Source: Balanoglossus misakiensis (Eukaryota; Animalia; Hemichordata). Taken from it: a DNA stretch of 64,000 nucleotides. Positions within the stretch are counted from its first letter, which is position 1. The number at the start of each line of letters is the position of its first letter. The stretch covers positions 6,473,849-6,537,848 of the forward strand of contig CM082597.2 in the NCBI GenBank assembly GCA_040954595.2, given 5' to 3'. A program made the translations under genes and the position numbers. The notes below the pieces were generated by a model. It saw only the letters and a list, made by a program, of their open reading frames with translations. It did not search any database and was not told where the DNA came from. This document shows, one piece after another, positions 1 through 64,000 of the stretch.

Positions 1-67
1 TGTCTTCGCTTCTTGGAATTAAAGTTTGGTTCAACTCAAACGCCTCCAGTTGACCATCTCACACTTC

Positions 68-119
68 TGGCACTGGTGAGATTCAAACCAACGCCTTGAA
101 ATAACTGCTGCCTTAAACC
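68..119 (-). pseudogene. Degenerate 3' half of a tRNA-Leu(AAG)-like sequence
   Basis: Minus strand reads ggtttAAGgcagcagttatttcaaggcgttggtttgaatctcaccagtgcca. This resembles the anticodon arm, long variable arm, T-arm (GGTTCGAATC-like) and acceptor of type-II tRNA-Leu. The D-arm half is absent. Confidence 0.45.
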
Positions 120-350
120 GCTTGACTGTAGGAAATGACTGCATGACAGTGATATCAATTCAGTTAACCTTAGTTAGTGCATGCAGCTCCTAGACATGGA
201 CTAAAATTTGGTTCAACTCAAATGCCTCAAGTCCAGTTGACCATCTTTCACTGGTGGCAGCCCTGGGATTGGAATCCACGCTGTCAAAATGATCCACCAC
301 AGAAACCACATCAATTTCACAAGATAAAAGTGAGACAGCAAATTCGCTTG

Positions 351-403
351 TGGCAGCGGTTGGATTCAAACCAACACCATCAAAATGACTGGTGCCTAAA
401 ACC
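351..403 (-). pseudogene. Degenerate 3' half of a tRNA-Leu(TAG)-like sequence
   Basis: Minus strand reads ggtttTAGgcaccagtcattttgatggtgttggtttgaatccaaccgctgcca, close to the 3' half of metazoan tRNA-Leu(UAG) as I recall it, with CpG-decay-type changes. No 5' half. A third shorter relic lies at about 255-292. Confidence 0.6.
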
Positions 404-749
404 GCATGACAGTGATGTCACAATGTGACAATGTTACATCAACAATACATAAGTTTGGTGATATTTTGTCTTAGATGATCAAATTGAGGCAAATTATCCC
501 CATCTTGTTAGAAATCTGAGTCAAGGTGTCTTGGGTGTGAGATTCAAGTAGTCCAGAGTAGGCTTATCTTCAAAAGTCAATCCCTCAGTCAAGTATAAAT
601 ACATCAGTTTGGGATATTTTGTCTCAAATTATCAAATTGGTGAATTTTGTAATAATTGGGAATAATTTCTTTGTACACTCCAGATACAACACCATAGTGG
701 TGATAAAGTAATGATTGTAAATTATTTCTAATTTCTTCTTACCCTCCAG

Positions 750-872
750 ATATTAATGAATGTCACAGTGGTGGAAATGCATGTCAACACTATTGTCAGA
801 ATACCCATGGTAGTTATCGCTGCGCTTGCAGACCAGGATTCTATCTGCTGGAGGATGGCCATACATGTGCCG
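750..872 (+). CDS. cbEGF exon A of a fibrillin/fibulin/LTBP-like multi-EGF protein
   Basis: ccag|..|gtaag, 123 nt, phase 1-1. Translates DINECHSGGNACQHYCQNTHGSYRCACRPGFYLLEDGHTCA, matching the D-[IV]-[DN]-E-C and C-x-N-x-x-G-S-[YF]-x-C-x-C consensus. Confidence 0.93.
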
Positions 873-907
873 GTAAGACTCACTTGTTTGTTCAACACTA
901 TCTTTAA

Positions 908-1257
908 AGGGACAAAGTCTCTTTCCGCCGACCTGTTTCTATTAATTCTGTTTGATACAAGACACTGTTTATGTTAATCTACACGTCGATATATAGTGAG
1001 TCAATGTTCAACCACACACAACTTCCATCCCGCTTGTAGACACAAGAGTGAAAAAACTCGCCGAAATGAATAATCGGTGTTTACCATTTATTCATTTTAG
1101 CGAGTTTTTCACTCTCGTGTCTACAAGTGGGATAGAAGTTGTGTGTGGTCGAATGATGATTCACTATATATCCACATGTAGACAGAATAACATATATGGT
1201 GTCTTGTATCAAACATAATTAATGGAAAAAGGGCACAGAAAGAGAGACTTTGTCCCT
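908..1257. mobile_element. Fold-back MITE with TTAA TSD and AGGG...CCCT ends (Kolobok-like)
   Basis: ttaa|AGGGACAAAGTCTCT...AGAGACTTTGTCCCT|ttaa. The whole 350 bp is an imperfect palindrome. A second copy lies at 4750-5095. Confidence 0.85.
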
Positions 1258-1522
1258 TTAACTGGGAACTCTTTATTTATTGTTCCCTCATGTTCTGGGA
1301 CGATTCTATATTATCTCAAGGTTTGATTGGTATTTTAGTGACCATCTTTCTGAACTGTTTTGGTTCGTTTGGGGGTTTCAGACCATCTTTTTAAATGTAA
1401 TTTGTTATCCGTTTAGCTTTTACTTGAATTTTTATTTTTATTTTTTTCTGTGCAAAATGCACTGAGACAGATGTGTTTTGTGTAGTGAATAATAAATAAT
1501 GATAAAATATCTTTGATTTCAG

Positions 1523-1639
1523 ATGTCAATGAATGTATAGAGAGAGCAGATCTTTGTGAAGGCCAGTGTGTGAATACAGCAGGCTCTTTTTATTGCACTT
1601 GTGCTGTGGGATATCGATTGGTCAATGGAGAGTGTACAG
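1523..1639 (+). CDS. cbEGF exon B
   Basis: ttcag|..|gtaag, 117 nt, phase 1-1. DVNECIERADLCEGQCVNTAGSFYCTCAVGYRLVNGECT. Confidence 0.93.
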
Positions 1640-2083
1640 GTAAGACCAACACCATATGTGGACATTGAAAGGTCCTGTACGTTTAAATTTTTATTTAGTC
1701 ATCAACCATCATTTCTTGTTCAGCTTGGTGAAGCTGGGTAAGCAATGTTGTTATTGTTTAATTTTTTTTTATTAACATGCAATCTAATTGGCCTGGCTGT
1801 AATAGGATGTTGAACAGGAGCTACTATGGGAGTTGGTCAGATGATGTAGTGTGTGGCGACAGCATAAGAATACCATAACGCGCAAGTGAAAGCATACATC
1901 TGATTTTAATCAGATTGTTATTGTATCAACACATTAAACATGTCTGTTCTCTCTAACACTGCTGTCAGACCGTGGCCCATGAAATCTCCCTGCTAAGTGT
2001 ACTTTTCTCTACTCAAACTCTTTTGGATCCAATTGGAAGTTTGTGCATGTAGGTCATTATCAATCCACATAGAATTACATGTA

Positions 2084-2246
2084 CAGTCAAACCTGTCTAT
2101 AGTGGCCAGTCAAGGGACTTTCCTAAACTGGCTTTTATAGACAGGTGGCCTTTATATAGAGGTTAATTAACACGCATGTGAATTGCACAGGGACTGTAAC
2201 AAAGTGGCCACTATATAGAGGTGGCCACTAACAGGGGACTTGACTG
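2084..2246. mobile_element. Tc1/mariner-pogo-type MITE
   Basis: ta|CAGTCAA...TTGACTG|ta with TA TSD. A related copy lies at 32183-32354. Confidence 0.75.
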
Positions 2247-2309
2247 TATTGGCAATAAACTTGTTACCAGGTGTTAATGAAGACAGCCAATGATTTGATT
2301 TCTTACCAG

Positions 2310-2435
2310 ATGTTGATGAATGCAGTGAGTCCATTGGTGGATGCAGTCAAGGGTGTATCAACACACAAGGAAGTTATTTCTGTTCTTGTCACCACGGTTA
2401 CCTACCAGGCGGAAGCAGGAAGGGCAGTTGTGAAG
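2310..2435 (+). CDS. cbEGF exon C
   Basis: ccag|..|gtaat, 126 nt, phase 1-1. [42 protein letters not shown]. Confidence 0.93.
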
Positions 2436-2495
2436 GTAATTAAGATCTCCCACATGCACTTTGAATTCAATTCCCATCTGTCTTTATTATAAGAA

Positions 2496-2793
2496 CATTC
2501 ATTACTATCAATCACGTGATCTGGCCATGTGACCCATGGTGTAGTCATTTCCAGATGACGGGCAAACAATATTTCGGTATCCAGTGAAAGTTTTTCCAGG
2601 TAAGTTTATACTTTCGAACCGCCAGACATGTAACATGTATCAGGTATGGTGCCTCATTCAGCCTAATGGCGTTTCGTCTGCACAGTCTTTGTCTGCACCA
2701 CGTTGTTGAAGTTGCCCATCATCTGGAAATTTGAATGCCAACGTAACTGCCACCTGAGCACGTCTGACGTCATTTGATATCGAGGAATTGAAT
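2496..2793. mobile_element. Degenerate fold-back or MITE relic in an intron
   Basis: Inverted repeat ttccagatgacgggcaa (about 2549) versus ttgcccatcatctggaa (about 2712), with weak outer arms cattca...tgaatg. Boundaries are approximate. Confidence 0.35.
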
Positions 2794-2849
2794 GTGTATG
2801 AGTTGACCTATGACCTTAAAACTCGCGATCCATTTTTCTTTTTTTTCAG

Positions 2850-2975
2850 ATGTGGATGAATGTGCTTCATTTATGCGCAGTATTTGTGAATTTGGATGTG
2901 AGAATCATGATGGAAGTTACCAGTGCCAATGTCCTGATGGATATACTCTACATTCCAATGGACAAAATTGCATAG
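2850..2975 (+). CDS. cbEGF exon D
   Basis: Poly-pyrimidine tract and cag|..|gtaag, 126 nt, phase 1-1. [42 protein letters not shown]. Confidence 0.93.
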
Positions 2976-3155
2976 GTAAGGAATGCTAACCAATATAACC
3001 ACTGTGAATCTTTGCGAACCCGATTTGTCAAGTGTATTCTGGAAATGTTACCTGTGCGGGTACAATTAGATATTCCTTTCTGTACAAGATATTGACAGAG
3101 TTGCTATGATTTTTAATGAAGTTTAAAGTTTAAAAATTGAATTTGACTCCAACAG

Positions 3156-3278
3156 ATATAAATGAATGCGCACTGCATGCTGGGATATGTCATCAACATT
3201 GCCAGAATACCCAGGGTTCCTTTCGCTGTTCATGTGCTCCTGGTTGGAAGTTAGCAGCTGATGGCAGAATGTGTGAAG
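3156..3278 (+). CDS. cbEGF exon E
   Basis: acag|..|gtagg, 123 nt, phase 1-1. [41 protein letters not shown]. Confidence 0.93.
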
Positions 3279-3766
3279 GTAGGTCAAAGGTCATCTCTAA
3301 TTTCAAACAGATCTAAGTTGATACTTTTCCTCATTATAAACCTGAGAAGTTTTTTCCCTGGAAAGTGTACATTAAAGGCCGATGATCATCTTATGCGCAC
3401 ATGTGTAATTTTGTGTGTACAAACATTACGTCCAATCCAAATGTTCTGCAAATTTTGCATTTGAGGCATTCAATAGTAGAATGTCTTGGCTTCCTTCCAT
3501 ATTTCATGTGCTCCATATAAGTAGACTTCAGTTTTGTCCCTTATTTTCACCCAATTTTCTGTCGTTTCCCAATCTCCAACACAGACTATGGTCGCTGTCA
3601 TCTTGTCTGTTGTTAGGACAGCACACTTCCTTATGGCATTGACTGTATACAATTTTTTAACCTGCGTCTCTGGTGTGGCACATGAGCATAGGACTATTGT
3701 GCCCCTTTAAGACTTTGATTTTCAAGGCACATTATACAATAACAAATCTTGACTATTGAATTTCAG

Positions 3767-3886
3767 ATATAAATGAGTGTCTGTTGGAAAACAATGGATG
3801 CCAACACGGTTGTGTGAACACCATTGGAAGTTACCACTGTCAGTGTCGTAATGGGTACAGCCTTGAAAACTCGCAGGCTTGTGAAG
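3767..3886 (+). CDS. cbEGF exon F (last visible exon of the EGF gene)
   Basis: ttcag|..|gtagg, 120 nt, phase 1-1. [40 protein letters not shown]. Confidence 0.93.
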
Positions 3887-4749
3887 GTAGGCCTTGTTGC
3901 TATAGTAACCGAGTTGTAGTCTGAACATGTTGCTGTTGTGTTAGGCTATCAGAGAAGTGACCACATTTGCACAGGTGGTTATAACTCGTTGAATGCCAGT
4001 GTTTTTAACTGTCAATATAAAATATATGCCAATATCATATAAGCTGTCTGGATTTAAGGGACAAAACAATTATTTTATGGGGGTGGGGTGGTGGAATGTG
4101 GTACAGCCACAAAAATATATAAGGGTGTGAAGAGGTAGGATATTTTAGTGACCACATTTGCAGACGTGGTTATAACTCGTTGAATGCCACAGTTTACACT
4201 GTCGAAATGTGGTGTGGCATTTTTATGCTCTCATACAATATGAAATATCATAAGCTGTCTGGATTTATGGGGGGGGGGGGGGGGGGGGGGGGCTGGGTGT
4301 TTGTGGTACAGCCACAATTTTTCGTTGACATTTTGTCTTATACCCAAAAATATTTATTTCAAGAATAGAAAAAAAATGCGTACAAAGTTCTTTCAGGCCT
4401 CGACAATTGGCACCTGCCTGTAGCCGCCCATGGCCGGTAAAAATTGTGCTGGGCAGTTAATTTCATTGTCACCTGCCCAGCTGGGCAGGTAATCACTCAT
4501 GCTTAGAGTACAAATGAAATAAATGAAATGTTTTTGCCACCAGAAATGGCAGATATCAGTAATTAAATGACAAATAGTGTCTGAATGCCTAACCTCCAGA
4601 AATCAAATATCTGCAACCCCAGCATTAATTTCAATTTTTGTCCTTTGGATTGAAGGTCCCATTGACTCATGTGATTGCCAAATACAATCACTATCACTCC
4701 ACAAATGTACAGTGTTAATTCTCTGGTAACTCCAACTTTCAAGTATTAA

Positions 4750-5095
4750 AGGGACAAAGCCTCTCTCTCGCAGGCCTTTTTCCATTAATTATGTTTGATA
4801 CAAGATGCCGTTTATGTTATTCTACATGTGGATATATGGTGAATCAACATTCGACCACACACAACTTCCATCTCGTTTGTAGGATATGAGAGTAAAAACT
4901 CGCCCAAAATGAATAAATGGTAAAGAACGATTATTCATTTTGGCGAGTTTTTCACTCTCCTGTCTATAAGAGGGATGGAAGTTGTGTGTGGTTGAACGTT
5001 CATTCACTATATATCCACATGTAGAATAACAAACGTTGTCTCTTATCAAATATAATTAATGGAAAAAAGGGCAGCGGGAGAGAGACTTTGTCCCT
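4750..5095. mobile_element. Kolobok-like fold-back MITE, second copy, specific to the first unit
   Basis: ttaa|AGGGACAAAG...CTTTGTCCCT|ttaa. Paralogous units show the empty site ttcaagtaTTAActgggg (for example about 13186-13203). Confidence 0.9.
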
Positions 5096-5154
5096 TTAAC
5101 TAAGCTTTCTTATAAAAATAAAAAAATGAAACGTAATAGAATCATGAAAACCTG

Positions 5155-5160
5155 TTTATT
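5155..5160 (-). promoter_or_regulatory. Candidate polyadenylation signal (AATAAA) of TRIM-NHL copy 1
   Basis: Minus-strand AATAAA followed by a T-rich tract. It is conserved at 13254, 21965 and 23045, 34706, 44931 and 46012, 54644 and 62362. It would imply a 3' UTR of about 3 kb. Confidence 0.45.
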
Positions 5161-7913
5161 CACCACATGAATTTTGCACATAAAATGTATCAGCTGTTAG
5201 TACACACAAACTAAACATGTATTCTTGGTTATTTAAAAAAAACTGAATGATTTCACCAACAATTTTACTAACAATTTTACTAACAAATTTATGTCAAGAC
5301 CACTGTTGACCTGATAATAAACCCCTCATCAAGAAATCTACAGGAATTTAAATTGGTTACAAAAAAATGTTGCTAGCTGTTTGGTCGTAAAATAAAGTTA
5401 AGTGGTCCAATGTTCATGTGATAAGTACTGAAGTCGACAGAAATAGTGTCTTGGTGATTACATTAACATACAATAGGTCTCAAAACAGTCAACCAAACAA
5501 CTCAGTAATGTTCATTGTCCAGATTTGTGAGTTATTAGTGTCCATCGATCGTCAACCAAATAATCAATAATTTGCATGTTTGTTGTCCAGATTATTTATG
5601 AGAGTTATAAGTGTTATCGTCAAAAACAAAGTCAAGAAAAATAAAGTGAGTAAAACACGTTGCAAATAATGAATTCTATGGTTTCCTGTAAAATGACAAA
5701 AAGTTGTTGAAACAGGAAAATTTGATTAAAGTTCATGAAAGTAGAAAACCACTGATTACAGTCAACACATTACATGTAATTTCAAAAACTAAAGCTCAAA
5801 AACTAAAATGGATTAAAAAACAGTACCATACACACATTAGGATCTGAAGAGGCAAAGTTGTTTTAACCCTTTCTCCACCATGGTTTGGTCTAACTCCATT
5901 GTTCTCCAAAGGCAGTATTGGACCTTTACACAGTGAAATGGGGGTGAAAGGGTTAAGGAAGTACTCTGAATTGTAGTAAAGAAAATCTGAAAACATATTT
6001 TGAAATTATTTATCAACAGACATATTTATAACACTCAGCTATGAATTAATCATTCAACTAAGTGTGATAACATTGTTCCACAAAAAATAGTATGGTGGAA
6101 ATGCTCAATAAATGTAATGGACTAAAAAAACACTGGTCATGTTATAGAGCTGAAGTTTACATGTGTCTTTAAAAACATGAAAAATCGAGAAAAAATGTCT
6201 GTTTACATCAAAATATCCAAGACTTAATAGCAGTACTGAATAAAACTGAAGATTGATGTCAAGAACTGACAGATACGAGTGAATGTTCGGATGTTTCTTT
6301 GTTGATCGGTTGTGACATAAAATTGTTGTGTTAAAGCCCCAGTAATGTTTACGTTTGACTGTTTTTTCTGTATTTTTCTCCCATACATCAAATCCAGTTT
6401 CTTGTTCTTCTCTGGAGAGCTTTGTGAAATGTTCATTTTTTAGCTTCTCAACAAAGCCTGTATAACAGCCACTGTTATTGTTGACAAATAAATTGATGTT
6501 CGACTTTAATTCATATTTCAACAATAACAATGGTGATTACTACAAAATAGCTGTGTTGAAAAAACAAAAACTGAGAAATTATTTACGTCTCACAGAGAAG
6601 AACAAGAAACCACAGTTGATACTGAAAACAATAATATTGAGAAGATAGCCCAAAGTTGGAAGTTCCTGGGGTTTTAATTGTTTTGTGATACCTGTCCTGA
6701 TTTCGGTCTGACCCCAACTGGGTGTAGTCAGATTTGTGTCGGTGAAAAGTCACTGTAGATTTTTTTTTACAGACAAAAATTGTACAGTAACAAGGAGGTC
6801 ATGACATACTCAATAAACAACATGTTATCAGTGTCACCTTGGCAACAGTGGAATTGTTAGTTAACTGTTAATGTAGCAATTGGACAATAGATATACTTTG
6901 CTTTAATTATGAACCATGTAAAATGTTCACAATTTGTTATAGACAAAATGCAAAATTCATGATAACTTCATAGAAAGTACTGATATTTTTGTCAGTAAAT
7001 TCTTTTTTTGCTGCCACTGTTGACTGTGACATGAAATACAGATTTTTTCAAAGATACCTTTAACCTTAAAAAAAACACACCACAAAACTATTTAAAAATT
7101 GTGTAATCTTGGTTATACTCAGAACCCAAAATTCAAAGTCTCTATCTGTAGTTCAATTAAAAAAATATCAACTGATGTGAATACTGCATGATTTGCATGT
7201 CCCCCTTTGGAAAGATTTGTCATGTCAGGAAAAAAACTACAATTTGCTGCCATCTTTCCAATCGGGCTGACATGGACACAAGTGGGTAAAACATTTTCTC
7301 CTTCAAATCTGGGGGTTCTCTCATAAAAGTCAAAGGGATGTCTCTTTTGGGAGAAATCTGTCTATTCCAACAGAAATGTCAACTATAGTTGTGAGAGTGT
7401 TGTATGCACATGGTCTCTGCAGAAGAATAGGAACCTCAGGCAACCAGTTTGCCGTCATAAGTCATTCTACAGTTGGTTTCATGTGCGTGACTTTCAGATG
7501 CAATCTGAAGTCGAGCGATACATTAGTCATCATCTCAAGTTTTTTGTGACACCAATTGCCTGCTTGTTTTGTTGTTGTTTGTATCAACTGCAGTTTGTTG
7601 TTGAAATCCCTACAGCATATGATGAAATGTTCAGTCTATATGTGTACAGATAGCATTATTATTGCTGAAAATTGAATTGAATTCAATTCCTTGATCAACA
7701 ATAATAATGATGCACATGTCTAGGTTATTTCAAGAAACTGAACAGTGGCCATTTTAGAATGGTATTATAGTGTGGAATAAGAACTATAGTTCATATTTAC
7801 AGACAGAAATACTGAAAAAACAAAAAGTGGGCCTTAATCTACAAACCAATGTGGGATATATGCATCCAGGTTCTGCCATCACCTTCACATGTAAGCCTTA
7901 TTTCAGTGAAATA

Positions 7914-8093
7914 CAGTAAAATCTGTCTAAACCAAACTCAGTCTGATCGAGAAACCTGTCTATACCGAACACTCTTTCCAGTGCCCTTCACTTAAAACCA
8001 CATGTTGAAAGACCCTCTGTAAACCAGACACCTCTGCAAAGCGAACAATATTCTCACTCCCATTGGTGTCTGGTTTATAGACAGGTTTCACTA
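7914..8093. mobile_element. Old pogo/Tigger-type MITE 27 bp downstream of the TRIM stop codon, present in every unit
   Basis: ta|CAGTAAAATCTGTCTAAACC...GGTTTATAGACAGGTTTCACTA. Copies at 16445-16624, 25776-25955, 37495-37674, 48753-48932 and about 57238-57420. Confidence 0.7.
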
Positions 8094-8120
8094 CAGTTGA
8101 TACATTGAGATGTGACACTT

Positions 8121-10082
8121 TCACTGTGCAAAGACTTTGAGGCAGTCGTTGCCCCAGTCAGCAACCACTACTTCCATGTCATCTGTCACAGCGACACCTC
8201 GTGGGCTATCTAACCCATCCTCAGCTTTATCAATGCGACAGATGAATTTACCTCTGTTGTCAAATTTCTGCACATTCTTGTTTTTCTTGTCACAGACATA
8301 CAGATATCCTGCTTTATCAGCCACTATTCCTTTTGGCCAATAAAGCTTACCATCACCTTCACCAAATTCTCCAAATGCAAACATGAACTCACCATCTGCA
8401 TTATATGCTTGAATGCGATTGTTGTTCATGTCTGATACAAACACTACTCCACAAGTGTCAACAGTCAAGAACTCAGGCCCTTGAAGCTGTCCCTGTCCTG
8501 TGCCAAAACTCCCAAATGATTTGATGTACTGACAATCATGTGTGTATTTCCTGATGCAGTGACCCTCTTTGTCTGTGTCAGCCACCTTTCCATCCCAATC
8601 ACTCACATACACACTTCCATCTACAGGACTAATAGCAATTCGGGAGGGATTCTTGACTTCTTTCCCAAAGCATTTGATCAGAGACCCGTTCTCATCACTC
8701 ACAACTATTTGTTTGTTATCCCAGTCTGACATGAAGTATTCATCATCAGCTGATATTGCAACATCGTATGGTGTGAAAGGCTGTACAAACTGAGTGAATG
8801 TGAAACTTGATTTGTGATTCCCATCCCTGTCAGTGATTTGTACTCTTCTGTTACCAGCATCAGCAGTGACAAAGTTTCCGTGTCTGTTAATACTGACACC
8901 TAGAGGGCAATTGAACTGGCCACTTTTATTACCTTTACATCCAATGGTCTTCACCAAGCCTTTCTTTGTCTCTACTGACACTGAATCTTCACGAAGCAAT
9001 CCCAGCATTCCTCCATCTTTGGTCTCCTCAGCTGGCTGGAATTTCACCATGTCCACAATGGCATCAATTTCTGTCTCCATGGCGATTATTTCCTCCATGT
9101 GATGTATTGTCTCCTGCTTGGTGGCCATGATCTGGGCTGGTGTCCCATGATGCATCAGTGTTTCTATGTAGCAGCGTTGGCTTGCAATGTTGCCATGTTT
9201 CAGTTCCCACTCATCTATTAGAGCCTCCGTCTGCTTTACTCTCTGTCCATATTTTGTCTGCAGCTCTTTAATCAACTGTTTCTCCTCCCTCTGTGCCTTC
9301 TGTATGACCTTTGCTGTTTTCTGTCTCACTTTCTGTTCTTCCTCCTGGCATTCGACCAACAGTGTCTCTCTCTTCAGTTTGGCCAGTGTTGTGCTTGTCT
9401 TTGCTCCCCATTCTTTTTCTGTCACCTTACACAGCAGATCTCTCAACTGTTTGGTGTAGTCATTTGCAGCATCTTGCAGATCTGTGTTGGTGTGTTTGGG
9501 ACTTGGATGTTTGGTAATAGCACAGTCTGTACACACAATAAGCTTACAGGTCTCACAGTAGAATTTCACCACATTTTCTGGATGGACACTGCAGAAGACT
9601 TTTTGTTGCTTCAGGAGAGTTGACCATTCTGTATTTTTGTATTCATCCAGTGTCATGACCTTGTGACCTTTCATAAATTTTCTGTGCGGTTTAGTGCAGG
9701 AATCACACATATTCACACTGCAGTCGATGCAATAGTGAGTTCCTTGGTTTTCATCACATCCGTTACACACAGAAGGCTTCGAGTCACTCTCTGTAGGACG
9801 CTTTTTCAGATAAAGATCAGTCAACGAGTTGATGAAAAAGTTGACTTTCAGTTCAGTCACACCCCCACCAGGAAGCTGACATGGCGTACTGCATGTTGGG
9901 CAGTTCAGCTTACCTTTCTTTGTCACCAGTGTTGTCAGACACGACTCACAGAATGAATGGTCACATGGCAAGACTTTGGGTTTCTTGAACAGTTCCAGAC
10001 AGATCGCACAGGAGAGGAAATCCTCACCAATCTCGTTCAGAACTTTGTCTAACTGGGAACCTCCAGGATATGCTGCAGCCAT
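8121..10082 (-). CDS. TRIM-NHL E3 ubiquitin ligase copy 1 (RING-B1-B2-CC-6xNHL), 653 aa
   Basis: Uninterrupted ORF. First ATG at 10082 in strong Kozak context (aagATGG). C3HC4 RING CAIC..LPCDHSFCESC..CPTC, B-box1 CNGC..CIDC..CDSC..H..H, B-box2 CSVH..CETC..CTDC..H..H, coiled coil, then six F-x-x-P-x-G/D-[IV] NHL repeats. Confidence 0.96.
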   Translation of the reverse strand: MAAAYPGGSQLDKVLNEIGEDFLSCAICLELFKKPKVLPCDHSFCESCLTTLVTKKGKLNCPTCSTPCQLPGGGVTELKVNFFINSLTDLYLKKRPTESDSKPSVCNGCDENQGTHYCIDCSVNMCDSCTKPHRKFMKGHKVMTLDEYKNTEWSTLLKQQKVFCSVHPENVVKFYCETCKLIVCTDCAITKHPSPKHTNTDLQDAANDYTKQLRDLLCKVTEKEWGAKTSTTLAKLKRETLLVECQEEEQKVRQKTAKVIQKAQREEKQLIKELQTKYGQRVKQTEALIDEWELKHGNIASQRCYIETLMHHGTPAQIMATKQETIHHMEEIIAMETEIDAIVDMVKFQPAEETKDGGMLGLLREDSVSVETKKGLVKTIGCKGNKSGQFNCPLGVSINRHGNFVTADAGNRRVQITDRDGNHKSSFTFTQFVQPFTPYDVAISADDEYFMSDWDNKQIVVSDENGSLIKCFGKEVKNPSRIAISPVDGSVYVSDWDGKVADTDKEGHCIRKYTHDCQYIKSFGSFGTGQGQLQGPEFLTVDTCGVVFVSDMNNNRIQAYNADGEFMFAFGEFGEGDGKLYWPKGIVADKAGYLYVCDKKNKNVQKFDNRGKFICRIDKAEDGLDSPRGVAVTDDMEVVVADWGNDCLKVFAQ

Positions 10083-10368
10083 CTTTGCAGCTCGAGTCAA
10101 AATGCTTGTAATCACATAGCAACACACTGTTCAGTATAGTGTCATTAATTTTGACTGAGTTATGGGGTTTATAAAAACTTGGCAAGCCACCAAAGTTATA
10201 TGATAAATTGAATTCAGTGATTCAGCAAATACCAGTGTACCAATGTAAACTTTGACCGGGTACAGTTGACAAATACCGATATATTGAACTGAAAGTGGGA
10301 CACATCATCACATTATACCAATGAACCGTCCCAGATTTCTTGGTATACTCATTAGACATTGTGAGCTG

Positions 10369-10576
10369 TTGGTCTCTTCTTGTATTTTCACAACTCTTTG
10401 CAAACATTCATTGCAAATTATTTGTCTCTTCTTGTATTTTCACAAATCTTTGCAAACATTCATTGCAAATTATTTGTCTCTTCTTGTATTTTCACAAATC
10501 TTTGCAAACATTCATTGCAAATTATTTGTCTCTTCTTGTATTTTCACAAATCTTTGCAAACATTCATTGCAAATTA
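10369..10576. repeat. 52-bp minisatellite, 4 copies
   Basis: Unit tttgtctcttcttgtattttcacaaatctttgcaaacattcattgcaaatta; 208 bp. Confidence 0.95.
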
Positions 10577-11288
10577 TAAACATACACATTATGTCTGCAT
10601 GAAAGTTCCATCTCTGGCAACCAATTTCCCGATACAGAATTTGTGTGATGAACCATATTTCATCCTGATGGATGGTATTATACCAATAGTGAAATGTGAA
10701 TTTTTTTCTTGAAGACAACTTGGTGACAACTAACAGTATTACTATAGCAACACTACAAAAATATCCGATCATATTATTATATTTTTTGCTGCTTGTATAT
10801 GAAATTAAGTTTCATTTCATTTGGCTTCAATTGCTAGATAAACAGTTTTTGATTAAACTGTCAGTCAGCAATTTCTATTCACATCTTATCTCGGCTAGTA
10901 CAGCTTTTTTAAAACTGGCTGGGGTGTTTAATCCACCCACAAGTTGAGGTCAAAAGTTCTGGAAGTAACACAATGGACAATTCTTTACACAAAGATAACA
11001 GTTGCAAACTTTGACAGAGAATGAAAGAGTTGGCCTATATTGCAGGTTACTGTGTGAGTCAGTGGCTGATTGTATGATACAGTCTGCACGATAACCCCTT
11101 GATTAGAGCGTGTCTGGTACCAGTGATTTGATTGGCTGTTATCAAGTTATTGGCATGTTCGTCATCGTCTGACAAACCATTATTAACATGGGTAGGGGCA
11201 AACTTTCACGTTTCAAAATCAATTATATTTTTTACATTGCGTGAACAGTTTCTATCATAAATTGATATTTTATGTAAACTTTATGCGC

Positions 11289-11650
11289 AAACTAATTATT
11301 TTCGCAATGATTTGCGAATGCTGACAACCTCTGTATGCATGTCAACCCATGCGCTTAATTTTGCCTACCCTTCACACAAATGGTTTACACTTCTGCCAAA
11401 TTCATGTCAACACGAAGTGACCGGCACAGAGTGTGAATGAAAATAGATAGGGCGAATTTCAAAGAATGTAAACTAATTATTTTCGCAATGATTTGCGAAT
11501 GCTGACAACCTCTGTACGCATATCAACCCATGCGCTTAATTTTGCCTACCCTTCACACAAATGGTTTACACTTCTGCCAAATTCATGTCAACACGAAGTG
11601 TCCGGCACAGAGTGTGAATGAAAATAGATAGGGCCAATTTCAAGGATTGT
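11289..11650. repeat. 181-bp tandem repeat, 2 copies
   Basis: aaactaattattttcgcaatg starts at 11289 and 11470. Confidence 0.92.
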
Positions 11651-12111
11651 TGTCCTCTCACTGACCCACTTTCAGAAAAAAAAAATTATTTTTTTTTCTT
11701 CTATTTGGCGTGGTCTTGCCATGAATTGAAAGAAATGACTGTGAACCAGATTTGAATAGGTTCCTCAAATAACCACCATATACATACATACTGAATTGTT
11801 AGAACATGTAATATTTATCTTCAATGGTTTACATGGAACACCATAGATATGACACCAAGACAATTATCTATCAAAACTAATTAACTTTCCAATGAAGAAA
11901 AACGAATGGACAGAAAATAAAACGCTGAGTAGAAGCTAGCCTAGACAAAAATGCCTACTTTGTAACCGCGCGCACTTGTCGATCGATCATATACAACAGC
12001 GGCTGTGAACCCTGTTGTGACTGGTTCTGGAGGCTCAGATAAAAAACACGGCCCTAACACGCAGAGTTACGACTGATCTGTTATTAAAAACATGCATTGC
12101 CAGACGTTTAC

Positions 12112-12480
12112 CTCTAAATTCCACCCGAACTAAAGTACAATTAGCTAAGAACACCGAGGAGATACTTCCGTATTAGTCTGCCTCACATGAATGAGCAAAT
12201 GATTTGCCGTAGACAGACCCTCATTATGCATGACCTGCCAGCCTTTCAACCAATAGACGCAGCTCTGTGGTATCACATGACATTATTATTGAGTTAATCT
12301 GCACACGTGAGAATTACCCGCCATGTCACCAGACTTGACTTTTACGCCCATTTTTTTTAGCATATTGGAGCATATCTGCCAATGCAAACTTTAAGGGGAG
12401 TGACAAATGACATGCTGCATTCAATAAAATAAAACTGGATTGGACAATGCGGCGCTAAATGCTCACATGACCGAAATCCG
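12112..12480 (-). promoter_or_regulatory. Candidate promoter and non-coding first exon of TRIM-NHL copy 1
   Basis: Locally CpG-rich. Minus-strand donor GAG|GTAAAC at 12112/12111, ETS-like ACGGAAGT at 12164-12171, CCAAT at 12250, TCATGTGA M-boxes at 12183, 12273 and 12463, CACGTG at 12304. The same layout recurs, with donors at 20827, 30669, 42888, 53507 and 61217. Confidence 0.45.
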
Positions 12481-15168
12481 GCGTGTGTCAATCAATGGTT
12501 TTCTATGCATGTCTTCAAACTCACGTGTTTCAAAACAAAATCTGGGTAGGTGGCAAACCGAGAGAGTTGCATTTTGAAGCTGAAAGATCCCTGGAGTCAA
12601 CCATGTCTGGGTGTAGGGGTTTGCACTCTCCTAATAGCTCATACGATCGAATAAAATGGACTCTAAAATAATAGCATTTTCTATCGTTTTCCTCATATTT
12701 ATATTATACTACGGGCACATCTTACCATTTGACTTTACAATTGACTATTTTGGAATGAAAGGTAATATCAGAAGGGCATATTTTTCATACAAGATTGCCG
12801 ATATTTTTTTAGACCAAAAAGTACAACATATCAAAGAGAGGCCTGTAAATCCCGCGGAAAATGCACTCTCTATTTGGTCATGCGGTGAGGACTCCTACGG
12901 AACGGGCAGCATCATAGGACCCGCTTACCGGGACAGTTCATGACTTCCCGAACACGATAGTTGCAGCTTTTTTTTGCACAGAGTTGACGCCAATCCTGCT
13001 AAATCCCCCCACAAATGCTCCACCTCCAGAAATCAAATGGTTCTCCCCTTATATCTGCAACCCCAGCAAGGGAATTTCAATTTTTGTCCTTTGGATTGAA
13101 GGTTCAATTGACTCAAGTAATTGCAAAATACAATCACAGTCACTCCACAAAGATGTATAGCGTTAATTCTCTAGAACTCCAACTTTCAAGTATTAACTGG
13201 GGTTTCTTATAAAAATATAAACATATGAAACGTAATAGAATTATGAAAACCTGTTTATTCACCACATGGGTTGTGCACAACAAATGTATCAGCTGTTAGT
13301 CCACACAAACTAAACATGATTACAGTGTATTCTTGGTTATTTAAAAAAAATACTGAATGATTTCACCAAAAATTGTGGTCCACTAACAAATTTATGTCAA
13401 GGCCACTGTTACCTGATAATAAACCCCTCATCAAGAAATCTACAGGAATTTAAATTGGTTACAAAAAAATGTTGCTAGCTGTTTGGTCGTAAATTAAAGT
13501 TAAGTGGTCCAATGTTCATGTGATAAGTACTGAAGTCGACAGAAACACTGTGTCTTGGTGATTACATTAACATACAATAGGTCTCAAATCAGTCAACCAA
13601 ATAACTCAGTAATGTTCATTGTCCAGATTTGTGAGTTATAAGTGTCTATCGATCGTCAACCAAATAATCAATAATTTGCACGTTTGTTGTCCAGATTATT
13701 TATGAGTTATAAGTGTATATCGTCAAAACGAAAGTCAAGAAAAATAAAGTGAATACAACACGTTACAAATAATGAATTCTATGATTTCCTGTAAAATGAC
13801 AAAAAGTTGTTGAAACAGGAAAATTTGATTAAAGTTCATGAAAGTAGAAAACCACTGATTACAGTCAACACATTACATGTAATCTCAAAAACTAAAGCTC
13901 AAAAACTAAAATGGATGAAAAAACAGTAGCTACACACATTAGGATCTGAAGAGGCTAAGTTGTTTTAACCCTTTCTCCACCATGGTTTGGTTTAACTCCA
14001 TTGTTCTCCAATGGCAGTGTTGGACCTTTACACAGTGAAATGGGGGTGAAAGGGTACTCTCAATTGTAGTAAAGAAAAACTGAAAACATATCTTGAAATT
14101 ATTTATCAACAGACATATTTATAACACTCAGCTATGAATTCATCATTCATCTAAGTGTGATAACATTGTTCCACAAAAAATAACATGGTGGAAAAGTTCA
14201 ATAAATGTAGTGGACTAAAAAACCACTGGTCCTGTTATAGAGCTGAATTCTACATGTTTCTTTAAAAACATTAGAAATAAAGAAAAATATTGTCTGTTTA
14301 CATCAAAATATTAAAGACTTAGTGGCATTGAATAAAACTGAAGATTGATGTCCAGAACTGACAGATACGAGTGAATGTTCGGATGTTTCTCAGTTGATCT
14401 GTTGTGACATAAAATTGTTGTGTTAAAGCCCCAGTAATGTTTATGTTTGGCTGTTTTTTCTGTATTTTTCTCTCATGCATCAAATCCAGTTTCTTGTTCT
14501 TCTCTGGAGAGCTTTATGAAAAGTTCATTTTTTAGCTTCTCAACAAATCCTGTATATGAGTAACAGCCACTGTTATTGTCGACAAATGAATTGATGTCCT
14601 GACTTTAATTCATATTTCAACAATAACAATGGTGATTACTACAAAATAACTGTGTTGAAAAACCAAAAAAACTGAGAAATTATTTATGTCTCACAGAGAA
14701 GAACAAGAAACCACAGTTCTAACTGAAAACAATAATATTGACAAGATAGCCCAAAGTTGGAAGTTACTGGGGTTTTAATTGTTTTGTGATACCTGTCCTG
14801 ATTTCGGTCTGACCCCAACTGGGTGTAGTCAGATTTGTGTCGGTGAAAAGTCACTGTAGATTTTTTGACTGACAAAAATTGTACAGTAACAAGGAGGTCA
14901 TGACATACTCAATAAACAACATGTTATCAGTGTCACCTTGGCAACAGTGGAATTGTTAGTTAACTGTTAATGTAGCAATTGGACAATAGATATACTTTGC
15001 TTTAATTATGAACCATGTAAAATGTTCACAATTTGTTATAGACAAAATGCAAAATTCATGATAACTTCATAGAAAGTACTGATATTTTTGTCAGTAAATT
15101 CTTTTTTTGCTGCCACTGTTGACTGTGACATGAAATACAGATTTTTTCAAAGATACTTTTAACCTTAA

Positions 15169-15617
15169 AGGGGAAATCCGCTGTAGCTGATTTCTACATA
15201 ATTTGGTAGCTTTGATGTCTCTCTTTCAGAAAAAATCATATTCGCCATGTATAGGTCGCGCGATTTTTTACAAAATCTAAGGAAAGTTGGCAGAATTTCC
15301 AATATGGCGTTTACTGTAATTTGAATCATGGGAAAAAAAGCGCCAGGAGCAACTTCCGCCCACCATGGTGTGGGTGATACCATTCTCCGATTGGTGTCAC
15401 TGGGCGACAGACTAGGCGTATTTTCATAGCTATTGTTTGTTCTTTGCATCAGTTGATAAACAATCATCAGCAAAGTCGAAAATTTGTCATCTATTGACAG
15501 TTTTCATGAGCTATAACCCATGAAAAATATGCAAATACGCTTAGCTTGTGACACAGTGACACCAATCGGAAAATGGTATCACCCACACCAAGGTGGGCGG
15601 AAGTTGGTCCTGGCGCT
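15169..15617. mobile_element. Truncated Kolobok-like fold-back insertion specific to the copy-2 3' flank
   Basis: Starts ttaa|AGGGGAAATCC. Internal inverted repeat of about 62 bp (15340-15402 versus 15553-15617). Absent at the paralogous sites (ttaaccttaaaaaaaacacacc, about 7060 and 56395). The right end is missing. Confidence 0.7.
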
Positions 15618-16651
15618 AAACCAACACCACAAAACTATTTAAAAATTGTGTAATCTTGGTTATACTCAGAACCCAAAATTCAAAGTCTCTATCTGTAGTT
15701 CAATTAAAAAAATATCAGCTGATGTGAATACTGCATGATTTGCATGTCCCCCTTTGGAAAGATTTGTCATGTCAGGAAAAAAACTACAATTTGCTGCCAT
15801 CTTTCCAATCGGGCTGACATGGACACAAGAGGGTAAAACATTTTTTCCTTCAAATCTGGGGGTTCTCTCATAAGAATCAAAGAGATGTCTCTTTTGGGAG
15901 AAATCTGTCTATTCCAACAGAAATGTCAACTATAGTTGTGAGAGTGTTGTATGCACATGGTCTCTCCAACCAGTTTGCCGTCATAAGTCATTCTACAGTT
16001 GGTTTCATGTGCGTGACTTTCAGATGCAATCTGAAGTCGAGCGATACATTAGTCATCATCTCAAGTTTTTTTGTGACAAGCAAGTGTCTGCTTGTTTTGT
16101 TGTTGTTTGTATCAACTGCAGTTTGTTGTTGAAACCCCTACAGCATATGATGAAATGTTCAGCCTATATGTGTACAGATAGCATTATTATTGCTGAAAAT
16201 TGAATTGAATTCAATTCCTTGATCAACAATAATAATGATGCACATGTCTAGGTTATTTCAAGAAACTGAACAGTGGCCATTTTAGAATGGTATTATAGTG
16301 TGGAATAAGAACTATAGTTCATATTTACAGACAGAAATACTGAAAAAAAAACAAATAGTGGGCCTTAATCTACAAACCAATGTGGCATATATGCATCCAG
16401 GTTCTGCCATCACCTTCACATGTAAGCCTTATTTCAGTGAAATACAGTAAAATCTGTCAAAACCAAACTCAGTCTGATCGGGAAACCTGTCTATACCGAA
16501 CACTCTTTCCAGTGCCCTTCACTTAAAACCACATGTTGAAAGACCCTCTGTAAACCAGACACCTCTGCAAAGCGAACAATATTCTCACTCCCATTGGTGT
16601 CTGGTTTATAGACAGGTTTCACTACAGTTGATACATTGAGATGTGACACTT

Positions 16652-18610
16652 TCACTGTGCAAAGACTTTGAGGCAGTCGTTGCCCCAGTCAGCAACCACT
16701 ACATCCATGTCATCTGTCACAGCCAAACCTAGTGGGCGATCTAACCCATCCTCAGCTTTATCAATGTGACAGATGAATTTACCTCTGTTGTCAAATTTCT
16801 GCACATTCTTGTTTTTCTTGTCACAGACATACAGATATCCTGCTTTATCAGATACTATTCCTTGTGGCCAATAAAGCTTACCATCACCTTCACCAAATTC
16901 TCCAAATGCAAACATGAACTCACCATCTGCATTAAATGCTTGAATGCGATGGTTGTTCATGTCTGATACAAACACAACTCCACAACTGTCAACAGTCAAG
17001 AACTCAGGCCCTTTGAACTGTCCCTGTCCTGTGCTAAAACTCCCAAATGATTTGATGTACTGACAATCATGTGTGTATTTCCTGATGCAGTTACCCTCTT
17101 TGTCTGTGTCAGCACTGGCCTTTCCATCCCAATCACTCACATACACACTTCCATCTACAGGACTAATAGCAATGCGGTTGGGATTCTTGACTTCTTTCCC
17201 AAAGCATTTGATCAGAGACCCATTCTCATCACTCACAACTATTTGTTTGTTATCCCAATCTGTCATGAAGTATTCATCATCAGCTGATATTGCAACATCG
17301 ACGGGTTTGAAAGGCTGTGCAAACTGAGTGAATGTGAAACTTGATTTGTATTTCCCATCCCTGTCAGTGATTTGTACTCTGTTGTTACCTGCTTCAGCAG
17401 TGACAAAGTTTCTGTGTCTGTTAATACTGATACCATTAGGGTAATTGAACTGCCCACGTTTGTTACCTTTACATCCAATGGTCTTCACCAAGCCTTTCTT
17501 TGTCTCTACTGACACTGAATCTTCACGAAGCAATCCCAGCATTCCTCTATCTTTGGTCTCCTCAGCTGGCTGGAATTTCACCATGTCCACTCTGGCATCA
17601 ATTTCTGTCTCCATGGCGATAATTTCCTCCATGTGATGTATTGTCTCCTGCTTGGTGGCCATGATCTGGGCTGGTGTCCCATGATGCATCAGTGTCTCTA
17701 TGTAGCAGCGTTGGCTTGCAATGTTGCCATGTTTCAGTTCCCACTCATCTATTAGAGCCTCCGTCTGCTTTACTCTCTGTCCATATTTTGTCTGCAGCTC
17801 TTTAATCAACTGTTTCTCCTCCCTCTGTGCCTTCTGTATGACCTTTGCTGTTTTCTGTCTCACTTTCTGTTCTTCCTCCTGGCATTCGACCATCAGTGTC
17901 TCTCTCTTCAGTTTGGCCAGTGTTGTGCTTGTCTTTGCTCCCCATTCTTTTTCTGTCACCTGACACAACAGATCTCTCAACTGTTTGGTGTAGTCATTTG
18001 CAGCATCTTGGAGATCTCTGTTGGTGTGTTTCGGACTTGGATGTTTGGTAACAGCACAAGCCGTGCATGCAGAAACCATACAGGTCTCACAGTAGACTTC
18101 GACAACATTTTCTGGATGGACACTGCAGAAGACTTTTTGTTGCTTCAGGAGAGTTGACGATTTTGTGTTGTTGTATTCGTCTAGTGTCATGACCTTGTGA
18201 CCTCTCAGAAACTTCTGGTGTGATTTTGTGCAGGAAGTGCATAGCCTTTCACTGCAGTCAATACATTGGTGAGATGCTGCATGTGCTGCACAGACACTGC
18301 ACATAGACTTGGCCTGTCCTTCGGGACCTTGTCTCTGATAAAGATCGACCAATGAGTTGATGAAAAAGTTACCTTTCAATTGAGGCACTCCACCAGCAGG
18401 AAGTTTACATACCTCACGGCATGTCGGACACTTCAACCGAGCTTTTCCTTTCACCAACTTTGTCAGACACGGCTCACAGAATGAATGGTTACATGGCAAG
18501 ACTTTGGGTTTCTTGAACAGTTCCAGACAGATCGCACAGGAGAGGAAATTCTCACCAATCTCGTTCAGAACTTTGTCTAACTCGGAACCTCCAGGATATG
18601 CTGCAGCCAT
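16652..18610 (-). CDS. TRIM-NHL copy 2, 652 aa, with a divergent RING/B-box1 segment
   Basis: Intact ORF with the same architecture. ATG at 18610. Confidence 0.96.
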   Translation of the reverse strand: MAAAYPGGSELDKVLNEIGENFLSCAICLELFKKPKVLPCNHSFCEPCLTKLVKGKARLKCPTCREVCKLPAGGVPQLKGNFFINSLVDLYQRQGPEGQAKSMCSVCAAHAASHQCIDCSERLCTSCTKSHQKFLRGHKVMTLDEYNNTKSSTLLKQQKVFCSVHPENVVEVYCETCMVSACTACAVTKHPSPKHTNRDLQDAANDYTKQLRDLLCQVTEKEWGAKTSTTLAKLKRETLMVECQEEEQKVRQKTAKVIQKAQREEKQLIKELQTKYGQRVKQTEALIDEWELKHGNIASQRCYIETLMHHGTPAQIMATKQETIHHMEEIIAMETEIDARVDMVKFQPAEETKDRGMLGLLREDSVSVETKKGLVKTIGCKGNKRGQFNYPNGISINRHRNFVTAEAGNNRVQITDRDGKYKSSFTFTQFAQPFKPVDVAISADDEYFMTDWDNKQIVVSDENGSLIKCFGKEVKNPNRIAISPVDGSVYVSDWDGKASADTDKEGNCIRKYTHDCQYIKSFGSFSTGQGQFKGPEFLTVDSCGVVFVSDMNNHRIQAFNADGEFMFAFGEFGEGDGKLYWPQGIVSDKAGYLYVCDKKNKNVQKFDNRGKFICHIDKAEDGLDRPLGLAVTDDMDVVVADWGNDCLKVFAQ

Positions 18611-18971
18611 CTTTGCAGCTCGAGTCAAAATGCTTGTAATCACATAGCAACACACTGTTCAGTATAGTGTCATTAATTTTGTCTGAGTTATGGGGTTTAT
18701 AAAAACTTGGCAAGCCACCAAAGTCACATGATAAATTGAATTCAGTGATTCAGCAAATACCAGGGTCTACCTAGTACCGGCTGAGTACCTGAGAGTTGAG
18801 GTCAAAAGGTCAAACTTGAACACAATGAATCACTGAGAAGAGAATGAATGTAAACTTTGGCTGGGTACAGTTGACAAATACCGATATATTGAACTGAAAG
18901 TGGGACACATCATCACATTATACCAATGAACCATCCCAGATTTCTTGGTACTCATTAGACATTGTGAGCTG

Positions 18972-19283
18972 TTTGTCTCTTCTTGTATTTTCACAAATCT
19001 TTGCAAACATTCATTGCAAATTATTTGTCTCTTCTTGTATTTTCACAAATCTTTGCAAATATTCATTGCAAATTATTTGTCTCTTCTTGTATTTTCACAA
19101 ATCTTTGCAAACATTCATTGCAAATTATTTGTCTCTTCTTGTATTTTCACAAATCTTTGCAAACATTCATTGCAAATTATTTGTCTCTTCTTGTATTTTC
19201 ACAAATCTTTGCAAACATTCATTGCAAATTATTTGTCTCTTCTTGTATTTTCACAAATCTTTGCAAACATTCATTGCAAATTA
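18972..19283. repeat. 52-bp minisatellite, 6 copies
   Basis: 312 bp = 6 x 52. Confidence 0.95.
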
Positions 19284-20003
19284 TGAACATACATGTACAC
19301 ATTATGTCTGCATGAAAGTTCCATCTCTGGCAACCAATTTCCCAATACAGAATTTGTGTGAGGAACCATATTTCATCCTGATAGATGGTATTATACCAAT
19401 AGTGAAATTTGATTTTTTTTTCTTGAAGAGAACTTGGTGGCAACTGACAGTGTTACTATAGCAACACTACAAAAACATCAGATCATATTATTATATTTTT
19501 TGCTGCTTGTATATGAAATTAAGTTTCATTTCATTTGGCATCAATTGCTAGATAAACAGTTTTTTATTAAACTGTTAGTCAGCAATTTCTATTCACTTCT
19601 TATCTCGGCTAGTACAGCTGTTTTTAAACTGGCTGGGGTGTTGAATCCACCCACAAGTTGAGGTCAAAAGTTCTGGAAGTATAAACACAATGGACAATTC
19701 TTTACACAAAGATAACAGTTGCAAACTTTGACAGAGAATGAAAGAGTTGGCCTATATTGCAGGTTACTGTGTGAGCACTGGCTGATTGTATGATACAGTC
19801 TGCACGATAATCCCTCGATTAGGGCGTGTCTGGTACCAGTGATTTGATTGGCTGTTATCGAGTTATTGGCATGTTCGTCATCGTCTGACAAACCATTTTT
19901 TACATGAGTAGGGGCAAACTTTCACGTTTCAAAATCAATTATTTGTTTTACATCGCGTGAACAGATTCTATCATAAATTGCTTTTTTTGTTAACTTTATG
20001 CGC

Positions 20004-20365
20004 AAACTATTTATTTTCGCAATGACTTGCGAATGCTGACAACCTCTGTACGCATATCAACCCATGCGCTTAATTTTGCCTACCCTACACACAAATGGTT
20101 TACACTTCCGTCAAATTCATGTCAACACGAAGTGTCCGGCACAGAGTGTGAATGAAAACAGATAGGGCGAATTTCAAGGACTGTAAACTAATTATTTTCG
20201 CAATGATTTGCGAATGCTGACAACCTCTGTACGCATATCAACCCATGCGCTTAATTTTGCCTACCCTTCACACAAATGGTTTACACTTCTGCCAAATTCA
20301 TGTCAACACGAAGTGTCCGGCACAGAGTGTGAATGAAAACAGATAGGGCGAATTTCAAGGACTGT
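20004..20365. repeat. 181-bp tandem repeat, 2 copies
   Basis: Starts at 20004 and 20185. Confidence 0.92.
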
Positions 20366-21955
20366 TGTCCTCTCACTGACCCATTTTCTGAATTTTTATT
20401 TTATTTTTTGTTTTTCTATTTGGCATGGTCTTGCCATGAATTGAAAGAAATGACTGTGAACCAGATTTGAATAGGTTCCTCAAATAACCACCATATGCAT
20501 ACTTACTGAATTGGTAGAACATGTAATATTTATCTTCAATGGTTTACATGGAACACCATAGATAATAACACCAAGAGATTTATCTATCGAAACTAATTAA
20601 CTTTCCAATGAAGAAAAACGAATGGAGAGAAAAAAATGCTGAGTAGGAACTAGCCTTGACAAAAATGCCTAATTTGTAACCGCGCGCACTTGTCGATCGA
20701 TCGTATACAACAGCGGCTGTGAACCCTGTTGTGACTGGTTCTGGAGGCTCAGTTAAAAAACACGGCCCTAACACGCAGAGTTACGACTGATCTGTGATTA
20801 AAAAAAATGCATTGTCATACGTTTACCTCTAAATGCAACCCGAACTAAAGTACAATTAGCTAAGAACACCGAGGAGATACTTCCGTATTAGTCTGCCTCA
20901 CATGAATGAGCAAATGATCTGCCGTAGACAGACACTCACTATGCATGACCTGCCAGCCTTTCAACCAATAGACGCAGCTCTGTGGTATCACATGACATTA
21001 TTATTGAGTTGATCTGCACACGTGAGAATTTCCCGCCATCTCACCAGACTTGACATTTACGCCCATTTTTTTACCATATTGGGGGCATATCTGCCAACGC
21101 AAAACTTTAAAGGGAGTGACAAATGACATGCTGCATTCAATAAAATAAAACTGGATTGGACAATGCGGCGCTAAATGCTCACATGACCGAAATCCGGCGT
21201 GTGTCAATCAATGGTTTTCTATGCATGTCTTCAAACTCACGCGTTTCAAAACAAAATCTGTGTAGGTGGCAAATCGAGAGAGTTGCATTTTGAAGCTGAA
21301 AGATCCCTGGAGTCAACTATGTCTGGGTGTAGGGGTTTGCACTCTCCTAATGGCTCATACGTTCGAATAAAATGGACTCGAAAATAATAGCATTTTCTAT
21401 TGTTTTCCTCTTATTTATATTATACTACAGGCACATCTTACCATTTGACTGCACATTTGACTATTTTGGAATGAAAGGTAATATCAGAAGGGCGTATTTT
21501 TCATACAAGATTGCCGATATGATTTTTAGACCAAAAATCTCAACATATCAAAGAGAGGCCTGTAAATCCCCCGGAAAATGCACTCTCTATTTGGTCATGC
21601 GGTGAGGACTCCTACGGAACGGGCACCATCGTAGGACCCGCTTACCGGGACAGTCCATGACTTCCCGAACACGATAGTTGCAGCCTTTTTTTGCACAGAG
21701 TTGACGCCAATCCTGCTAAATCCCCCCACAAATGCTCCACCTCCAGAAATCAAATGGTTCTTATATCTGCAACCCCAGCAAGGGAATTTCAATTTTTGTC
21801 CTTTGGATTGAAGGTTCAATTGACTCAAGTAATTGCAAAAAAAATCACAGTCACTCCACAAAGATGTATAGCGTTAATTCTCTAGAACTCCAACTTTCAA
21901 GTATTAACTGGGGTTTCTTATAAAAATATAAACATATGAAACGTAATAGAATTAT

Positions 21956-24115
21956 GAAAACCTGTTTATTCACCACATGAATTTTGCACTTAAATGTATC
22001 AGCTATTAGTCCACACAAACTAAACATGATTACAGTGTATTCTTGGTTATTTAAAAAAACTGAATGATTTCACCAAAATTTGTGGTCCACTAACAAATTT
22101 ATGTCAAGGCCACTGTTGACCTGATAATAAACCCCTCATCAAGAAATCTACAGGAATTTCAGCTGGTTACAAAAAAATGTTGCTAGCTGTTTGGTCGTAA
22201 ATTAAAGTTAAGTGGTCGAATGTTCATGTGATATGTACTGAAGTCGACAGAAACACAGTGTCTTGGTGATTACATTAACATACAATAGGTCTCAAATCAG
22301 TCAACCAAACAACTCAGTAATGTTCATTGTCCAGTTTTGTGAGTTATAAGTGTCTATCAATCGTCAACCAAATAATCAATAATTTGCATGTTTGTTGTCC
22401 AGATTATTTATGAGTTATAAGTGTATATCGTCAAAACGAAAGTCAAGAAAAATAAAGTGAGTACAACACGTTGCAAATAATGAATTCTATGATTTCCTGT
22501 AAAATGACAAAAAGTTGTTGAAACAGGAAAATTTGATTAAAGTCCATGAAAGTAGAAAACCACTGATTACAGTCAACACATCACATGTAATCTCAAAAAC
22601 TAAAGCTCAAAAACTAAAATGGATTAAAAAACAGTACCATACACACGTTAGGATCTGAAGAGGATAAGTGGTTTTAACCCTTTCTCCACCATGGTTTGGT
22701 CTTACTCCATTGTTCTCCAATGGTAGTGTTGGACCTTTACACAGTGAAATAGGGGTGGAAGGGTTTTAAGGAAGTACTCTAAATTGTAGTAAAGAAAATC
22801 TGAAAACATATTTTGAAATTATTTATCAACAGACATATTTATAACACTCAGCTATGAATTCATCATTCATCTACGTGTGATAACATTGTTCCACAAAAAA
22901 TAACATGGTGGAAATGTTCAAGAAATGGAGTGATCTAAAAAACACTGGTCATGTCATATAGCTGAATTATAAACTGTTCTTAAAAAAACATGAAAAATCA
23001 AGAAAAAAGTTGTCTGTTTACATCAAAATATCAAAGAAAAACTGTTTATTCACCACATGTATATAATTTTGCACTTAAAATGTATCAGCTGTTAGTCCAC
23101 ACAAACTAAACATGATTACAATGTATTCTTGGGTATTTAAAAAAATACTGAATGATTTCACCAAAAATTGTGGTCCACTAACAAATTTATGTCAAGGCCA
23201 CTGTTGACCTGATAATAAACCCCTCATCAAGAAATCTACAGGAATTTAAATTGGTTACAAAAAAATGTTGCTGGCTGTTTGGTCGTAAAATAAAGTTAAG
23301 TGGTCCAATGTTCATGTGATAAGTACTGAAGTCGACAGAAATAGTGTCTTGGTGATGACATTAACATACAATAGGTCTCAAAACAGTCAACCAAACAACT
23401 CAGTAATGTTCATTGTCCAGATTTGTGAGTTATAAGTGTCCATCGATCGTCAACCAAATAATCAATAATTTGCACGTTTGTTGTCCAGATTATTTATGAG
23501 TTATAAGTTTATATCTTCAAAACCAAAGTCAAGTAAAATAAAGTGAGTACAAAACACGTTGCAAATAATGAATTCTATGGTTTCCTGTAAATTGACAAAA
23601 AGTTGTTAAAACAGAAACAAATGATATGAGTTCATGAAAATAGAAAACCACTGATTACAGTCAACACATTACATGTAATCTCAAAAACTAAAGCTCAAAA
23701 ACTAAAATGGATTAAAAAACAGTACATACACACATTAAGATCTGAAGAGACTAAGTTGTTTTAACCCTTTCTCCACCATGGTTTGGTCTAACTCCATTGT
23801 TCTCCAATGGCAGAGTTGGACCTTTACACAGTGAAATGGGGGTGAAAGGGTTAAGGAAGTACTCTGAATTGTAGTAAAGAAAATCTGAAAACATATTTTG
23901 AAATTATTTATCAACGGACATATTTATAACACTCAGCTACGAATTCATCATTCATCTACGTGTGATAACATTGTTCCACAAAAAATAACATGGTGGAAAT
24001 GCTCAATAAATGTAATGGACTAAAAAACCACTGGTCATGTTATAGAGCTGAATTCTACATGTGTCTACTCTTGAAAAATCGAGAAAAAAATTGTCTGTTT
24101 ACATCTAAATATCCA
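21956..24115. repeat. About 1.08-kb tandem duplication of the distal 3' flank of copy 3
   Basis: gaaaa(c/a)ctgtttattcaccacat starts at 21956 and again at 23036, each followed by the same block. Confidence 0.9.
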
Positions 24116-25982
24116 AGACTTAGTGGCACTGAATAAAACTGAAGATTGATGTCCAGAACTGACAGATACGAGTGAATGTTCAGATGTTTCTTTGTTGATC
24201 TGTTGTGACATAAAATTGTTGTGTTAAAGCCCCAGTAATGCTTACGTTTGGCTGTTTTTTTTCTGTATTTTTCTCTCATGCATCAAATCCAGTTTCTTGT
24301 TCTTCTCTGGAGAGCTTTATGAAATGTTCATTTTTTAGCTTCTCAACAAAGCCTGTATATGAGTAACAGCCACTGTTATTGTCGACAAATGAATTGATGT
24401 CCTGACTTTAATTTATATTTCAACAATAACAATGCTGATTACTATAAAATAGCTGTGTTGAAAAACGAAAAAAACTGAGAAATTATTTATGTCTCACAGA
24501 GAAGAACAAGAAACCACAGTTCTAACTGAAAACAATAATATTGATCAGATAGCCCAAAGTTGGAAGTTACTGGGGTTTTAATTGTTTTGTGATACCTGTC
24601 CTGATTTCGGTCTGACCCCAACTGGGTGTAGTCAGATTTGTGTCGGTGAAAAGTCACTGTAGATTTTTTGACTGACAAAAATTGTACAGTAACAAGGAGG
24701 TCATGACATACTCAATAAACAACATGTTATCAGTGTCACCTTGGCAACAGTGGAATTGTTAGTCAGTTAACTGTTAATGTAGAAACTGGACAACAGATAT
24801 ACTTTGCTTTAATTATGAACCATGTAAAATGTTCACAATTTGTTATAGGCAAAATGCAAAATTCATGATAACTTCATAGAAAGTACTGATATTTTTGTCA
24901 GTAAATTCTTTTTTTGCTGCCACTGTTGACTGTGACATAGTCCCTTCATGAAATACAAATTTTTTCAAAGATACTTTTAAACTTAAAAAAACACACCACA
25001 AAATATTTAAATTGTGTAATCTTGGTTATACTCAGAACCCAAAATTCAAAGTCTCTATATGCAGTTCAATAAAAAATATCAGCTGATGTGAATACTGTAT
25101 GATTTGCATGTCCCCCTTTGGAAAGATTTGTCGTCTCAGAAAAAAAACTATAAGTTTGCCATCATCTTTCCAATCGGGCTGACATGAGAATCCAAGAGAT
25201 TTTTCTTTTGGGAGAAATCTGTCTATTCCAACAGAAATGTCAACTCTAGTTGTGAGAGTGTTGTATGCACATGGTCTCTGCAGAAGAATAGGAACCTCAG
25301 GCAACTAGTTTGCCGTCATAAGTCATTCTACAGTTGGTTTCATGTGCGTGACTTCAGATGCAATCTGAAGTTGAGCGATACATTAGTCATCGTCTCAAGT
25401 TTTTTTTGTGACAGCAAGTGTCTGCTTGTTTTGTTGTTGTTTATATCAACTGCAGTTTGTTGTTGAAACCCCTACAGCATATGATGAAATGTTCAGCCTG
25501 TATGTGTACAGATAGTATTATTATTGCTGAAAATTGAATTGAATTCAATTCCTTGATCAACAATAATAATGATGCACATGTCTAGGTTATTTCAAGAAAC
25601 TGAACAGTGGCCATTTTAGAATGGTATTATAGTGTGGAATAAGAACTATAGTTCATATTTACAGACAGAAATACTGAAAAAACAAAAAGTGGGCCTTAAT
25701 CTACAAACCAATGTGGCATATATGCATCCAGGTTCTGCCATCACCTTCACATGTAAGCCTTATTTCAGTGAAATACAGTAAAATCTGTCTAAACCAAACT
25801 CAGTCTGATCGAGAAACCTGTCTATACCGAACACTCTTTCCAGTGCCCTTCACATAAAACCACATGTTGAAAGACCCTCTGTAAACCAGACACCTCTGCA
25901 AAGCGAACAATATTCTCACTCCCATTGGTGTCTGGTTTATAGACAGGTTTCACTACAGTTGATACATTGAGATGTGACACTT

Positions 25983-27944
25983 TCACTGTGCAAAGACTTT
26001 GAGGCAGTGATTGCCCCAGTCAGCAACCACTACTTCCATGTCATCTGTCACAGCTACACCAGTTGGGCGATCTAACCCATCCTCAGCTTTATCAATGCGA
26101 CAGATGAATTTACCTCTGTTGTCAAATTTCTGCACATTCTTGTTTTTCTGATCACTGACATACAGATATCCTGCTTTATCAGCCACTATTCCTGTTGGCC
26201 AATAAAGCTTACCATCACCTTCACCAAATTCTCCAAATGCAAACATGAACTCACCATCTGCATTAAATGCTTGAATGCGTTTGTTGTTCATGTCTGATAC
26301 AAACAATACTCCACAACTGTCAACAGTCAAGAACTCAGGCCCTCTAAGCTGTCCCAGTCCCCTGCCCAAACTCCCAAATGATTTGATGTACTGACAATCG
26401 TGTGTGTATTTCCTGATGCAGTGACCCTCTTTGTCTGTGAGAGAATCATCACCCTTTCCATCCCAATCACTCACATACACACTTCCATCTACAGGACTAA
26501 TAGCAAGGCGGTAGGGATTCTTGACTTCTTTCCCAAAGCATTTGATCAGAGACCCATTCTCATCACTCACAACTATTTGTTTGTTATCCCAGTCTGTCAT
26601 GAAGTATTCATCATCAGCTGATATTGAAACATCGCGTGGTGTGAAAGGCTGTGCAAACTGAGTGAATGTGAAACTTGATTTGTAATTCCCATCCCTGTCA
26701 GTGATTTGTACTCTGTTGTTACCACGATCAGCAGTGACAAAGTTTCTGTGTCTGTTGATACTGACACCTAGAGGGCGATTGAACTGCCCACCTTCGTTAC
26801 CTCGACACCCAATGGTCTTCACCAAGCCTTTCTTTGTCTCTACTGACACTGAATCTTCACGAAGCAATCCCAGCATTCCTCCATCTTTGGTCTCCTCAGC
26901 TGGCTGGAATTTCACCACGTTCACTCTGGCATCAATTTCTGTCTCCATGGAAATAATGTCCTCCATGTGATGTATTGTCTCCTGCTTGGTGGCCAGGATC
27001 TGGGCTGGTGTCCCATGATGCATCAGTGTCTCTATGTAGCAGCGTTGGCTTGCAATGTTGCCATGTTTCAGTTCCCACTGATCTATTAGAGCCTCCGTCT
27101 GCTTTACTCTCTGTCCATATTTTGTCTGCAGCTCTTCAATCAACTGTTTCTCCTCCCTCTGTGCCTTCTGTATGACCTTTGCTGTTTTCTGTCTCACTTT
27201 CTGTTCTTCCTCCTGGCATTCGACCAACAGTGTCTCTCTCTTCAGTTTGGCCAGTGTTGTGCTTGTCTTTGCTCCCCATTCTTTTTCTGTCACCTGACAC
27301 AGCAGATCTCTCAACTGTTTGGTGTAGTCATTTGCAGCATCTTGGAGATCTGTGTTGGTGTGTTTGTTGTGTTTGGTAACAGCACAAGCCGTGCATGCAG
27401 AAACCATACAGGTCTCACAGTAGAATTTCACAACATTTTCTGGATGGACACTGCAGAAGACTTTTTGTTGCTTCAGGAGAGTTGACGATTCTGTATTTTT
27501 GTATTCATCCAGTGTCATGACCTTATGACCTTTCATAAATTTTCTGTGCGGTTTAGTGCAGGAATCACACATATTCACACTGCAGTCGATGCAATAGTGA
27601 GTTCCTTCGTTTTCCTCACAGCCGTTACACACAGAAGGCTTTGAGTCACTCTCTGTAGGACGCTTTTTCAGATAAAGATCTGTCAACGAGTTGATGAAAA
27701 AGTTGACTTTCAGTTCAGTCACACCCCCACCAGGAAGCTGACATGGCGTACTGCATGTTGGGCAGTTCAGCTTACCTTTCTTTGTCACCAGTGTTGTCAG
27801 ACACGACTCACAGAATGAATGGTCACATGGCAAGACTTTGGGTTTCTTGAACAGTTCCAGACAGATCGCACAGGAGAGGAAATCCTCACCAAGCTCGTTC
27901 AGAACTTTGTCTAACTCGGAACCTCCAGGATATGCTGCAGCCAT
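25983..27944 (-). CDS. TRIM-NHL copy 3, 653 aa
   Basis: Intact ORF, RING-B1-B2-CC-6xNHL. ATG at 27944. Confidence 0.96.
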   Translation of the reverse strand: MAAAYPGGSELDKVLNELGEDFLSCAICLELFKKPKVLPCDHSFCESCLTTLVTKKGKLNCPTCSTPCQLPGGGVTELKVNFFINSLTDLYLKKRPTESDSKPSVCNGCEENEGTHYCIDCSVNMCDSCTKPHRKFMKGHKVMTLDEYKNTESSTLLKQQKVFCSVHPENVVKFYCETCMVSACTACAVTKHNKHTNTDLQDAANDYTKQLRDLLCQVTEKEWGAKTSTTLAKLKRETLLVECQEEEQKVRQKTAKVIQKAQREEKQLIEELQTKYGQRVKQTEALIDQWELKHGNIASQRCYIETLMHHGTPAQILATKQETIHHMEDIISMETEIDARVNVVKFQPAEETKDGGMLGLLREDSVSVETKKGLVKTIGCRGNEGGQFNRPLGVSINRHRNFVTADRGNNRVQITDRDGNYKSSFTFTQFAQPFTPRDVSISADDEYFMTDWDNKQIVVSDENGSLIKCFGKEVKNPYRLAISPVDGSVYVSDWDGKGDDSLTDKEGHCIRKYTHDCQYIKSFGSLGRGLGQLRGPEFLTVDSCGVLFVSDMNNKRIQAFNADGEFMFAFGEFGEGDGKLYWPTGIVADKAGYLYVSDQKNKNVQKFDNRGKFICRIDKAEDGLDRPTGVAVTDDMEVVVADWGNHCLKVFAQ

Positions 27945-28305
27945 CTTTGCAGCTCGAGTCAAAATGCTTGTAATCACATAGCAACACACTGTTCAGTATA
28001 GTGTCATTAATTTTGACTGAGTTATGGGGTTTATAAAAACTTGGCAAGCCACCAAAGTCACATGATAAATTGAATTCAGTGATTCAGCAAATACCAGGGT
28101 CTACTTAGTACCGGCTGAGTACCTGAGAATTGAGGTCAAAAGGTCAAACTGGAACACAATGAATCACTGAGAAGAAAATAATTTTAAAATTTGACTGGGT
28201 ACAGTTGACAAATACCGATATATTGAACTGAAAGTGGATCACATCATCACATTATACCAATGAACCGTCCCAGATTTCTTGGTACTCATTAGACATTGTG
28301 AGCTG

Positions 28306-28773
28306 TTTGTCTCTTCTTGTTTTTTCACAAATCTTTGCAAATATTCATTGCAAATTATTTGTCTCTTCTTGTATTTTCACAAATCTTTGCAAACATTCAT
28401 TGCATATTATTTGTCTCTTCTTGTATTTTCACAAATCTTTGCAAACATTCACTGCAAATTATTTGTCTCTTCTTGTATTTTCACAAGTCTTTGCAAACAT
28501 TCATTGCAAATTATTTGTCTCTCCTTGTATTTTCACAAGTCTTTGCAAACATTCATTGCAAATTATTTGTCTCTCCTTGTATTTTCACAAATCTTTGCAA
28601 ACATTCATTGCATATTATTTGTCTCTTCTTGTATTTTCACAAGTCTTTGCAAACATTCATTGCAAATTATTTGTCTCTCCTTGTATTTTCACAAGTCTTT
28701 GCAAACATTCATTGCAAATTATTTGTCTCTCCTTGTATTTTCACAAATCTTTGCAAACATTCATTGCAAATTA
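28306..28773. repeat. 52-bp minisatellite, 9 copies
   Basis: 468 bp = 9 x 52, with private variants (ctcc, caagt, gcatatt). Confidence 0.95.
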
Positions 28774-29487
28774 TAGACATACACATTATGTCTGCATGAA
28801 AGTTCCATCTCTGGCAACCAATTTCCCAATACAGAATTTGTGTGAGGAACCATATTTCATCCTGACAGATGGTATTATACCAATAGTGAAATTAGAATTT
28901 TTTTTCTTGAATACAACTTGGTGGCAACTGACAGTGTTACTATAGCAACACTACAAAAACATCAGATCATATTATTATATTTTTTGCTGCTTGTATATGA
29001 AATTAAGTTTCATTTCATTTGGCTTCAATTGCTAGATAAACAGTTTTTGATTTAACTGTCAGTCAGCAATTTCTATTCACTTATTATCTCGCCTAGTACA
29101 GCTTTTTAAAAACTGGCTGGGGTGTTGAATCCACCCACAAGTTGAGGTCAAAAGTTCTGGAAGTAACACAATGGCCAATTCTTGACACAAAGATAACAGT
29201 TGCAAACTTTGACAGAGAATGAAAGAGTTGTCCTATATCGTAGGTTACTGTGTGAGTCAGTGGCTGATTGTATGATACAGTCTGCACGATAACCCCTCGA
29301 TTAGGGCGTGTCTCGTACCAGTGATTTGATTGGCTGTTATCGAGTTATTGGCATGTTCGTCATCGTCTGACAAACCATTTTCTACATGAGTAGGGGCAAA
29401 CTTTCACGTTTCAAAATCCATTACTTTTTTTACATTGCGTGAACAGTTTCTATCATAAATTGATATTTTTTTGTGAACTTTATGCGC

Positions 29488-30213
29488 AAACTAATTATTT
29501 TCGCAATGATTTGCGTATGCTGACAACCTCTGTACGCAATTATCAACCCATGCGCTTAATTTTGCCTACCCTCCACACAAATGGTTTACACTTCTGCCAA
29601 ATTCATGTCAACACGAAGTGTCCGGCACAGAGTGTGAATGAAAACAGATAGGACGAATTTCAAGGACTGTAAACTAATTTTTTCGCAATGATTTGCGAAT
29701 GCTGACAACCTCTGTACGCAATTATCAACCCATGCGCTTAATTTTGCCTACCCTCCACACAAATGGTTTACACTTCTGCCAAATTCATGTCAACACGAAG
29801 TGTCCGGCACAGAGTGTGAATGAAAACAGATAGGACGAATTTCAAGGACTGTAAACTAATTTTTTCGCAATGATTTGCGAATGCTGACAACCTCTGTACG
29901 CATATCAACCCATGTGCTTAATTTTGCCTACCCTCCACACAAATGGTTTACACTTCTGCCAAATTCATGTCAACACGAAGTGTCCGGCACAGATTGTGAA
30001 TGAAAACAGATAGGACGAATTTCAAGGACTGTAAACTAATTATTTTCGCAATGATTTGCGAATGCTGACAACCTCTGTACGCATGTCAACCCTTGCGCTT
30101 AATTTTGCCTACCCTCCACACAAATGGTTTACACTTCTGCCAAATTCATGTCAACACGAAGTGTCCGACACAGAGTGTGAATGAAAACAGATAGGGCGAA
30201 TTTCTAGGACTGT
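29488..30213. repeat. 181-bp tandem repeat, 4 copies
   Basis: Starts at 29488, 29671, 29853 and 30033. Confidence 0.92.
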
Positions 30214-31544
30214 TGGCCTCTCACTGACCCACTTTCTGAAAACTTTTTATTTTTATTTTTTGTTTTTCTATTTGGCGTGGTCTTGCTATGAATTGAAAGA
30301 AATGACTGTGAACCAGATTTGAATAGGTTCCTCAAATAACCACCATATGCATACATACTGAATTGTTAGAACATGTAATTTTTATCTTCAATGGTTTACA
30401 TGGAACACCATAGATAATAACACCAAGAGAATAATCTATCTAAACTAATTAACATTCCAATGAAGAAAAACGAATGGAGAGAAAAAAAACGCTAGCCTAG
30501 ACAAAAATGCCTAATTTGTAACCGTGCGCACTTGTCGATCGATCGTATAAAACAGCAGCTGTGAACCCTGTTGTGACTGGTTCTGGAGGCTCAGATAAAA
30601 AACATGGCCCTAACACGCAGAGTTACGACTGGTCTGTGATTAAAAAACATGCATTGCCATACGTTTACCTCTAAATTCAACCCGGCCTAAAGTACAATTA
30701 GCTAAGAACACTGAGGAGATACTTCCGTATTAGTCTGCCTCACATGAATGAGCAAATGATCTGCCGTAGACAGATGCTCATTATGCATGACCTGCCAGCC
30801 TTTCAACCAATAGACGCAGCTCTGTGGTATCACATGACATTATTAATGAGTTGATCTGCACACGTGAGAATTTCCCGCCATGTCACCAGACTTGACATTT
30901 ACGCCCATTTTTTTTACCATATTGGAGCATATCTGACAGCGCAAAACTTTAAGGGGAGTGACAAATGACATGCTGCGTTCAATAAAATAAAACTGGATTG
31001 GACAATGCGGCGCTAAATGCTCACATGACCGAAATCCGGCGTGTGTCAATCAATGGTTTTCTATGCATGTCTTTAAACTCGCGCGTTCCAAAACAAAATC
31101 TGGGTAGGCGGCAAACCGAGAGAGTTGCATTTTGAAGCTGAAAGATCCCTGGAGTCAACCATGTCTGGGTGTAGGGGTTTGCACTCTCCTAATGGCTCAT
31201 ACGTTCGAATAAAATGGACTCGAAAATAATAGCATTTTCTATCGTTTTCCTCATATTTATATTATACTACAGACACATCTTACCATTTGACTGCACAATT
31301 GACTATTTTGGAATGAAAGGTAATATCAGAAGGGCGTATTTTTCATACAAGATTGCCGATATGATTTTTAGACCAAAAAGCACAACATATCAAAGAGAGG
31401 CCTGTCAATCCCCCGGAAAATGCACTCTCTATTTGGTCATGCGGTGAGGACTCCTATGGAACGGGCAGCATCGTAGGACCCGCTTACCGGGACAGTCCAT
31501 GATCTCCCAAACATGATAGTTGCAGCTTTTTTTGCACAGAGTTG

Positions 31545-31587
31545 ACGCCAAGACCAAGATTTTGCCCTTAAATCTTGGTCTTGGCGT
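31545..31587. other. Perfect 18-bp stem hairpin at a rearrangement junction
   Basis: acgccaagaccaagattt-tgccctt-aaatcttggtcttggcgt. A 17-bp-stem version lies at 43764-43804. Confidence 0.9.
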
Positions 31588-31596
31588 AATAGTAAT

Positions 31597-32048
31597 AATT
31601 TCCCGATACAGAATTTGTGTGAGGAACCATATTTCATCATGATGGATGGTATTATACCAATAGTGAAATGTGATTTTTTTTCTTAAAGACAACTTGGTGG
31701 CAACTGACAGTGTTACTATAGCAACACTACAAAAACATCAGATCATATTATTATATTTTTTACTGCTTGTATATGAAATTAAGTTTCATTTCATTTGGCT
31801 TCATTTCCTAGATAAACAGTTTTTGATTTAACTGTCAGTCAGCAATTTCTATTCACTTCTTATCTCGCCTAGTACAGCTTTTTAAAAACTGGCTGGGGTG
31901 TTGAATCCACCCACAAGTTGAGGTCAAAAGTTCTGGAAGTAACACAATGGACAATTCTTTACACAAAGATAACAGTTGCAAACTTTGACAGAGAATGAAA
32001 GAGTTGGCCTATATTGCAGGTTACTGTGTGAGTCAGTGGCTGATTGTA
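31597..32048. repeat. About 450-bp direct duplicate of 28820-29275
   Basis: aatttcccgatacagaatttgtgtgagg...gagtcagtggctgattgta is repeated. A similar duplicate lies at 43805-44235. Confidence 0.88.
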
Positions 32049-32182
32049 AGATAACAAGTCTGTCTACACTTTATGTGGAATAAATCTGGTATGCCAGCAA
32101 ATTTGTTTTGGCCACAGTTAGAACAATTACATTGTATTAGGACCCATGCACAGGTGCCTGATGATGTCGATCTGCTGTAGTA

Positions 32183-32354
32183 CAGTCGAACCTGTCTATA
32201 GTGGCCAGTTAAGGGACTCTCCTGAACTGGCCTTTATAGACAGATAATGGCCTCTATATACAGGTCAATTAATGCATATGTAAATTGCACAGGGACTGTA
32301 ACAAAGTGGCCACTATATAGAGGTGCTGTGTTTTGAAGAGGTGAAGTTTGACCG
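32183..32354. mobile_element. Tc1/mariner-pogo-type MITE, same family as 2084-2246
   Basis: ta|CAGTCGAACCTGTCTATAGTGGCCAG... with a degenerate right end (ttgaccg). Confidence 0.7.
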
Positions 32355-33413
32355 TGGAGGGGGATTTTGCATGTAGTACAGGTTTAGTGTTACAGCCAGA
32401 CCGTGTTTGTTTTGTCATTTGACGCACACGTGGATGACATGATTCACATTTTCCTGACTGATGTATCAATGTTGAGCTCTGTCATCATCTCAATTCCGTT
32501 TTCCAATTGACAGAAGTAACCCTATGCACAGTCCCTCCTGGTGGCCTATGAATGTGTACACACCCACCTTGTCATGTATAAGGTACATTTAGAACAGACC
32601 CAAATGTTATATGTAGCTATAATTTGAAGTTTAGTGGTACAGTGAATGTTAGTTGGAAGTTTATTTTCAGAACTGATTCAACCATGATTGGCGTCACAGT
32701 TGAGGCCGACCCTGATACGTGCTGTAGTGTACGTACGGCTACTGTCAGGAATGACCATGCACATTGTTTTGAGTTCGCTCTGATGCTGTGTCCCGGCCCC
32801 TTGAATGATGCAAGTCAAATAAATATTGCATCCTGAATGCTTAATTGTGTGTCAAATATGCAGGAATTCTAAATAGTGTACCAATATAAATATTTATTTT
32901 TAAAATTTTTAATCATGTCCCTAAAATTTCAGGATTTTTTTTTATTTAAAGATCTGCCATGTTCACAAAAGATCAATCCAAAAATCTCCACGAGCAGAGA
33001 AGGAGGGAACCCCAAATTTCAAAACACACACACCTCTGCTCGCTCACCTCAAACTTTTAAATTATTTCAATCTCACAGAAAACTTAGAGATAACCCTATC
33101 AACTTTTCCTGCTATAACCAGGCCAGGTGACATCAATTATGTGTCTGCAAGTATACATGTGTGTGAGAAGAGATGTCTGTATGTACAGTGTGTGTATTAA
33201 AGTCTGGCAAAGATAATTGTGTGTGGTTTGAATCTAGTTTGCACACATCATATCTTGTAAACATATTCCCTCAAGAAATGTATCCAGATGGCAGACCACA
33301 ATCAATATATTTTCAACTCTTCTGTGTTAAAGGACAGGATAGTTGGACTTTCAACTCTGCATTCTACATCTCTGGCATCAAAAGTAGTCCCAGGCCAAAA
33401 GTAATCTTGAATA

Positions 33414-33621
33414 CTGTAAAACACTTTATTTTCGCGAGTGATAAATTTTCGCGAAATACGCGAGAGACAAAATAACATGAAAATTAAAAGTGGCATAATT
33501 TTTTTTTGAAGATAACGATGCAGTGACTGAAATAAGAGAACGTGAAAATTAATACTTGCAAAACAGTGGCCTCTCTCGATATCGCGAAAATTTCAACTCG
33601 CAAAAATAAAGTGTTTTACAG
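33414..33621. mobile_element. MITE with about 26-bp TIRs and TA TSD
   Basis: ta|CTGTAAAACACTTTATTTTCGCGAGT...ACTCGCAAAAATAAAGTGTTTTACAG|ta. Confidence 0.85.
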
Positions 33622-36600
33622 TATGTTAATTCGAGAAATACTGACATGTCATTTAAAACACTAGACTCTCTCACAGCCCATGGTTTGTGCCAAGGCTCTT
33701 CACTGACATGCCCTCAACTGTTTAGCAAAGGAAAAATTTTGCTTGGCGTTTTAAGACACATTAAATAAAAGGATAATTTTGTGTTGGTGTTGAGAGGGGA
33801 TTATCTACCTTGTGTGTACATTATTTGTCTAATTATAAGATAAAAATGAAAGGGGGGGGGGTTAGTTTTAAATATTTCTTCTCTTAAATAACTTCCCAAT
33901 GTCTTAAAAATTTCATTCGAGGGTGAGGAGAGGTGGTTTCTTTCATATAAACCATGAACTGTGCATTGTACATCATTAGCACCAAATCAACAGTAGTCCC
34001 AAGCCAAAAGTATTTGGCATGTATTAACAACTAATACCTGATAGGAAGCCAAGTTTAGGGAGGGGCTTATCTACCTTGTGTGTACATTATGCCACAACAA
34101 ATTATATTGGAATCAAAGCAAAATTTGAATATATGCTTTTAGGACATTTGCCTTGTAGTAATATATACCACACAAGATTTCATCTCAAGAATAGAATAAA
34201 AAAACCTGTACAGTACATAGTTCTTTGCAAATAAGAGGACCCCCCCTAATGAGTTTGTTTACACAGCCAATTTCTGCATGTGTACATAACTGTCAAGAGA
34301 CCAGCTTGGTGTATGTACAGTACACATGCCATTGACAGCTTCTGGGTCAGTCAGTGTTTGCCTGTCGATCTGTATCTATGTATGTTTTCTCAAGGCATTG
34401 CAGGAGAATTATTTCCTCTGCACCAATCCTGCTAACATTTCACCCCCTCCCCCCCCCCCACAAATGCTCCACCTCCAGAAATCAAATGGTTCTCCCCTTA
34501 TATCTGCAGCCCCCGCGAGTGAATTTCAATTTGAGTCCTTCGGACTGAAGATTCAATTGACTCAAGTAATTGCAAAATACAATCACAGTCACTCCACAAA
34601 GATGTATAGTGTTAATTCTTTAGAACTCCAACTTTCAAGTATTAACTAGGGTTTCTTAATATAAAAATATAAACATATGAAACGTAATAGAATTATGAAA
34701 ACCTGTTTATTCACCACATCAATTTTGCACAACAAATGTATCAGCTGTTAGTCCACACAAACTAAACATGATTACAATGTATTCTTGGTTATTTAAAAAA
34801 ATACTGAATGATTTCACCAAAAATTGTGGTCCACTAACAAATTTATGTCAAGGCCACTGTTGACCTGATAATAAACCCCTCATCAAGAAATCTACAGGAA
34901 TTTAAATTGGTTACAAAAAAATTTTGCTAGCTGTTTGGTCGTAAATTAAAGTTAAGTGGTCCAATGTTCATGTGATAAGTACTGAAGTCGACAGAAACAC
35001 AGTGTCTTGGTGATTACACTAACATACAATAGGTCTCAAAACAGTCAACCAAACAACTCAGTAATGTTCATTGTCCAGATTTGTGAGTTATTAGTGTCCA
35101 TCGATCGTCAACCAAATAATCAATAATTTGCATGTTTGTAGTCCAGATTATTTATGAGTTACATGTATAAGTGTATATCGTCAAAAAACAAAGTCAAGAA
35201 AAATAAAGTGAGTAAAACACGTTGCAAATAATGAATTCTATGATTTCCTGTTAAATGACAAAAAGTTGTTGGAACAGGAAAATCTGATTAAAGTTCATGA
35301 AAGTAGAAAACCACTGATAACAGTCAACACATTACATGTAATCTCAAAAACTAAAGTTGAAAACTAAAATGGATTTAAAAACAGTACATACACACATTAA
35401 GATCTGAAGAGGCTAAGTTGTTTTAACCCTTTCTCCACCATGGTTTGGTCTAACTCCATTGTTCTCCAATGGCAGAGTTGGACCTTTACACATTGAAATG
35501 GGGGTGAAAGGGTTAAGGAAGTACTCTGAATTGTAGTAAAGAAAAACTGAAAACATATTTTGAAATTATTTATCAACAGACATATTTATAACACTCAGCT
35601 ATGAATTCATCATTCATCTAAGTTTGATAACATTGTTCCACAAAAAATAAAATGGTGGAAAAGTTCAATAAATGTAGTGATCTAAAAAACCACTGGTCCT
35701 GTTATAGAGCTGAATTCTACATGTGTCTTTAAAAACATTAGAAATAAAGAAAAAAAGTTGTCTGTTTACATGAAAATATCCAAGACTTAATAGTGGCACT
35801 GAATAAAACTGAAGATTGATGTCCAGAACTGACAGATACGAGTGAATGTTCAGATGTTTCTTTGTTGATCTGTTGTGACATCAAATTGTTGTGTTAAATC
35901 CCCAGTAATGATTACATTTGGCTTTTTTCTGTATTTTTCTCTCATGCATCAACTCCAGTTTCTTGTTTTACTCTGGAGAGCTTTATGAAAAGTTAATTTT
36001 TTAGCTTCTCAACAAATCCTGTATATGAGTAACAGCCACTGTTATTGTTGACAAATGAATTCATGTCCCGACTTTAATTCATATTTCAACAATAACAATG
36101 GTGATTACTACAAAATAGCTGTGTTGAAAAACCAAGAACGGAGAAATTATTTATGTCTCACAGAGAAGAACAAAAAACCACAGTTCTACTGAAAACTTAA
36201 ATATTGAAGATAACCCAAAGTTGGAAGTTACTGGGGTTTTAATTGTTTTGTGATACCTGCCCTGATTTCGGTCTGACCCCAACTGGGTGTAGTCAGATTT
36301 GTGTCGGTGAAAAGTCACTGTAGATTTTTTGACTGACAAAAATTGTACAGTAACAAGGAGGTCATGACATACTCAATAAACAACATGTTATCAGTGTCAC
36401 CTTGGCAACAGTGGAATTGTTAGTCAGTTAACTGTTAATGTAGCAATTGGACAACAAATATACTTTGCCTTAATTATGAACCATGTAAAATGTTCACAAT
36501 TTGTTACAGAAAAAATGCAAAATTCATGATAACTTCATAAAAAGTACCAATATTATTGTCAGTAAATTCCTTTTCTGCTGCCACTGTTGACTGCGACAAA

Positions 36601-37701
36601 GTCCCTTCATGAAAAACAAATCTTTTCAAAGATACTTGTAAACTCAAAAAAAACCCCACACCACAAAAAAAATTAAAAATTGCATAAACTTGGTTATACT
36701 CAGAACCCAAAATTCAAAGTCTCTTAAAATGCAGTTCACTAAAAAATATCAGCTGATGTGAATACTGAATGATTTGCATGTCCCCCATTGGAAAGATTTG
36801 TTATCTCAGAAAAAAAACTACAAGTTTGCTGCCATCTTTCCAATCGGGCTGACATGGACACAAGTGGGTAAAACATTTCCTCCTTCAAATCAGGGGGTTC
36901 TCTCATAAGAATCAAAGAGATGTCTCTTTTGGGAGAAATCTGTCTATCCCAACAGAAATGTCAACTATAGTTGTGAGAGTGTTGTATGCACATGGTCTCT
37001 GCAGAAGAATAGGAACCTCAGGCAACCAGTTTGCCGTCATAAGTCATTCTACAGTTGGTTTCATGTGTGTGACTTCAGATGCAATCTGAAGTTGAGCGAT
37101 ACATTAGTCATCATCTCAAGTTTTTTTTGACACCAAGTGTCTGCTTGTTTTGTTGTTGTTTGTATCAACTGCAGTTTGTTGTTGAAACCCCTACAGCATA
37201 TGATGAAATGTTCAGCCTATATGTGTACAGATAGCATTATTATTGCTGAAAATGGAATTGAATTCAATTCCTTGATCAACAATAATAATAATTCACATGT
37301 CTAGGTTCTTTCAACAAACTGAACAGTGGCCATTTTAGAATGGTATTATAGTGTGGAATAAGAACTATAGTTCATATTTACAGACAGAAATACTGAAAAA
37401 ACAAATAGTGGGCCTTAATCTACAAACCAATGTGGCATATATGCATCCAGGTTCTGCCATCACCTTCACATGTAAGCCTTATTTCAGTGCAATACAGTAA
37501 AATCTGTCTAAACCAAACTCAGTGTGATCGAGAAACCTGTCTATACCGAACACTCTTTCCAGTGCCCTTCACATAAAACCACATGTTGAAAGACCCTCTG
37601 TAAACCAGACACCTCTGCAAAGCGAACAATATTCTCACTCCCATTGGTGTCTGGTTCATAGACAGGTTTCACTACAGTTGATACATTGAGATGTGACACT
37701 T

Positions 37702-39663
37702 TCACTGTGCAAAGACTTTGAGGCAGTCGTTGCCCCAGTCAGCAACCACTACTTCCATGTCATCTGTCACAGCCACACCACTTGGCTCATTTAACCCATC
37801 CTCAGCTTTATCAATGCGACAGATGAATTTACCTCTGTTGTCAAATTTCTGCACATTCTTGTTTCCCTTGATACAGACATACAGATATCCTGCTTTATCA
37901 GCCACTATTCCTTCTGGCCAATAAAGCTTACCATCACCTTCACCAACATCTCCAAATGCAAACAGGAACTCACCATCTGCATTAAATGCTTGAATGCGAT
38001 TGTTGTTCATGTCTGATACAAACACTACTCCACAACTGTCAACAGTCAAGAAGTCCGGCCCTCTGAACTGTCCCTGTCCTGTGCCAAAACTACCAAATGA
38101 TTTGATGTACTGACAATCATGTGACGTGTATTTCCTGATGCAGTGACCCTCTTTGTCTGTGTCAGCATTGGCCTTTCCATCCCAATCACTCACATACACA
38201 CTTCCATCTACAGGACTAATAGCAAGGCGGGCAGGATTCTTGACTTCTTTCCCAAAGCATTTGATCAGAGACCCATTCTCATCACTCACAACTATTTGTT
38301 TGTTATACTTATCTGTCATGAAGTATTCATCATCAGCTGATATTGCGACATCGAAGGGTGTGAAAGGCTGTGCAAACTGAGTGAATGTGAAACTTGATTT
38401 GTATTTCCCATCCCTGTCAGTGATTTGTACTCTTTTGTTACCAGCATCAGTGGTGACAAAGTTTCTGTGTCTGTTAATACTGATACCTTCAGGGCCATTG
38501 AACTGCCCACCTTTGTTACCTTGACATCCAATGGTCTTCACCAAGCCTTTCTTTGTCTCTACTGACACTGAATCTTCACGAAGCAATCCCACTATTCCTC
38601 CATCTTTGGTCTCCTCAGCTGGCTGGAATTTCACGATGTCCACTTTGGCATCAATTTCTGTCTCCATGGAGATAATTTCCTCCATGTGATGTATTGTCTC
38701 CTGCTTGGTGGCCATGATCTGGGCTGGTGTCCCATGATGCATCAGTGTCTCTATGTAGCAGCGTTGGCTTGCAATGTTGCCATGTTTCAGTTCCCACTCA
38801 TCTATTAGAGCCTCCGTCTGCTTTACTCTCTGTCCATATTTTGTCTGCAGCTCTTTAATCAACTGTTTCTCCTCCCTCTGTGCCTTCTGTATGACCTTTG
38901 CTGTTTTCTGTCTCACTTTCTGTTCTTCCTCCTGGCATTCGACCATCAGTTTCTGTCTCATCAGTTTGGCATCTGTTTTGCTTCTCTCTGCTCCCAGTTC
39001 TTTTTCGGTCACCTGACACAGCAGATCTCTCAACTGTTTGGTGTAGTCATTTGCAGCATCTTGCAGATCTGTGTTGGTGTGTTTGTTGTGTTTGGTAACA
39101 GCACAAGCCGTGCATGCAGAAACCATACAGGTCTCACAGTAGACTTCCACCACATTTTCAGGATGGACACTGCAGAAGACTTTTTGTTGCTTCAGGAGAG
39201 TTGACGATTCTGTATTTTTGTATTCATCCAGTGTCATGACCTTGTGACCTTTCATAAATTTTCTGTGCGGTTTAGTGCAGGAATCACACATATTCACACT
39301 GCAGTCGATGCAATAGTGAGTTCCATCATTTTCCTCGCATCCGTTGCACACAGAAGGCTTTGAGTCACTCTCTGTTGGACGCTTTTTCAGATAAAGATCT
39401 GTCAACGAGTTGATGAAAAAGTTGACTTTCAGTTCAGTCACACCCCCACCAGGAAGCTGACATGGCGTACTGCATGTTGGGCAGTTCAGCTTACCTTTCT
39501 TTGTCACCAGTGTTGTCAGACACGACTCACAGAATGAATGGTCACATGGCAAGACTTTGGGTTTCTTGAACAGTTCCAGACAGATCGCACAGGAGAGGAA
39601 ATCCTCACCAAGCTCGTTCAGAACTTTGTCTAACTCGGAACCTCCAGGATATGCTGCAGCCAT
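37702..39663 (-). CDS. TRIM-NHL copy 4, 653 aa
   Basis: Intact ORF with the same architecture. ATG at 39663. Confidence 0.96.
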   Translation of the reverse strand: MAAAYPGGSELDKVLNELGEDFLSCAICLELFKKPKVLPCDHSFCESCLTTLVTKKGKLNCPTCSTPCQLPGGGVTELKVNFFINSLTDLYLKKRPTESDSKPSVCNGCEENDGTHYCIDCSVNMCDSCTKPHRKFMKGHKVMTLDEYKNTESSTLLKQQKVFCSVHPENVVEVYCETCMVSACTACAVTKHNKHTNTDLQDAANDYTKQLRDLLCQVTEKELGAERSKTDAKLMRQKLMVECQEEEQKVRQKTAKVIQKAQREEKQLIKELQTKYGQRVKQTEALIDEWELKHGNIASQRCYIETLMHHGTPAQIMATKQETIHHMEEIISMETEIDAKVDIVKFQPAEETKDGGIVGLLREDSVSVETKKGLVKTIGCQGNKGGQFNGPEGISINRHRNFVTTDAGNKRVQITDRDGKYKSSFTFTQFAQPFTPFDVAISADDEYFMTDKYNKQIVVSDENGSLIKCFGKEVKNPARLAISPVDGSVYVSDWDGKANADTDKEGHCIRKYTSHDCQYIKSFGSFGTGQGQFRGPDFLTVDSCGVVFVSDMNNNRIQAFNADGEFLFAFGDVGEGDGKLYWPEGIVADKAGYLYVCIKGNKNVQKFDNRGKFICRIDKAEDGLNEPSGVAVTDDMEVVVADWGNDCLKVFAQ

Positions 39664-40020
39664 CTTTGCAGCTCGAGTCAAAATGCTTGTAATCACATAG
39701 CAACACACTGTTCAGTATAGTGTCATTAATTTTGACTGAGTTATGGGGTTTATAAAAACTTGGCAAGCCACCAAAGTCACATGATAAAATTGAATTCAGT
39801 GATTCAGCAAATACCAGGGTCTACCTAGTACCGGCTGAGTACCTGAGAGTTGAGGTCAAAAGGTCAAACTTGAACACAATGAATCACTGAGAAGAGAATG
39901 AATGTAAACTTTGAACGAGTACAGTTGACAAATACCGATATATTGAACTGAAAGTAGGACATGTCATCACATTATACCACCGTCCCAAATTTCTTGGTAC
40001 TCATTAGACATTGTGATCTG

Positions 40021-41164
40021 TTTGTCTCTTCTTGTATTTTCACAAATCTTTGCAAACATTCATTGCATATTATTTGTCTCTTCTTGTATTTTCACAAATC
40101 TTTGCAAACATTCATTGCAAATAATTTGTCTCTTCTTGTATTTTCACAAATCTGTGCAAACATTCATTGCAAATTATTTGTCTCTTCTTGTATTTTCACA
40201 AATCTGTGCAAACATTCATTGCAAATTATTTGTCTCTTCTTGTATTTTCACAAATCTTTGCAAACATTCATTGCAAATTATTTGTCTCTTCTTGTATTTT
40301 CACAAATCTTTGCAAACATTCATTGCAAATTATTTGTCTCTTCTTGTATTTTCACAAATCTTTGCAAACATTCATTGCAAATTATTTGTCTCTTCTTGTA
40401 TTTTCACAAATCTTTGCAAACAATCATGGCAAATTATTTGTCTCTTCTTGTATTTTCACAAATCTTTGCAAACATTCATTGCAAATTATTTGTCTCTTCT
40501 TGTATTTTCACAAATCTTTGCAAACATTCATTGCAAATTATTTGTCTCTTCTTGTATTTTCACAAATCTTTGCAAACATTCATTGCAAATTATTTGTCTC
40601 TTCTTGTATTTTCACAAATCTTTGCAAACATTCATTGCAAATTATTTGTCTCTTCTTGTATTTTCACAAATCTTTGCAAACATTCATTGCAAATTATTTG
40701 TCTCTTCTTGTATTTTCACAAATCTTTGCAAACAATCATGGCAAATTATTTGTCTCTTCTTGTATTTTCACAAATCTTTGCAAACATTCATTGCAAATTA
40801 TTTGTCTCTTCTTGTATTTTCACAAATCTTTGCAAACATTCATTGCAAATTATTTGTCTCTTCTTGTATTTTCACAAATCTTTGCAAACATTCATTGCAA
40901 ATTATTTGTCTCTTCTTGTATTTTCACAAATCTTTGCAAACATTCATTGCAAATTATTTGTCTCTTCTTGTATTTTCACAAATCTTTGCAAACATTCATT
41001 GCAAATTATTTGTCTCTTCTTGTATTTTCACAAATCTTTGCAAACATTCATTGCAAATTATTTGTCTCTTCTTGTATTTTCACAAATCTTTGCAAACATT
41101 CATTGCAAATTATTTGTCTCTTCTTGTATTTTCACAAATCTTTGCAAACATTCATTGCAAATTA
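40021..41164. repeat. 52-bp minisatellite, 22 copies
   Basis: 1144 bp = 22 x 52. Confidence 0.96.
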
Positions 41165-42072
41165 TAAACATACACATTGTGTCTGCATGAAAGTTCCATC
41201 TTTGGCAACCAATTTCCCAATACAGAATTTGTGTGAGGAACCATATTTCATCCTGATGGAAGATATTATACCAATAGTGAAATGTGAATTTTTTTTCTTG
41301 ATAACAACTTGGTGGCAACTGACAGTGTTACCATAGCAACACTACAAAAACATCAGACCATATTATTTTTTTTGCTGCTTGTATATGAAATTAAGTTTCA
41401 TTTCATTTGGCTTCATTTCCTAGATAAACAGTTTTTGATTTAACTGTCAGTCAGCAATTTCTATTCACTTCTTATCTCGGCTAGTACAGCTGTTTTTAAA
41501 CTGGCTGGGGTGTTGAATCCACCCACAAGTTGAGGTCAAAAGTTCTGGAAGTAACACAATGGACAATTCTTTACACAAAGATAACAGTTGCAAACTTTGA
41601 CAGAGAATGAAAGAGTCGGCCTATATTGCAGGTTACTGTGTGAGTCAGTGGCTGATTGTATGATAACAATTCTTTCTACACTTTGTGTGGAATAAATCTG
41701 TTGTATTGCTTCTTAGGGGAGATTAACCATTTGATTTCTGGGGGTGGGGATTTGGTATGCCAGCAAATTTGTTTTGTTCACAGTTAGAACAATTACATTG
41801 TATTAGGACCCATATCATGTATATTGCATGTTACTGTGTGAGTCAGTGGCTGATTGTATGATACAGTCTGCACGATAACCCCTCGATTAGGGCGTGTCTG
41901 GTACCAGTGATTTGATTGGCTGTTATCGAGTTATTGGCATGTTCGTCATAGTCTGACAAACCATTTTTTACATGAGTAGGGGCAAACTTTCACGCGTCAA
42001 AATCAATTATTTTTTTTACATTGCGTGAACAGTTTCTATCATAAATTGATATTTTTTGTAAACTTTATGCGC

Positions 42073-42434
42073 AAACTAATTATTTTCGCAATGATTTGTG
42101 AATGCTGACAACCTCTGTACACATATCAACCCATGCGCTTAATTTTGCCTACCCTCCACACAAATGGTTTACACTTCTGCCAAATTCATGTCAACACGAA
42201 GTGTCCGGCACAGAGTGTGAATGAAAATAGATAGGGCGAATTTCAAGGACTGTAAACTAATTATTTTCGCAATGATTTTCGAATGCTGACAACCTCTGTA
42301 CGCATATCAACCCATGCGTTTAATTTTGCCTACCCTAAACACAAATGGTTTACACTTCTGCCAAATTCATGTCAACATGAAGTGTCCGGCACAGAGTGTG
42401 AATGAAAATAGATATTGCGAATTTCAAGGACTGT
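42073..42434. repeat. 181-bp tandem repeat, 2 copies
   Basis: Starts at 42073 and 42254. Confidence 0.92.
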
Positions 42435-44580
42435 TGTCCTCGCACTGACCCACTTTCTGAAAAAAAATTTTTTTATTTTTTTTTTCTATTTGGCGTGGTC
42501 TTGCCATGAATTGAAAGAAATGACTGTGAACCAGATTTGAATAGGTTCCTCAAATAACCACCATATGCATACATACTGAATTTTTAGAACATGTAATTTT
42601 TATCCTCAGTGGTTTACATGGAACACCATAGATATGACACCAAGAGAATTATCTATCAAAACTAATTAACTTTCCAATGAAGAAAAACGAATGGAGAGAA
42701 AATAAAACGCTGAGTAGGAACTAGCCTAGACAAAAATGTCTAATTTGTAACCGCGCACACTTGTCGATCGATCGTATACAACAGCGGCTGTGGACCCGGT
42801 TCTGGAGGCTCAGATAAAAAACACGGCCCTAACACGCAGAGTTACGACTGATCTGTGATTAAAAAACATGCATTGTCATACGTTTACCTCTAAATTCAAC
42901 CCGAACTAAAGTACAATTAGCTAAGAACACCGAGGAGATACTTCCGTATTAGTCTGCCTCACATGAATGAGCAAATGATCTACCGTACACAGACGCTCAT
43001 TATGCATAACCTGTCAGCCTTTCAACCAATAGACGCAGCTCTGTGGTATCACATGACATTATTAATGAGTTGATCTGCACACGTGAGAATTTCCCGCCAT
43101 GTCACCAGACTTGACATTTACGCCCATTTTTTTACCATATTGGGGCATATCTGACGATGCAAAACTTTAAGGGGAGTGACAAATGACATGCTGCGTTCAA
43201 TAAAATAAAACTGGATTGGACAATGCGGCGCTAAATGCTCACATGACCGAAATCCGGCGTGTGTCAATCAATGGTTTTCTATGCATGTCTTCAAACTCGC
43301 GCGTTTCAAAACAAAATCTGGGTAGGTGGCAAACCGAGAGAGTTGCATTTTGAAGCTGAAAGATCCCTGGAGTAAACCATGTCTGGGTGTAGGGGTTTGC
43401 ACTCTCCTAATGGCTCATACGTTCGAATAAAATGGACTCGAAAATAATAGCATTTTCTATCGTTTTCCTCATATTTATATTATACTACGGGCACATCTTA
43501 CCATTTGACTGAACAATTGACTATTTTGGAATGAAAGGTCATATCAGAAGGGCGTATTTTTCATACAAGATTGCCGATATGATTTTTAGACCAAAAAGTA
43601 CAACATATCAAAGAGAGGCCTGTCAATCCCCCGGAAAATGCACTCTCTATTTGGTCATGCGGTGAGGACTCCTACAGAACGGGCAGTATCGTAGGACCCG
43701 CTTACCGGGACAGACCATGACTTCCCGAACATGATAGTTGCAGCTTTTTTTGCACAGAGTTGACGCCAAGACCAAGATTTTGCCCTTAAATCTTGGTCTT
43801 GGCGATACAGAATTTGTGTGAGGAACCATATTTCATCATGATGGATGGTTTTATACCAATAGTGAAATGTGATTTTTTTTCTTAAAGACAACTTGGTGGC
43901 AACTGTCAGTGTTACTATAGCAACACTACAAAAACATCAGATAATATATAATTATATTTTTTACTGCTTGTATATGAATTAAGTATCATTTCATTTGGCT
44001 TCATTTCCTAGATAAACAGTTTTTGATTTAACTGTCAGTCAGCAATTTCTATTCACTTCTTATCTCGGCTAGTACAGCTGTTTTTAAACTGGCTGGGGTG
44101 TTGAATCCACCCACAAGTTGAGGTCAAAAGTTCTGGAAGTAACACAATGGACAATTCTTGACACAAAGATAACAGTTGCAAACTTTGACAGAGAATGAAA
44201 GAGTTGGCCTATATTGCAGGTTACTGTGTGAGTCACTTAAATTTTGAAATCCAAAGGGGGGGGGGGTGGGAGTCACTTACCTTTGCCACTGAACTTTTGC
44301 TTTTGAGTCCCTAAAATTGCAGTTTCGCGCCTTTTATTTAACAAAATGTTCTAATGTGGGAGGGGGACACACCCACTCACCCACACCCACCCCCTCTGTT
44401 CTTCTCCACATTACATGTATTGGCTGGTTTGTCTATTGTACCAGGGCAGTGTACTTTCCACCCCACCCCCACCGATGCGTACTTTGAATGGAGTGGCAAA
44501 CGTTTCTGGTTTCTTTCAGAAATTTTATTTTATAATTGAGGTGTGAGGAGCCCCTTTCCCTTAATTGCATACGGTGTACA

Positions 44581-44735
44581 TAAGATCAGGACGGCGAATG
44601 TTTTCAGGGTGGGGGGGGGGGGGCATCATTTTTTGGTCCTGGGTAAAAGGGGGGGGGGGGGGTCTGCCTGATTTTGAAAACCGATGACAAAAACTTGCTG
44701 CCCCCCTCCCCCAGCCGTAAAAACTGAACGGTCCC
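44581..44735. mobile_element. Single terminus of a G-rich MITE, possibly PIF/Harbinger-like, in a unit-specific segment
   Basis: Ends ...aaaactgaacggtccc|tta where array homology resumes. Only one end is seen and the left boundary is uncertain. Confidence 0.35.
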
Positions 44736-44921
44736 TTATGTCTGCTCCCCAGGAAGTTAATTTCAAATTTTGTCCTTTGGACTGAAGATTCAATTGTCTC
44801 ATGTGATTGCAAAATACAATCACAGTCACTCCAAAAGTGTTAATTCTCTAGTAACTCCAACTTTCAAGTTTTAACTGGGGTTTCTTATAAAAAATAAACA
44901 TATGAAACATAATAGAATTAT

Positions 44922-47085
44922 GAAAACCTGTTTATTCACCACATCAATTTTGCACAACAAATGTATCAGCTGTTAGTCCACACAAACTAAACATGATTAC
45001 AGTGTATTCTTGGTTATTTAAAAAAAATTGAATTATTTCACCAAAAATTGTGGTCCACTAACAAATTTATGTCAAGGCCACTGTTGACCTGATAATAAAC
45101 CCCTCATCAAGAAATATACAGGAATTTAAACTGGTTACAAAAAATTTTTGCAAGCTGTTTGGTCGTCAATTAAAGTTAAGTTGTCCAATGTTCATGTGAT
45201 AAGTACTGAAGTCAACAGAAATAGTGTCTTGGTGATTACATTAACATACAATAGGTCTCAAATCAGTCAACCAAACAACTCAGTAATGTTCATTGTCCAG
45301 ATTTGTGAGTTATTAGTGTCCATCGATCGTCAACCAAATAATCAATAATTTGCATGTTTGTTGTCCAGATTATATATAAAGTTATAAATGTATATCGTCA
45401 AAAACAAAGTCAAGAGAAATAAAGTGAGGACAACACGTTGCAAATAATGAATTCTATGGTTTCCTGTAAAATGAAAAAAAGTTGTTGAAACAGGAAATTC
45501 TGATTAAATTTCATGAAAGTAGAAAACCACTGATAACAGTCAACACATTACATGTAATCTCAAAAACTAAAGCTCAAAAACTAAAATGGATTAAAAAACA
45601 GTATCTACACACATTAGGATCTGAAGAGGCTAAGTTGTTTTAACCCTTTCTCCACCATGGTTTGGTCTTACTCCATTGTTCTCCAATGGTAGTGTTGGAC
45701 CTTTACACAGTGAAATGGGGGTGGAAGGGTTTTAAGGAAGTACTCTAAATTGTAGTAAAGAAAATCTGAAAACATATTTTGAAATTATTTATCAACAGAC
45801 ATATTTATAACACTCAGCTATGAATTCATCATTCATCTACGTGTGATAACATTGTTCAACGAAAAATAACATGGTGGAAATGTTCAATAAATGTAGTGAT
45901 CTAAAAAACACTGGTCATGTCATATAGCTGAATTATAAACTGTTCTTTAAAAAAACATGAAAAATCAAGAAAAAAGTTGTCTGTTTACATCAAAATATCA
46001 AAGAAAACCTGTTTATTCACCACATCAATTTTGCACAACAAATGTATCAGCTGTTAGTCCACACAAACTAAACATGATTACAATGTATTCTTGGTTATTT
46101 AAAAAAAATACTGAATGATTTCACAAAAAATTGTGGTCCACTGACAAATTTATGTCAAGGCCACTGTTGACCTGATAATAAACCCCTCATCAAGAAATCT
46201 ACAGGAATTTAAACTGGTTACAAAAAAATGTTGCTAGCTGTTTGGTCATAAAATAAAGTTAAGTGGTCGAATGTTCATGTGATAAGTACTGAAGTCGACA
46301 GAAACACAGTGTCTTGGTGATTATACTAACATACAATAGGTCTCAAAACAGTCAACCAAACAACTCAGTAATGTTCATTGTCCAGATTTGTGAGTTATTA
46401 GTGTCCATCGATCGTCAACCAAATAATCAATAATTTGCATGTTTGTTGTCCAGATTATTTATGAGAGTTATAAGTGTTATCGTCAAAAACAAAGTCAAGA
46501 AAAATAAAGTGAGTAAAACACGTTGCAAATAATGAATTCTATGGTTTCCTGTAATATGACAAAAAGTTGTTAAAACAGGAAAATTTGATTAAAGTTCATG
46601 AAAGTAGAAAACCACTGATTACAGTCAACACATTACATGTAATCTCAAAAACTAAAGCTCAAAAACTAAAATGGATTAAAAAACAGTACCATACACACAT
46701 TAGGATCTGAAGAGGCTAAGTTGTATTAACCCTTTCTCCACCATGGTTTGGTCTAATTCCATTGTTCTCCAATGGTAGTGTTGGACCTTTACACAGTGAA
46801 ATGGGGGTGAAAGGGTTAAGGAAGTACTCTGAATTGTAGTAAAGAAAATCTGAAAATATATTTTGAAATTATTTATCAACAGACATATTTATAACACTCA
46901 GCTATGAATTCATCATTCATCTAAGTGTGATAACATTGTTCCACAAAAAATAACATGGTGGAAAAGTTCAATAAATGTAGTGGACTAAAAAATCACTGGT
47001 CCTGTTATAGAGCTGAATTCTACATGTGTCTTTAAAAACATTAGAAATAAAGAAAAAAGTTGTCTGTTTACATCAAAATATCAAA
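44922..47085. repeat. About 1.08-kb tandem duplication of the distal 3' flank of copy 5
   Basis: The block starts at 44922 and again at 46003. The junction (catcaaaatatcaaagaaaa) is the same as in copy 3. Confidence 0.9.
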
Positions 47086-48959
47086 GACTTAGTGACACTG
47101 AATAAAATTGAAGATTGATGTCCAGAACTGACAGATACGAGTGAATGTTCAGATGTTTCTTTGTTGATCTGTTGTGACATAAAATTTTTGTGTTAAAGCC
47201 CCAGTAATGCTTATGTTTGGAATTTTTTTTCTGTTATTTTCTCTCATGCATCAAATCCAGTTTCTTGTTCTTCTCTGGAGAGCTTTATGAAATGTTCATT
47301 TTTTAGCTTCTCAACAAAGACTGTATATGAGTAACAGCCACTGTTATTGTCGACAAATGAATTGATGTCTTGACTTTTATTCATATTTCAACAATAACAA
47401 TGCTGATTACTACAAAATAGCTGTTTTGAAAAACCCAAAACTGAGAAATTATTTATGTCTCACAGAGAAGAACAAGAAGCCACAGTTGATACTGAAAACA
47501 ATAATATTGAGAAGATAGCCCAAAGTTGGAAGTTACTGGGGTTTTAATTGTTTTGTGATACCTGTCCTGATTTCGGTCTGACCCCAACTGGGTGTAGTCA
47601 GATTTGTGTCGGTGAACAGTCATTGTAGATTTTTTTACAGACAAAAATTGTACAGTAACAAGGAGGTCATGACATACTCAATAAACAACATGTTATCAGT
47701 GTCACCTTGGCATCAGTGGAATTGTTAGTCAGTTAACTGTTAATGTAGCAATTGGACAACAGATATACTTTGCATTAATTATGAACCATGTAAATGTTCA
47801 TAATATGTTACAGACAAAATGCAAAACTCTTAATAACTTTGTAAAAAGTTTTTTTTTGCTGCCACTGTTGACTGCGACATAGTCCCTTCATGAAATACAA
47901 ATCTTTTCAAAGATACTTGTAAACCTAAAAACCCACACCACAAAACTGTTTTACGTAATTTTGGTTATACTCAGAACCCCAAAGTTCAAAGTCTCTATCT
48001 GTAGTTCAATAAAAAAAATATCAGCTGATGTGAATACTGTTTGATTTGCATGTCCCCCCTTTGGAAAGATTTGTCATGTCAGGAAAAAAAGTACAAGTTT
48101 GCTGCCATCTTTCCAATCAGGCTGACATGGACACAAGTGGGTAAAACATTTCCTCCTTCAAATCTGGGGGTTCTCTCATAAGAATCCAAGAGATGTCTCT
48201 TTTGGGAGAAATCTGTCTATTCCAACAGAAATGTCAACTATAGTTGTGAGAGTATTGTATGCACATGGTCTCTGCAGAAGAATAGGAACCTCAGGCAACC
48301 AGTTTGCCGTCATAAGTCATTCTACAGTTGGTTTCATGTGCGTGACTTCTGATGCAATCTGAAGTTGAGCGATACATTAGTCATCATCTCAAGTTTTTTT
48401 TGTGACAGCAAGTGTCTGCTTGTTTTGTTGTTGTTTTTATCAACTGCAGTTTGTTGTTGAAACCTCTACAGCATATGATGAAATGTTCAGCCTATATGTG
48501 TACAGATAGCATTATTATTGCTGAAAATTGAATTGAATTCAATTCCTTGATCAACAATAATAATGATGCACATGTCTAGGTTCTTTCAACAAACTGAACA
48601 GTGGCCATGTTAGAATGGTACTTTAGTGTGGAATAAGAACTCTAGTTCATATTTACAGACAGAAATATTGAACAAAACAAATAGTGGGCCTTAATCTACA
48701 AACCAATGTGTCTGCCATCACCTTCACATGTAAGCCTTATTTCAGTGAAATACAGTAAAATCTGTCTAAACCAAACTCAGTCTGATCGGGAAACCTGTCT
48801 ATACCGAACACTCTTTCCAGTGCCCTTCACATAAAACCACATGTTGAAAGACCCTCTGTAAACCAGACAACTCTGCAAAGCGAACAATATTCTCACTCCC
48901 TTTGGTGTCTGGTTTATAGACAGGTTTCACTACAGTTGATACATTGAGATGTGACACAT

Positions 48960-50912
48960 TCACTGTGCAAAGACTTTGAGGCAGTCGTTGCCCCAGTCAG
49001 CAACCACTACTTCCATGTCATCTGTCACAGCGACACCTTGTGGTTCATTTAACCCATCCTCAGCTTTATCAATGCGACAGATGAATTTACCTCTGTTGTC
49101 AAATTTCTGCACCTTCTTGTCATCACAGACATATAGATATCCTGCTTTATCAGCCACTATTCCTATTGGCCAATAAATCTTACCATCACCTTCACCAACA
49201 TCTCCAAATGCAAACATGAACTCACCATCTCCATTAAATGCTTGAATGCGATGGTTGTTCTTGTCTGATACAAACACTACTCCACAACTGTCAACAGTCA
49301 AGAACTCAGGCCCTCTGAACTGTCCCTGTCCTGTGCCCAAACTCCCAAATGATTTGATGTACTGACAATCATGTGTGTATTTCCTGATGCAGTTACCCTC
49401 TTTGTCTGTGTCAGCACTGGGCTTTCCATCCCAATCACTCACATACACACTTCCATCTACAGGACTAATAGCAAGGCGGGCAGGATTCTTGACTTCTTTC
49501 CCAAAGCATTTGATCAGAGACCCATTCTCATCACTCACAACTATTTGTTTGTTATACTTATCTGTCATGAAGTATTCATCATCAGCTGATATTGCGACAT
49601 CGGAGGGTGTGAAAGGCTGTGCAAACTGAGTGAATGTGAAACTTGATTTGTATTTCCCATCCCTGTCAGTGATTTGTACTCTCTTGTTGCTAATATCAGC
49701 AGTGACAAAGTTTCCGTGTCTGTTAATACTGATACCATGAGGGCCTGAGAACTGCCCACCTTTGTTACCTTGACATCCAATGGTCTTCACCAAGCCTTTC
49801 TTTGTCTCTACTGACACTGAATCTTCACGAAGCATTCCCAGCATTCCTCCATCTTTAGTCTCCTCAGCTGGCTGGAATTTCACCATGTCCACTCTGGCAT
49901 CAATTTCTGTCTCCATGGAGATAATTTCCTCCATGTGATGTATTGTCTCCTGCTTGGTGGCCATGATCTGGGCTGGTGTCCCATGATGCATCAGTGTTTC
50001 TATGTAGCAGCGTTGGCTTGCAATGTTGCCATGTTTCAGTTCCCATTCATCTATTAGAGCCTCCGTCTGCTTTACTCTCTGTCCATATTTTGTCTGCAGC
50101 TCTTTAATCAACTGTTTCTCCTCCCTCTGTGCCTTCTGTATGACCTGTGCTGTTTTCTGTCTCACTTTCTGTTCTTCCTCCTGGCATTCGACCATCAGTT
50201 TCTGTCTCATCAGTTTGGCATCTGTTTTGCTTCTCTCTGCTCCCAGTTCTTTTTCTGTCACCTGACACAGCAGATCTCTCAACTGTTTGGTGTAGTCATT
50301 TGCAGCATCTTGCAGATCTGTGTTGGTGTGTTTGTTGTGTTTGGTAACAGCACAAGCCGTGCATGCAGAAACCATACAGGTCTCACAGTAGACTTCGACA
50401 ACATTTTCTGGATGGACACTGCAGAAGACTTTTTGTTGCTTCAGGAGAGTTGACGATTCTGTATTTTTGTATTCTTCCAGTGTCATGACCTTGTGACCTT
50501 TCAGAATTTTTCTGTGCGGTTTAGTGCAGGAATCACACATATTCACACTGCAGTCTATGCAATAGTGAGTTCCTTCATTTTCCTCACAGCCGTTACACAC
50601 AGAAGGCTTTAAGTCTTTCTCTGTAGGACGCTTTTTCAGATAGAGATCGGTCAACGAGTTGATGAAAAAGTTGACTTTCAGTTCAGTCACACCCCCACCA
50701 GGAAGCTGACATGGCGTACTGCATGTTGGGCAGTTCAGCTTACCTTTCTTTGTCACCAGTGTTGTCAGACATGACTCACAGAATGAATGGTCACATGGCA
50801 AGACTTTGGGTTTCTTGAACAGTTCCAGACAGATCGCACAGGAGAGGAAATCCTCACCAAGCTCGTTCAGAACTTTGTCTAACTCGGAACCTCCAGGATA
50901 TGCTGCAGCCAT
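48960..50912 (-). CDS. TRIM-NHL copy 5, 650 aa
   Basis: Intact ORF. ATG at 50912. In-frame deletion in an NHL5 loop (CDDKKVQ). Confidence 0.96.
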   Translation of the reverse strand: MAAAYPGGSELDKVLNELGEDFLSCAICLELFKKPKVLPCDHSFCESCLTTLVTKKGKLNCPTCSTPCQLPGGGVTELKVNFFINSLTDLYLKKRPTEKDLKPSVCNGCEENEGTHYCIDCSVNMCDSCTKPHRKILKGHKVMTLEEYKNTESSTLLKQQKVFCSVHPENVVEVYCETCMVSACTACAVTKHNKHTNTDLQDAANDYTKQLRDLLCQVTEKELGAERSKTDAKLMRQKLMVECQEEEQKVRQKTAQVIQKAQREEKQLIKELQTKYGQRVKQTEALIDEWELKHGNIASQRCYIETLMHHGTPAQIMATKQETIHHMEEIISMETEIDARVDMVKFQPAEETKDGGMLGMLREDSVSVETKKGLVKTIGCQGNKGGQFSGPHGISINRHGNFVTADISNKRVQITDRDGKYKSSFTFTQFAQPFTPSDVAISADDEYFMTDKYNKQIVVSDENGSLIKCFGKEVKNPARLAISPVDGSVYVSDWDGKPSADTDKEGNCIRKYTHDCQYIKSFGSLGTGQGQFRGPEFLTVDSCGVVFVSDKNNHRIQAFNGDGEFMFAFGDVGEGDGKIYWPIGIVADKAGYLYVCDDKKVQKFDNRGKFICRIDKAEDGLNEPQGVAVTDDMEVVVADWGNDCLKVFAQ

Positions 50913-51274
50913 CTTTGCAGCTCGAGTCAAAATGCTTGTAATCACATAGCAACACACTGTTCAGTATAGTGTCATTAATTTTGACTGAGTTATGGGGTTT
51001 ATAAAAACTTGGCAAGCCACCGAAGTCACATGATTAATTGAATTCAGTGATTCAGCAAATACCAGGGTCTACCTAGTACCGGCTGAGTACCTGAGAGTTG
51101 AGGTCAAAAGGTTAAACTTGAACACAATGAATCACTGAGAAGAGAATGAAATGTAAACTTATACCAGGTACAGTTGACAAATACCGATATATTGAACTGA
51201 AAGTGGGACACATCATCACATTATACCAATGAACCGTCCCAGATTTCTTGGTACTCATTAGACATTGTGAGCTG

Positions 51275-51430
51275 TTTGTCTCTTCTTGTATTTTGACAAA
51301 TCTTTGCAAACATTCATTGCAAATTATTTGTCTCTTCTTGTATTTTCACAAATTATTGCAAACATTCATTGCAAATTATTTGTCTCTTCTTGTATTTTCA
51401 CAAATTATTGCAAATATCCATTGCTAATTA
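51275..51430. repeat. 52-bp minisatellite, 3 copies
   Basis: 156 bp = 3 x 52. Confidence 0.93.
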
Positions 51431-52146
51431 TAAATATACACATTATGTCTGCATGAAAGTTCCATCTCTAGCAACCAATTTCCCAATTCAGAATTTGTGT
51501 GAGGAACCATATTTCATCATGATGGATGGTATTATACCAATAGTGAAATGTGAATTTTTTTTCTTGAAGACAACTTGGTGGCAACTGACAGTGTTACCAT
51601 AGCAACACTACAAAAACATCAGACCATACTATTATATTTTTTGCTGCTTGTATATGAAATTAAGTTTCATTTCATTTGGCTTTATTTGCTAGATAAACAG
51701 TTTTTGATTTAACTATCAGTCAGCAATTTCTATTCACTTCTTATCTCGGCTAGTACAGCTGTTTTTAAACTGACTGGGGTGTTGAATCCACCCACAAGTT
51801 GAGGTCAAAAGTTCTGGAAGTAACACAATGGACAATTCTTTACACAAAGATAACAGTTGCAAACTTTGACAGAGAATGAAAGAGTTGGCCTATATTGCAG
51901 GTTACTGTGTGAGTCAGTGGCTGATTGTATGATACAGTCTGCACGATAACCCCTCGATTAGGGCGTGTCTCGTACCAGTGATTTGATTGGCTGTTATCGA
52001 GTTATTGGCATGTTCGTCATCGTCTGACAAACCATTTTTTTTACATGAGTAGGGGCAAACTTTTTACGTTTCAAAATCAATTATTTTTTTTACATTGCGT
52101 GAACAGTTTCTATCATAAATTGATATTTTTTGTAAACTTTATGCGC

Positions 52147-53051
52147 AAACTAATTATTTTCGCAATGATTTGCGAATGCTGACAACCTCTGTACGCATAT
52201 CAACCCTTGCGCTTAATTTTGCCTACCCTCCACACAAATGGTTTACACTTCTGCCAAATTCATGTCAACACGAAGTGTCCGGCACAGAGTGTGAATGAAA
52301 ACAGATAGGGCGAATTTCAAGGACTGTAAACTAATTATTTTCGCAATGATTTGCGAATGCTGACAACCTCTGTACGCATATCAACCCATGCGCTTAATTT
52401 TGCCTACCCTCCACACAAATGGTTTACACTTCTGCCAAATTCATGTCAACACGAAGTGTCCGGCACAGAGTGTGAATGAAAACAGATAGGATGAATTTCA
52501 AGGACTGTAAACTAATTATTTTCGCAATGATTTGCGAATGGTGACAACCTCTGTACGCATATCAACCCATGCGCTTAATTTTGCCTACCCTCCACACAAA
52601 TGGTTTACACTTCTGCCAAATTCATGTCAACACGAAGTGTCCGGCACAGAGTGTGAATGAAAACAGATAGGGCGAATTTCAAGGACTGTAAACTAATTAT
52701 TTTCGCAATGATTTGCGAATGCTGACAACCTATGTACGCATATCAACCCATGCGCTTAATTTTGCCTACCCTCCACACAAATGGTTTACACTTCTGCCAA
52801 ATTCATGTCAACACGAAGTGTCCGGCACAGAGTGTGAATGAAAACAGATAGGGCGAATTTCAAAGAATGTAAACTAATTATTTTCGCAATGATTTGCGAA
52901 TGCTGACAACCTATGTACGCATATCAACCCATGCGCTTAATTTTGCCTACCCTCCACACAAATGGTTTACACTTCTGCCAAATTCATGTCAACACAAAGT
53001 GTCCGGCACAGAGTGTGAATGAAAACAGATAGGGCGAATTTCAAGGACTGT
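52147..53051. repeat. 181-bp tandem repeat, 5 copies
   Basis: Starts at 52147, 52328, 52509, 52690 and 52871. Confidence 0.94.
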
Positions 53052-56000
53052 TGTCCTCGCACTGACCCACTTTCTGAAAAAAAAAATTTTTTATTTTTTT
53101 TTCTATTTGGCGTGGTCTTGCCATGAATTGAAAGAAATGACTGTGAACCAGATTAGAATAGGTTCCTCAAATAACAACTCTGTGCATACATACTGAATTT
53201 TGAGAACATGTAATTTTTATCCGAAGTGGTTTACATGGAACACCATAGATAATAACACCAAGAGATTTATCTATCGAAACTAATTAACTTTCCAATGAAG
53301 AAAAACGAATGGAGAGAAAAAAAAAACGCTGAGTAGGAGCTAGCCTAGACAAAAATGCCTAATTTGTAACTTGTCGATCGATCGTATACAACAGCGGCTG
53401 TGAACCCTGTTGTGACTGGTTCTGGAGGCTCAGATAAAAAACACGGCCCTAACACGCAGAGTTACGACTGATCTGTGATTAAAAACATGCATTGTCATAC
53501 GTTTACCTCTAAATGCAACCCGAACTAAAGTACAATTAGCTAAGAACACCGAGGAGATACTTCCGTATTAGTCTGCCTCACATGAATGAGCAAATGATCT
53601 GCCGTAGACAGACGCTCAATATGCATGACCTGCCAGCCTTTCAACCAATAGACGCAGCTCTGTGGTATCACATGACATTTTTAATGAGTTGATCTGCACA
53701 CGTGAGAATTTCCTGCCATGTCACCAGACTTGACATTTACGCCCATTTTTTTTAGCATATTGGAGCATATCTGCCAACGCAAAACTTTAAGGGGAGTGAC
53801 AAATGACATGCTGCGTTCAATAAAATAAAACTGGATTGGACAATGCGGCGCTAAATGCTCACATGACCGAAATCCGGCGTGTGTCAATCAATGGTTTTCT
53901 ATGCATGTCTTCAAACTCATGAGTGTCAAAACAAAATCTGGGTAGGTGGCAAACCGAGAGAGTTGCATTTTGAGGCTGAAAGATCCCTGGAGTAAACCAT
54001 GTCTGGGTGTAGGGGTTTGCACTCTCCTAATGGCTCATATGTTCGAATAAAATGGACTCGAAAATAATAGCATTTTCTATCGTTTTCCTCATATTTATAT
54101 TATACTACGGGCACATCTTACCATTTGACTGCACATTTGACTATTTTGGAATGAAAGGTAATATCAGAAGGGCGTATTTTTCATACAAGATTGCCGATAT
54201 GATTTTTAGACCAAAAAGCACAACATATCAAAGAGAGGCCTGTCAATCCCGCGGAAAATGCACTCTCTATTTGGTCATGCGGTGAGGACTCCTACAGAAC
54301 GGGCAGCATCGTAGGACCCGCTTACCGGGACAGACCATGACTTCCCGAACATGATAGTTGCAGCTTTTTTTGCACAGAGTTGACGCCAATCCTGCTAAAA
54401 ACAAATGCTCCACCTCCAGAAATCAAATGGTTCTCCCCTTATATCTGCAACCCCAGGAAGGGAATTTCAATTTTTGTCCTTTGGAGTGAAGGTTCAATTG
54501 ACTCAAGTAATTGCAAAATACAATCACAGTCACTCCACAAAGATGTATAGTGTTAATTCTCTAGAACTCCAACTTTCAAGTATTAACTGGGGTTTCTTAT
54601 AAAAATATAAACATATGAAACGTAATAGAATTATGAAAACCTGTTTATTCACCACATCAATTTTGCACAACAAATGTATCAGCTGTTAGTCCACACAAAC
54701 TAAACATGATTACAGTGTATGAATGATTTCACCAAAAATTGTGGTCCACTAACAAATTTATGTCAAGGCCACTGTTGACCTGATAATAAACCCCTCATCA
54801 AGAAATCTACAGGAATTTAAACTGGTTACAAAAAAATGTTGCTAGCTGTTTGGTCGTAAATTAAAGTTAAGTGGTCGAATGTTCATGTGATAAGTACTGA
54901 AGTCGACAGAAACACAGTATAATTCAGTAATGTTCATTGTCCAGATTTGTGAGTTATTAGTGTCCATCGATCGTCAACCAAATAATCAATAATTAGCATG
55001 TTTGTTGTCCAGATTATTTACGAGAGTTATAAGTTTATATCGTCAAAACCAAAGTCAAGAAAAATAAAGTGAGTACAACATGTTGCATATAATGAATTCT
55101 ATGATTTCCTGTAAAATGACAAAAAGTTGTTGAAACAGGAAAATTTGATTAAAGTTCATGAAAGTAGAAAACCACTGATAACAGTCAACACATTACATGC
55201 AATCTCAAAAACTAAAGCTCAAAAACTAAAATGGATTAAAAAACAGTACCTACACACATTAGGATCTGAAGAGGCTAAGTTTTTTTAACCCTTTCTCCAC
55301 CATGGTTTGGTCTAACTCCATTGTTCTTCAATGTCAATGTTGGACCTTTACACAGTGAAATGGGGTGGAAGGGTTTTAAGGAAGTACTCTGAATTGTAGT
55401 AAAGAAAAACTGAAAACATATTTTAAAATTTTTTATCAACAGACATATTTATAACACTCAGCTATGAATTCATCATTCATCTAAGTGTGATAACATTGTT
55501 CCACAAAAAAATAACATGGTGGAAAAGTTCAATAAATGTAGTGATCTAAAAAGCACTGGTCATGTCAAACAGCTGAATTATATACTGTTCTTTAAAAAAG
55601 ACATGAAAAAGAAAAAAGTTGTCTGTTTACATGAAAATATTAAAGACTTAGTGGCACTGAATAAAACTGAAGATTGATGTCCAGAACTGACAGATACGAG
55701 TGAATGTTCAGATGTTTCTTTGTTGATCTGTTGTGACATAAAATTGTTGTGTTAAAGCCCCAGTAATGTTTCTGTTTGGCTGTTTTCTGTATTTTTCTGC
55801 CATGCATCAAATCCAGTTTCTTGTTCTTCTCTGGATAGCTTTGTGAAATGTTTTTTTTAGCTTCTCAACAAAGCTACAAAATAGCTGTGTTGAAAAACCA
55901 AAAAACTGAGAATTTATTTAAGTCTCACAGAGAAGAACAAGAAACCACAGTGGATACTGAAAACAATAATATTGAGAAGATTGCCCAAAGTTGGAAGTTA

Positions 56001-57447
56001 CTGGGGTTTTAATTGTTTTGTGATATCTGTCCTGATTTCGGTCTGACCCCAACTGGGTGTAGTCAGATTTGTGTCGGTGAAAAGTCACTGTAGATTTTTT
56101 GACTGACAAAAATTGTACAGTAACAAGGAGGTCATGACATACTCAATAAACGACATGTTATCAGTGTCACCTTGGCAACAGTGGAATTGTTAGTTAACTG
56201 TTAATGTAGCAATTGGACAATAGATATACTTTGCTTTAATTATGAACCATGTAAAATGTTCACAATTTGTTATAGACAAAATGCAAAATTCATGATAACT
56301 TCATAGAAAGTACTGATATTTTTGTCAGTAAATTCTTTTTTTGCTGCCACTGTTGACTGTGACATGAAATACAGATTTTTTCAAAGATACTTTTAACCTT
56401 AAAAAAACACACCACAAAACTATTTAAAAATTGTGTAATCTTGGTTATACTCAGAACCCAAAATTCAAAGTCTCTATCTGTAGTTCAATTAAAAAAATAT
56501 CAGCTGATGTGAATACTGCATGATTTGCATGTCCCCCTTTGGAAAGATTTGTCATGTCAGGAAAAAAACTACAATTTGCTGCCATCTTTCCAATCGGGCT
56601 GACATGGACACAAGTGGGTAAAACATTTCCTCCTTCAAATCTGGGGGTTCTCTCATAAGAATCAAAGAGATGTCTCTTTTGGGAGAAATCTGTCTATCCC
56701 AACAGAAATGTCAACTCTAGTTGTGAGAGTGTTGTATGCACATGGTCTCTGCAGAAGAATAGGAACCTCAGGCAACCAGTTTGCCGTCATAAGTCATTCT
56801 ACAGTTGGTTTCATGTGCGTGACTTCAGATGCAATCTGAAGTTGAGCGCTACATTAGTCATCATCTCAAGTTTTTTTGTGACAGCAAGTGTCTGTTTGTT
56901 TTGTTGTTGTTTGTATCAACTGCAGTTTGTTGTTGAAACCCCTACAGCATATGATGAAATGTTCAGCCTATATGTGTACAGATAGCATTATTATTGCTGA
57001 AAATTGAATTGAATTCAATTCCTTGATCAACAATAATAATGATGCACATGTCTAGGTTCTTTCAACAAACTGAACAGTGGTCATTATAGTGTGGAATAAG
57101 AACTAAAGTTCATATTTACAGACAGAAATACTGAAAACAAAACAAATAGTGGGCCTTAATCTACAAACCAATGTGGCATATATGCATCCAGGTTCTGCCA
57201 TCACCTTCACATGTAAGCCTTATTTTAGTGAAATACACAGTCAAAAAATCTGTCTAAACCAAACTCAGTCTGATCGGGAAACCTGTGTATACTGAACACT
57301 CTTTCCAGTGCCCTTCACATAAAACCACATGTTGAAAGACCCTCTGTAAACCAGACACCTCTGCAAAGTGAACAATATTCTCACTCCCATTGGTGTCTGG
57401 TTTATAGACAGGTTTCACTACAGTTGATACATTGAGATGTGACACTT

Positions 57448-59403
57448 TCACTGTGCAAAGACTTTGAGGCAGTGATTGCCCCAGTCAGCAACCACTACTT
57501 CCATGTCATCTGTCACAGCTACACCAGATGGGCGATCTAACCCATCCTCAGCTTTATCAATGCGACAGATAAATTTACCTTTGTTGTCAAATTTCTGCAC
57601 ATTGTTGTTTTTCTTGTCACAGACATACAGATATCCTGCTTTATCAGCCACTATTCCTTCTGGCCAATAAAGCTCACCTTCACCAAATTCTCCAAATGCA
57701 AACATGAACTCACCATCTGCATTAAATGCTTGAATGCGATTGTTGTTCATGTCTGATACAAACACTACTCCGCAACCGTCAACAGTCAAGAACTGAGGCC
57801 CTCTGAACTGTCCCTGTCCTGTGCCAAAACTCCCAAATGATTTGATGTACTGACAATCACGTGTGTATTTCCTGATGCAGTGACCCTCTTTGTCTGTAAG
57901 GGAATAATCGGCCACTCCATCCCAATCACTCACATACACACTTCCATCTACAGGACTAATAGCAATTCGGGAGGGATTCTTGACTTCTTTCCCAAAGTAT
58001 TTGATCAGAGACCCATTCTCATCACTCACAACTATTTGTGTGTTATCCCAGTCTGTCATGAAGTATTCATCATCAGCTGATATTGCAACATCAATGGGTG
58101 TGAAAGGCTGTGCAAACTGAGTGAATGTGAAACTTGATTTGTGATTCCCATCCCTGTCAGTGATTTGTACTCTCTTGTTACCAGCATCAGCAGTGACAAA
58201 GTTTCTGTGTCTGTTAATACTGATACCTTTAGGGCCATAGAACTGGCCACCTTTGTTACCTTGACATCCAATGGTCTTCACCAAGCCTTTCTTTGTCTCT
58301 ACTGACACTGAATCTTCACGAAGCATTCCCAGCATTCCTCCATCTTTGGTCTCCTCAGCTGGCTGGAATTTCACCATGTTCACTCTGGCATCAATTTCTG
58401 TCTCCATGGCGATTATTTCCTCCATGTGATGTATTGTCTCCTGCTTGGTGGCCATGATCTGGGCTGGTGTCCCATGATGCATCAGTGTTTCTATGTAGCA
58501 GCGTTGGCTTGCAATGTTGCCATGTTTCAGTTCCCACTCATCTATTAGAGCCTCCGTCTGCTTTACTCTCTGTCCATATTTTGTCTGCAGCTCTTTAATC
58601 AACTGTTTCTCCTCCCTCTGTGCCTTCTGTATGACCTTTGCTGTTTTCTGTCTCACTTTCTGTTCTTCCTCCTGGCATTCGACCATCAGTGTCTCTCTCT
58701 TCAGTTTGGCCAGTGTTGTGCTTGTCTTTGCTCCCCATTCTTTTTCTGTCACCTTACACAGCAGATCTCTCAACTGTTTGGTGTAGTCATTTGCAGCATC
58801 TTGCAGATCTGTGTTGGTGTGTTTGTTGTGTTTGGTAACAGCACAAGCCGTGCATGCAGAAACCATACAGGTCTCACAGTAGACTTCGACAACATTTTCA
58901 GGATGGACACTGCAGAAGACTTTTTGTTGCTTCAGGAGAATTGACCATTCTGTATTTTTGTATTCATCCAGTGTCATGACCTTGTGACCTTTCATAAATT
59001 TTCTGTGCGGTTTAGTGCAGGAATCACACATATTCACACTGCAGTCCATGCAATAGTGAGTTCCATCGTTTTCTTCACATCCGTTGCACACAGAAGGCTT
59101 TGAGTCACTCTCTGTAGGACGCTTTTTCAGATAAAGATCGGTCAACGAGTTGATGAAAAAGTTGACTTTCAGTTCAGTCACACCCCCACCAGGAAGCTGA
59201 CATGGCGTACTGCATGTTGGGCAGTTCAGCTTACCTTTCTTTGTCACCAGTGTTGTCAGACACGACTCACAGAATGAATGGTCACATGGCAAGACTTTGG
59301 GTTTCTTGAACAGTTCCAGACAGATCGCACAGGAGAGGAAATCCTCACCAAGCTCGTTCAGAACTTTGTCTAACTCGGAACCTCCAGGATATGCTGCAGC
59401 CAT
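57448..59403 (-). CDS. TRIM-NHL copy 6, 651 aa
   Basis: Intact ORF. ATG at 59403. In-frame indels in NHL loops (DWDGVADYSLTD; GEGELYW). Confidence 0.96.
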   Translation of the reverse strand: MAAAYPGGSELDKVLNELGEDFLSCAICLELFKKPKVLPCDHSFCESCLTTLVTKKGKLNCPTCSTPCQLPGGGVTELKVNFFINSLTDLYLKKRPTESDSKPSVCNGCEENDGTHYCMDCSVNMCDSCTKPHRKFMKGHKVMTLDEYKNTEWSILLKQQKVFCSVHPENVVEVYCETCMVSACTACAVTKHNKHTNTDLQDAANDYTKQLRDLLCKVTEKEWGAKTSTTLAKLKRETLMVECQEEEQKVRQKTAKVIQKAQREEKQLIKELQTKYGQRVKQTEALIDEWELKHGNIASQRCYIETLMHHGTPAQIMATKQETIHHMEEIIAMETEIDARVNMVKFQPAEETKDGGMLGMLREDSVSVETKKGLVKTIGCQGNKGGQFYGPKGISINRHRNFVTADAGNKRVQITDRDGNHKSSFTFTQFAQPFTPIDVAISADDEYFMTDWDNTQIVVSDENGSLIKYFGKEVKNPSRIAISPVDGSVYVSDWDGVADYSLTDKEGHCIRKYTRDCQYIKSFGSFGTGQGQFRGPQFLTVDGCGVVFVSDMNNNRIQAFNADGEFMFAFGEFGEGELYWPEGIVADKAGYLYVCDKKNNNVQKFDNKGKFICRIDKAEDGLDRPSGVAVTDDMEVVVADWGNHCLKVFAQ

Positions 59404-59764
59404 CTTTGCAGCTCGAGTCAAAATGCTTGTAATCACATAGCAACACACTGTTCAGTATAGTGTTATTAATTTTGACTGAGTTATGGGGTTTATAAAAACT
59501 TGGCAAGCCACCAAAGTCACATGATAAATTGAATTCAGTGATTCAGCAAATACCCGGGTCTACCAAGTACCGGCTGAGTACCTGAGAGTTGAGGTCAAAA
59601 GGTCAAACTTGAACACAATGAATCACTGAGAAGAGAATGAATGTAAACTTTGACTGGGTACAGTTGACAAATACCGATATATTGAACTGAAAGTGGGACA
59701 CATCATCACATTATACCAATGAACCGTCCCAGATTTCTTGGTACTCATTAGACATTGTGAGTTG

Positions 59765-59868
59765 TTTGTCTCTTCTTGTATTGTCACAAATCTTTGCGAA
59801 CATTCATTGCAAATTATTTGTCTCTTCTTGTATTTTCACAAATGTTTGAAATCATTCTTTGCAAATTA
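59765..59868. repeat. 52-bp minisatellite, 2 degenerate copies
   Basis: 104 bp = 2 x 52. Confidence 0.88.
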
Positions 59869-60571
59869 TAAACATAAACAATATGTCTGCATGAAAGTTC
59901 TGGCAACCAATTTCCCGATACAGAATTTGTGTGAGGAATCATATTTCATCATGATGGATGGTATTATACCAATAGTGAAATGCAGTTTTTTTTTCTTGAA
60001 GACAACTTGGTGGCAACTGACAGTGTTACCATAGCAACACTAAAAAAAATCAGACCATATTATTATATTTTTTGCTGCTTGTATATGAAATTAAGTTTCA
60101 TTTCATTTGGCTTCATTTCCTAGATAAACAAATTTAACCGTCAGTCAGCAATTTCTATTCACTTCTTATCTCGGCTAGTACAGCTGTTTTTCAACTGGTT
60201 GGGGTGTTGAATCCACCCACAAGTTGAGGTCAAAAGTTCTGGAAGTAACACAATGGACAATTCTTGACACAAAGATAACAGTTGCAAACTTTGACAGAGA
60301 ATGAAAGAGTTGGCCTATATCGCAGGTTACTGTGTGAGTCAGTGGCTGATTGTATGATACAGTCTGCACGATAACCCCTTGATTAGGGCGTGTCTGATAC
60401 CAGTTATTTGATTGGCTGTTATCGAGTTTTTGGCATGTTGGTCATCATCTGACAAACCATTTTTTTTACATGAGTAGGGGCAAACTTTTTACGTTTCAAA
60501 ATCAATTATTTGTTTTACATTGCGTGAACAGTTTCTATCATAAATTGATATTTTTTGTAAACTTTATGCGC

Positions 60572-60752
60572 AAACTAATTATTTTCGCAATGATTTGCGA
60601 ATGCTGACAACCTCTGTACGCATATCAACCCTTGCGCTTAATTTTGCCTACCCTCCACACAAATGGTTTACACTTCTGCCAAATTCATATCAACACGAAG
60701 TGTCCGGCACAGAGTGTGAATGAAAACAGATAGGGCGAATTTCAAGGACTGT
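60572..60752. repeat. 181-bp repeat monomer (single copy)
   Basis: One unit only, followed by the usual gttgtcctctcactg flank. Confidence 0.85.
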
Positions 60753-63025
60753 TGTCCTCTCACTGTCCCACTTTCTGAAAACTTTTTATTTTTATTTTAT
60801 TTTTTCTATTTGGCGTGGTCTTGCCATGAATTGAAAGAAATGACTGTGAACCAGATTTGAATAGGTTCCTCAAATAACCACCATATGCAGACATACTGAA
60901 TTGTTAGAACATGTAATTTTAATCTTCAATGGTTTACATGGAACACCATAGATAATAACACCAAGAGATTCATCTATCGAAACTAATTAACATTCCAATG
61001 AAGAAAAACGAATGGAGAGAAAATAAAACGCTGAGTAGGAGCTAGCCTAGACAAAAATGCCGAATTTGTAACCGCGCCCATTTTTCAATCGATCGTACAA
61101 CAGCGGCTGTGAACCCTGTTGTGACGGGTTCTGGAGGCTCAGATAAAAAACACGGCCCAAACACGCAGAGTTACGACTGATCTGTGATTAAAAAACATGC
61201 ATTGCCATACGTTTACCTCTAAATTCAACCCGAACTAAAGTACAATTAGCTAAGAACACTGAGGAGATACTTCTGTATTAGTCTGCCTCACATGAATGAG
61301 CAAATGATCTGCCGTAGACTGACGCTCATTATGCATAACCTGCCAGCCTTTCAACCAATAGACGCAGCTCTGTGGTATCACATGACATTATTAATGAGTT
61401 GATCTGCACACATGAGAATTTCCTGCCATGTCACCAGACTTGACATTTACGCCCATTTTTTATACCATATTGGAGCATATCTGCTGACGCAAAACTTTAA
61501 AGGGAGTGACAAATGACATGCAGCGTTCAATAAAATAAAACTGGATTGGACAATGCGGCGCTAAATGCTCACATGACGGAAATCCGGCGTGTGTCAATCA
61601 ATGGTTTTCTATGCATGTCTTCAAACTCACGCGTTTCAAAACAAAATCTGGGTAGGTGGCAAACCGAGAGAGTTGCATTTTGAAGCTGAAAGATCCCTGG
61701 AGTAAACCATGTCTGGTTGTAGGGGTTTGCACTCTCCTAATGGCTCATACGTTCGAATAAAATGGACTCGAAAATAATAGCATTTTCTATCGTTTTCCTC
61801 ATATTTATTTTATACTACGGGCACATCTTACCATTTGACTGCACATTTGACTGTTTTGGAATGAAAGGGAATATCAGAAGGGCGTATTTTTCATACAAGA
61901 TTGCCGATATGATTTTTAGACCAAAAAGCACAACATATCAAAGAGAGGCCTGTAAATCCTGCGCAAAATGCACTCTCTATTTGTTCACGTGGTGAGGACT
62001 TCTACGGAACCGGCAGCATCGTAGGACCCGCTTACCGGGACAGTCCATGACTTCCCGAACACGATAGTTGCAGCCTTTTTTTTGCACAGAGTTGACGCCA
62101 ATCCTGCTAAATCCCCCCACAAATGCTCCACCTCCAGAAATCAAATGGTTTTCCCCTTATATCTGCAACCCCAGCAAGGGAATTTCAATTTTTGTCCTTT
62201 GGATTGAAGATTCAATTGACTCAAGTAATTGCAAAATACAATCACAGTCACTCCACAAAGATGTATAGTGTTAATTCTCTAGAACTCCAACTTTCAAGTA
62301 TTAACTGGGGTTTCTTATAAAAATATAAACATATGAAACGTAATAGAATTATGAAAACCTGTTTATTCACCACATGAATTTTGCACTTAAATGTATTAGC
62401 TATTAGTCCACACAAACTAAGCATGATTACAGTGTATTCTTGGTTATTTAAAAAAAATGAACGATTTCACCAAAAATTGTGGTCCACTAACAAATTTATG
62501 TCAAGGCCACTGTTACCTGATAATAAACCCCTCATCAAGAAATCTACAGGAATTTAATTGGTTACAAAAAAATGTTGCTAGCTGTTTGGTCGTAAATTAA
62601 AGTTAAGTGGTCCAATGTTCATGTGATAAGTACTGAAGTCAACAGAAAAACAGTGTCTTGGTGATTATACTAACATACAATAGGTCTCAAAACAGTCAAC
62701 CAACCAACTCAGTAATGTTCATTGTCCAGATTTGTGAGTTATAAGTGTCTATCGATCGTCAACCAAATAATCAATAATTTGCACGTTTGTTGTCCAGATT
62801 ATACATGAGTTATAAGTGTATATCGTCAAAACCAAAGTCAAGAAAATAAAGTGAATACAACACGTTACAAATAATGAATTCTATGGTTTCCTGTAAAATG
62901 ACAAAAGTTGTTGAAACAGGAAAATTTGATCAAAGTTCATGAAAATAGAAAACCACTGATTACAGTCAACACATTACATTTAATCTCAAAAACTAAAGCT
63001 CAAAAACTAAAATGGATTAAAAAAC

Positions 63026-63758
63026 GGCTAGTTATACTTTGCGAAACAACGAAACAGCGAAACGACGAAACCATTATTAAAATAGGGGCCAGTCATCAAG
63101 ACGGTGGCGTATGATTTTTTTTAAAGTTTCCAAATTAAAACGTAAGCGAGCCAAGAAAACTACAGGTCAGATAAATTGTTTTCTCGGAAATTCAACATTA
63201 GAATTTGGCGTTGGAAACAAACGGCGGGTCGCCAGTTCCTGGTCTGCGGCCTGGTACTATGTAGTGGTAGAGTCGACGTCGTGTGCGCGCAAACGATTCA
63301 TGCCAAACTGCTACATATACACAGTGAATATACGCGCGCGCACAACGAAACCACAAAAGATCGAAACCTCAAAATGCGGCAGCAACTGACACTATTTCCT
63401 TAAATACCACAAGGCGGGGAGGCATGAATTGCAATTAAGATAATAAAGAAATTTCGACAATGATACTGTGTTGTGTGAGTTACATGTGTTTCTATATATA
63501 ACTACTACTCTTACCCCCCATCAGTGTTTGACCCTCGAAAGCTTACGGACACTACTGCTTTGTTTCAACTAATCCTTAGCCCCGTGAATCATGTGAATAT
63601 ACTCGTACATTGACCTTTTGGGGCGGGATTCTTTTTTGGCGCGCAACCACTAGTACCAGGCCGCAGACCAGGAACTTATTTGGAAACTTTTAAAATAATA
63701 ATACGCCACCGTCTTGTTTCGTTTCGCTGTTTCGTTGTTTCGCAAAGTATAACTAGCC
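63026..63758. mobile_element. Non-autonomous Mutator(MULE)-like element, 733 bp, 9-bp TSD
   Basis: TTAAAAAAC|GGCTAGTTATACTTTGCGAAACAACGAAACAGCGAAACG...CGTTTCGCTGTTTCGTTGTTTCGCAAAGTATAACTAGCC|TTAAAAAAC. Other units show the empty site ggaTTAAAAAACagtacc. Confidence 0.88.
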
Positions 63759-64000
63759 TTAAAAAACAGTACCATACACACATTAGGATCTGAAGAGGAT
63801 GTTGAAGTTGTTTTAACCCTTTCTCCACCATGGTTTGGTCTAATTCCATTGTTCTCCAATGGTAGTGTTGGACCTTTACACAGTGAAATGGGGGTGGAAG
63901 GGTTAAGGAAGTACTCTGAATTGTAGTAAAGAAAATCTGAAAACATATTGTGAAATTATTTATCAACAGACATAACACTCAACTATGAATTCATCATTCA

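Follow-up and report, generated by a model that had tools for sequence, protein, structure and literature searches.

A young tandem array of TRIM-NHL genes in the acorn worm Balanoglossus misakiensis, with diversifying selection on the predicted top face of the propeller

Introduction

Most of the TRIM-NHL proteins that have been studied in depth regulate RNA during development. The 64,000 nucleotides of Balanoglossus misakiensis DNA analysed here (the window) contain six TRIM-NHL genes that are nearly identical over much of their length and differ at a few residues of the NHL propeller, and the question is what such a set of genes might be for. The original prediction, made from the sequence, was of a repertoire of E3 ligases under diversifying selection, plausibly recognizing pathogen proteins or RNA. 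We found no account in the literature of the array, of the acorn-worm clade to which it belongs or of its selection pattern, and the parts available to us of Simakov 2015 (PMC4729200) and of the Enchytraeus genome paper (PMC8460440) do not mention NHL.

Results

The array consists of six intact, single-exon genes arranged head to tail, all on the minus strand, with open reading frames of 650-653 amino acids. Copies 2-6 are 86-92% identical to copy 1. The six paralogs originally proposed are all present. The features of the window are as follows.

8121..10082, minus strand: copy 1, 653 aa; RING at 25-64, two B-boxes, coiled coil, six-blade NHL from about residue 376
16652..18610, minus strand: copy 2, 652 aa; the sole copy with a RING linchpin Arg
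25983..27944, minus strand: copy 3, 653 aa
37702..39663, minus strand: copy 4, 653 aa
48960..50912, minus strand: copy 5, 650 aa
57448..59403, minus strand: copy 6, 651 aa
5096..14317, no strand assigned: complete duplication unit (3' flank, gene, 5' flank with 52-bp and 181-bp repeats)
62113..64000, no strand assigned: 3' flank of a seventh unit, starting near 62100 and leaving the window at its end
63026-63760, no strand assigned: inverted-repeat element interrupting the 3' flank of the seventh unit
approximately 18161..18490, minus strand: tract in copy 2 from RING to B-box 1, candidate gene-conversion import
about 38950-38997, minus strand: short divergent coiled-coil tract of copy 4, common to copies 4 and 5

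The tandem unit measures 8.5-11.7 kb, and the entire unit, beyond the gene itself, has been duplicated; both the flanks and the coiled coil are nearly uniform between copies. Non-coding sequence of the unit at 5096..14317 diverges by 4.8% from the other units, spacer DNA between units by about 5%, and the array likely extends past the window edge. An assembly artefact as the source of the six copies was ruled out, as the flanks differ by 3-5% throughout and each copy has distinct indels. The open reading frame at 39961-41190 (plus strand) was rejected as a gene, being read-through of the 52-bp repeat. The whole-unit duplication, the partial seventh unit and the foreign RING/B-box tract in copy 2 had no place in the original prediction.

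The encoded proteins have the order of TRIM (RBCC) proteins, with an N-terminal C3HC4 RING, B-boxes and a coiled coil, the last assigned by sequence and position. A Pfam scan of copies 1, 2 and 4 matched RING (25-64), B-box and NHL and gave no filamin match, so that these copies depart from the TRIM2/3/71-type architecture, in which filamin precedes NHL. The AF2 model of the NHL domain (pLDDT 96.9, 24 strands) predicts the six-bladed propeller of TRIM-NHL proteins (subfamily C / class VII), and in Foldseek the fold matched the TRIM2/3 NHL with a TM of 0.88-0.91. There is no B30.2/PRY-SPRY domain; with NHL in its place, the array would resemble immune TRIMs of the TRIM5/finTRIM type in its working without belonging to them.

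All eight RING zinc ligands are invariant across the six copies. The linchpin, which we take to be the position following the last zinc-binding Cys of these RINGs, is Ser in five copies and Arg in copy 2, so that five of the six lack the Arg of a canonical active RING E3. Among the RINGs compared, those of TRIM2/3/56 have Arg, the array RING being closest to TRIM56 and TRIM2; across the family, Arg was found in 24 of 65 RINGs against 15 of 16 other rows. Function with UBE2N is still possible where the linchpin is a residue other than Arg (PMC13769585). The description of the array as E3 ligases is weakened by this, and degradative E3 activity is uncertain because five RINGs lack the linchpin Arg. 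In the copies with Ser, the ubiquitin output is more likely to be weak, or to be signalling of the UBE2N/K63 type, than to drive strong degradation, and copy 2 may have regained canonical activity.

The residues reported after the conserved Pro of each blade, and those of the D-x-x-N loops, all proved correct in the alignment (copies 1-6 in order).

Blade 1, before the conserved Pro, column 392: C/Y/R/G/G/G
Blade 1, post-Pro, column 394: L/N/L/E/H/K
Blade 2, post-Pro, column 439: Y/V/R/F/S/I
Blade 3, post-Pro, column 480: S/N/Y/A/A/S
Blade 4, post-Pro, column 540: E/E/E/D/E/Q
Blade 5, post-Pro, column 587: K/Q/T/E/I/E
Blade 6, post-Pro, column 631: R/L/T/S/Q/S
D-x-x-N loop variants, columns 409-410, 454-455, 555-556 and 602-603: AG/RG/IS; WD/KY; MN/KN; KK/QK/KG
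Post-Pro codons of copy 1, minus strand: 8901, 8766, 8643, 8472, 8331, 8199

On any tree, the six post-Pro codons require at least 23 replacement changes, where 3.5 would be expected at the NHL-wide silent rate and 6.3 at the local one; none of 200,000 random draws of six codons reached 23. At codon positions 1 and 2 these codons differ by 62%, against 4.8% in spacer DNA. Variable residues had been expected to cluster on one face of the propeller, and on the AF2 model 79 of 107 minimal NHL replacements belong to elements of the top face, against 8 in the bottom loops (p=4e-8; predicted structure). Ten RNA contacts were tested in LIN41, according to the part of PMC5908797 available to us; placed on the TRIM71 sequence, they fall into four classes (Pro-1, Pro+1, Asp+1 and Asp+2), where the replacements are concentrated, and the 8 NHL codons with a posterior above 0.9 are all in these classes, which bears out the proposed overlap with ligand-binding positions. 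The residues themselves are mostly different: mapped by hand, 1, 1, 3, 1, 1 and 1 of the ten contacts are identical in copies 1-6, and the net charge of the top face is 0, +1, +2, -3, -2 and -2. Because the face is not basic and retains only 1-3 of the ten contacts, stem-loop RNA of the LIN41/TRIM71 type is unlikely to be the target, contrary to one part of the original prediction.

Site models were fitted with our own GY94 implementation to six sequences only. For the NHL domain, M1a/M2a gave 2dL=74 with an omega of 14 at 4.7% of codons and M8a/M8 gave 2dL=73, the models together placing omega at 14-20 for about 5% of codons. The predicted dN/dS above 1 also persisted when recombination was allowed for. 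With per-blade trees, 2dL was 74.5 for NHL and 6.5 for the RING-to-coiled-coil half. In 34 neutral simulations with recombination the highest value was 39, so that none came up to 75, although this null is itself often above the nominal threshold. When the rate was allowed to vary among codons, the likelihood ratio fell from 75 to 14.8. Given a silent rate of their own, the post-Pro codons had an omega of 15.8 (p=0.004), that silent rate (21.8) being close to the 16.7 of the rest, whereas the 18 other class sites did not reach significance once silent rates were taken locally (p=0.20 and 0.54). Robust positive selection here is confined to the post-Pro class, and the wider list of selected loop sites is upheld only to that extent.

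The clear case of recombination is the tract in copy 2, which differs from copy 3 at 89 of 330 nucleotides, against 21 of 783 in the remaining N-terminal half; its likely origin is gene conversion, with a paralog that is not one of the six copies as donor. An incompatibility test gave weak evidence of recombination (all sites p=0.06, NHL p=0.36, silent sites p=0.008). In the contigs of two DNA runs from one sample, many short alternative pieces cover the gene and paralogs of about 85% identity are present; in such contigs depth is no measure of copy number, and paths through the assembly may be chimeric.

Acorn-worm TRIMs make up 77 of the 120 matches listed, with species-specific bursts. In a tree of 72 acorn-worm-type rows and 11 other rows, none of them a vertebrate TRIM, the 72 group together as a single clade (SH-aLRT 100), and the array nests within it, adjoining Ptychodera P0001, P0002 and P0009. 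These three have no filamin, a domain found in most acorn-worm relatives. The clade includes the acorn-worm RefSeq models called 'TRIM2/3/45/71-like', names that are automatic only. Young paralogs from the genera Ptychodera, Glandiceps and Saccoglossus were compared as 16 clades: the 13 columns that change most all belong to the four contact classes and the top 25 are all top-face; post-Pro change exceeds bottom-loop change in 14 clades, and two have no post-Pro variation. P0061, a further homolog from Ptychodera that stands outside the tree and matches 43% of the query at 50% identity, has a death effector domain. Among 117 longer fusion-relative matches, mostly prokaryotic NHL proteins, there were no new immune fusions; one Ptychodera double-TRIM gene model was among them. 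Echinoderm, amphioxus and mollusc RING-B-box-NHL clusters were among the results of an Atlas search.

Discussion

Because replacement far exceeds silent change at top-face positions, we read this young array, whose top face is under diversifying selection, as a likely repertoire of intracellular sensors, with ligands that are probably pathogen-derived and proteinaceous; we put the probability of this reading at about 0.62. Each paralog's NHL face would bind a different ligand. From TRIM biology in general, coiled-coil dimers would display two propellers each, and ligand-driven clustering through the B-boxes would bring the RINGs together. Unequal crossing-over would supply new copies. Beside selected codons, silent divergence is raised by a factor of 2-3, which suggests that conversion homogenizes the scaffold while selection holds the recognition face divergent.

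Alternatively, there would be no positive selection at all, and its signature would come from tolerant surface loops altered through conversion of short tracts by distant paralogs, or from local mutation hotspots. The imported tract in copy 2 is genuine, the run contigs hold more distant paralogs, four-fold sites near variable codons diverge by 0.125 against 0.039, and the rate-variation model takes up most of the likelihood gain. Yet the bottom loops are as exposed as the top face and changed 8 times against 79, the post-Pro codons combine an ordinary silent rate with an omega of 16, and random tracts would not strike one and the same position in all six blades, and again in three other genera. 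This explanation, already largely refuted, we hold to be very improbable. Divergence without conflict, in which the copies regulate different host RNAs or proteins in the manner of Brat, LIN41 and TRIM2/3, draws on the evolutionary plasticity of NHL top faces among stable paralogs described in the available parts of PMC5908797 and PMC9634614. However, those paralogs are ancient and conserved between species, whereas here near-saturated change among copies about 5% apart, repeated and species-specific, is the behaviour of birth-and-death evolution, and we consider host regulation improbable.

An internal arms race, in which the paralogs recognize what transposons or other selfish elements produce rather than infectious pathogens, and probably do so in the germline, would leave an identical selection signature. 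Two TRIM-NHL proteins, Mei-P26 and NHL-2, have roles in the germline and in pathways of small RNAs, as far as the sources available to us describe, and immune promoter motifs show no excess in the array (ISRE-like, 1 against 6.5 expected; NF-kB-like, 2 against 2.2). Against this, the neutral-to-acidic top face suits RNA ligands poorly, identical sites diversify across all acorn-worm genera sampled, and P0061 has its death-fold domain; we regard an internal conflict as unlikely, and favour sensors of pathogens. The main text and PDF supplement of a Saccoglossus poly(I:C) paper (PMC10210618) name no TRIM or NHL gene.

The putative immune function rests on likeness to finTRIM/TRIM5 and to fungal HNWD proteins. 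Like teleost finTRIMs and mammalian TRIM5/TRIM22, as the available part of PMC2657112 describes them, the array is a clustered, lineage-specific expansion in which the RING/B-box half is conserved and the C-terminal recognition domain positively selected. Those proteins use B30.2/SPRY, whereas the array uses an NHL propeller in a non-vertebrate deuterostome; virus induction is established for finTRIMs. In the Podospora HNWD NLRs (het-d, het-e, het-R), according to the part of PMC2873952 available to us, a beta-propeller likewise has a few selected top-face positions per repeat and evolves in concert; there, however, WD40 repeats on a NACHT/HET scaffold reshuffle inside one gene, and in the array the blades are old and unlike one another, duplication having taken in the gene as a whole. 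With TRIM2, TRIM3, TRIM71/LIN41, TRIM32, TRIM56 and Brat (subfamily C / class VII) the array shares the order RING-B1-B2-CC-NHL and the same varying top-face classes, but it has no filamin, a single coding exon, many copies and fast evolution, and the basic patch of LIN41 and most of its RNA contacts are absent.

More tentatively, at somewhat less than even odds, acorn worms may use the TRIM-NHL propeller as a family of germline-encoded variable receptors, with dozens of genes per genome and 18-24 CDR-like top-face residues, in which RING modules exchanged by conversion would tune the output. Intracellular recognition diversity in invertebrates without adaptive immunity is an open question. 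If this more tentative reading is true, the array would be an invertebrate-deuterostome counterpart of TRIM5/finTRIM on a different fold, and the clusters in echinoderm, amphioxus and mollusc may belong to it too. TRIM-NHL expansions of marine invertebrates usually carry automatic TRIM2/71-like names, and the array offers a testable function. Furthermore, with about 90% identity and differences at a few defined residues, the paralogs form a natural mutagenesis panel for ligand discovery, and the NHL fold, on our reading of the array, would be usable as a programmable binding scaffold.

Organization of the array

The window contains six intact open reading frames of 650-653 aa on the minus strand, each with one coding exon and each, in a protein alignment of the copies, 86-92% identical to copy 1. 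A Pfam scan of copies 1, 2 and 4 found RING, B-box and NHL domains and no filamin domain. The residues that the original prediction listed as varying among the blades of the six NHL propellers are correct in every entry when checked on the alignment columns. The surrounding features are as follows.

749-3888, plus strand: six calcium-binding-EGF-like exons of one gene
8121-10082, 16652-18610, 25983-27944, 37702-39663, 48960-50912 and 57448-59403, minus strand: TRIM-NHL copies 1-6
10372-10577, 18972-19284, 28306-28774, 40021-41165, 51275-51431 and 59765-59869: 52-bp minisatellite
905-1262, 4747-5098 and 63026-63760: MITE-like short elements with terminal inverted repeats, read by eye

The duplicated unit comprises the gene and both flanks, with a start-to-start spacing of 8.5-11.7 kb; spacer DNA of unit 1 diverges by 4.8% from the other units, whereas divergence over the first 1 kb downstream is 3.1%. 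The array begins at about 4600-5100, where one of the MITE-like elements lies, and a seventh unit starts at about 62100 and runs out of the window. As the last EGF-like exon closes with a GT donor and no additional EGF exon is found further on in the 64,000 nt, the array may be nested within one of the introns of the plus-strand gene. The minisatellite (2 to 22 copies) stands 290-360 bp 5' of every start codon, with a 181-bp repeat (1 to 5 copies) farther upstream. Such upstream repeats of variable copy number could tune paralog expression.

Selection on the NHL propeller

The domain-wide dN/dS of the NHL is 0.79, and the effect of selection is therefore site-specific. The six codons that follow the conserved Pro of each blade (post-Pro codons) have undergone at least 23 replacements, a tree-free lower bound, against 3.5-6.3 expected. 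In our own implementation of the codon site models, the NHL gave a likelihood ratio (2dL) of 74 for M1a/M2a (omega 14 at 4.7% of codons), 73 for M8a/M8, and 74.5 with a separate tree for each blade; the RING-to-coiled-coil half gave only 6.5. Recombination inflates this test: of 34 simulations of neutral evolution with recombination, many exceeded the nominal threshold. Their maximum, however, was 39 against 75 observed. The chief result against diversifying selection is that the ratio falls to 14.8 when the rate is allowed to vary by codon. This objection is answered in part by a fixed-site test in which the sites have their own silent rate: omega was 15.8 at the post-Pro codons (p=0.004), where the silent rate was close to background. 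All 24 sites of four classes (Pro-1, Pro+1, Asp+1 and Asp+2) jointly gave omega 3.4 (p=0.012), and the 18 other than post-Pro were not significant (p=0.20). The predicted positive selection is supported at the post-Pro codons but not, against their own silent rate, at the remaining class sites alone. The post-Pro class was chosen post hoc, with the data already seen. None of 200,000 permutation draws reached its count, a result that survives correction for about 45 blade positions, and its replication in relatives is independent of the choice.

The NHL structure was predicted with high confidence (pLDDT 96.9) and resembles those of TRIM2/3 (TM about 0.9), LIN41 and Brat. With faces assigned by strand order, 79 of 107 minimal replacements map to top elements of the model as against 8 in its bottom loops (p=4e-8), and the remainder to strands or unassigned ends; this supports the predicted clustering on one propeller face. 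The 24 class positions carry 41 of the 107, and all eight codons with a site-model posterior above 0.9 are among them. Ten LIN41 residues have been tested for RNA contact (PMC5908797, available text); placed on the TRIM71 sequence, they occupy Pro-1 (4), Pro+1 (1), Asp+1 (2) and Asp+2 (3). In human TRIM-NHLs the same face is an interface for diverse partners (PMC9634614, available text). An inserted top-face loop, comparable to CDR3 in its variability, occupies columns 497-507 (blade 3 b-c loop; about 8570-8600 in copy 1); about half of the family lacks it, and within the array both its length and its sequence vary from copy to copy.

Replication in other acorn worms, and a proposed mechanism of diversification in the array

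Among the matches listed, 77 of 120 homologs are TRIM-like proteins, automatically named, from Ptychodera, Glandiceps and Saccoglossus, the best of them sharing 63% identity and likewise lacking filamin. On this basis the source of the window would be an acorn worm distinct from those three species. A quick tree was built from 66 of these 77 and 11 other rows, with vertebrate TRIMs left out and window rows covering about 41% of kept columns; it placed 72 acorn-worm-type rows in a single clade with many species-specific bursts, and the six copies together, adjoining the Ptychodera homologs P0001, P0002 and P0009. The latter two are filamin-less sister genes of Ptychodera flava with a low-complexity insert of about 200 residues ahead of the NHL and, in contrast to most clades, identical post-Pro residues. 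Comparable RING-B-box-NHL clusters in the Atlas, from echinoderms, chordates, molluscs and cnidarians, are a lead only.

Across the 66 relatives, the entropy of the post-Pro columns ranks between the 92nd and 100th percentiles. In 16 tight paralog clades chosen from the tree (47 of the 66 rows), and at the amino-acid level rather than as dN/dS, the 13 columns with the most change fall without exception into the four classes, and the 25 highest-ranking ones are confined to the top face. Post-Pro positions changed more than bottom loops in 14 of these clades; two of the 16 have no post-Pro change.

Among the six copies, divergence at four-fold sites is 0.021 in the coiled coil and, in the NHL, 0.039 far from and 0.125 near variable sites; sequence is more uniform in the coiled coil and flanks than in the NHL. 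This fits a proposal in which conversion would homogenize the scaffold while selection would shield the face from homogenizing. Conversion probably also brings in foreign sequence, as in the RING/B-box tract of copy 2 (89 of 330 nt differ, versus 21 of 783 outside it); copy 1 and copies 4/5 have shorter tracts.

Ligand, ubiquitin output and possible function

The original prediction proposed E3 ligases recognizing pathogen proteins or RNA. Since the top face ranges from neutral to acidic and has retained 1-3 of ten LIN41 contacts, RNA binding of the LIN41 type appears unlikely. The RING zinc ligands are complete in all copies, but the ligase assignment is weakened by the linchpin (the position after the last zinc-binding Cys), which is Ser in five copies where TRIM2/3/56 carry Arg. 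The linchpin is degenerate across the clade, Arg being present in 24 of 65 acorn-worm family RINGs versus 15 of 16 other rows. According to the available portions of the two reports, the linchpin tunes ubiquitin transfer (PMC12326332) and a non-Arg linchpin confines TRIM8 to UBE2N/K63 chains (PMC13769585). Taken with the Ser linchpin, this makes a signalling-type or weak ubiquitin output as plausible as degradation.

Our searches, with subscription journals mostly outside their coverage, found no report of diversifying TRIM-NHL arrays or of this acorn-worm clade, and the available text of Marin 2012 (PMC3503706) does not mention hemichordates. A Saccoglossus poly(I:C) study names no TRIM/NHL genes in its main text and PDF supplement, although its gene tables may differ. 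One homolog, P0061 of Ptychodera flava (1046 aa), is a death-effector-domain fusion, with this domain in place of the RING, followed by B-box, filamin and NHL. The pattern of diversification is real and replicated; an immune function, although unproven, is likely (probability about 0.6), because of the birth-and-death pattern, the death-effector-domain fusion and the analogies with finTRIMs (PMC2657112) and fungal HNWD propellers (PMC2873952), as far as the available parts of these two papers describe them.

Follow-up and report, generated by a model that had tools for sequence, protein, structure and literature searches.

What keeps a single codon different in nearly every member of a gene array whose copies otherwise differ by only ~8% at silent sites? 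This question is raised by a 64-kb window of Balanoglossus misakiensis DNA (the whole stretch analyzed here), which contains six intact tandem TRIM-NHL genes, all on the minus strand. Each gene is a single open reading frame with a coding region free of introns, and the domain order is RING, B-box, B-box, coiled coil, and NHL.

Organization of the TRIM-NHL array

The genes and related features of the array are as follows.

8121..10082, minus strand: TRIM-NHL copy 1, 653 aa; RING, two B-boxes, coiled coil, and predicted six-bladed NHL; no filamin domain
8124..8957, minus strand: NHL propeller of copy 1, alignment columns 376-656; the part very likely under diversifying selection
16652..18610, minus strand: TRIM-NHL copy 2, 652 aa; its RING/B-box-1 part is a divergent tract
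18167..18490, minus strand: divergent RING/B-box-1 tract of copy 2, ~codons 41-150; boundaries approximate
25983..27944, minus strand: TRIM-NHL copy 3, 653 aa
37702..39663, minus strand: TRIM-NHL copy 4, 653 aa
48960..50912, minus strand: TRIM-NHL copy 5, 650 aa
57448..59403, minus strand: TRIM-NHL copy 6, 651 aa
62301..64000, minus strand: 3' flank of a putative seventh unit; matches to 5096-5821 and 5813-6056

Judging from these matches, a seventh unit is probable at 62301..64000, and the array seems to extend beyond the window edge. The tract of copy 2 shares 58-59% amino acid identity with the other copies, whereas the same region in the remaining copies is 94-98% identical to copy 1. Over kilobases the array shows 91-95% self-similarity, a level at which one might suspect that a repeat was collapsed and that the variation is assembly or consensus noise. 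However, all six frames are open, 8/8 coding indels preserve the reading frame, and the variation is limited to structurally matching codons and recurs in paralogs of other species, so that we consider noise of this kind next to impossible. Among short flank indels, 21/100 are multiples of three. Contigs of three sequencing runs gave 131, 90, and 2 variant pieces over 901 bases, and 28 and 24 pieces for the 91 bases around the blade-2 codon discussed below, alternative letters being listed at the first two codon positions but not at the third. These pieces hint at additional copies or alleles, the runs being from one sample of one study that is possibly the window's own source and hence not independent.

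The domain assignments were supported by profile matches and structure prediction. The N-terminal C3HC4 RING (PF00097) scored above the cut-off in 3/3 copies scanned and all eight of its ligands are unchanged across the six copies; a B-box match (PF00643) was obtained, and the Cys/His residues of both B-boxes are invariant among 66 sequences. The coiled coil corresponds to a helix at 202-312 in the predicted structure model of copy 1, and the C-terminal end matches NHL (PF01436). Neither the filamin domain PF00630, which is not a requirement of the TRIM-NHL family, nor a B30.2/SPRY domain was matched in the copies scanned. The NHL part of the copy 1 model (residues 381-653; block pLDDT 88-98) is predicted to adopt the six-bladed fold, since it aligns in Foldseek with the TRIM2/TRIM3 NHL domains at TM-scores of 0.90-0.92 and an rmsd of about 2 Å. 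The best solved structural matches were Thin, TRIM2, TRIM3, and TRIM71.

Hypervariable codons of the NHL domain

A previous sequence-only reading quoted the blade-2 and blade-5 codons as differing among the copies, and both were located in frame on the minus strand exactly as quoted. In the following list, states are given for copies 1 to 6 as read on the minus strand, and Pro+1 denotes the position immediately following each blade's conserved Pro.

8901..8903 (copy 1), minus strand: blade-1 Pro+1 codon; L,N,L,E,H,K; posterior 1.0
8766..8768 (copy 1), minus strand: blade-2 Pro+1 codon, column 439; TAC,GTC,CGC,TTC,TCC,ATT = Y,V,R,F,S,I; posterior 1.0
starts 17300, 26634, 38353, 49602, 58093, minus strand: blade-2 Pro+1 codon in the other copies
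8643..8645 (copy 1), minus strand: blade-3 Pro+1 codon; S,N,Y,A,A,S; posterior 0.95-0.99
8472..8474 (copy 1), minus strand: blade-4 Pro+1 codon; E,E,E,D,E,Q; variable, though not flagged by the site models
8331..8333 (copy 1), minus strand: blade-5 Pro+1 codon, column 587; AAA,CAA,ACA,GAA,ATA,GAA = K,Q,T,E,I,E; posterior 0.99
8199..8201 (copy 1), minus strand: blade-6 Pro+1 codon; R,L,T,S,Q,S; posterior 1.0
8907..8909 (copy 1), minus strand: blade-1 Pro-1 codon; C,Y,R,G,G,G; register of LIN41 Arg564
8205..8207 (copy 1), minus strand: blade-6 Pro-1 codon; S,R,R,E,E,R; posterior 0.84-1.0
8847..8858 (copy 1), minus strand: loop of blade 1 following the conserved Asp; states A,A,R,A,I,A in column 409 and R,N,N,K,K,K in column 412

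The Pro+1 residue takes 5, 6, 4, 3, 5, and 5 amino acids in blades 1-6 of the six copies. This register makes up 6/281 columns, yet it accounts for 5/7 columns with at least four amino acids and for 4/4 columns with at least five (p 6e-8 for the latter, ~3e-6 after multiplying by 47 registers). The shared Pro+1 register is a stronger signal than the fixed wobble base on which the sequence-only reading had built its argument. A fixed third base does not hold as a rule for the hot codons, being invariant in only 3/9 of the hottest (columns 392, 480, and 587); the blade-2 codon ends in C in five of six copies and in T in one, and columns 394, 629, and 631 vary at the third base. Moreover, third positions are invariant in 229/274 NHL columns (84%), so a fixed wobble is the expected background state, and we rejected it as evidence on its own. 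The argument from it is weak, and the real evidence is the excess of changes at positions 1 and 2 and its location.

Comparable multi-state variability at synonymous or non-coding sites, which would have pointed to mutation hotspots, was not found. Introns being absent from the coding regions, the comparison was made with flanking DNA. At least five states were observed at 4/274 gap-free NHL codons versus 0/3478 overlapping non-coding triplets from the same six units, taken from columns filtered for few gaps and local identity. Within the NHL domain, at least three states occurred at 9/274 first and 5/274 second positions and at 0/82 four-fold sites.

Diversity-generating retroelements introduce adenine-directed changes that turn AAY into NNY codons, and targeted mutagenesis of this type could in principle write such variation here, given that every codon has the form NNC/NNT in columns 392, 439, and 480 and the form NNA in column 587. 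However, these endings reflect the background state of third bases, columns 394, 629, and 631 break the pattern, and the hot codons are scattered across 700 bases. The window yielded neither a template-like extra NHL DNA copy nor a reverse transcriptase, and 0/9 spare reading frames scanned had a Pfam match. We therefore regard this mechanism as highly improbable.

Codon models and neutral simulations

Whole-gene dN/dS is below 1 in 15/15 copy pairs (0.42-0.78), and the selection signal is thus site-specific. For the whole NHL domain, the likelihood ratio of M2a versus M1a was 83.3, and 75.5 after masking 18 indel-near columns; M8 versus M8a gave 74.8. Allowing double and triple base changes raised the fit of the neutral model by 23 log units and left a likelihood ratio of 44.6. 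Omega was 15-19 at 3.5-3.9% of NHL sites. The models were run in a custom implementation on six copies from one assembly, and the empirical-Bayes posteriors listed above ignore parameter error. The RING/B-box region of five copies showed no selection signal (likelihood ratio 0.0), and the value of 5.4 for the coiled coil lies inside the recombining null and was not counted.

Since the copies recombine heavily, nominal p-values are inflated: 44% of informative site pairs conflict with one tree, local clustering of compatible sites is borderline (p 0.056), and 29/38 neutral simulations with recombination passed the usual 5% cut. None of these 38 simulations exceeded 29.6. In neutral runs with strong among-site rate variation, four codons with five amino acids appeared in 7/120 runs at the most extreme setting, and seven codons with four amino acids in 47/120 runs at the same setting.

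Location of the variable codons on the propeller

All 14 RNA-contact residues of LIN41 fall in five NHL registers, and it is these RNA-touching registers that are hot in the array, a comparison that was not blind because the Pro+1 pattern had been seen beforehand. By repeat register against the LIN41-RNA structure, the hot registers are predicted to lie on the upper face of the propeller. At least three amino acids were found at 11/30 top-face positions versus 1/55 lower-face loop positions (p 2e-5), the latter being Asp/Gly turns that may be constrained and so an imperfect control, and at 8/251 other NHL columns. The pN value was 0.24 at the 30 top-face positions (interval 0.155-0.332) and 0.58 at Pro+1, with an NHL pS of 0.084. 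The pS of the 30 top-face codons was also raised (0.161, interval 0.07-0.25) and overlaps the pN interval, in part because path-averaging assigns silent steps to multi-hit codons. Silent variation up to two codons from hot sites was slightly high (5/28 versus background, p 0.10). The top-over-bottom excess was repeated in 5/5 other paralog groups examined, at the protein level alone, at which relaxed constraint would look much the same. The same face is variable in three other hemichordates and two other paralog groups; when a metagenome was searched for DNA from a second paralog group, 0/19 pattern matches were confirmed.

The raised pS is among the observations expected if there were no positive selection at all and the face were simply unconstrained, with short conversion tracts from divergent paralogs and multi-base mutations stacking variants there. 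The site-pair conflicts, the long divergent tract in copy 2, the inflation of the test by recombination, and the gain of the neutral model from multi-hit terms agree with such an account. However, imported tracts should leave multi-state variation at silent and non-coding sites as well, which the control above did not show, the observed ratio of 75.5 is far outside the 38 recombining nulls and that of 44.6 already includes multi-hit terms, and random hot spots would not share one register across five blades. This account is already disfavoured, and we consider it improbable. The proposal of repeated selection for amino acid change was borne out by the site models, the recombining neutral simulations, the non-coding and four-fold control, and the register clustering, and diversifying selection very likely acts on the NHL face.

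Candidate ligands and proposed mechanism

The basic pocket of zebrafish LIN41 (Arg564, 581, 611, 676, 707, 752, 770, and Lys628) is largely absent from the array, with K/R at only 1-3/8 of these positions per copy and two positions mostly Asp/Glu. Given that few basic contacts are present and that the NHL domain is acidic (net charge -5 to -8), a protein ligand seems more likely than a LIN41-type RNA stem-loop.

The selection on the face may be real and its targets endogenous, such as products of transposons or other selfish elements, RNAs or proteins of the germline, or markers of self and non-self, with a different host target regulated or degraded by each copy. The studied TRIM-NHL proteins LIN41, Brat, and Mei-P26 are developmental RNA regulators, and the RNA-binding surface changes fast between subfamilies, according to two reports (PMC5908797, PMC9070667). 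Mei-P26 is described there as binding RNA without 11/15 of the Brat contact residues, so missing LIN41 residues do not exclude RNA. In contrast, five to six states per codon at such low silent divergence imply a very fast-changing target, and the charge and the scarcity of LIN41-type contacts also weigh against this reading. We consider endogenous targets unlikely, though less so than an unselected face.

The explanation we favour, as probably correct, is that the NHL face of the array has been repeatedly selected for new binding specificities against fast-changing foreign targets, possibly pathogens; if diversifying selection on the face is accepted, a pathogen as its driver is likely. An immune role, like the ligand, is something we infer. 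Under this explanation, each copy would bind a different ligand variant, coiled-coil dimers would present two propellers, and the RING end would ubiquitin-tag the targets bound by NHL. Unequal crossing-over and gene conversion would homogenize the remaining gene and flanks, with selection holding the NHL face different between copies despite this homogenization.

Relation to known TRIM families

The closest relative is a Ptychodera flava protein with 63% identity, and 53 top hits of 108 are hemichordate predicted proteins (P. flava, Glandiceps talaboti, and Saccoglossus kowalevskii) bearing the automatic annotation 'TRIM2/3/71-like'. Most hemichordate relatives list a filamin domain, unlike the six copies; in the NHL tree the relative P0001, also without filamin, is sister to them (support 0.999). 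The array shares RING, two B-boxes, a coiled coil, and a six-bladed NHL with the TRIM-NHL family (Marin subfamily C: TRIM2, TRIM3, TRIM32, TRIM56, TRIM71/LIN41, Brat, Mei-P26, and Thin/Abba). It differs in lacking filamin, which TRIM2/3/71 have and other members variably carry, and in its one coding exon, recent tandem arrangement, hypervariable top face, and acidic domain. The TRIM group holding the NHL genes is described as conserved one-to-one between human and mouse (PMC2533329).

Teleost finTRIM and TRIM5alpha resemble the array in clustered lineage-specific paralogs, RING/B-box parts that are nearly identical, and positive selection concentrated in the C-terminal recognition domain (PMC2657112). 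However, the recognition domain of the array is an NHL propeller rather than B30.2/SPRY, and the array is invertebrate; it is not a member of these clusters and at most would work alike. TRIM56 is one gene in mammals, whereas the array has many copies, a full NHL, and a variable acidic face. The two are alike in that TRIM56 has an NHL-like end, through which it binds viral RNA, and its antiviral action requires E3 activity and the C-terminal part (PMC6623546).

Significance

That duplicated TRIM genes come under positive selection at their binding surface is already a familiar pattern. Site-level selection has been published for bat TRIM45 and TRIM56 (PMC10145180), and a TRIM-like expansion for a brittle star (PMC11310086). 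The array expansion itself may already appear in gene-family tables of paper supplements. In the literature searched, which included few subscription journals, we found no report on selection acting on the NHL face of TRIM arrays from invertebrates. TRIM-NHL proteins are known chiefly as conserved developmental regulators, and TRIM arms-race evolution has been described chiefly for vertebrate SPRY/B30.2 domains. The array points to a candidate invertebrate intracellular recognition family with its exact residues named, and the variable NHL face may be general, as the same face varies in other hemichordates and paralog groups. We tentatively suggest, as an idea somewhat short of even odds, that hemichordates and other invertebrates without SPRY-type TRIM expansions run a large NHL-based repertoire of intracellular pathogen receptors, in which the variable codons, one from each blade, would encircle the binding pocket in the manner of an antibody paratope, blades and RING modules would be exchanged between copies by gene conversion, and the RING would tag a bound invader for destruction. 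If true, this NHL repertoire would be the invertebrate counterpart of TRIM5/finTRIM, achieved via a different domain.

Organization of the TRIM-NHL array

Self-comparison of the window revealed six tandem units (8.5-11.7 kb each, mutually 91-95% alike) in an array that runs from about position 5096 beyond the window's right edge. Each unit has one long minus-strand frame with a product of 650-653 amino acids, and all eight coding indels preserve the frame. The encoded domain order, scanned in three of the six copies, is RING, two B-boxes, coiled coil, and NHL repeats. For copy 1, the AlphaFold2 model has high confidence in the NHL part and matches the NHL propellers of TRIM2, TRIM3, Thin, and TRIM71 (TM 0.85-0.92). 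The genes are members of the TRIM-NHL family; assignment to the LIN41-type or SPRY-type TRIMs was rejected. The best 53 of 108 homologs are hemichordate proteins, and the closest of the 108, from Ptychodera flava, is 63% identical and, in a 66-sequence NHL tree, is the sister of the six copies. These relationships make an acorn worm the likely source.

A 52-base minisatellite lies upstream of every gene, near a 181-base repeat present in 2, 2, 4, 2, 5, and about 1 copies; the copy-number differences of both are signs of active unequal exchange. Self-comparison also showed that units 3 and 5 contain a head-to-tail duplication of ~1.1 kb of 3' flank, and the flank of a probable seventh unit carries a unique ~730-base insertion with short terminal inverted repeats (about 63026-63758).

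Repeats and flank duplications in the array
10372-10577, minisatellite, unit 1, 4 copies
18972-19284, minisatellite, unit 2, 6 copies
28306-28774, minisatellite, unit 3, 9 copies
40021-41165, minisatellite, unit 4, 22 copies
51275-51431, minisatellite, unit 5, 3 copies
59765-59869, minisatellite, unit 6, 2 copies
21731-23037 and 23036-24118, doubled flank, unit 3
44733-46004 and 46003-47087, doubled flank, unit 5

A RING/B-box-1 tract of copy 2 (18167-18490) is about 29% divergent in DNA relative to the five others, in a gene that is otherwise alike; the tract appears to derive by conversion or recombination from a more distant paralog located beyond the window. A shorter divergent tract lies in B-box 2 of copy 1 (about 9500-9545), and copies 4 and 5 have in common a divergent coiled-coil stretch (alignment columns 225-240) with nine base changes, all amino-acid-altering.

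Six short plus-strand exons at 755-3900, in each of which a calcium-binding-type EGF-like motif follows an AG acceptor, represent a predicted neighbouring multi-exon gene; no such exon was found inside the array. Two oppositely oriented copies (82-85% alike) of a ~360-base element lie at 904-1263 and 4746-5101, one of them at the array's left edge; the element shows internal inverted symmetry and is probably a small non-autonomous transposon.

EGF-like exons
755, plus strand, motif and AG acceptor
1528, plus strand, motif and AG acceptor
2315, plus strand, motif and AG acceptor
2855, plus strand, motif and AG acceptor
3161, plus strand, motif and AG acceptor
3772, plus strand, motif and AG acceptor

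Variable residues on the predicted binding face

The sequence-only reading had singled out one codon each in blades 2 and 5 (8766-8768 and 8331-8333 in copy 1) as changing at positions 1 and 2 between copies with a fixed wobble base. The observation is real, and the codons were quoted correctly and in frame on the minus strand, but the third base varies in blade 2 (C in five of six copies) and is invariant at only three of the nine hottest codons; 229 of the 274 NHL third positions are invariant anyway. The unusual feature is the number of states at codon positions 1 and 2. Comparable variability at silent or non-coding sites, which would point to mutation hotspots or assembly noise, was not seen: five states occurred in 0 of 3478 overlapping non-coding triplets (columns restricted to low gap content and a local identity of 60% or more) vs. 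4 of 274 NHL codons, and three states at 0 of 82 four-fold sites. Even without the identity filter, three-state non-coding columns numbered just 8 of 2009 and 9 of 1715.

Variation of this kind extends beyond these two codons. The residue following the conserved Pro of each blade (Pro+1) takes 5, 6, 4, 3, 5, and 5 different amino acids across the six copies (blades 1-6 in order), and Pro-1 is variable in blades 1 and 6. All four columns with at least five amino acids are Pro+1 positions, which make up 6 of 281 columns (p 6e-8; about 3e-6 after multiplication by 47 registers). Among the variable sites, Trp occupies four top-face columns (496, 585, 646, and 454), invariant in three and nearly so in one, and may give the pocket a constant aromatic core. 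The loops after the conserved Asp in blades 3 and 5 (columns 499-504, about 8577-8588 in copy 1, and 601-606) are indel-rich and variable and likely belong to the same face; they were excluded from the masked selection tests.

According to the available text on zebrafish LIN41, 14 upper-face residues contact RNA (PMC5908797); by alignment (offset 415) they map to five registers, Pro-2, Pro-1, Pro+1, Asp+1, and Asp+2. At least three amino acids were found at 11 of 30 contact-register positions, compared with 1 of the 55 positions in lower-face loops and 8 of the 251 remaining NHL columns. Faces were assigned by repeat register in agreement with the model's strand limits, an assignment that was neither coordinate-based nor blind. 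At the 30 positions pN is 0.24 (0.58 at Pro+1) vs. an NHL pS of 0.084; however, pS is also elevated there (0.16), and the pN and pS intervals overlap, which counts against selection. In all five other paralog groups (7 Ptychodera, 4 Glandiceps, 9 Saccoglossus, and groups of 14 and 6; 40 of the 108 homologs, chosen by species, contig, or rank), proteins were more variable on the top face (0.56-0.68) than on the bottom face (0.11-0.31; p <= 5e-5). There is good overall support for diversifying selection acting on the predicted binding face.

Selection tests and neutral simulations

Codon site models, run with our own code, gave for the NHL domain a likelihood ratio of 83.3 (M2a vs. M1a), 75.5 with 18 indel-near columns omitted, 74.8 for M8 vs. 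M8a, and 44.6 with double and triple changes permitted; about 4% of sites had an omega of 15-19. The coiled coil gave 5.4, and no selection signal was found in the RING/B-box region of five copies (copy 2 omitted). Recombination among copies is evident: of the pairs that 71 informative sites form, 44% conflict, and tree topologies vary by gene region. In neutral simulations with a fresh tree every 3 or 10 codons, 29 of 38 recombining runs exceeded the nominal 5% cut, so nominal p-values are void; the largest neutral ratio was 29.6 among the 38 runs, and one additional run gave 12.3. In each of four settings, 0 of 120 neutral runs produced four codons with five amino acids; under the two settings with the strongest rate variation, 1 and 7 of 120 runs did. 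Seven codons with four amino acids, a less strict criterion, were reached in as many as 47 of 120. The register of the sites is not accounted for by random rate variation.

Functional implications

TRIM proteins dimerise through the coiled coil, select their target with the C-terminal domain, and transfer ubiquitin with the RING. In the array, the target-selecting face would change between copies with the coding frame kept; selection may keep paralogs of different specificities distinct while conversion homogenises the remainder. Flank divergence (about 0.04) is below that at silent NHL sites (0.08). Since the NHL domain is acidic, with a net charge of -5 to -8, and retains only one to three of eight basic LIN41 contacts, its sequence makes a protein ligand more likely than a LIN41-type RNA hairpin, a reading tempered by Mei-P26, which, per the available text, still binds RNA despite losing most contact residues (PMC9070667).

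In the available portions of the literature, group 1 TRIMs are described as conserved, the fast-evolving group as carrying SPRY domains and missing from invertebrates, and a filamin-related subgroup as the sole invertebrate TRIM expansion noted (PMC2533329); an expanded TRIM-like family is reported in a brittle star (PMC11310086), and selected sites in bat TRIM45 and TRIM56 (PMC10145180). The NHL surface is described as evolving rapidly between subfamilies, the term 'positive selection' being absent from the available text (PMC5908797). None of the papers listed in our literature searches dealt with codon-level selection on NHL faces in an invertebrate array. Tandem TRIM expansions have been suggested as a possible response to external aggression (PMC3503706). 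By analogy with finTRIM, TRIM5alpha (PMC2657112), and TRIM56 (PMC6623546), as described in the available text, we infer that a pathogen may have driven the diversification.
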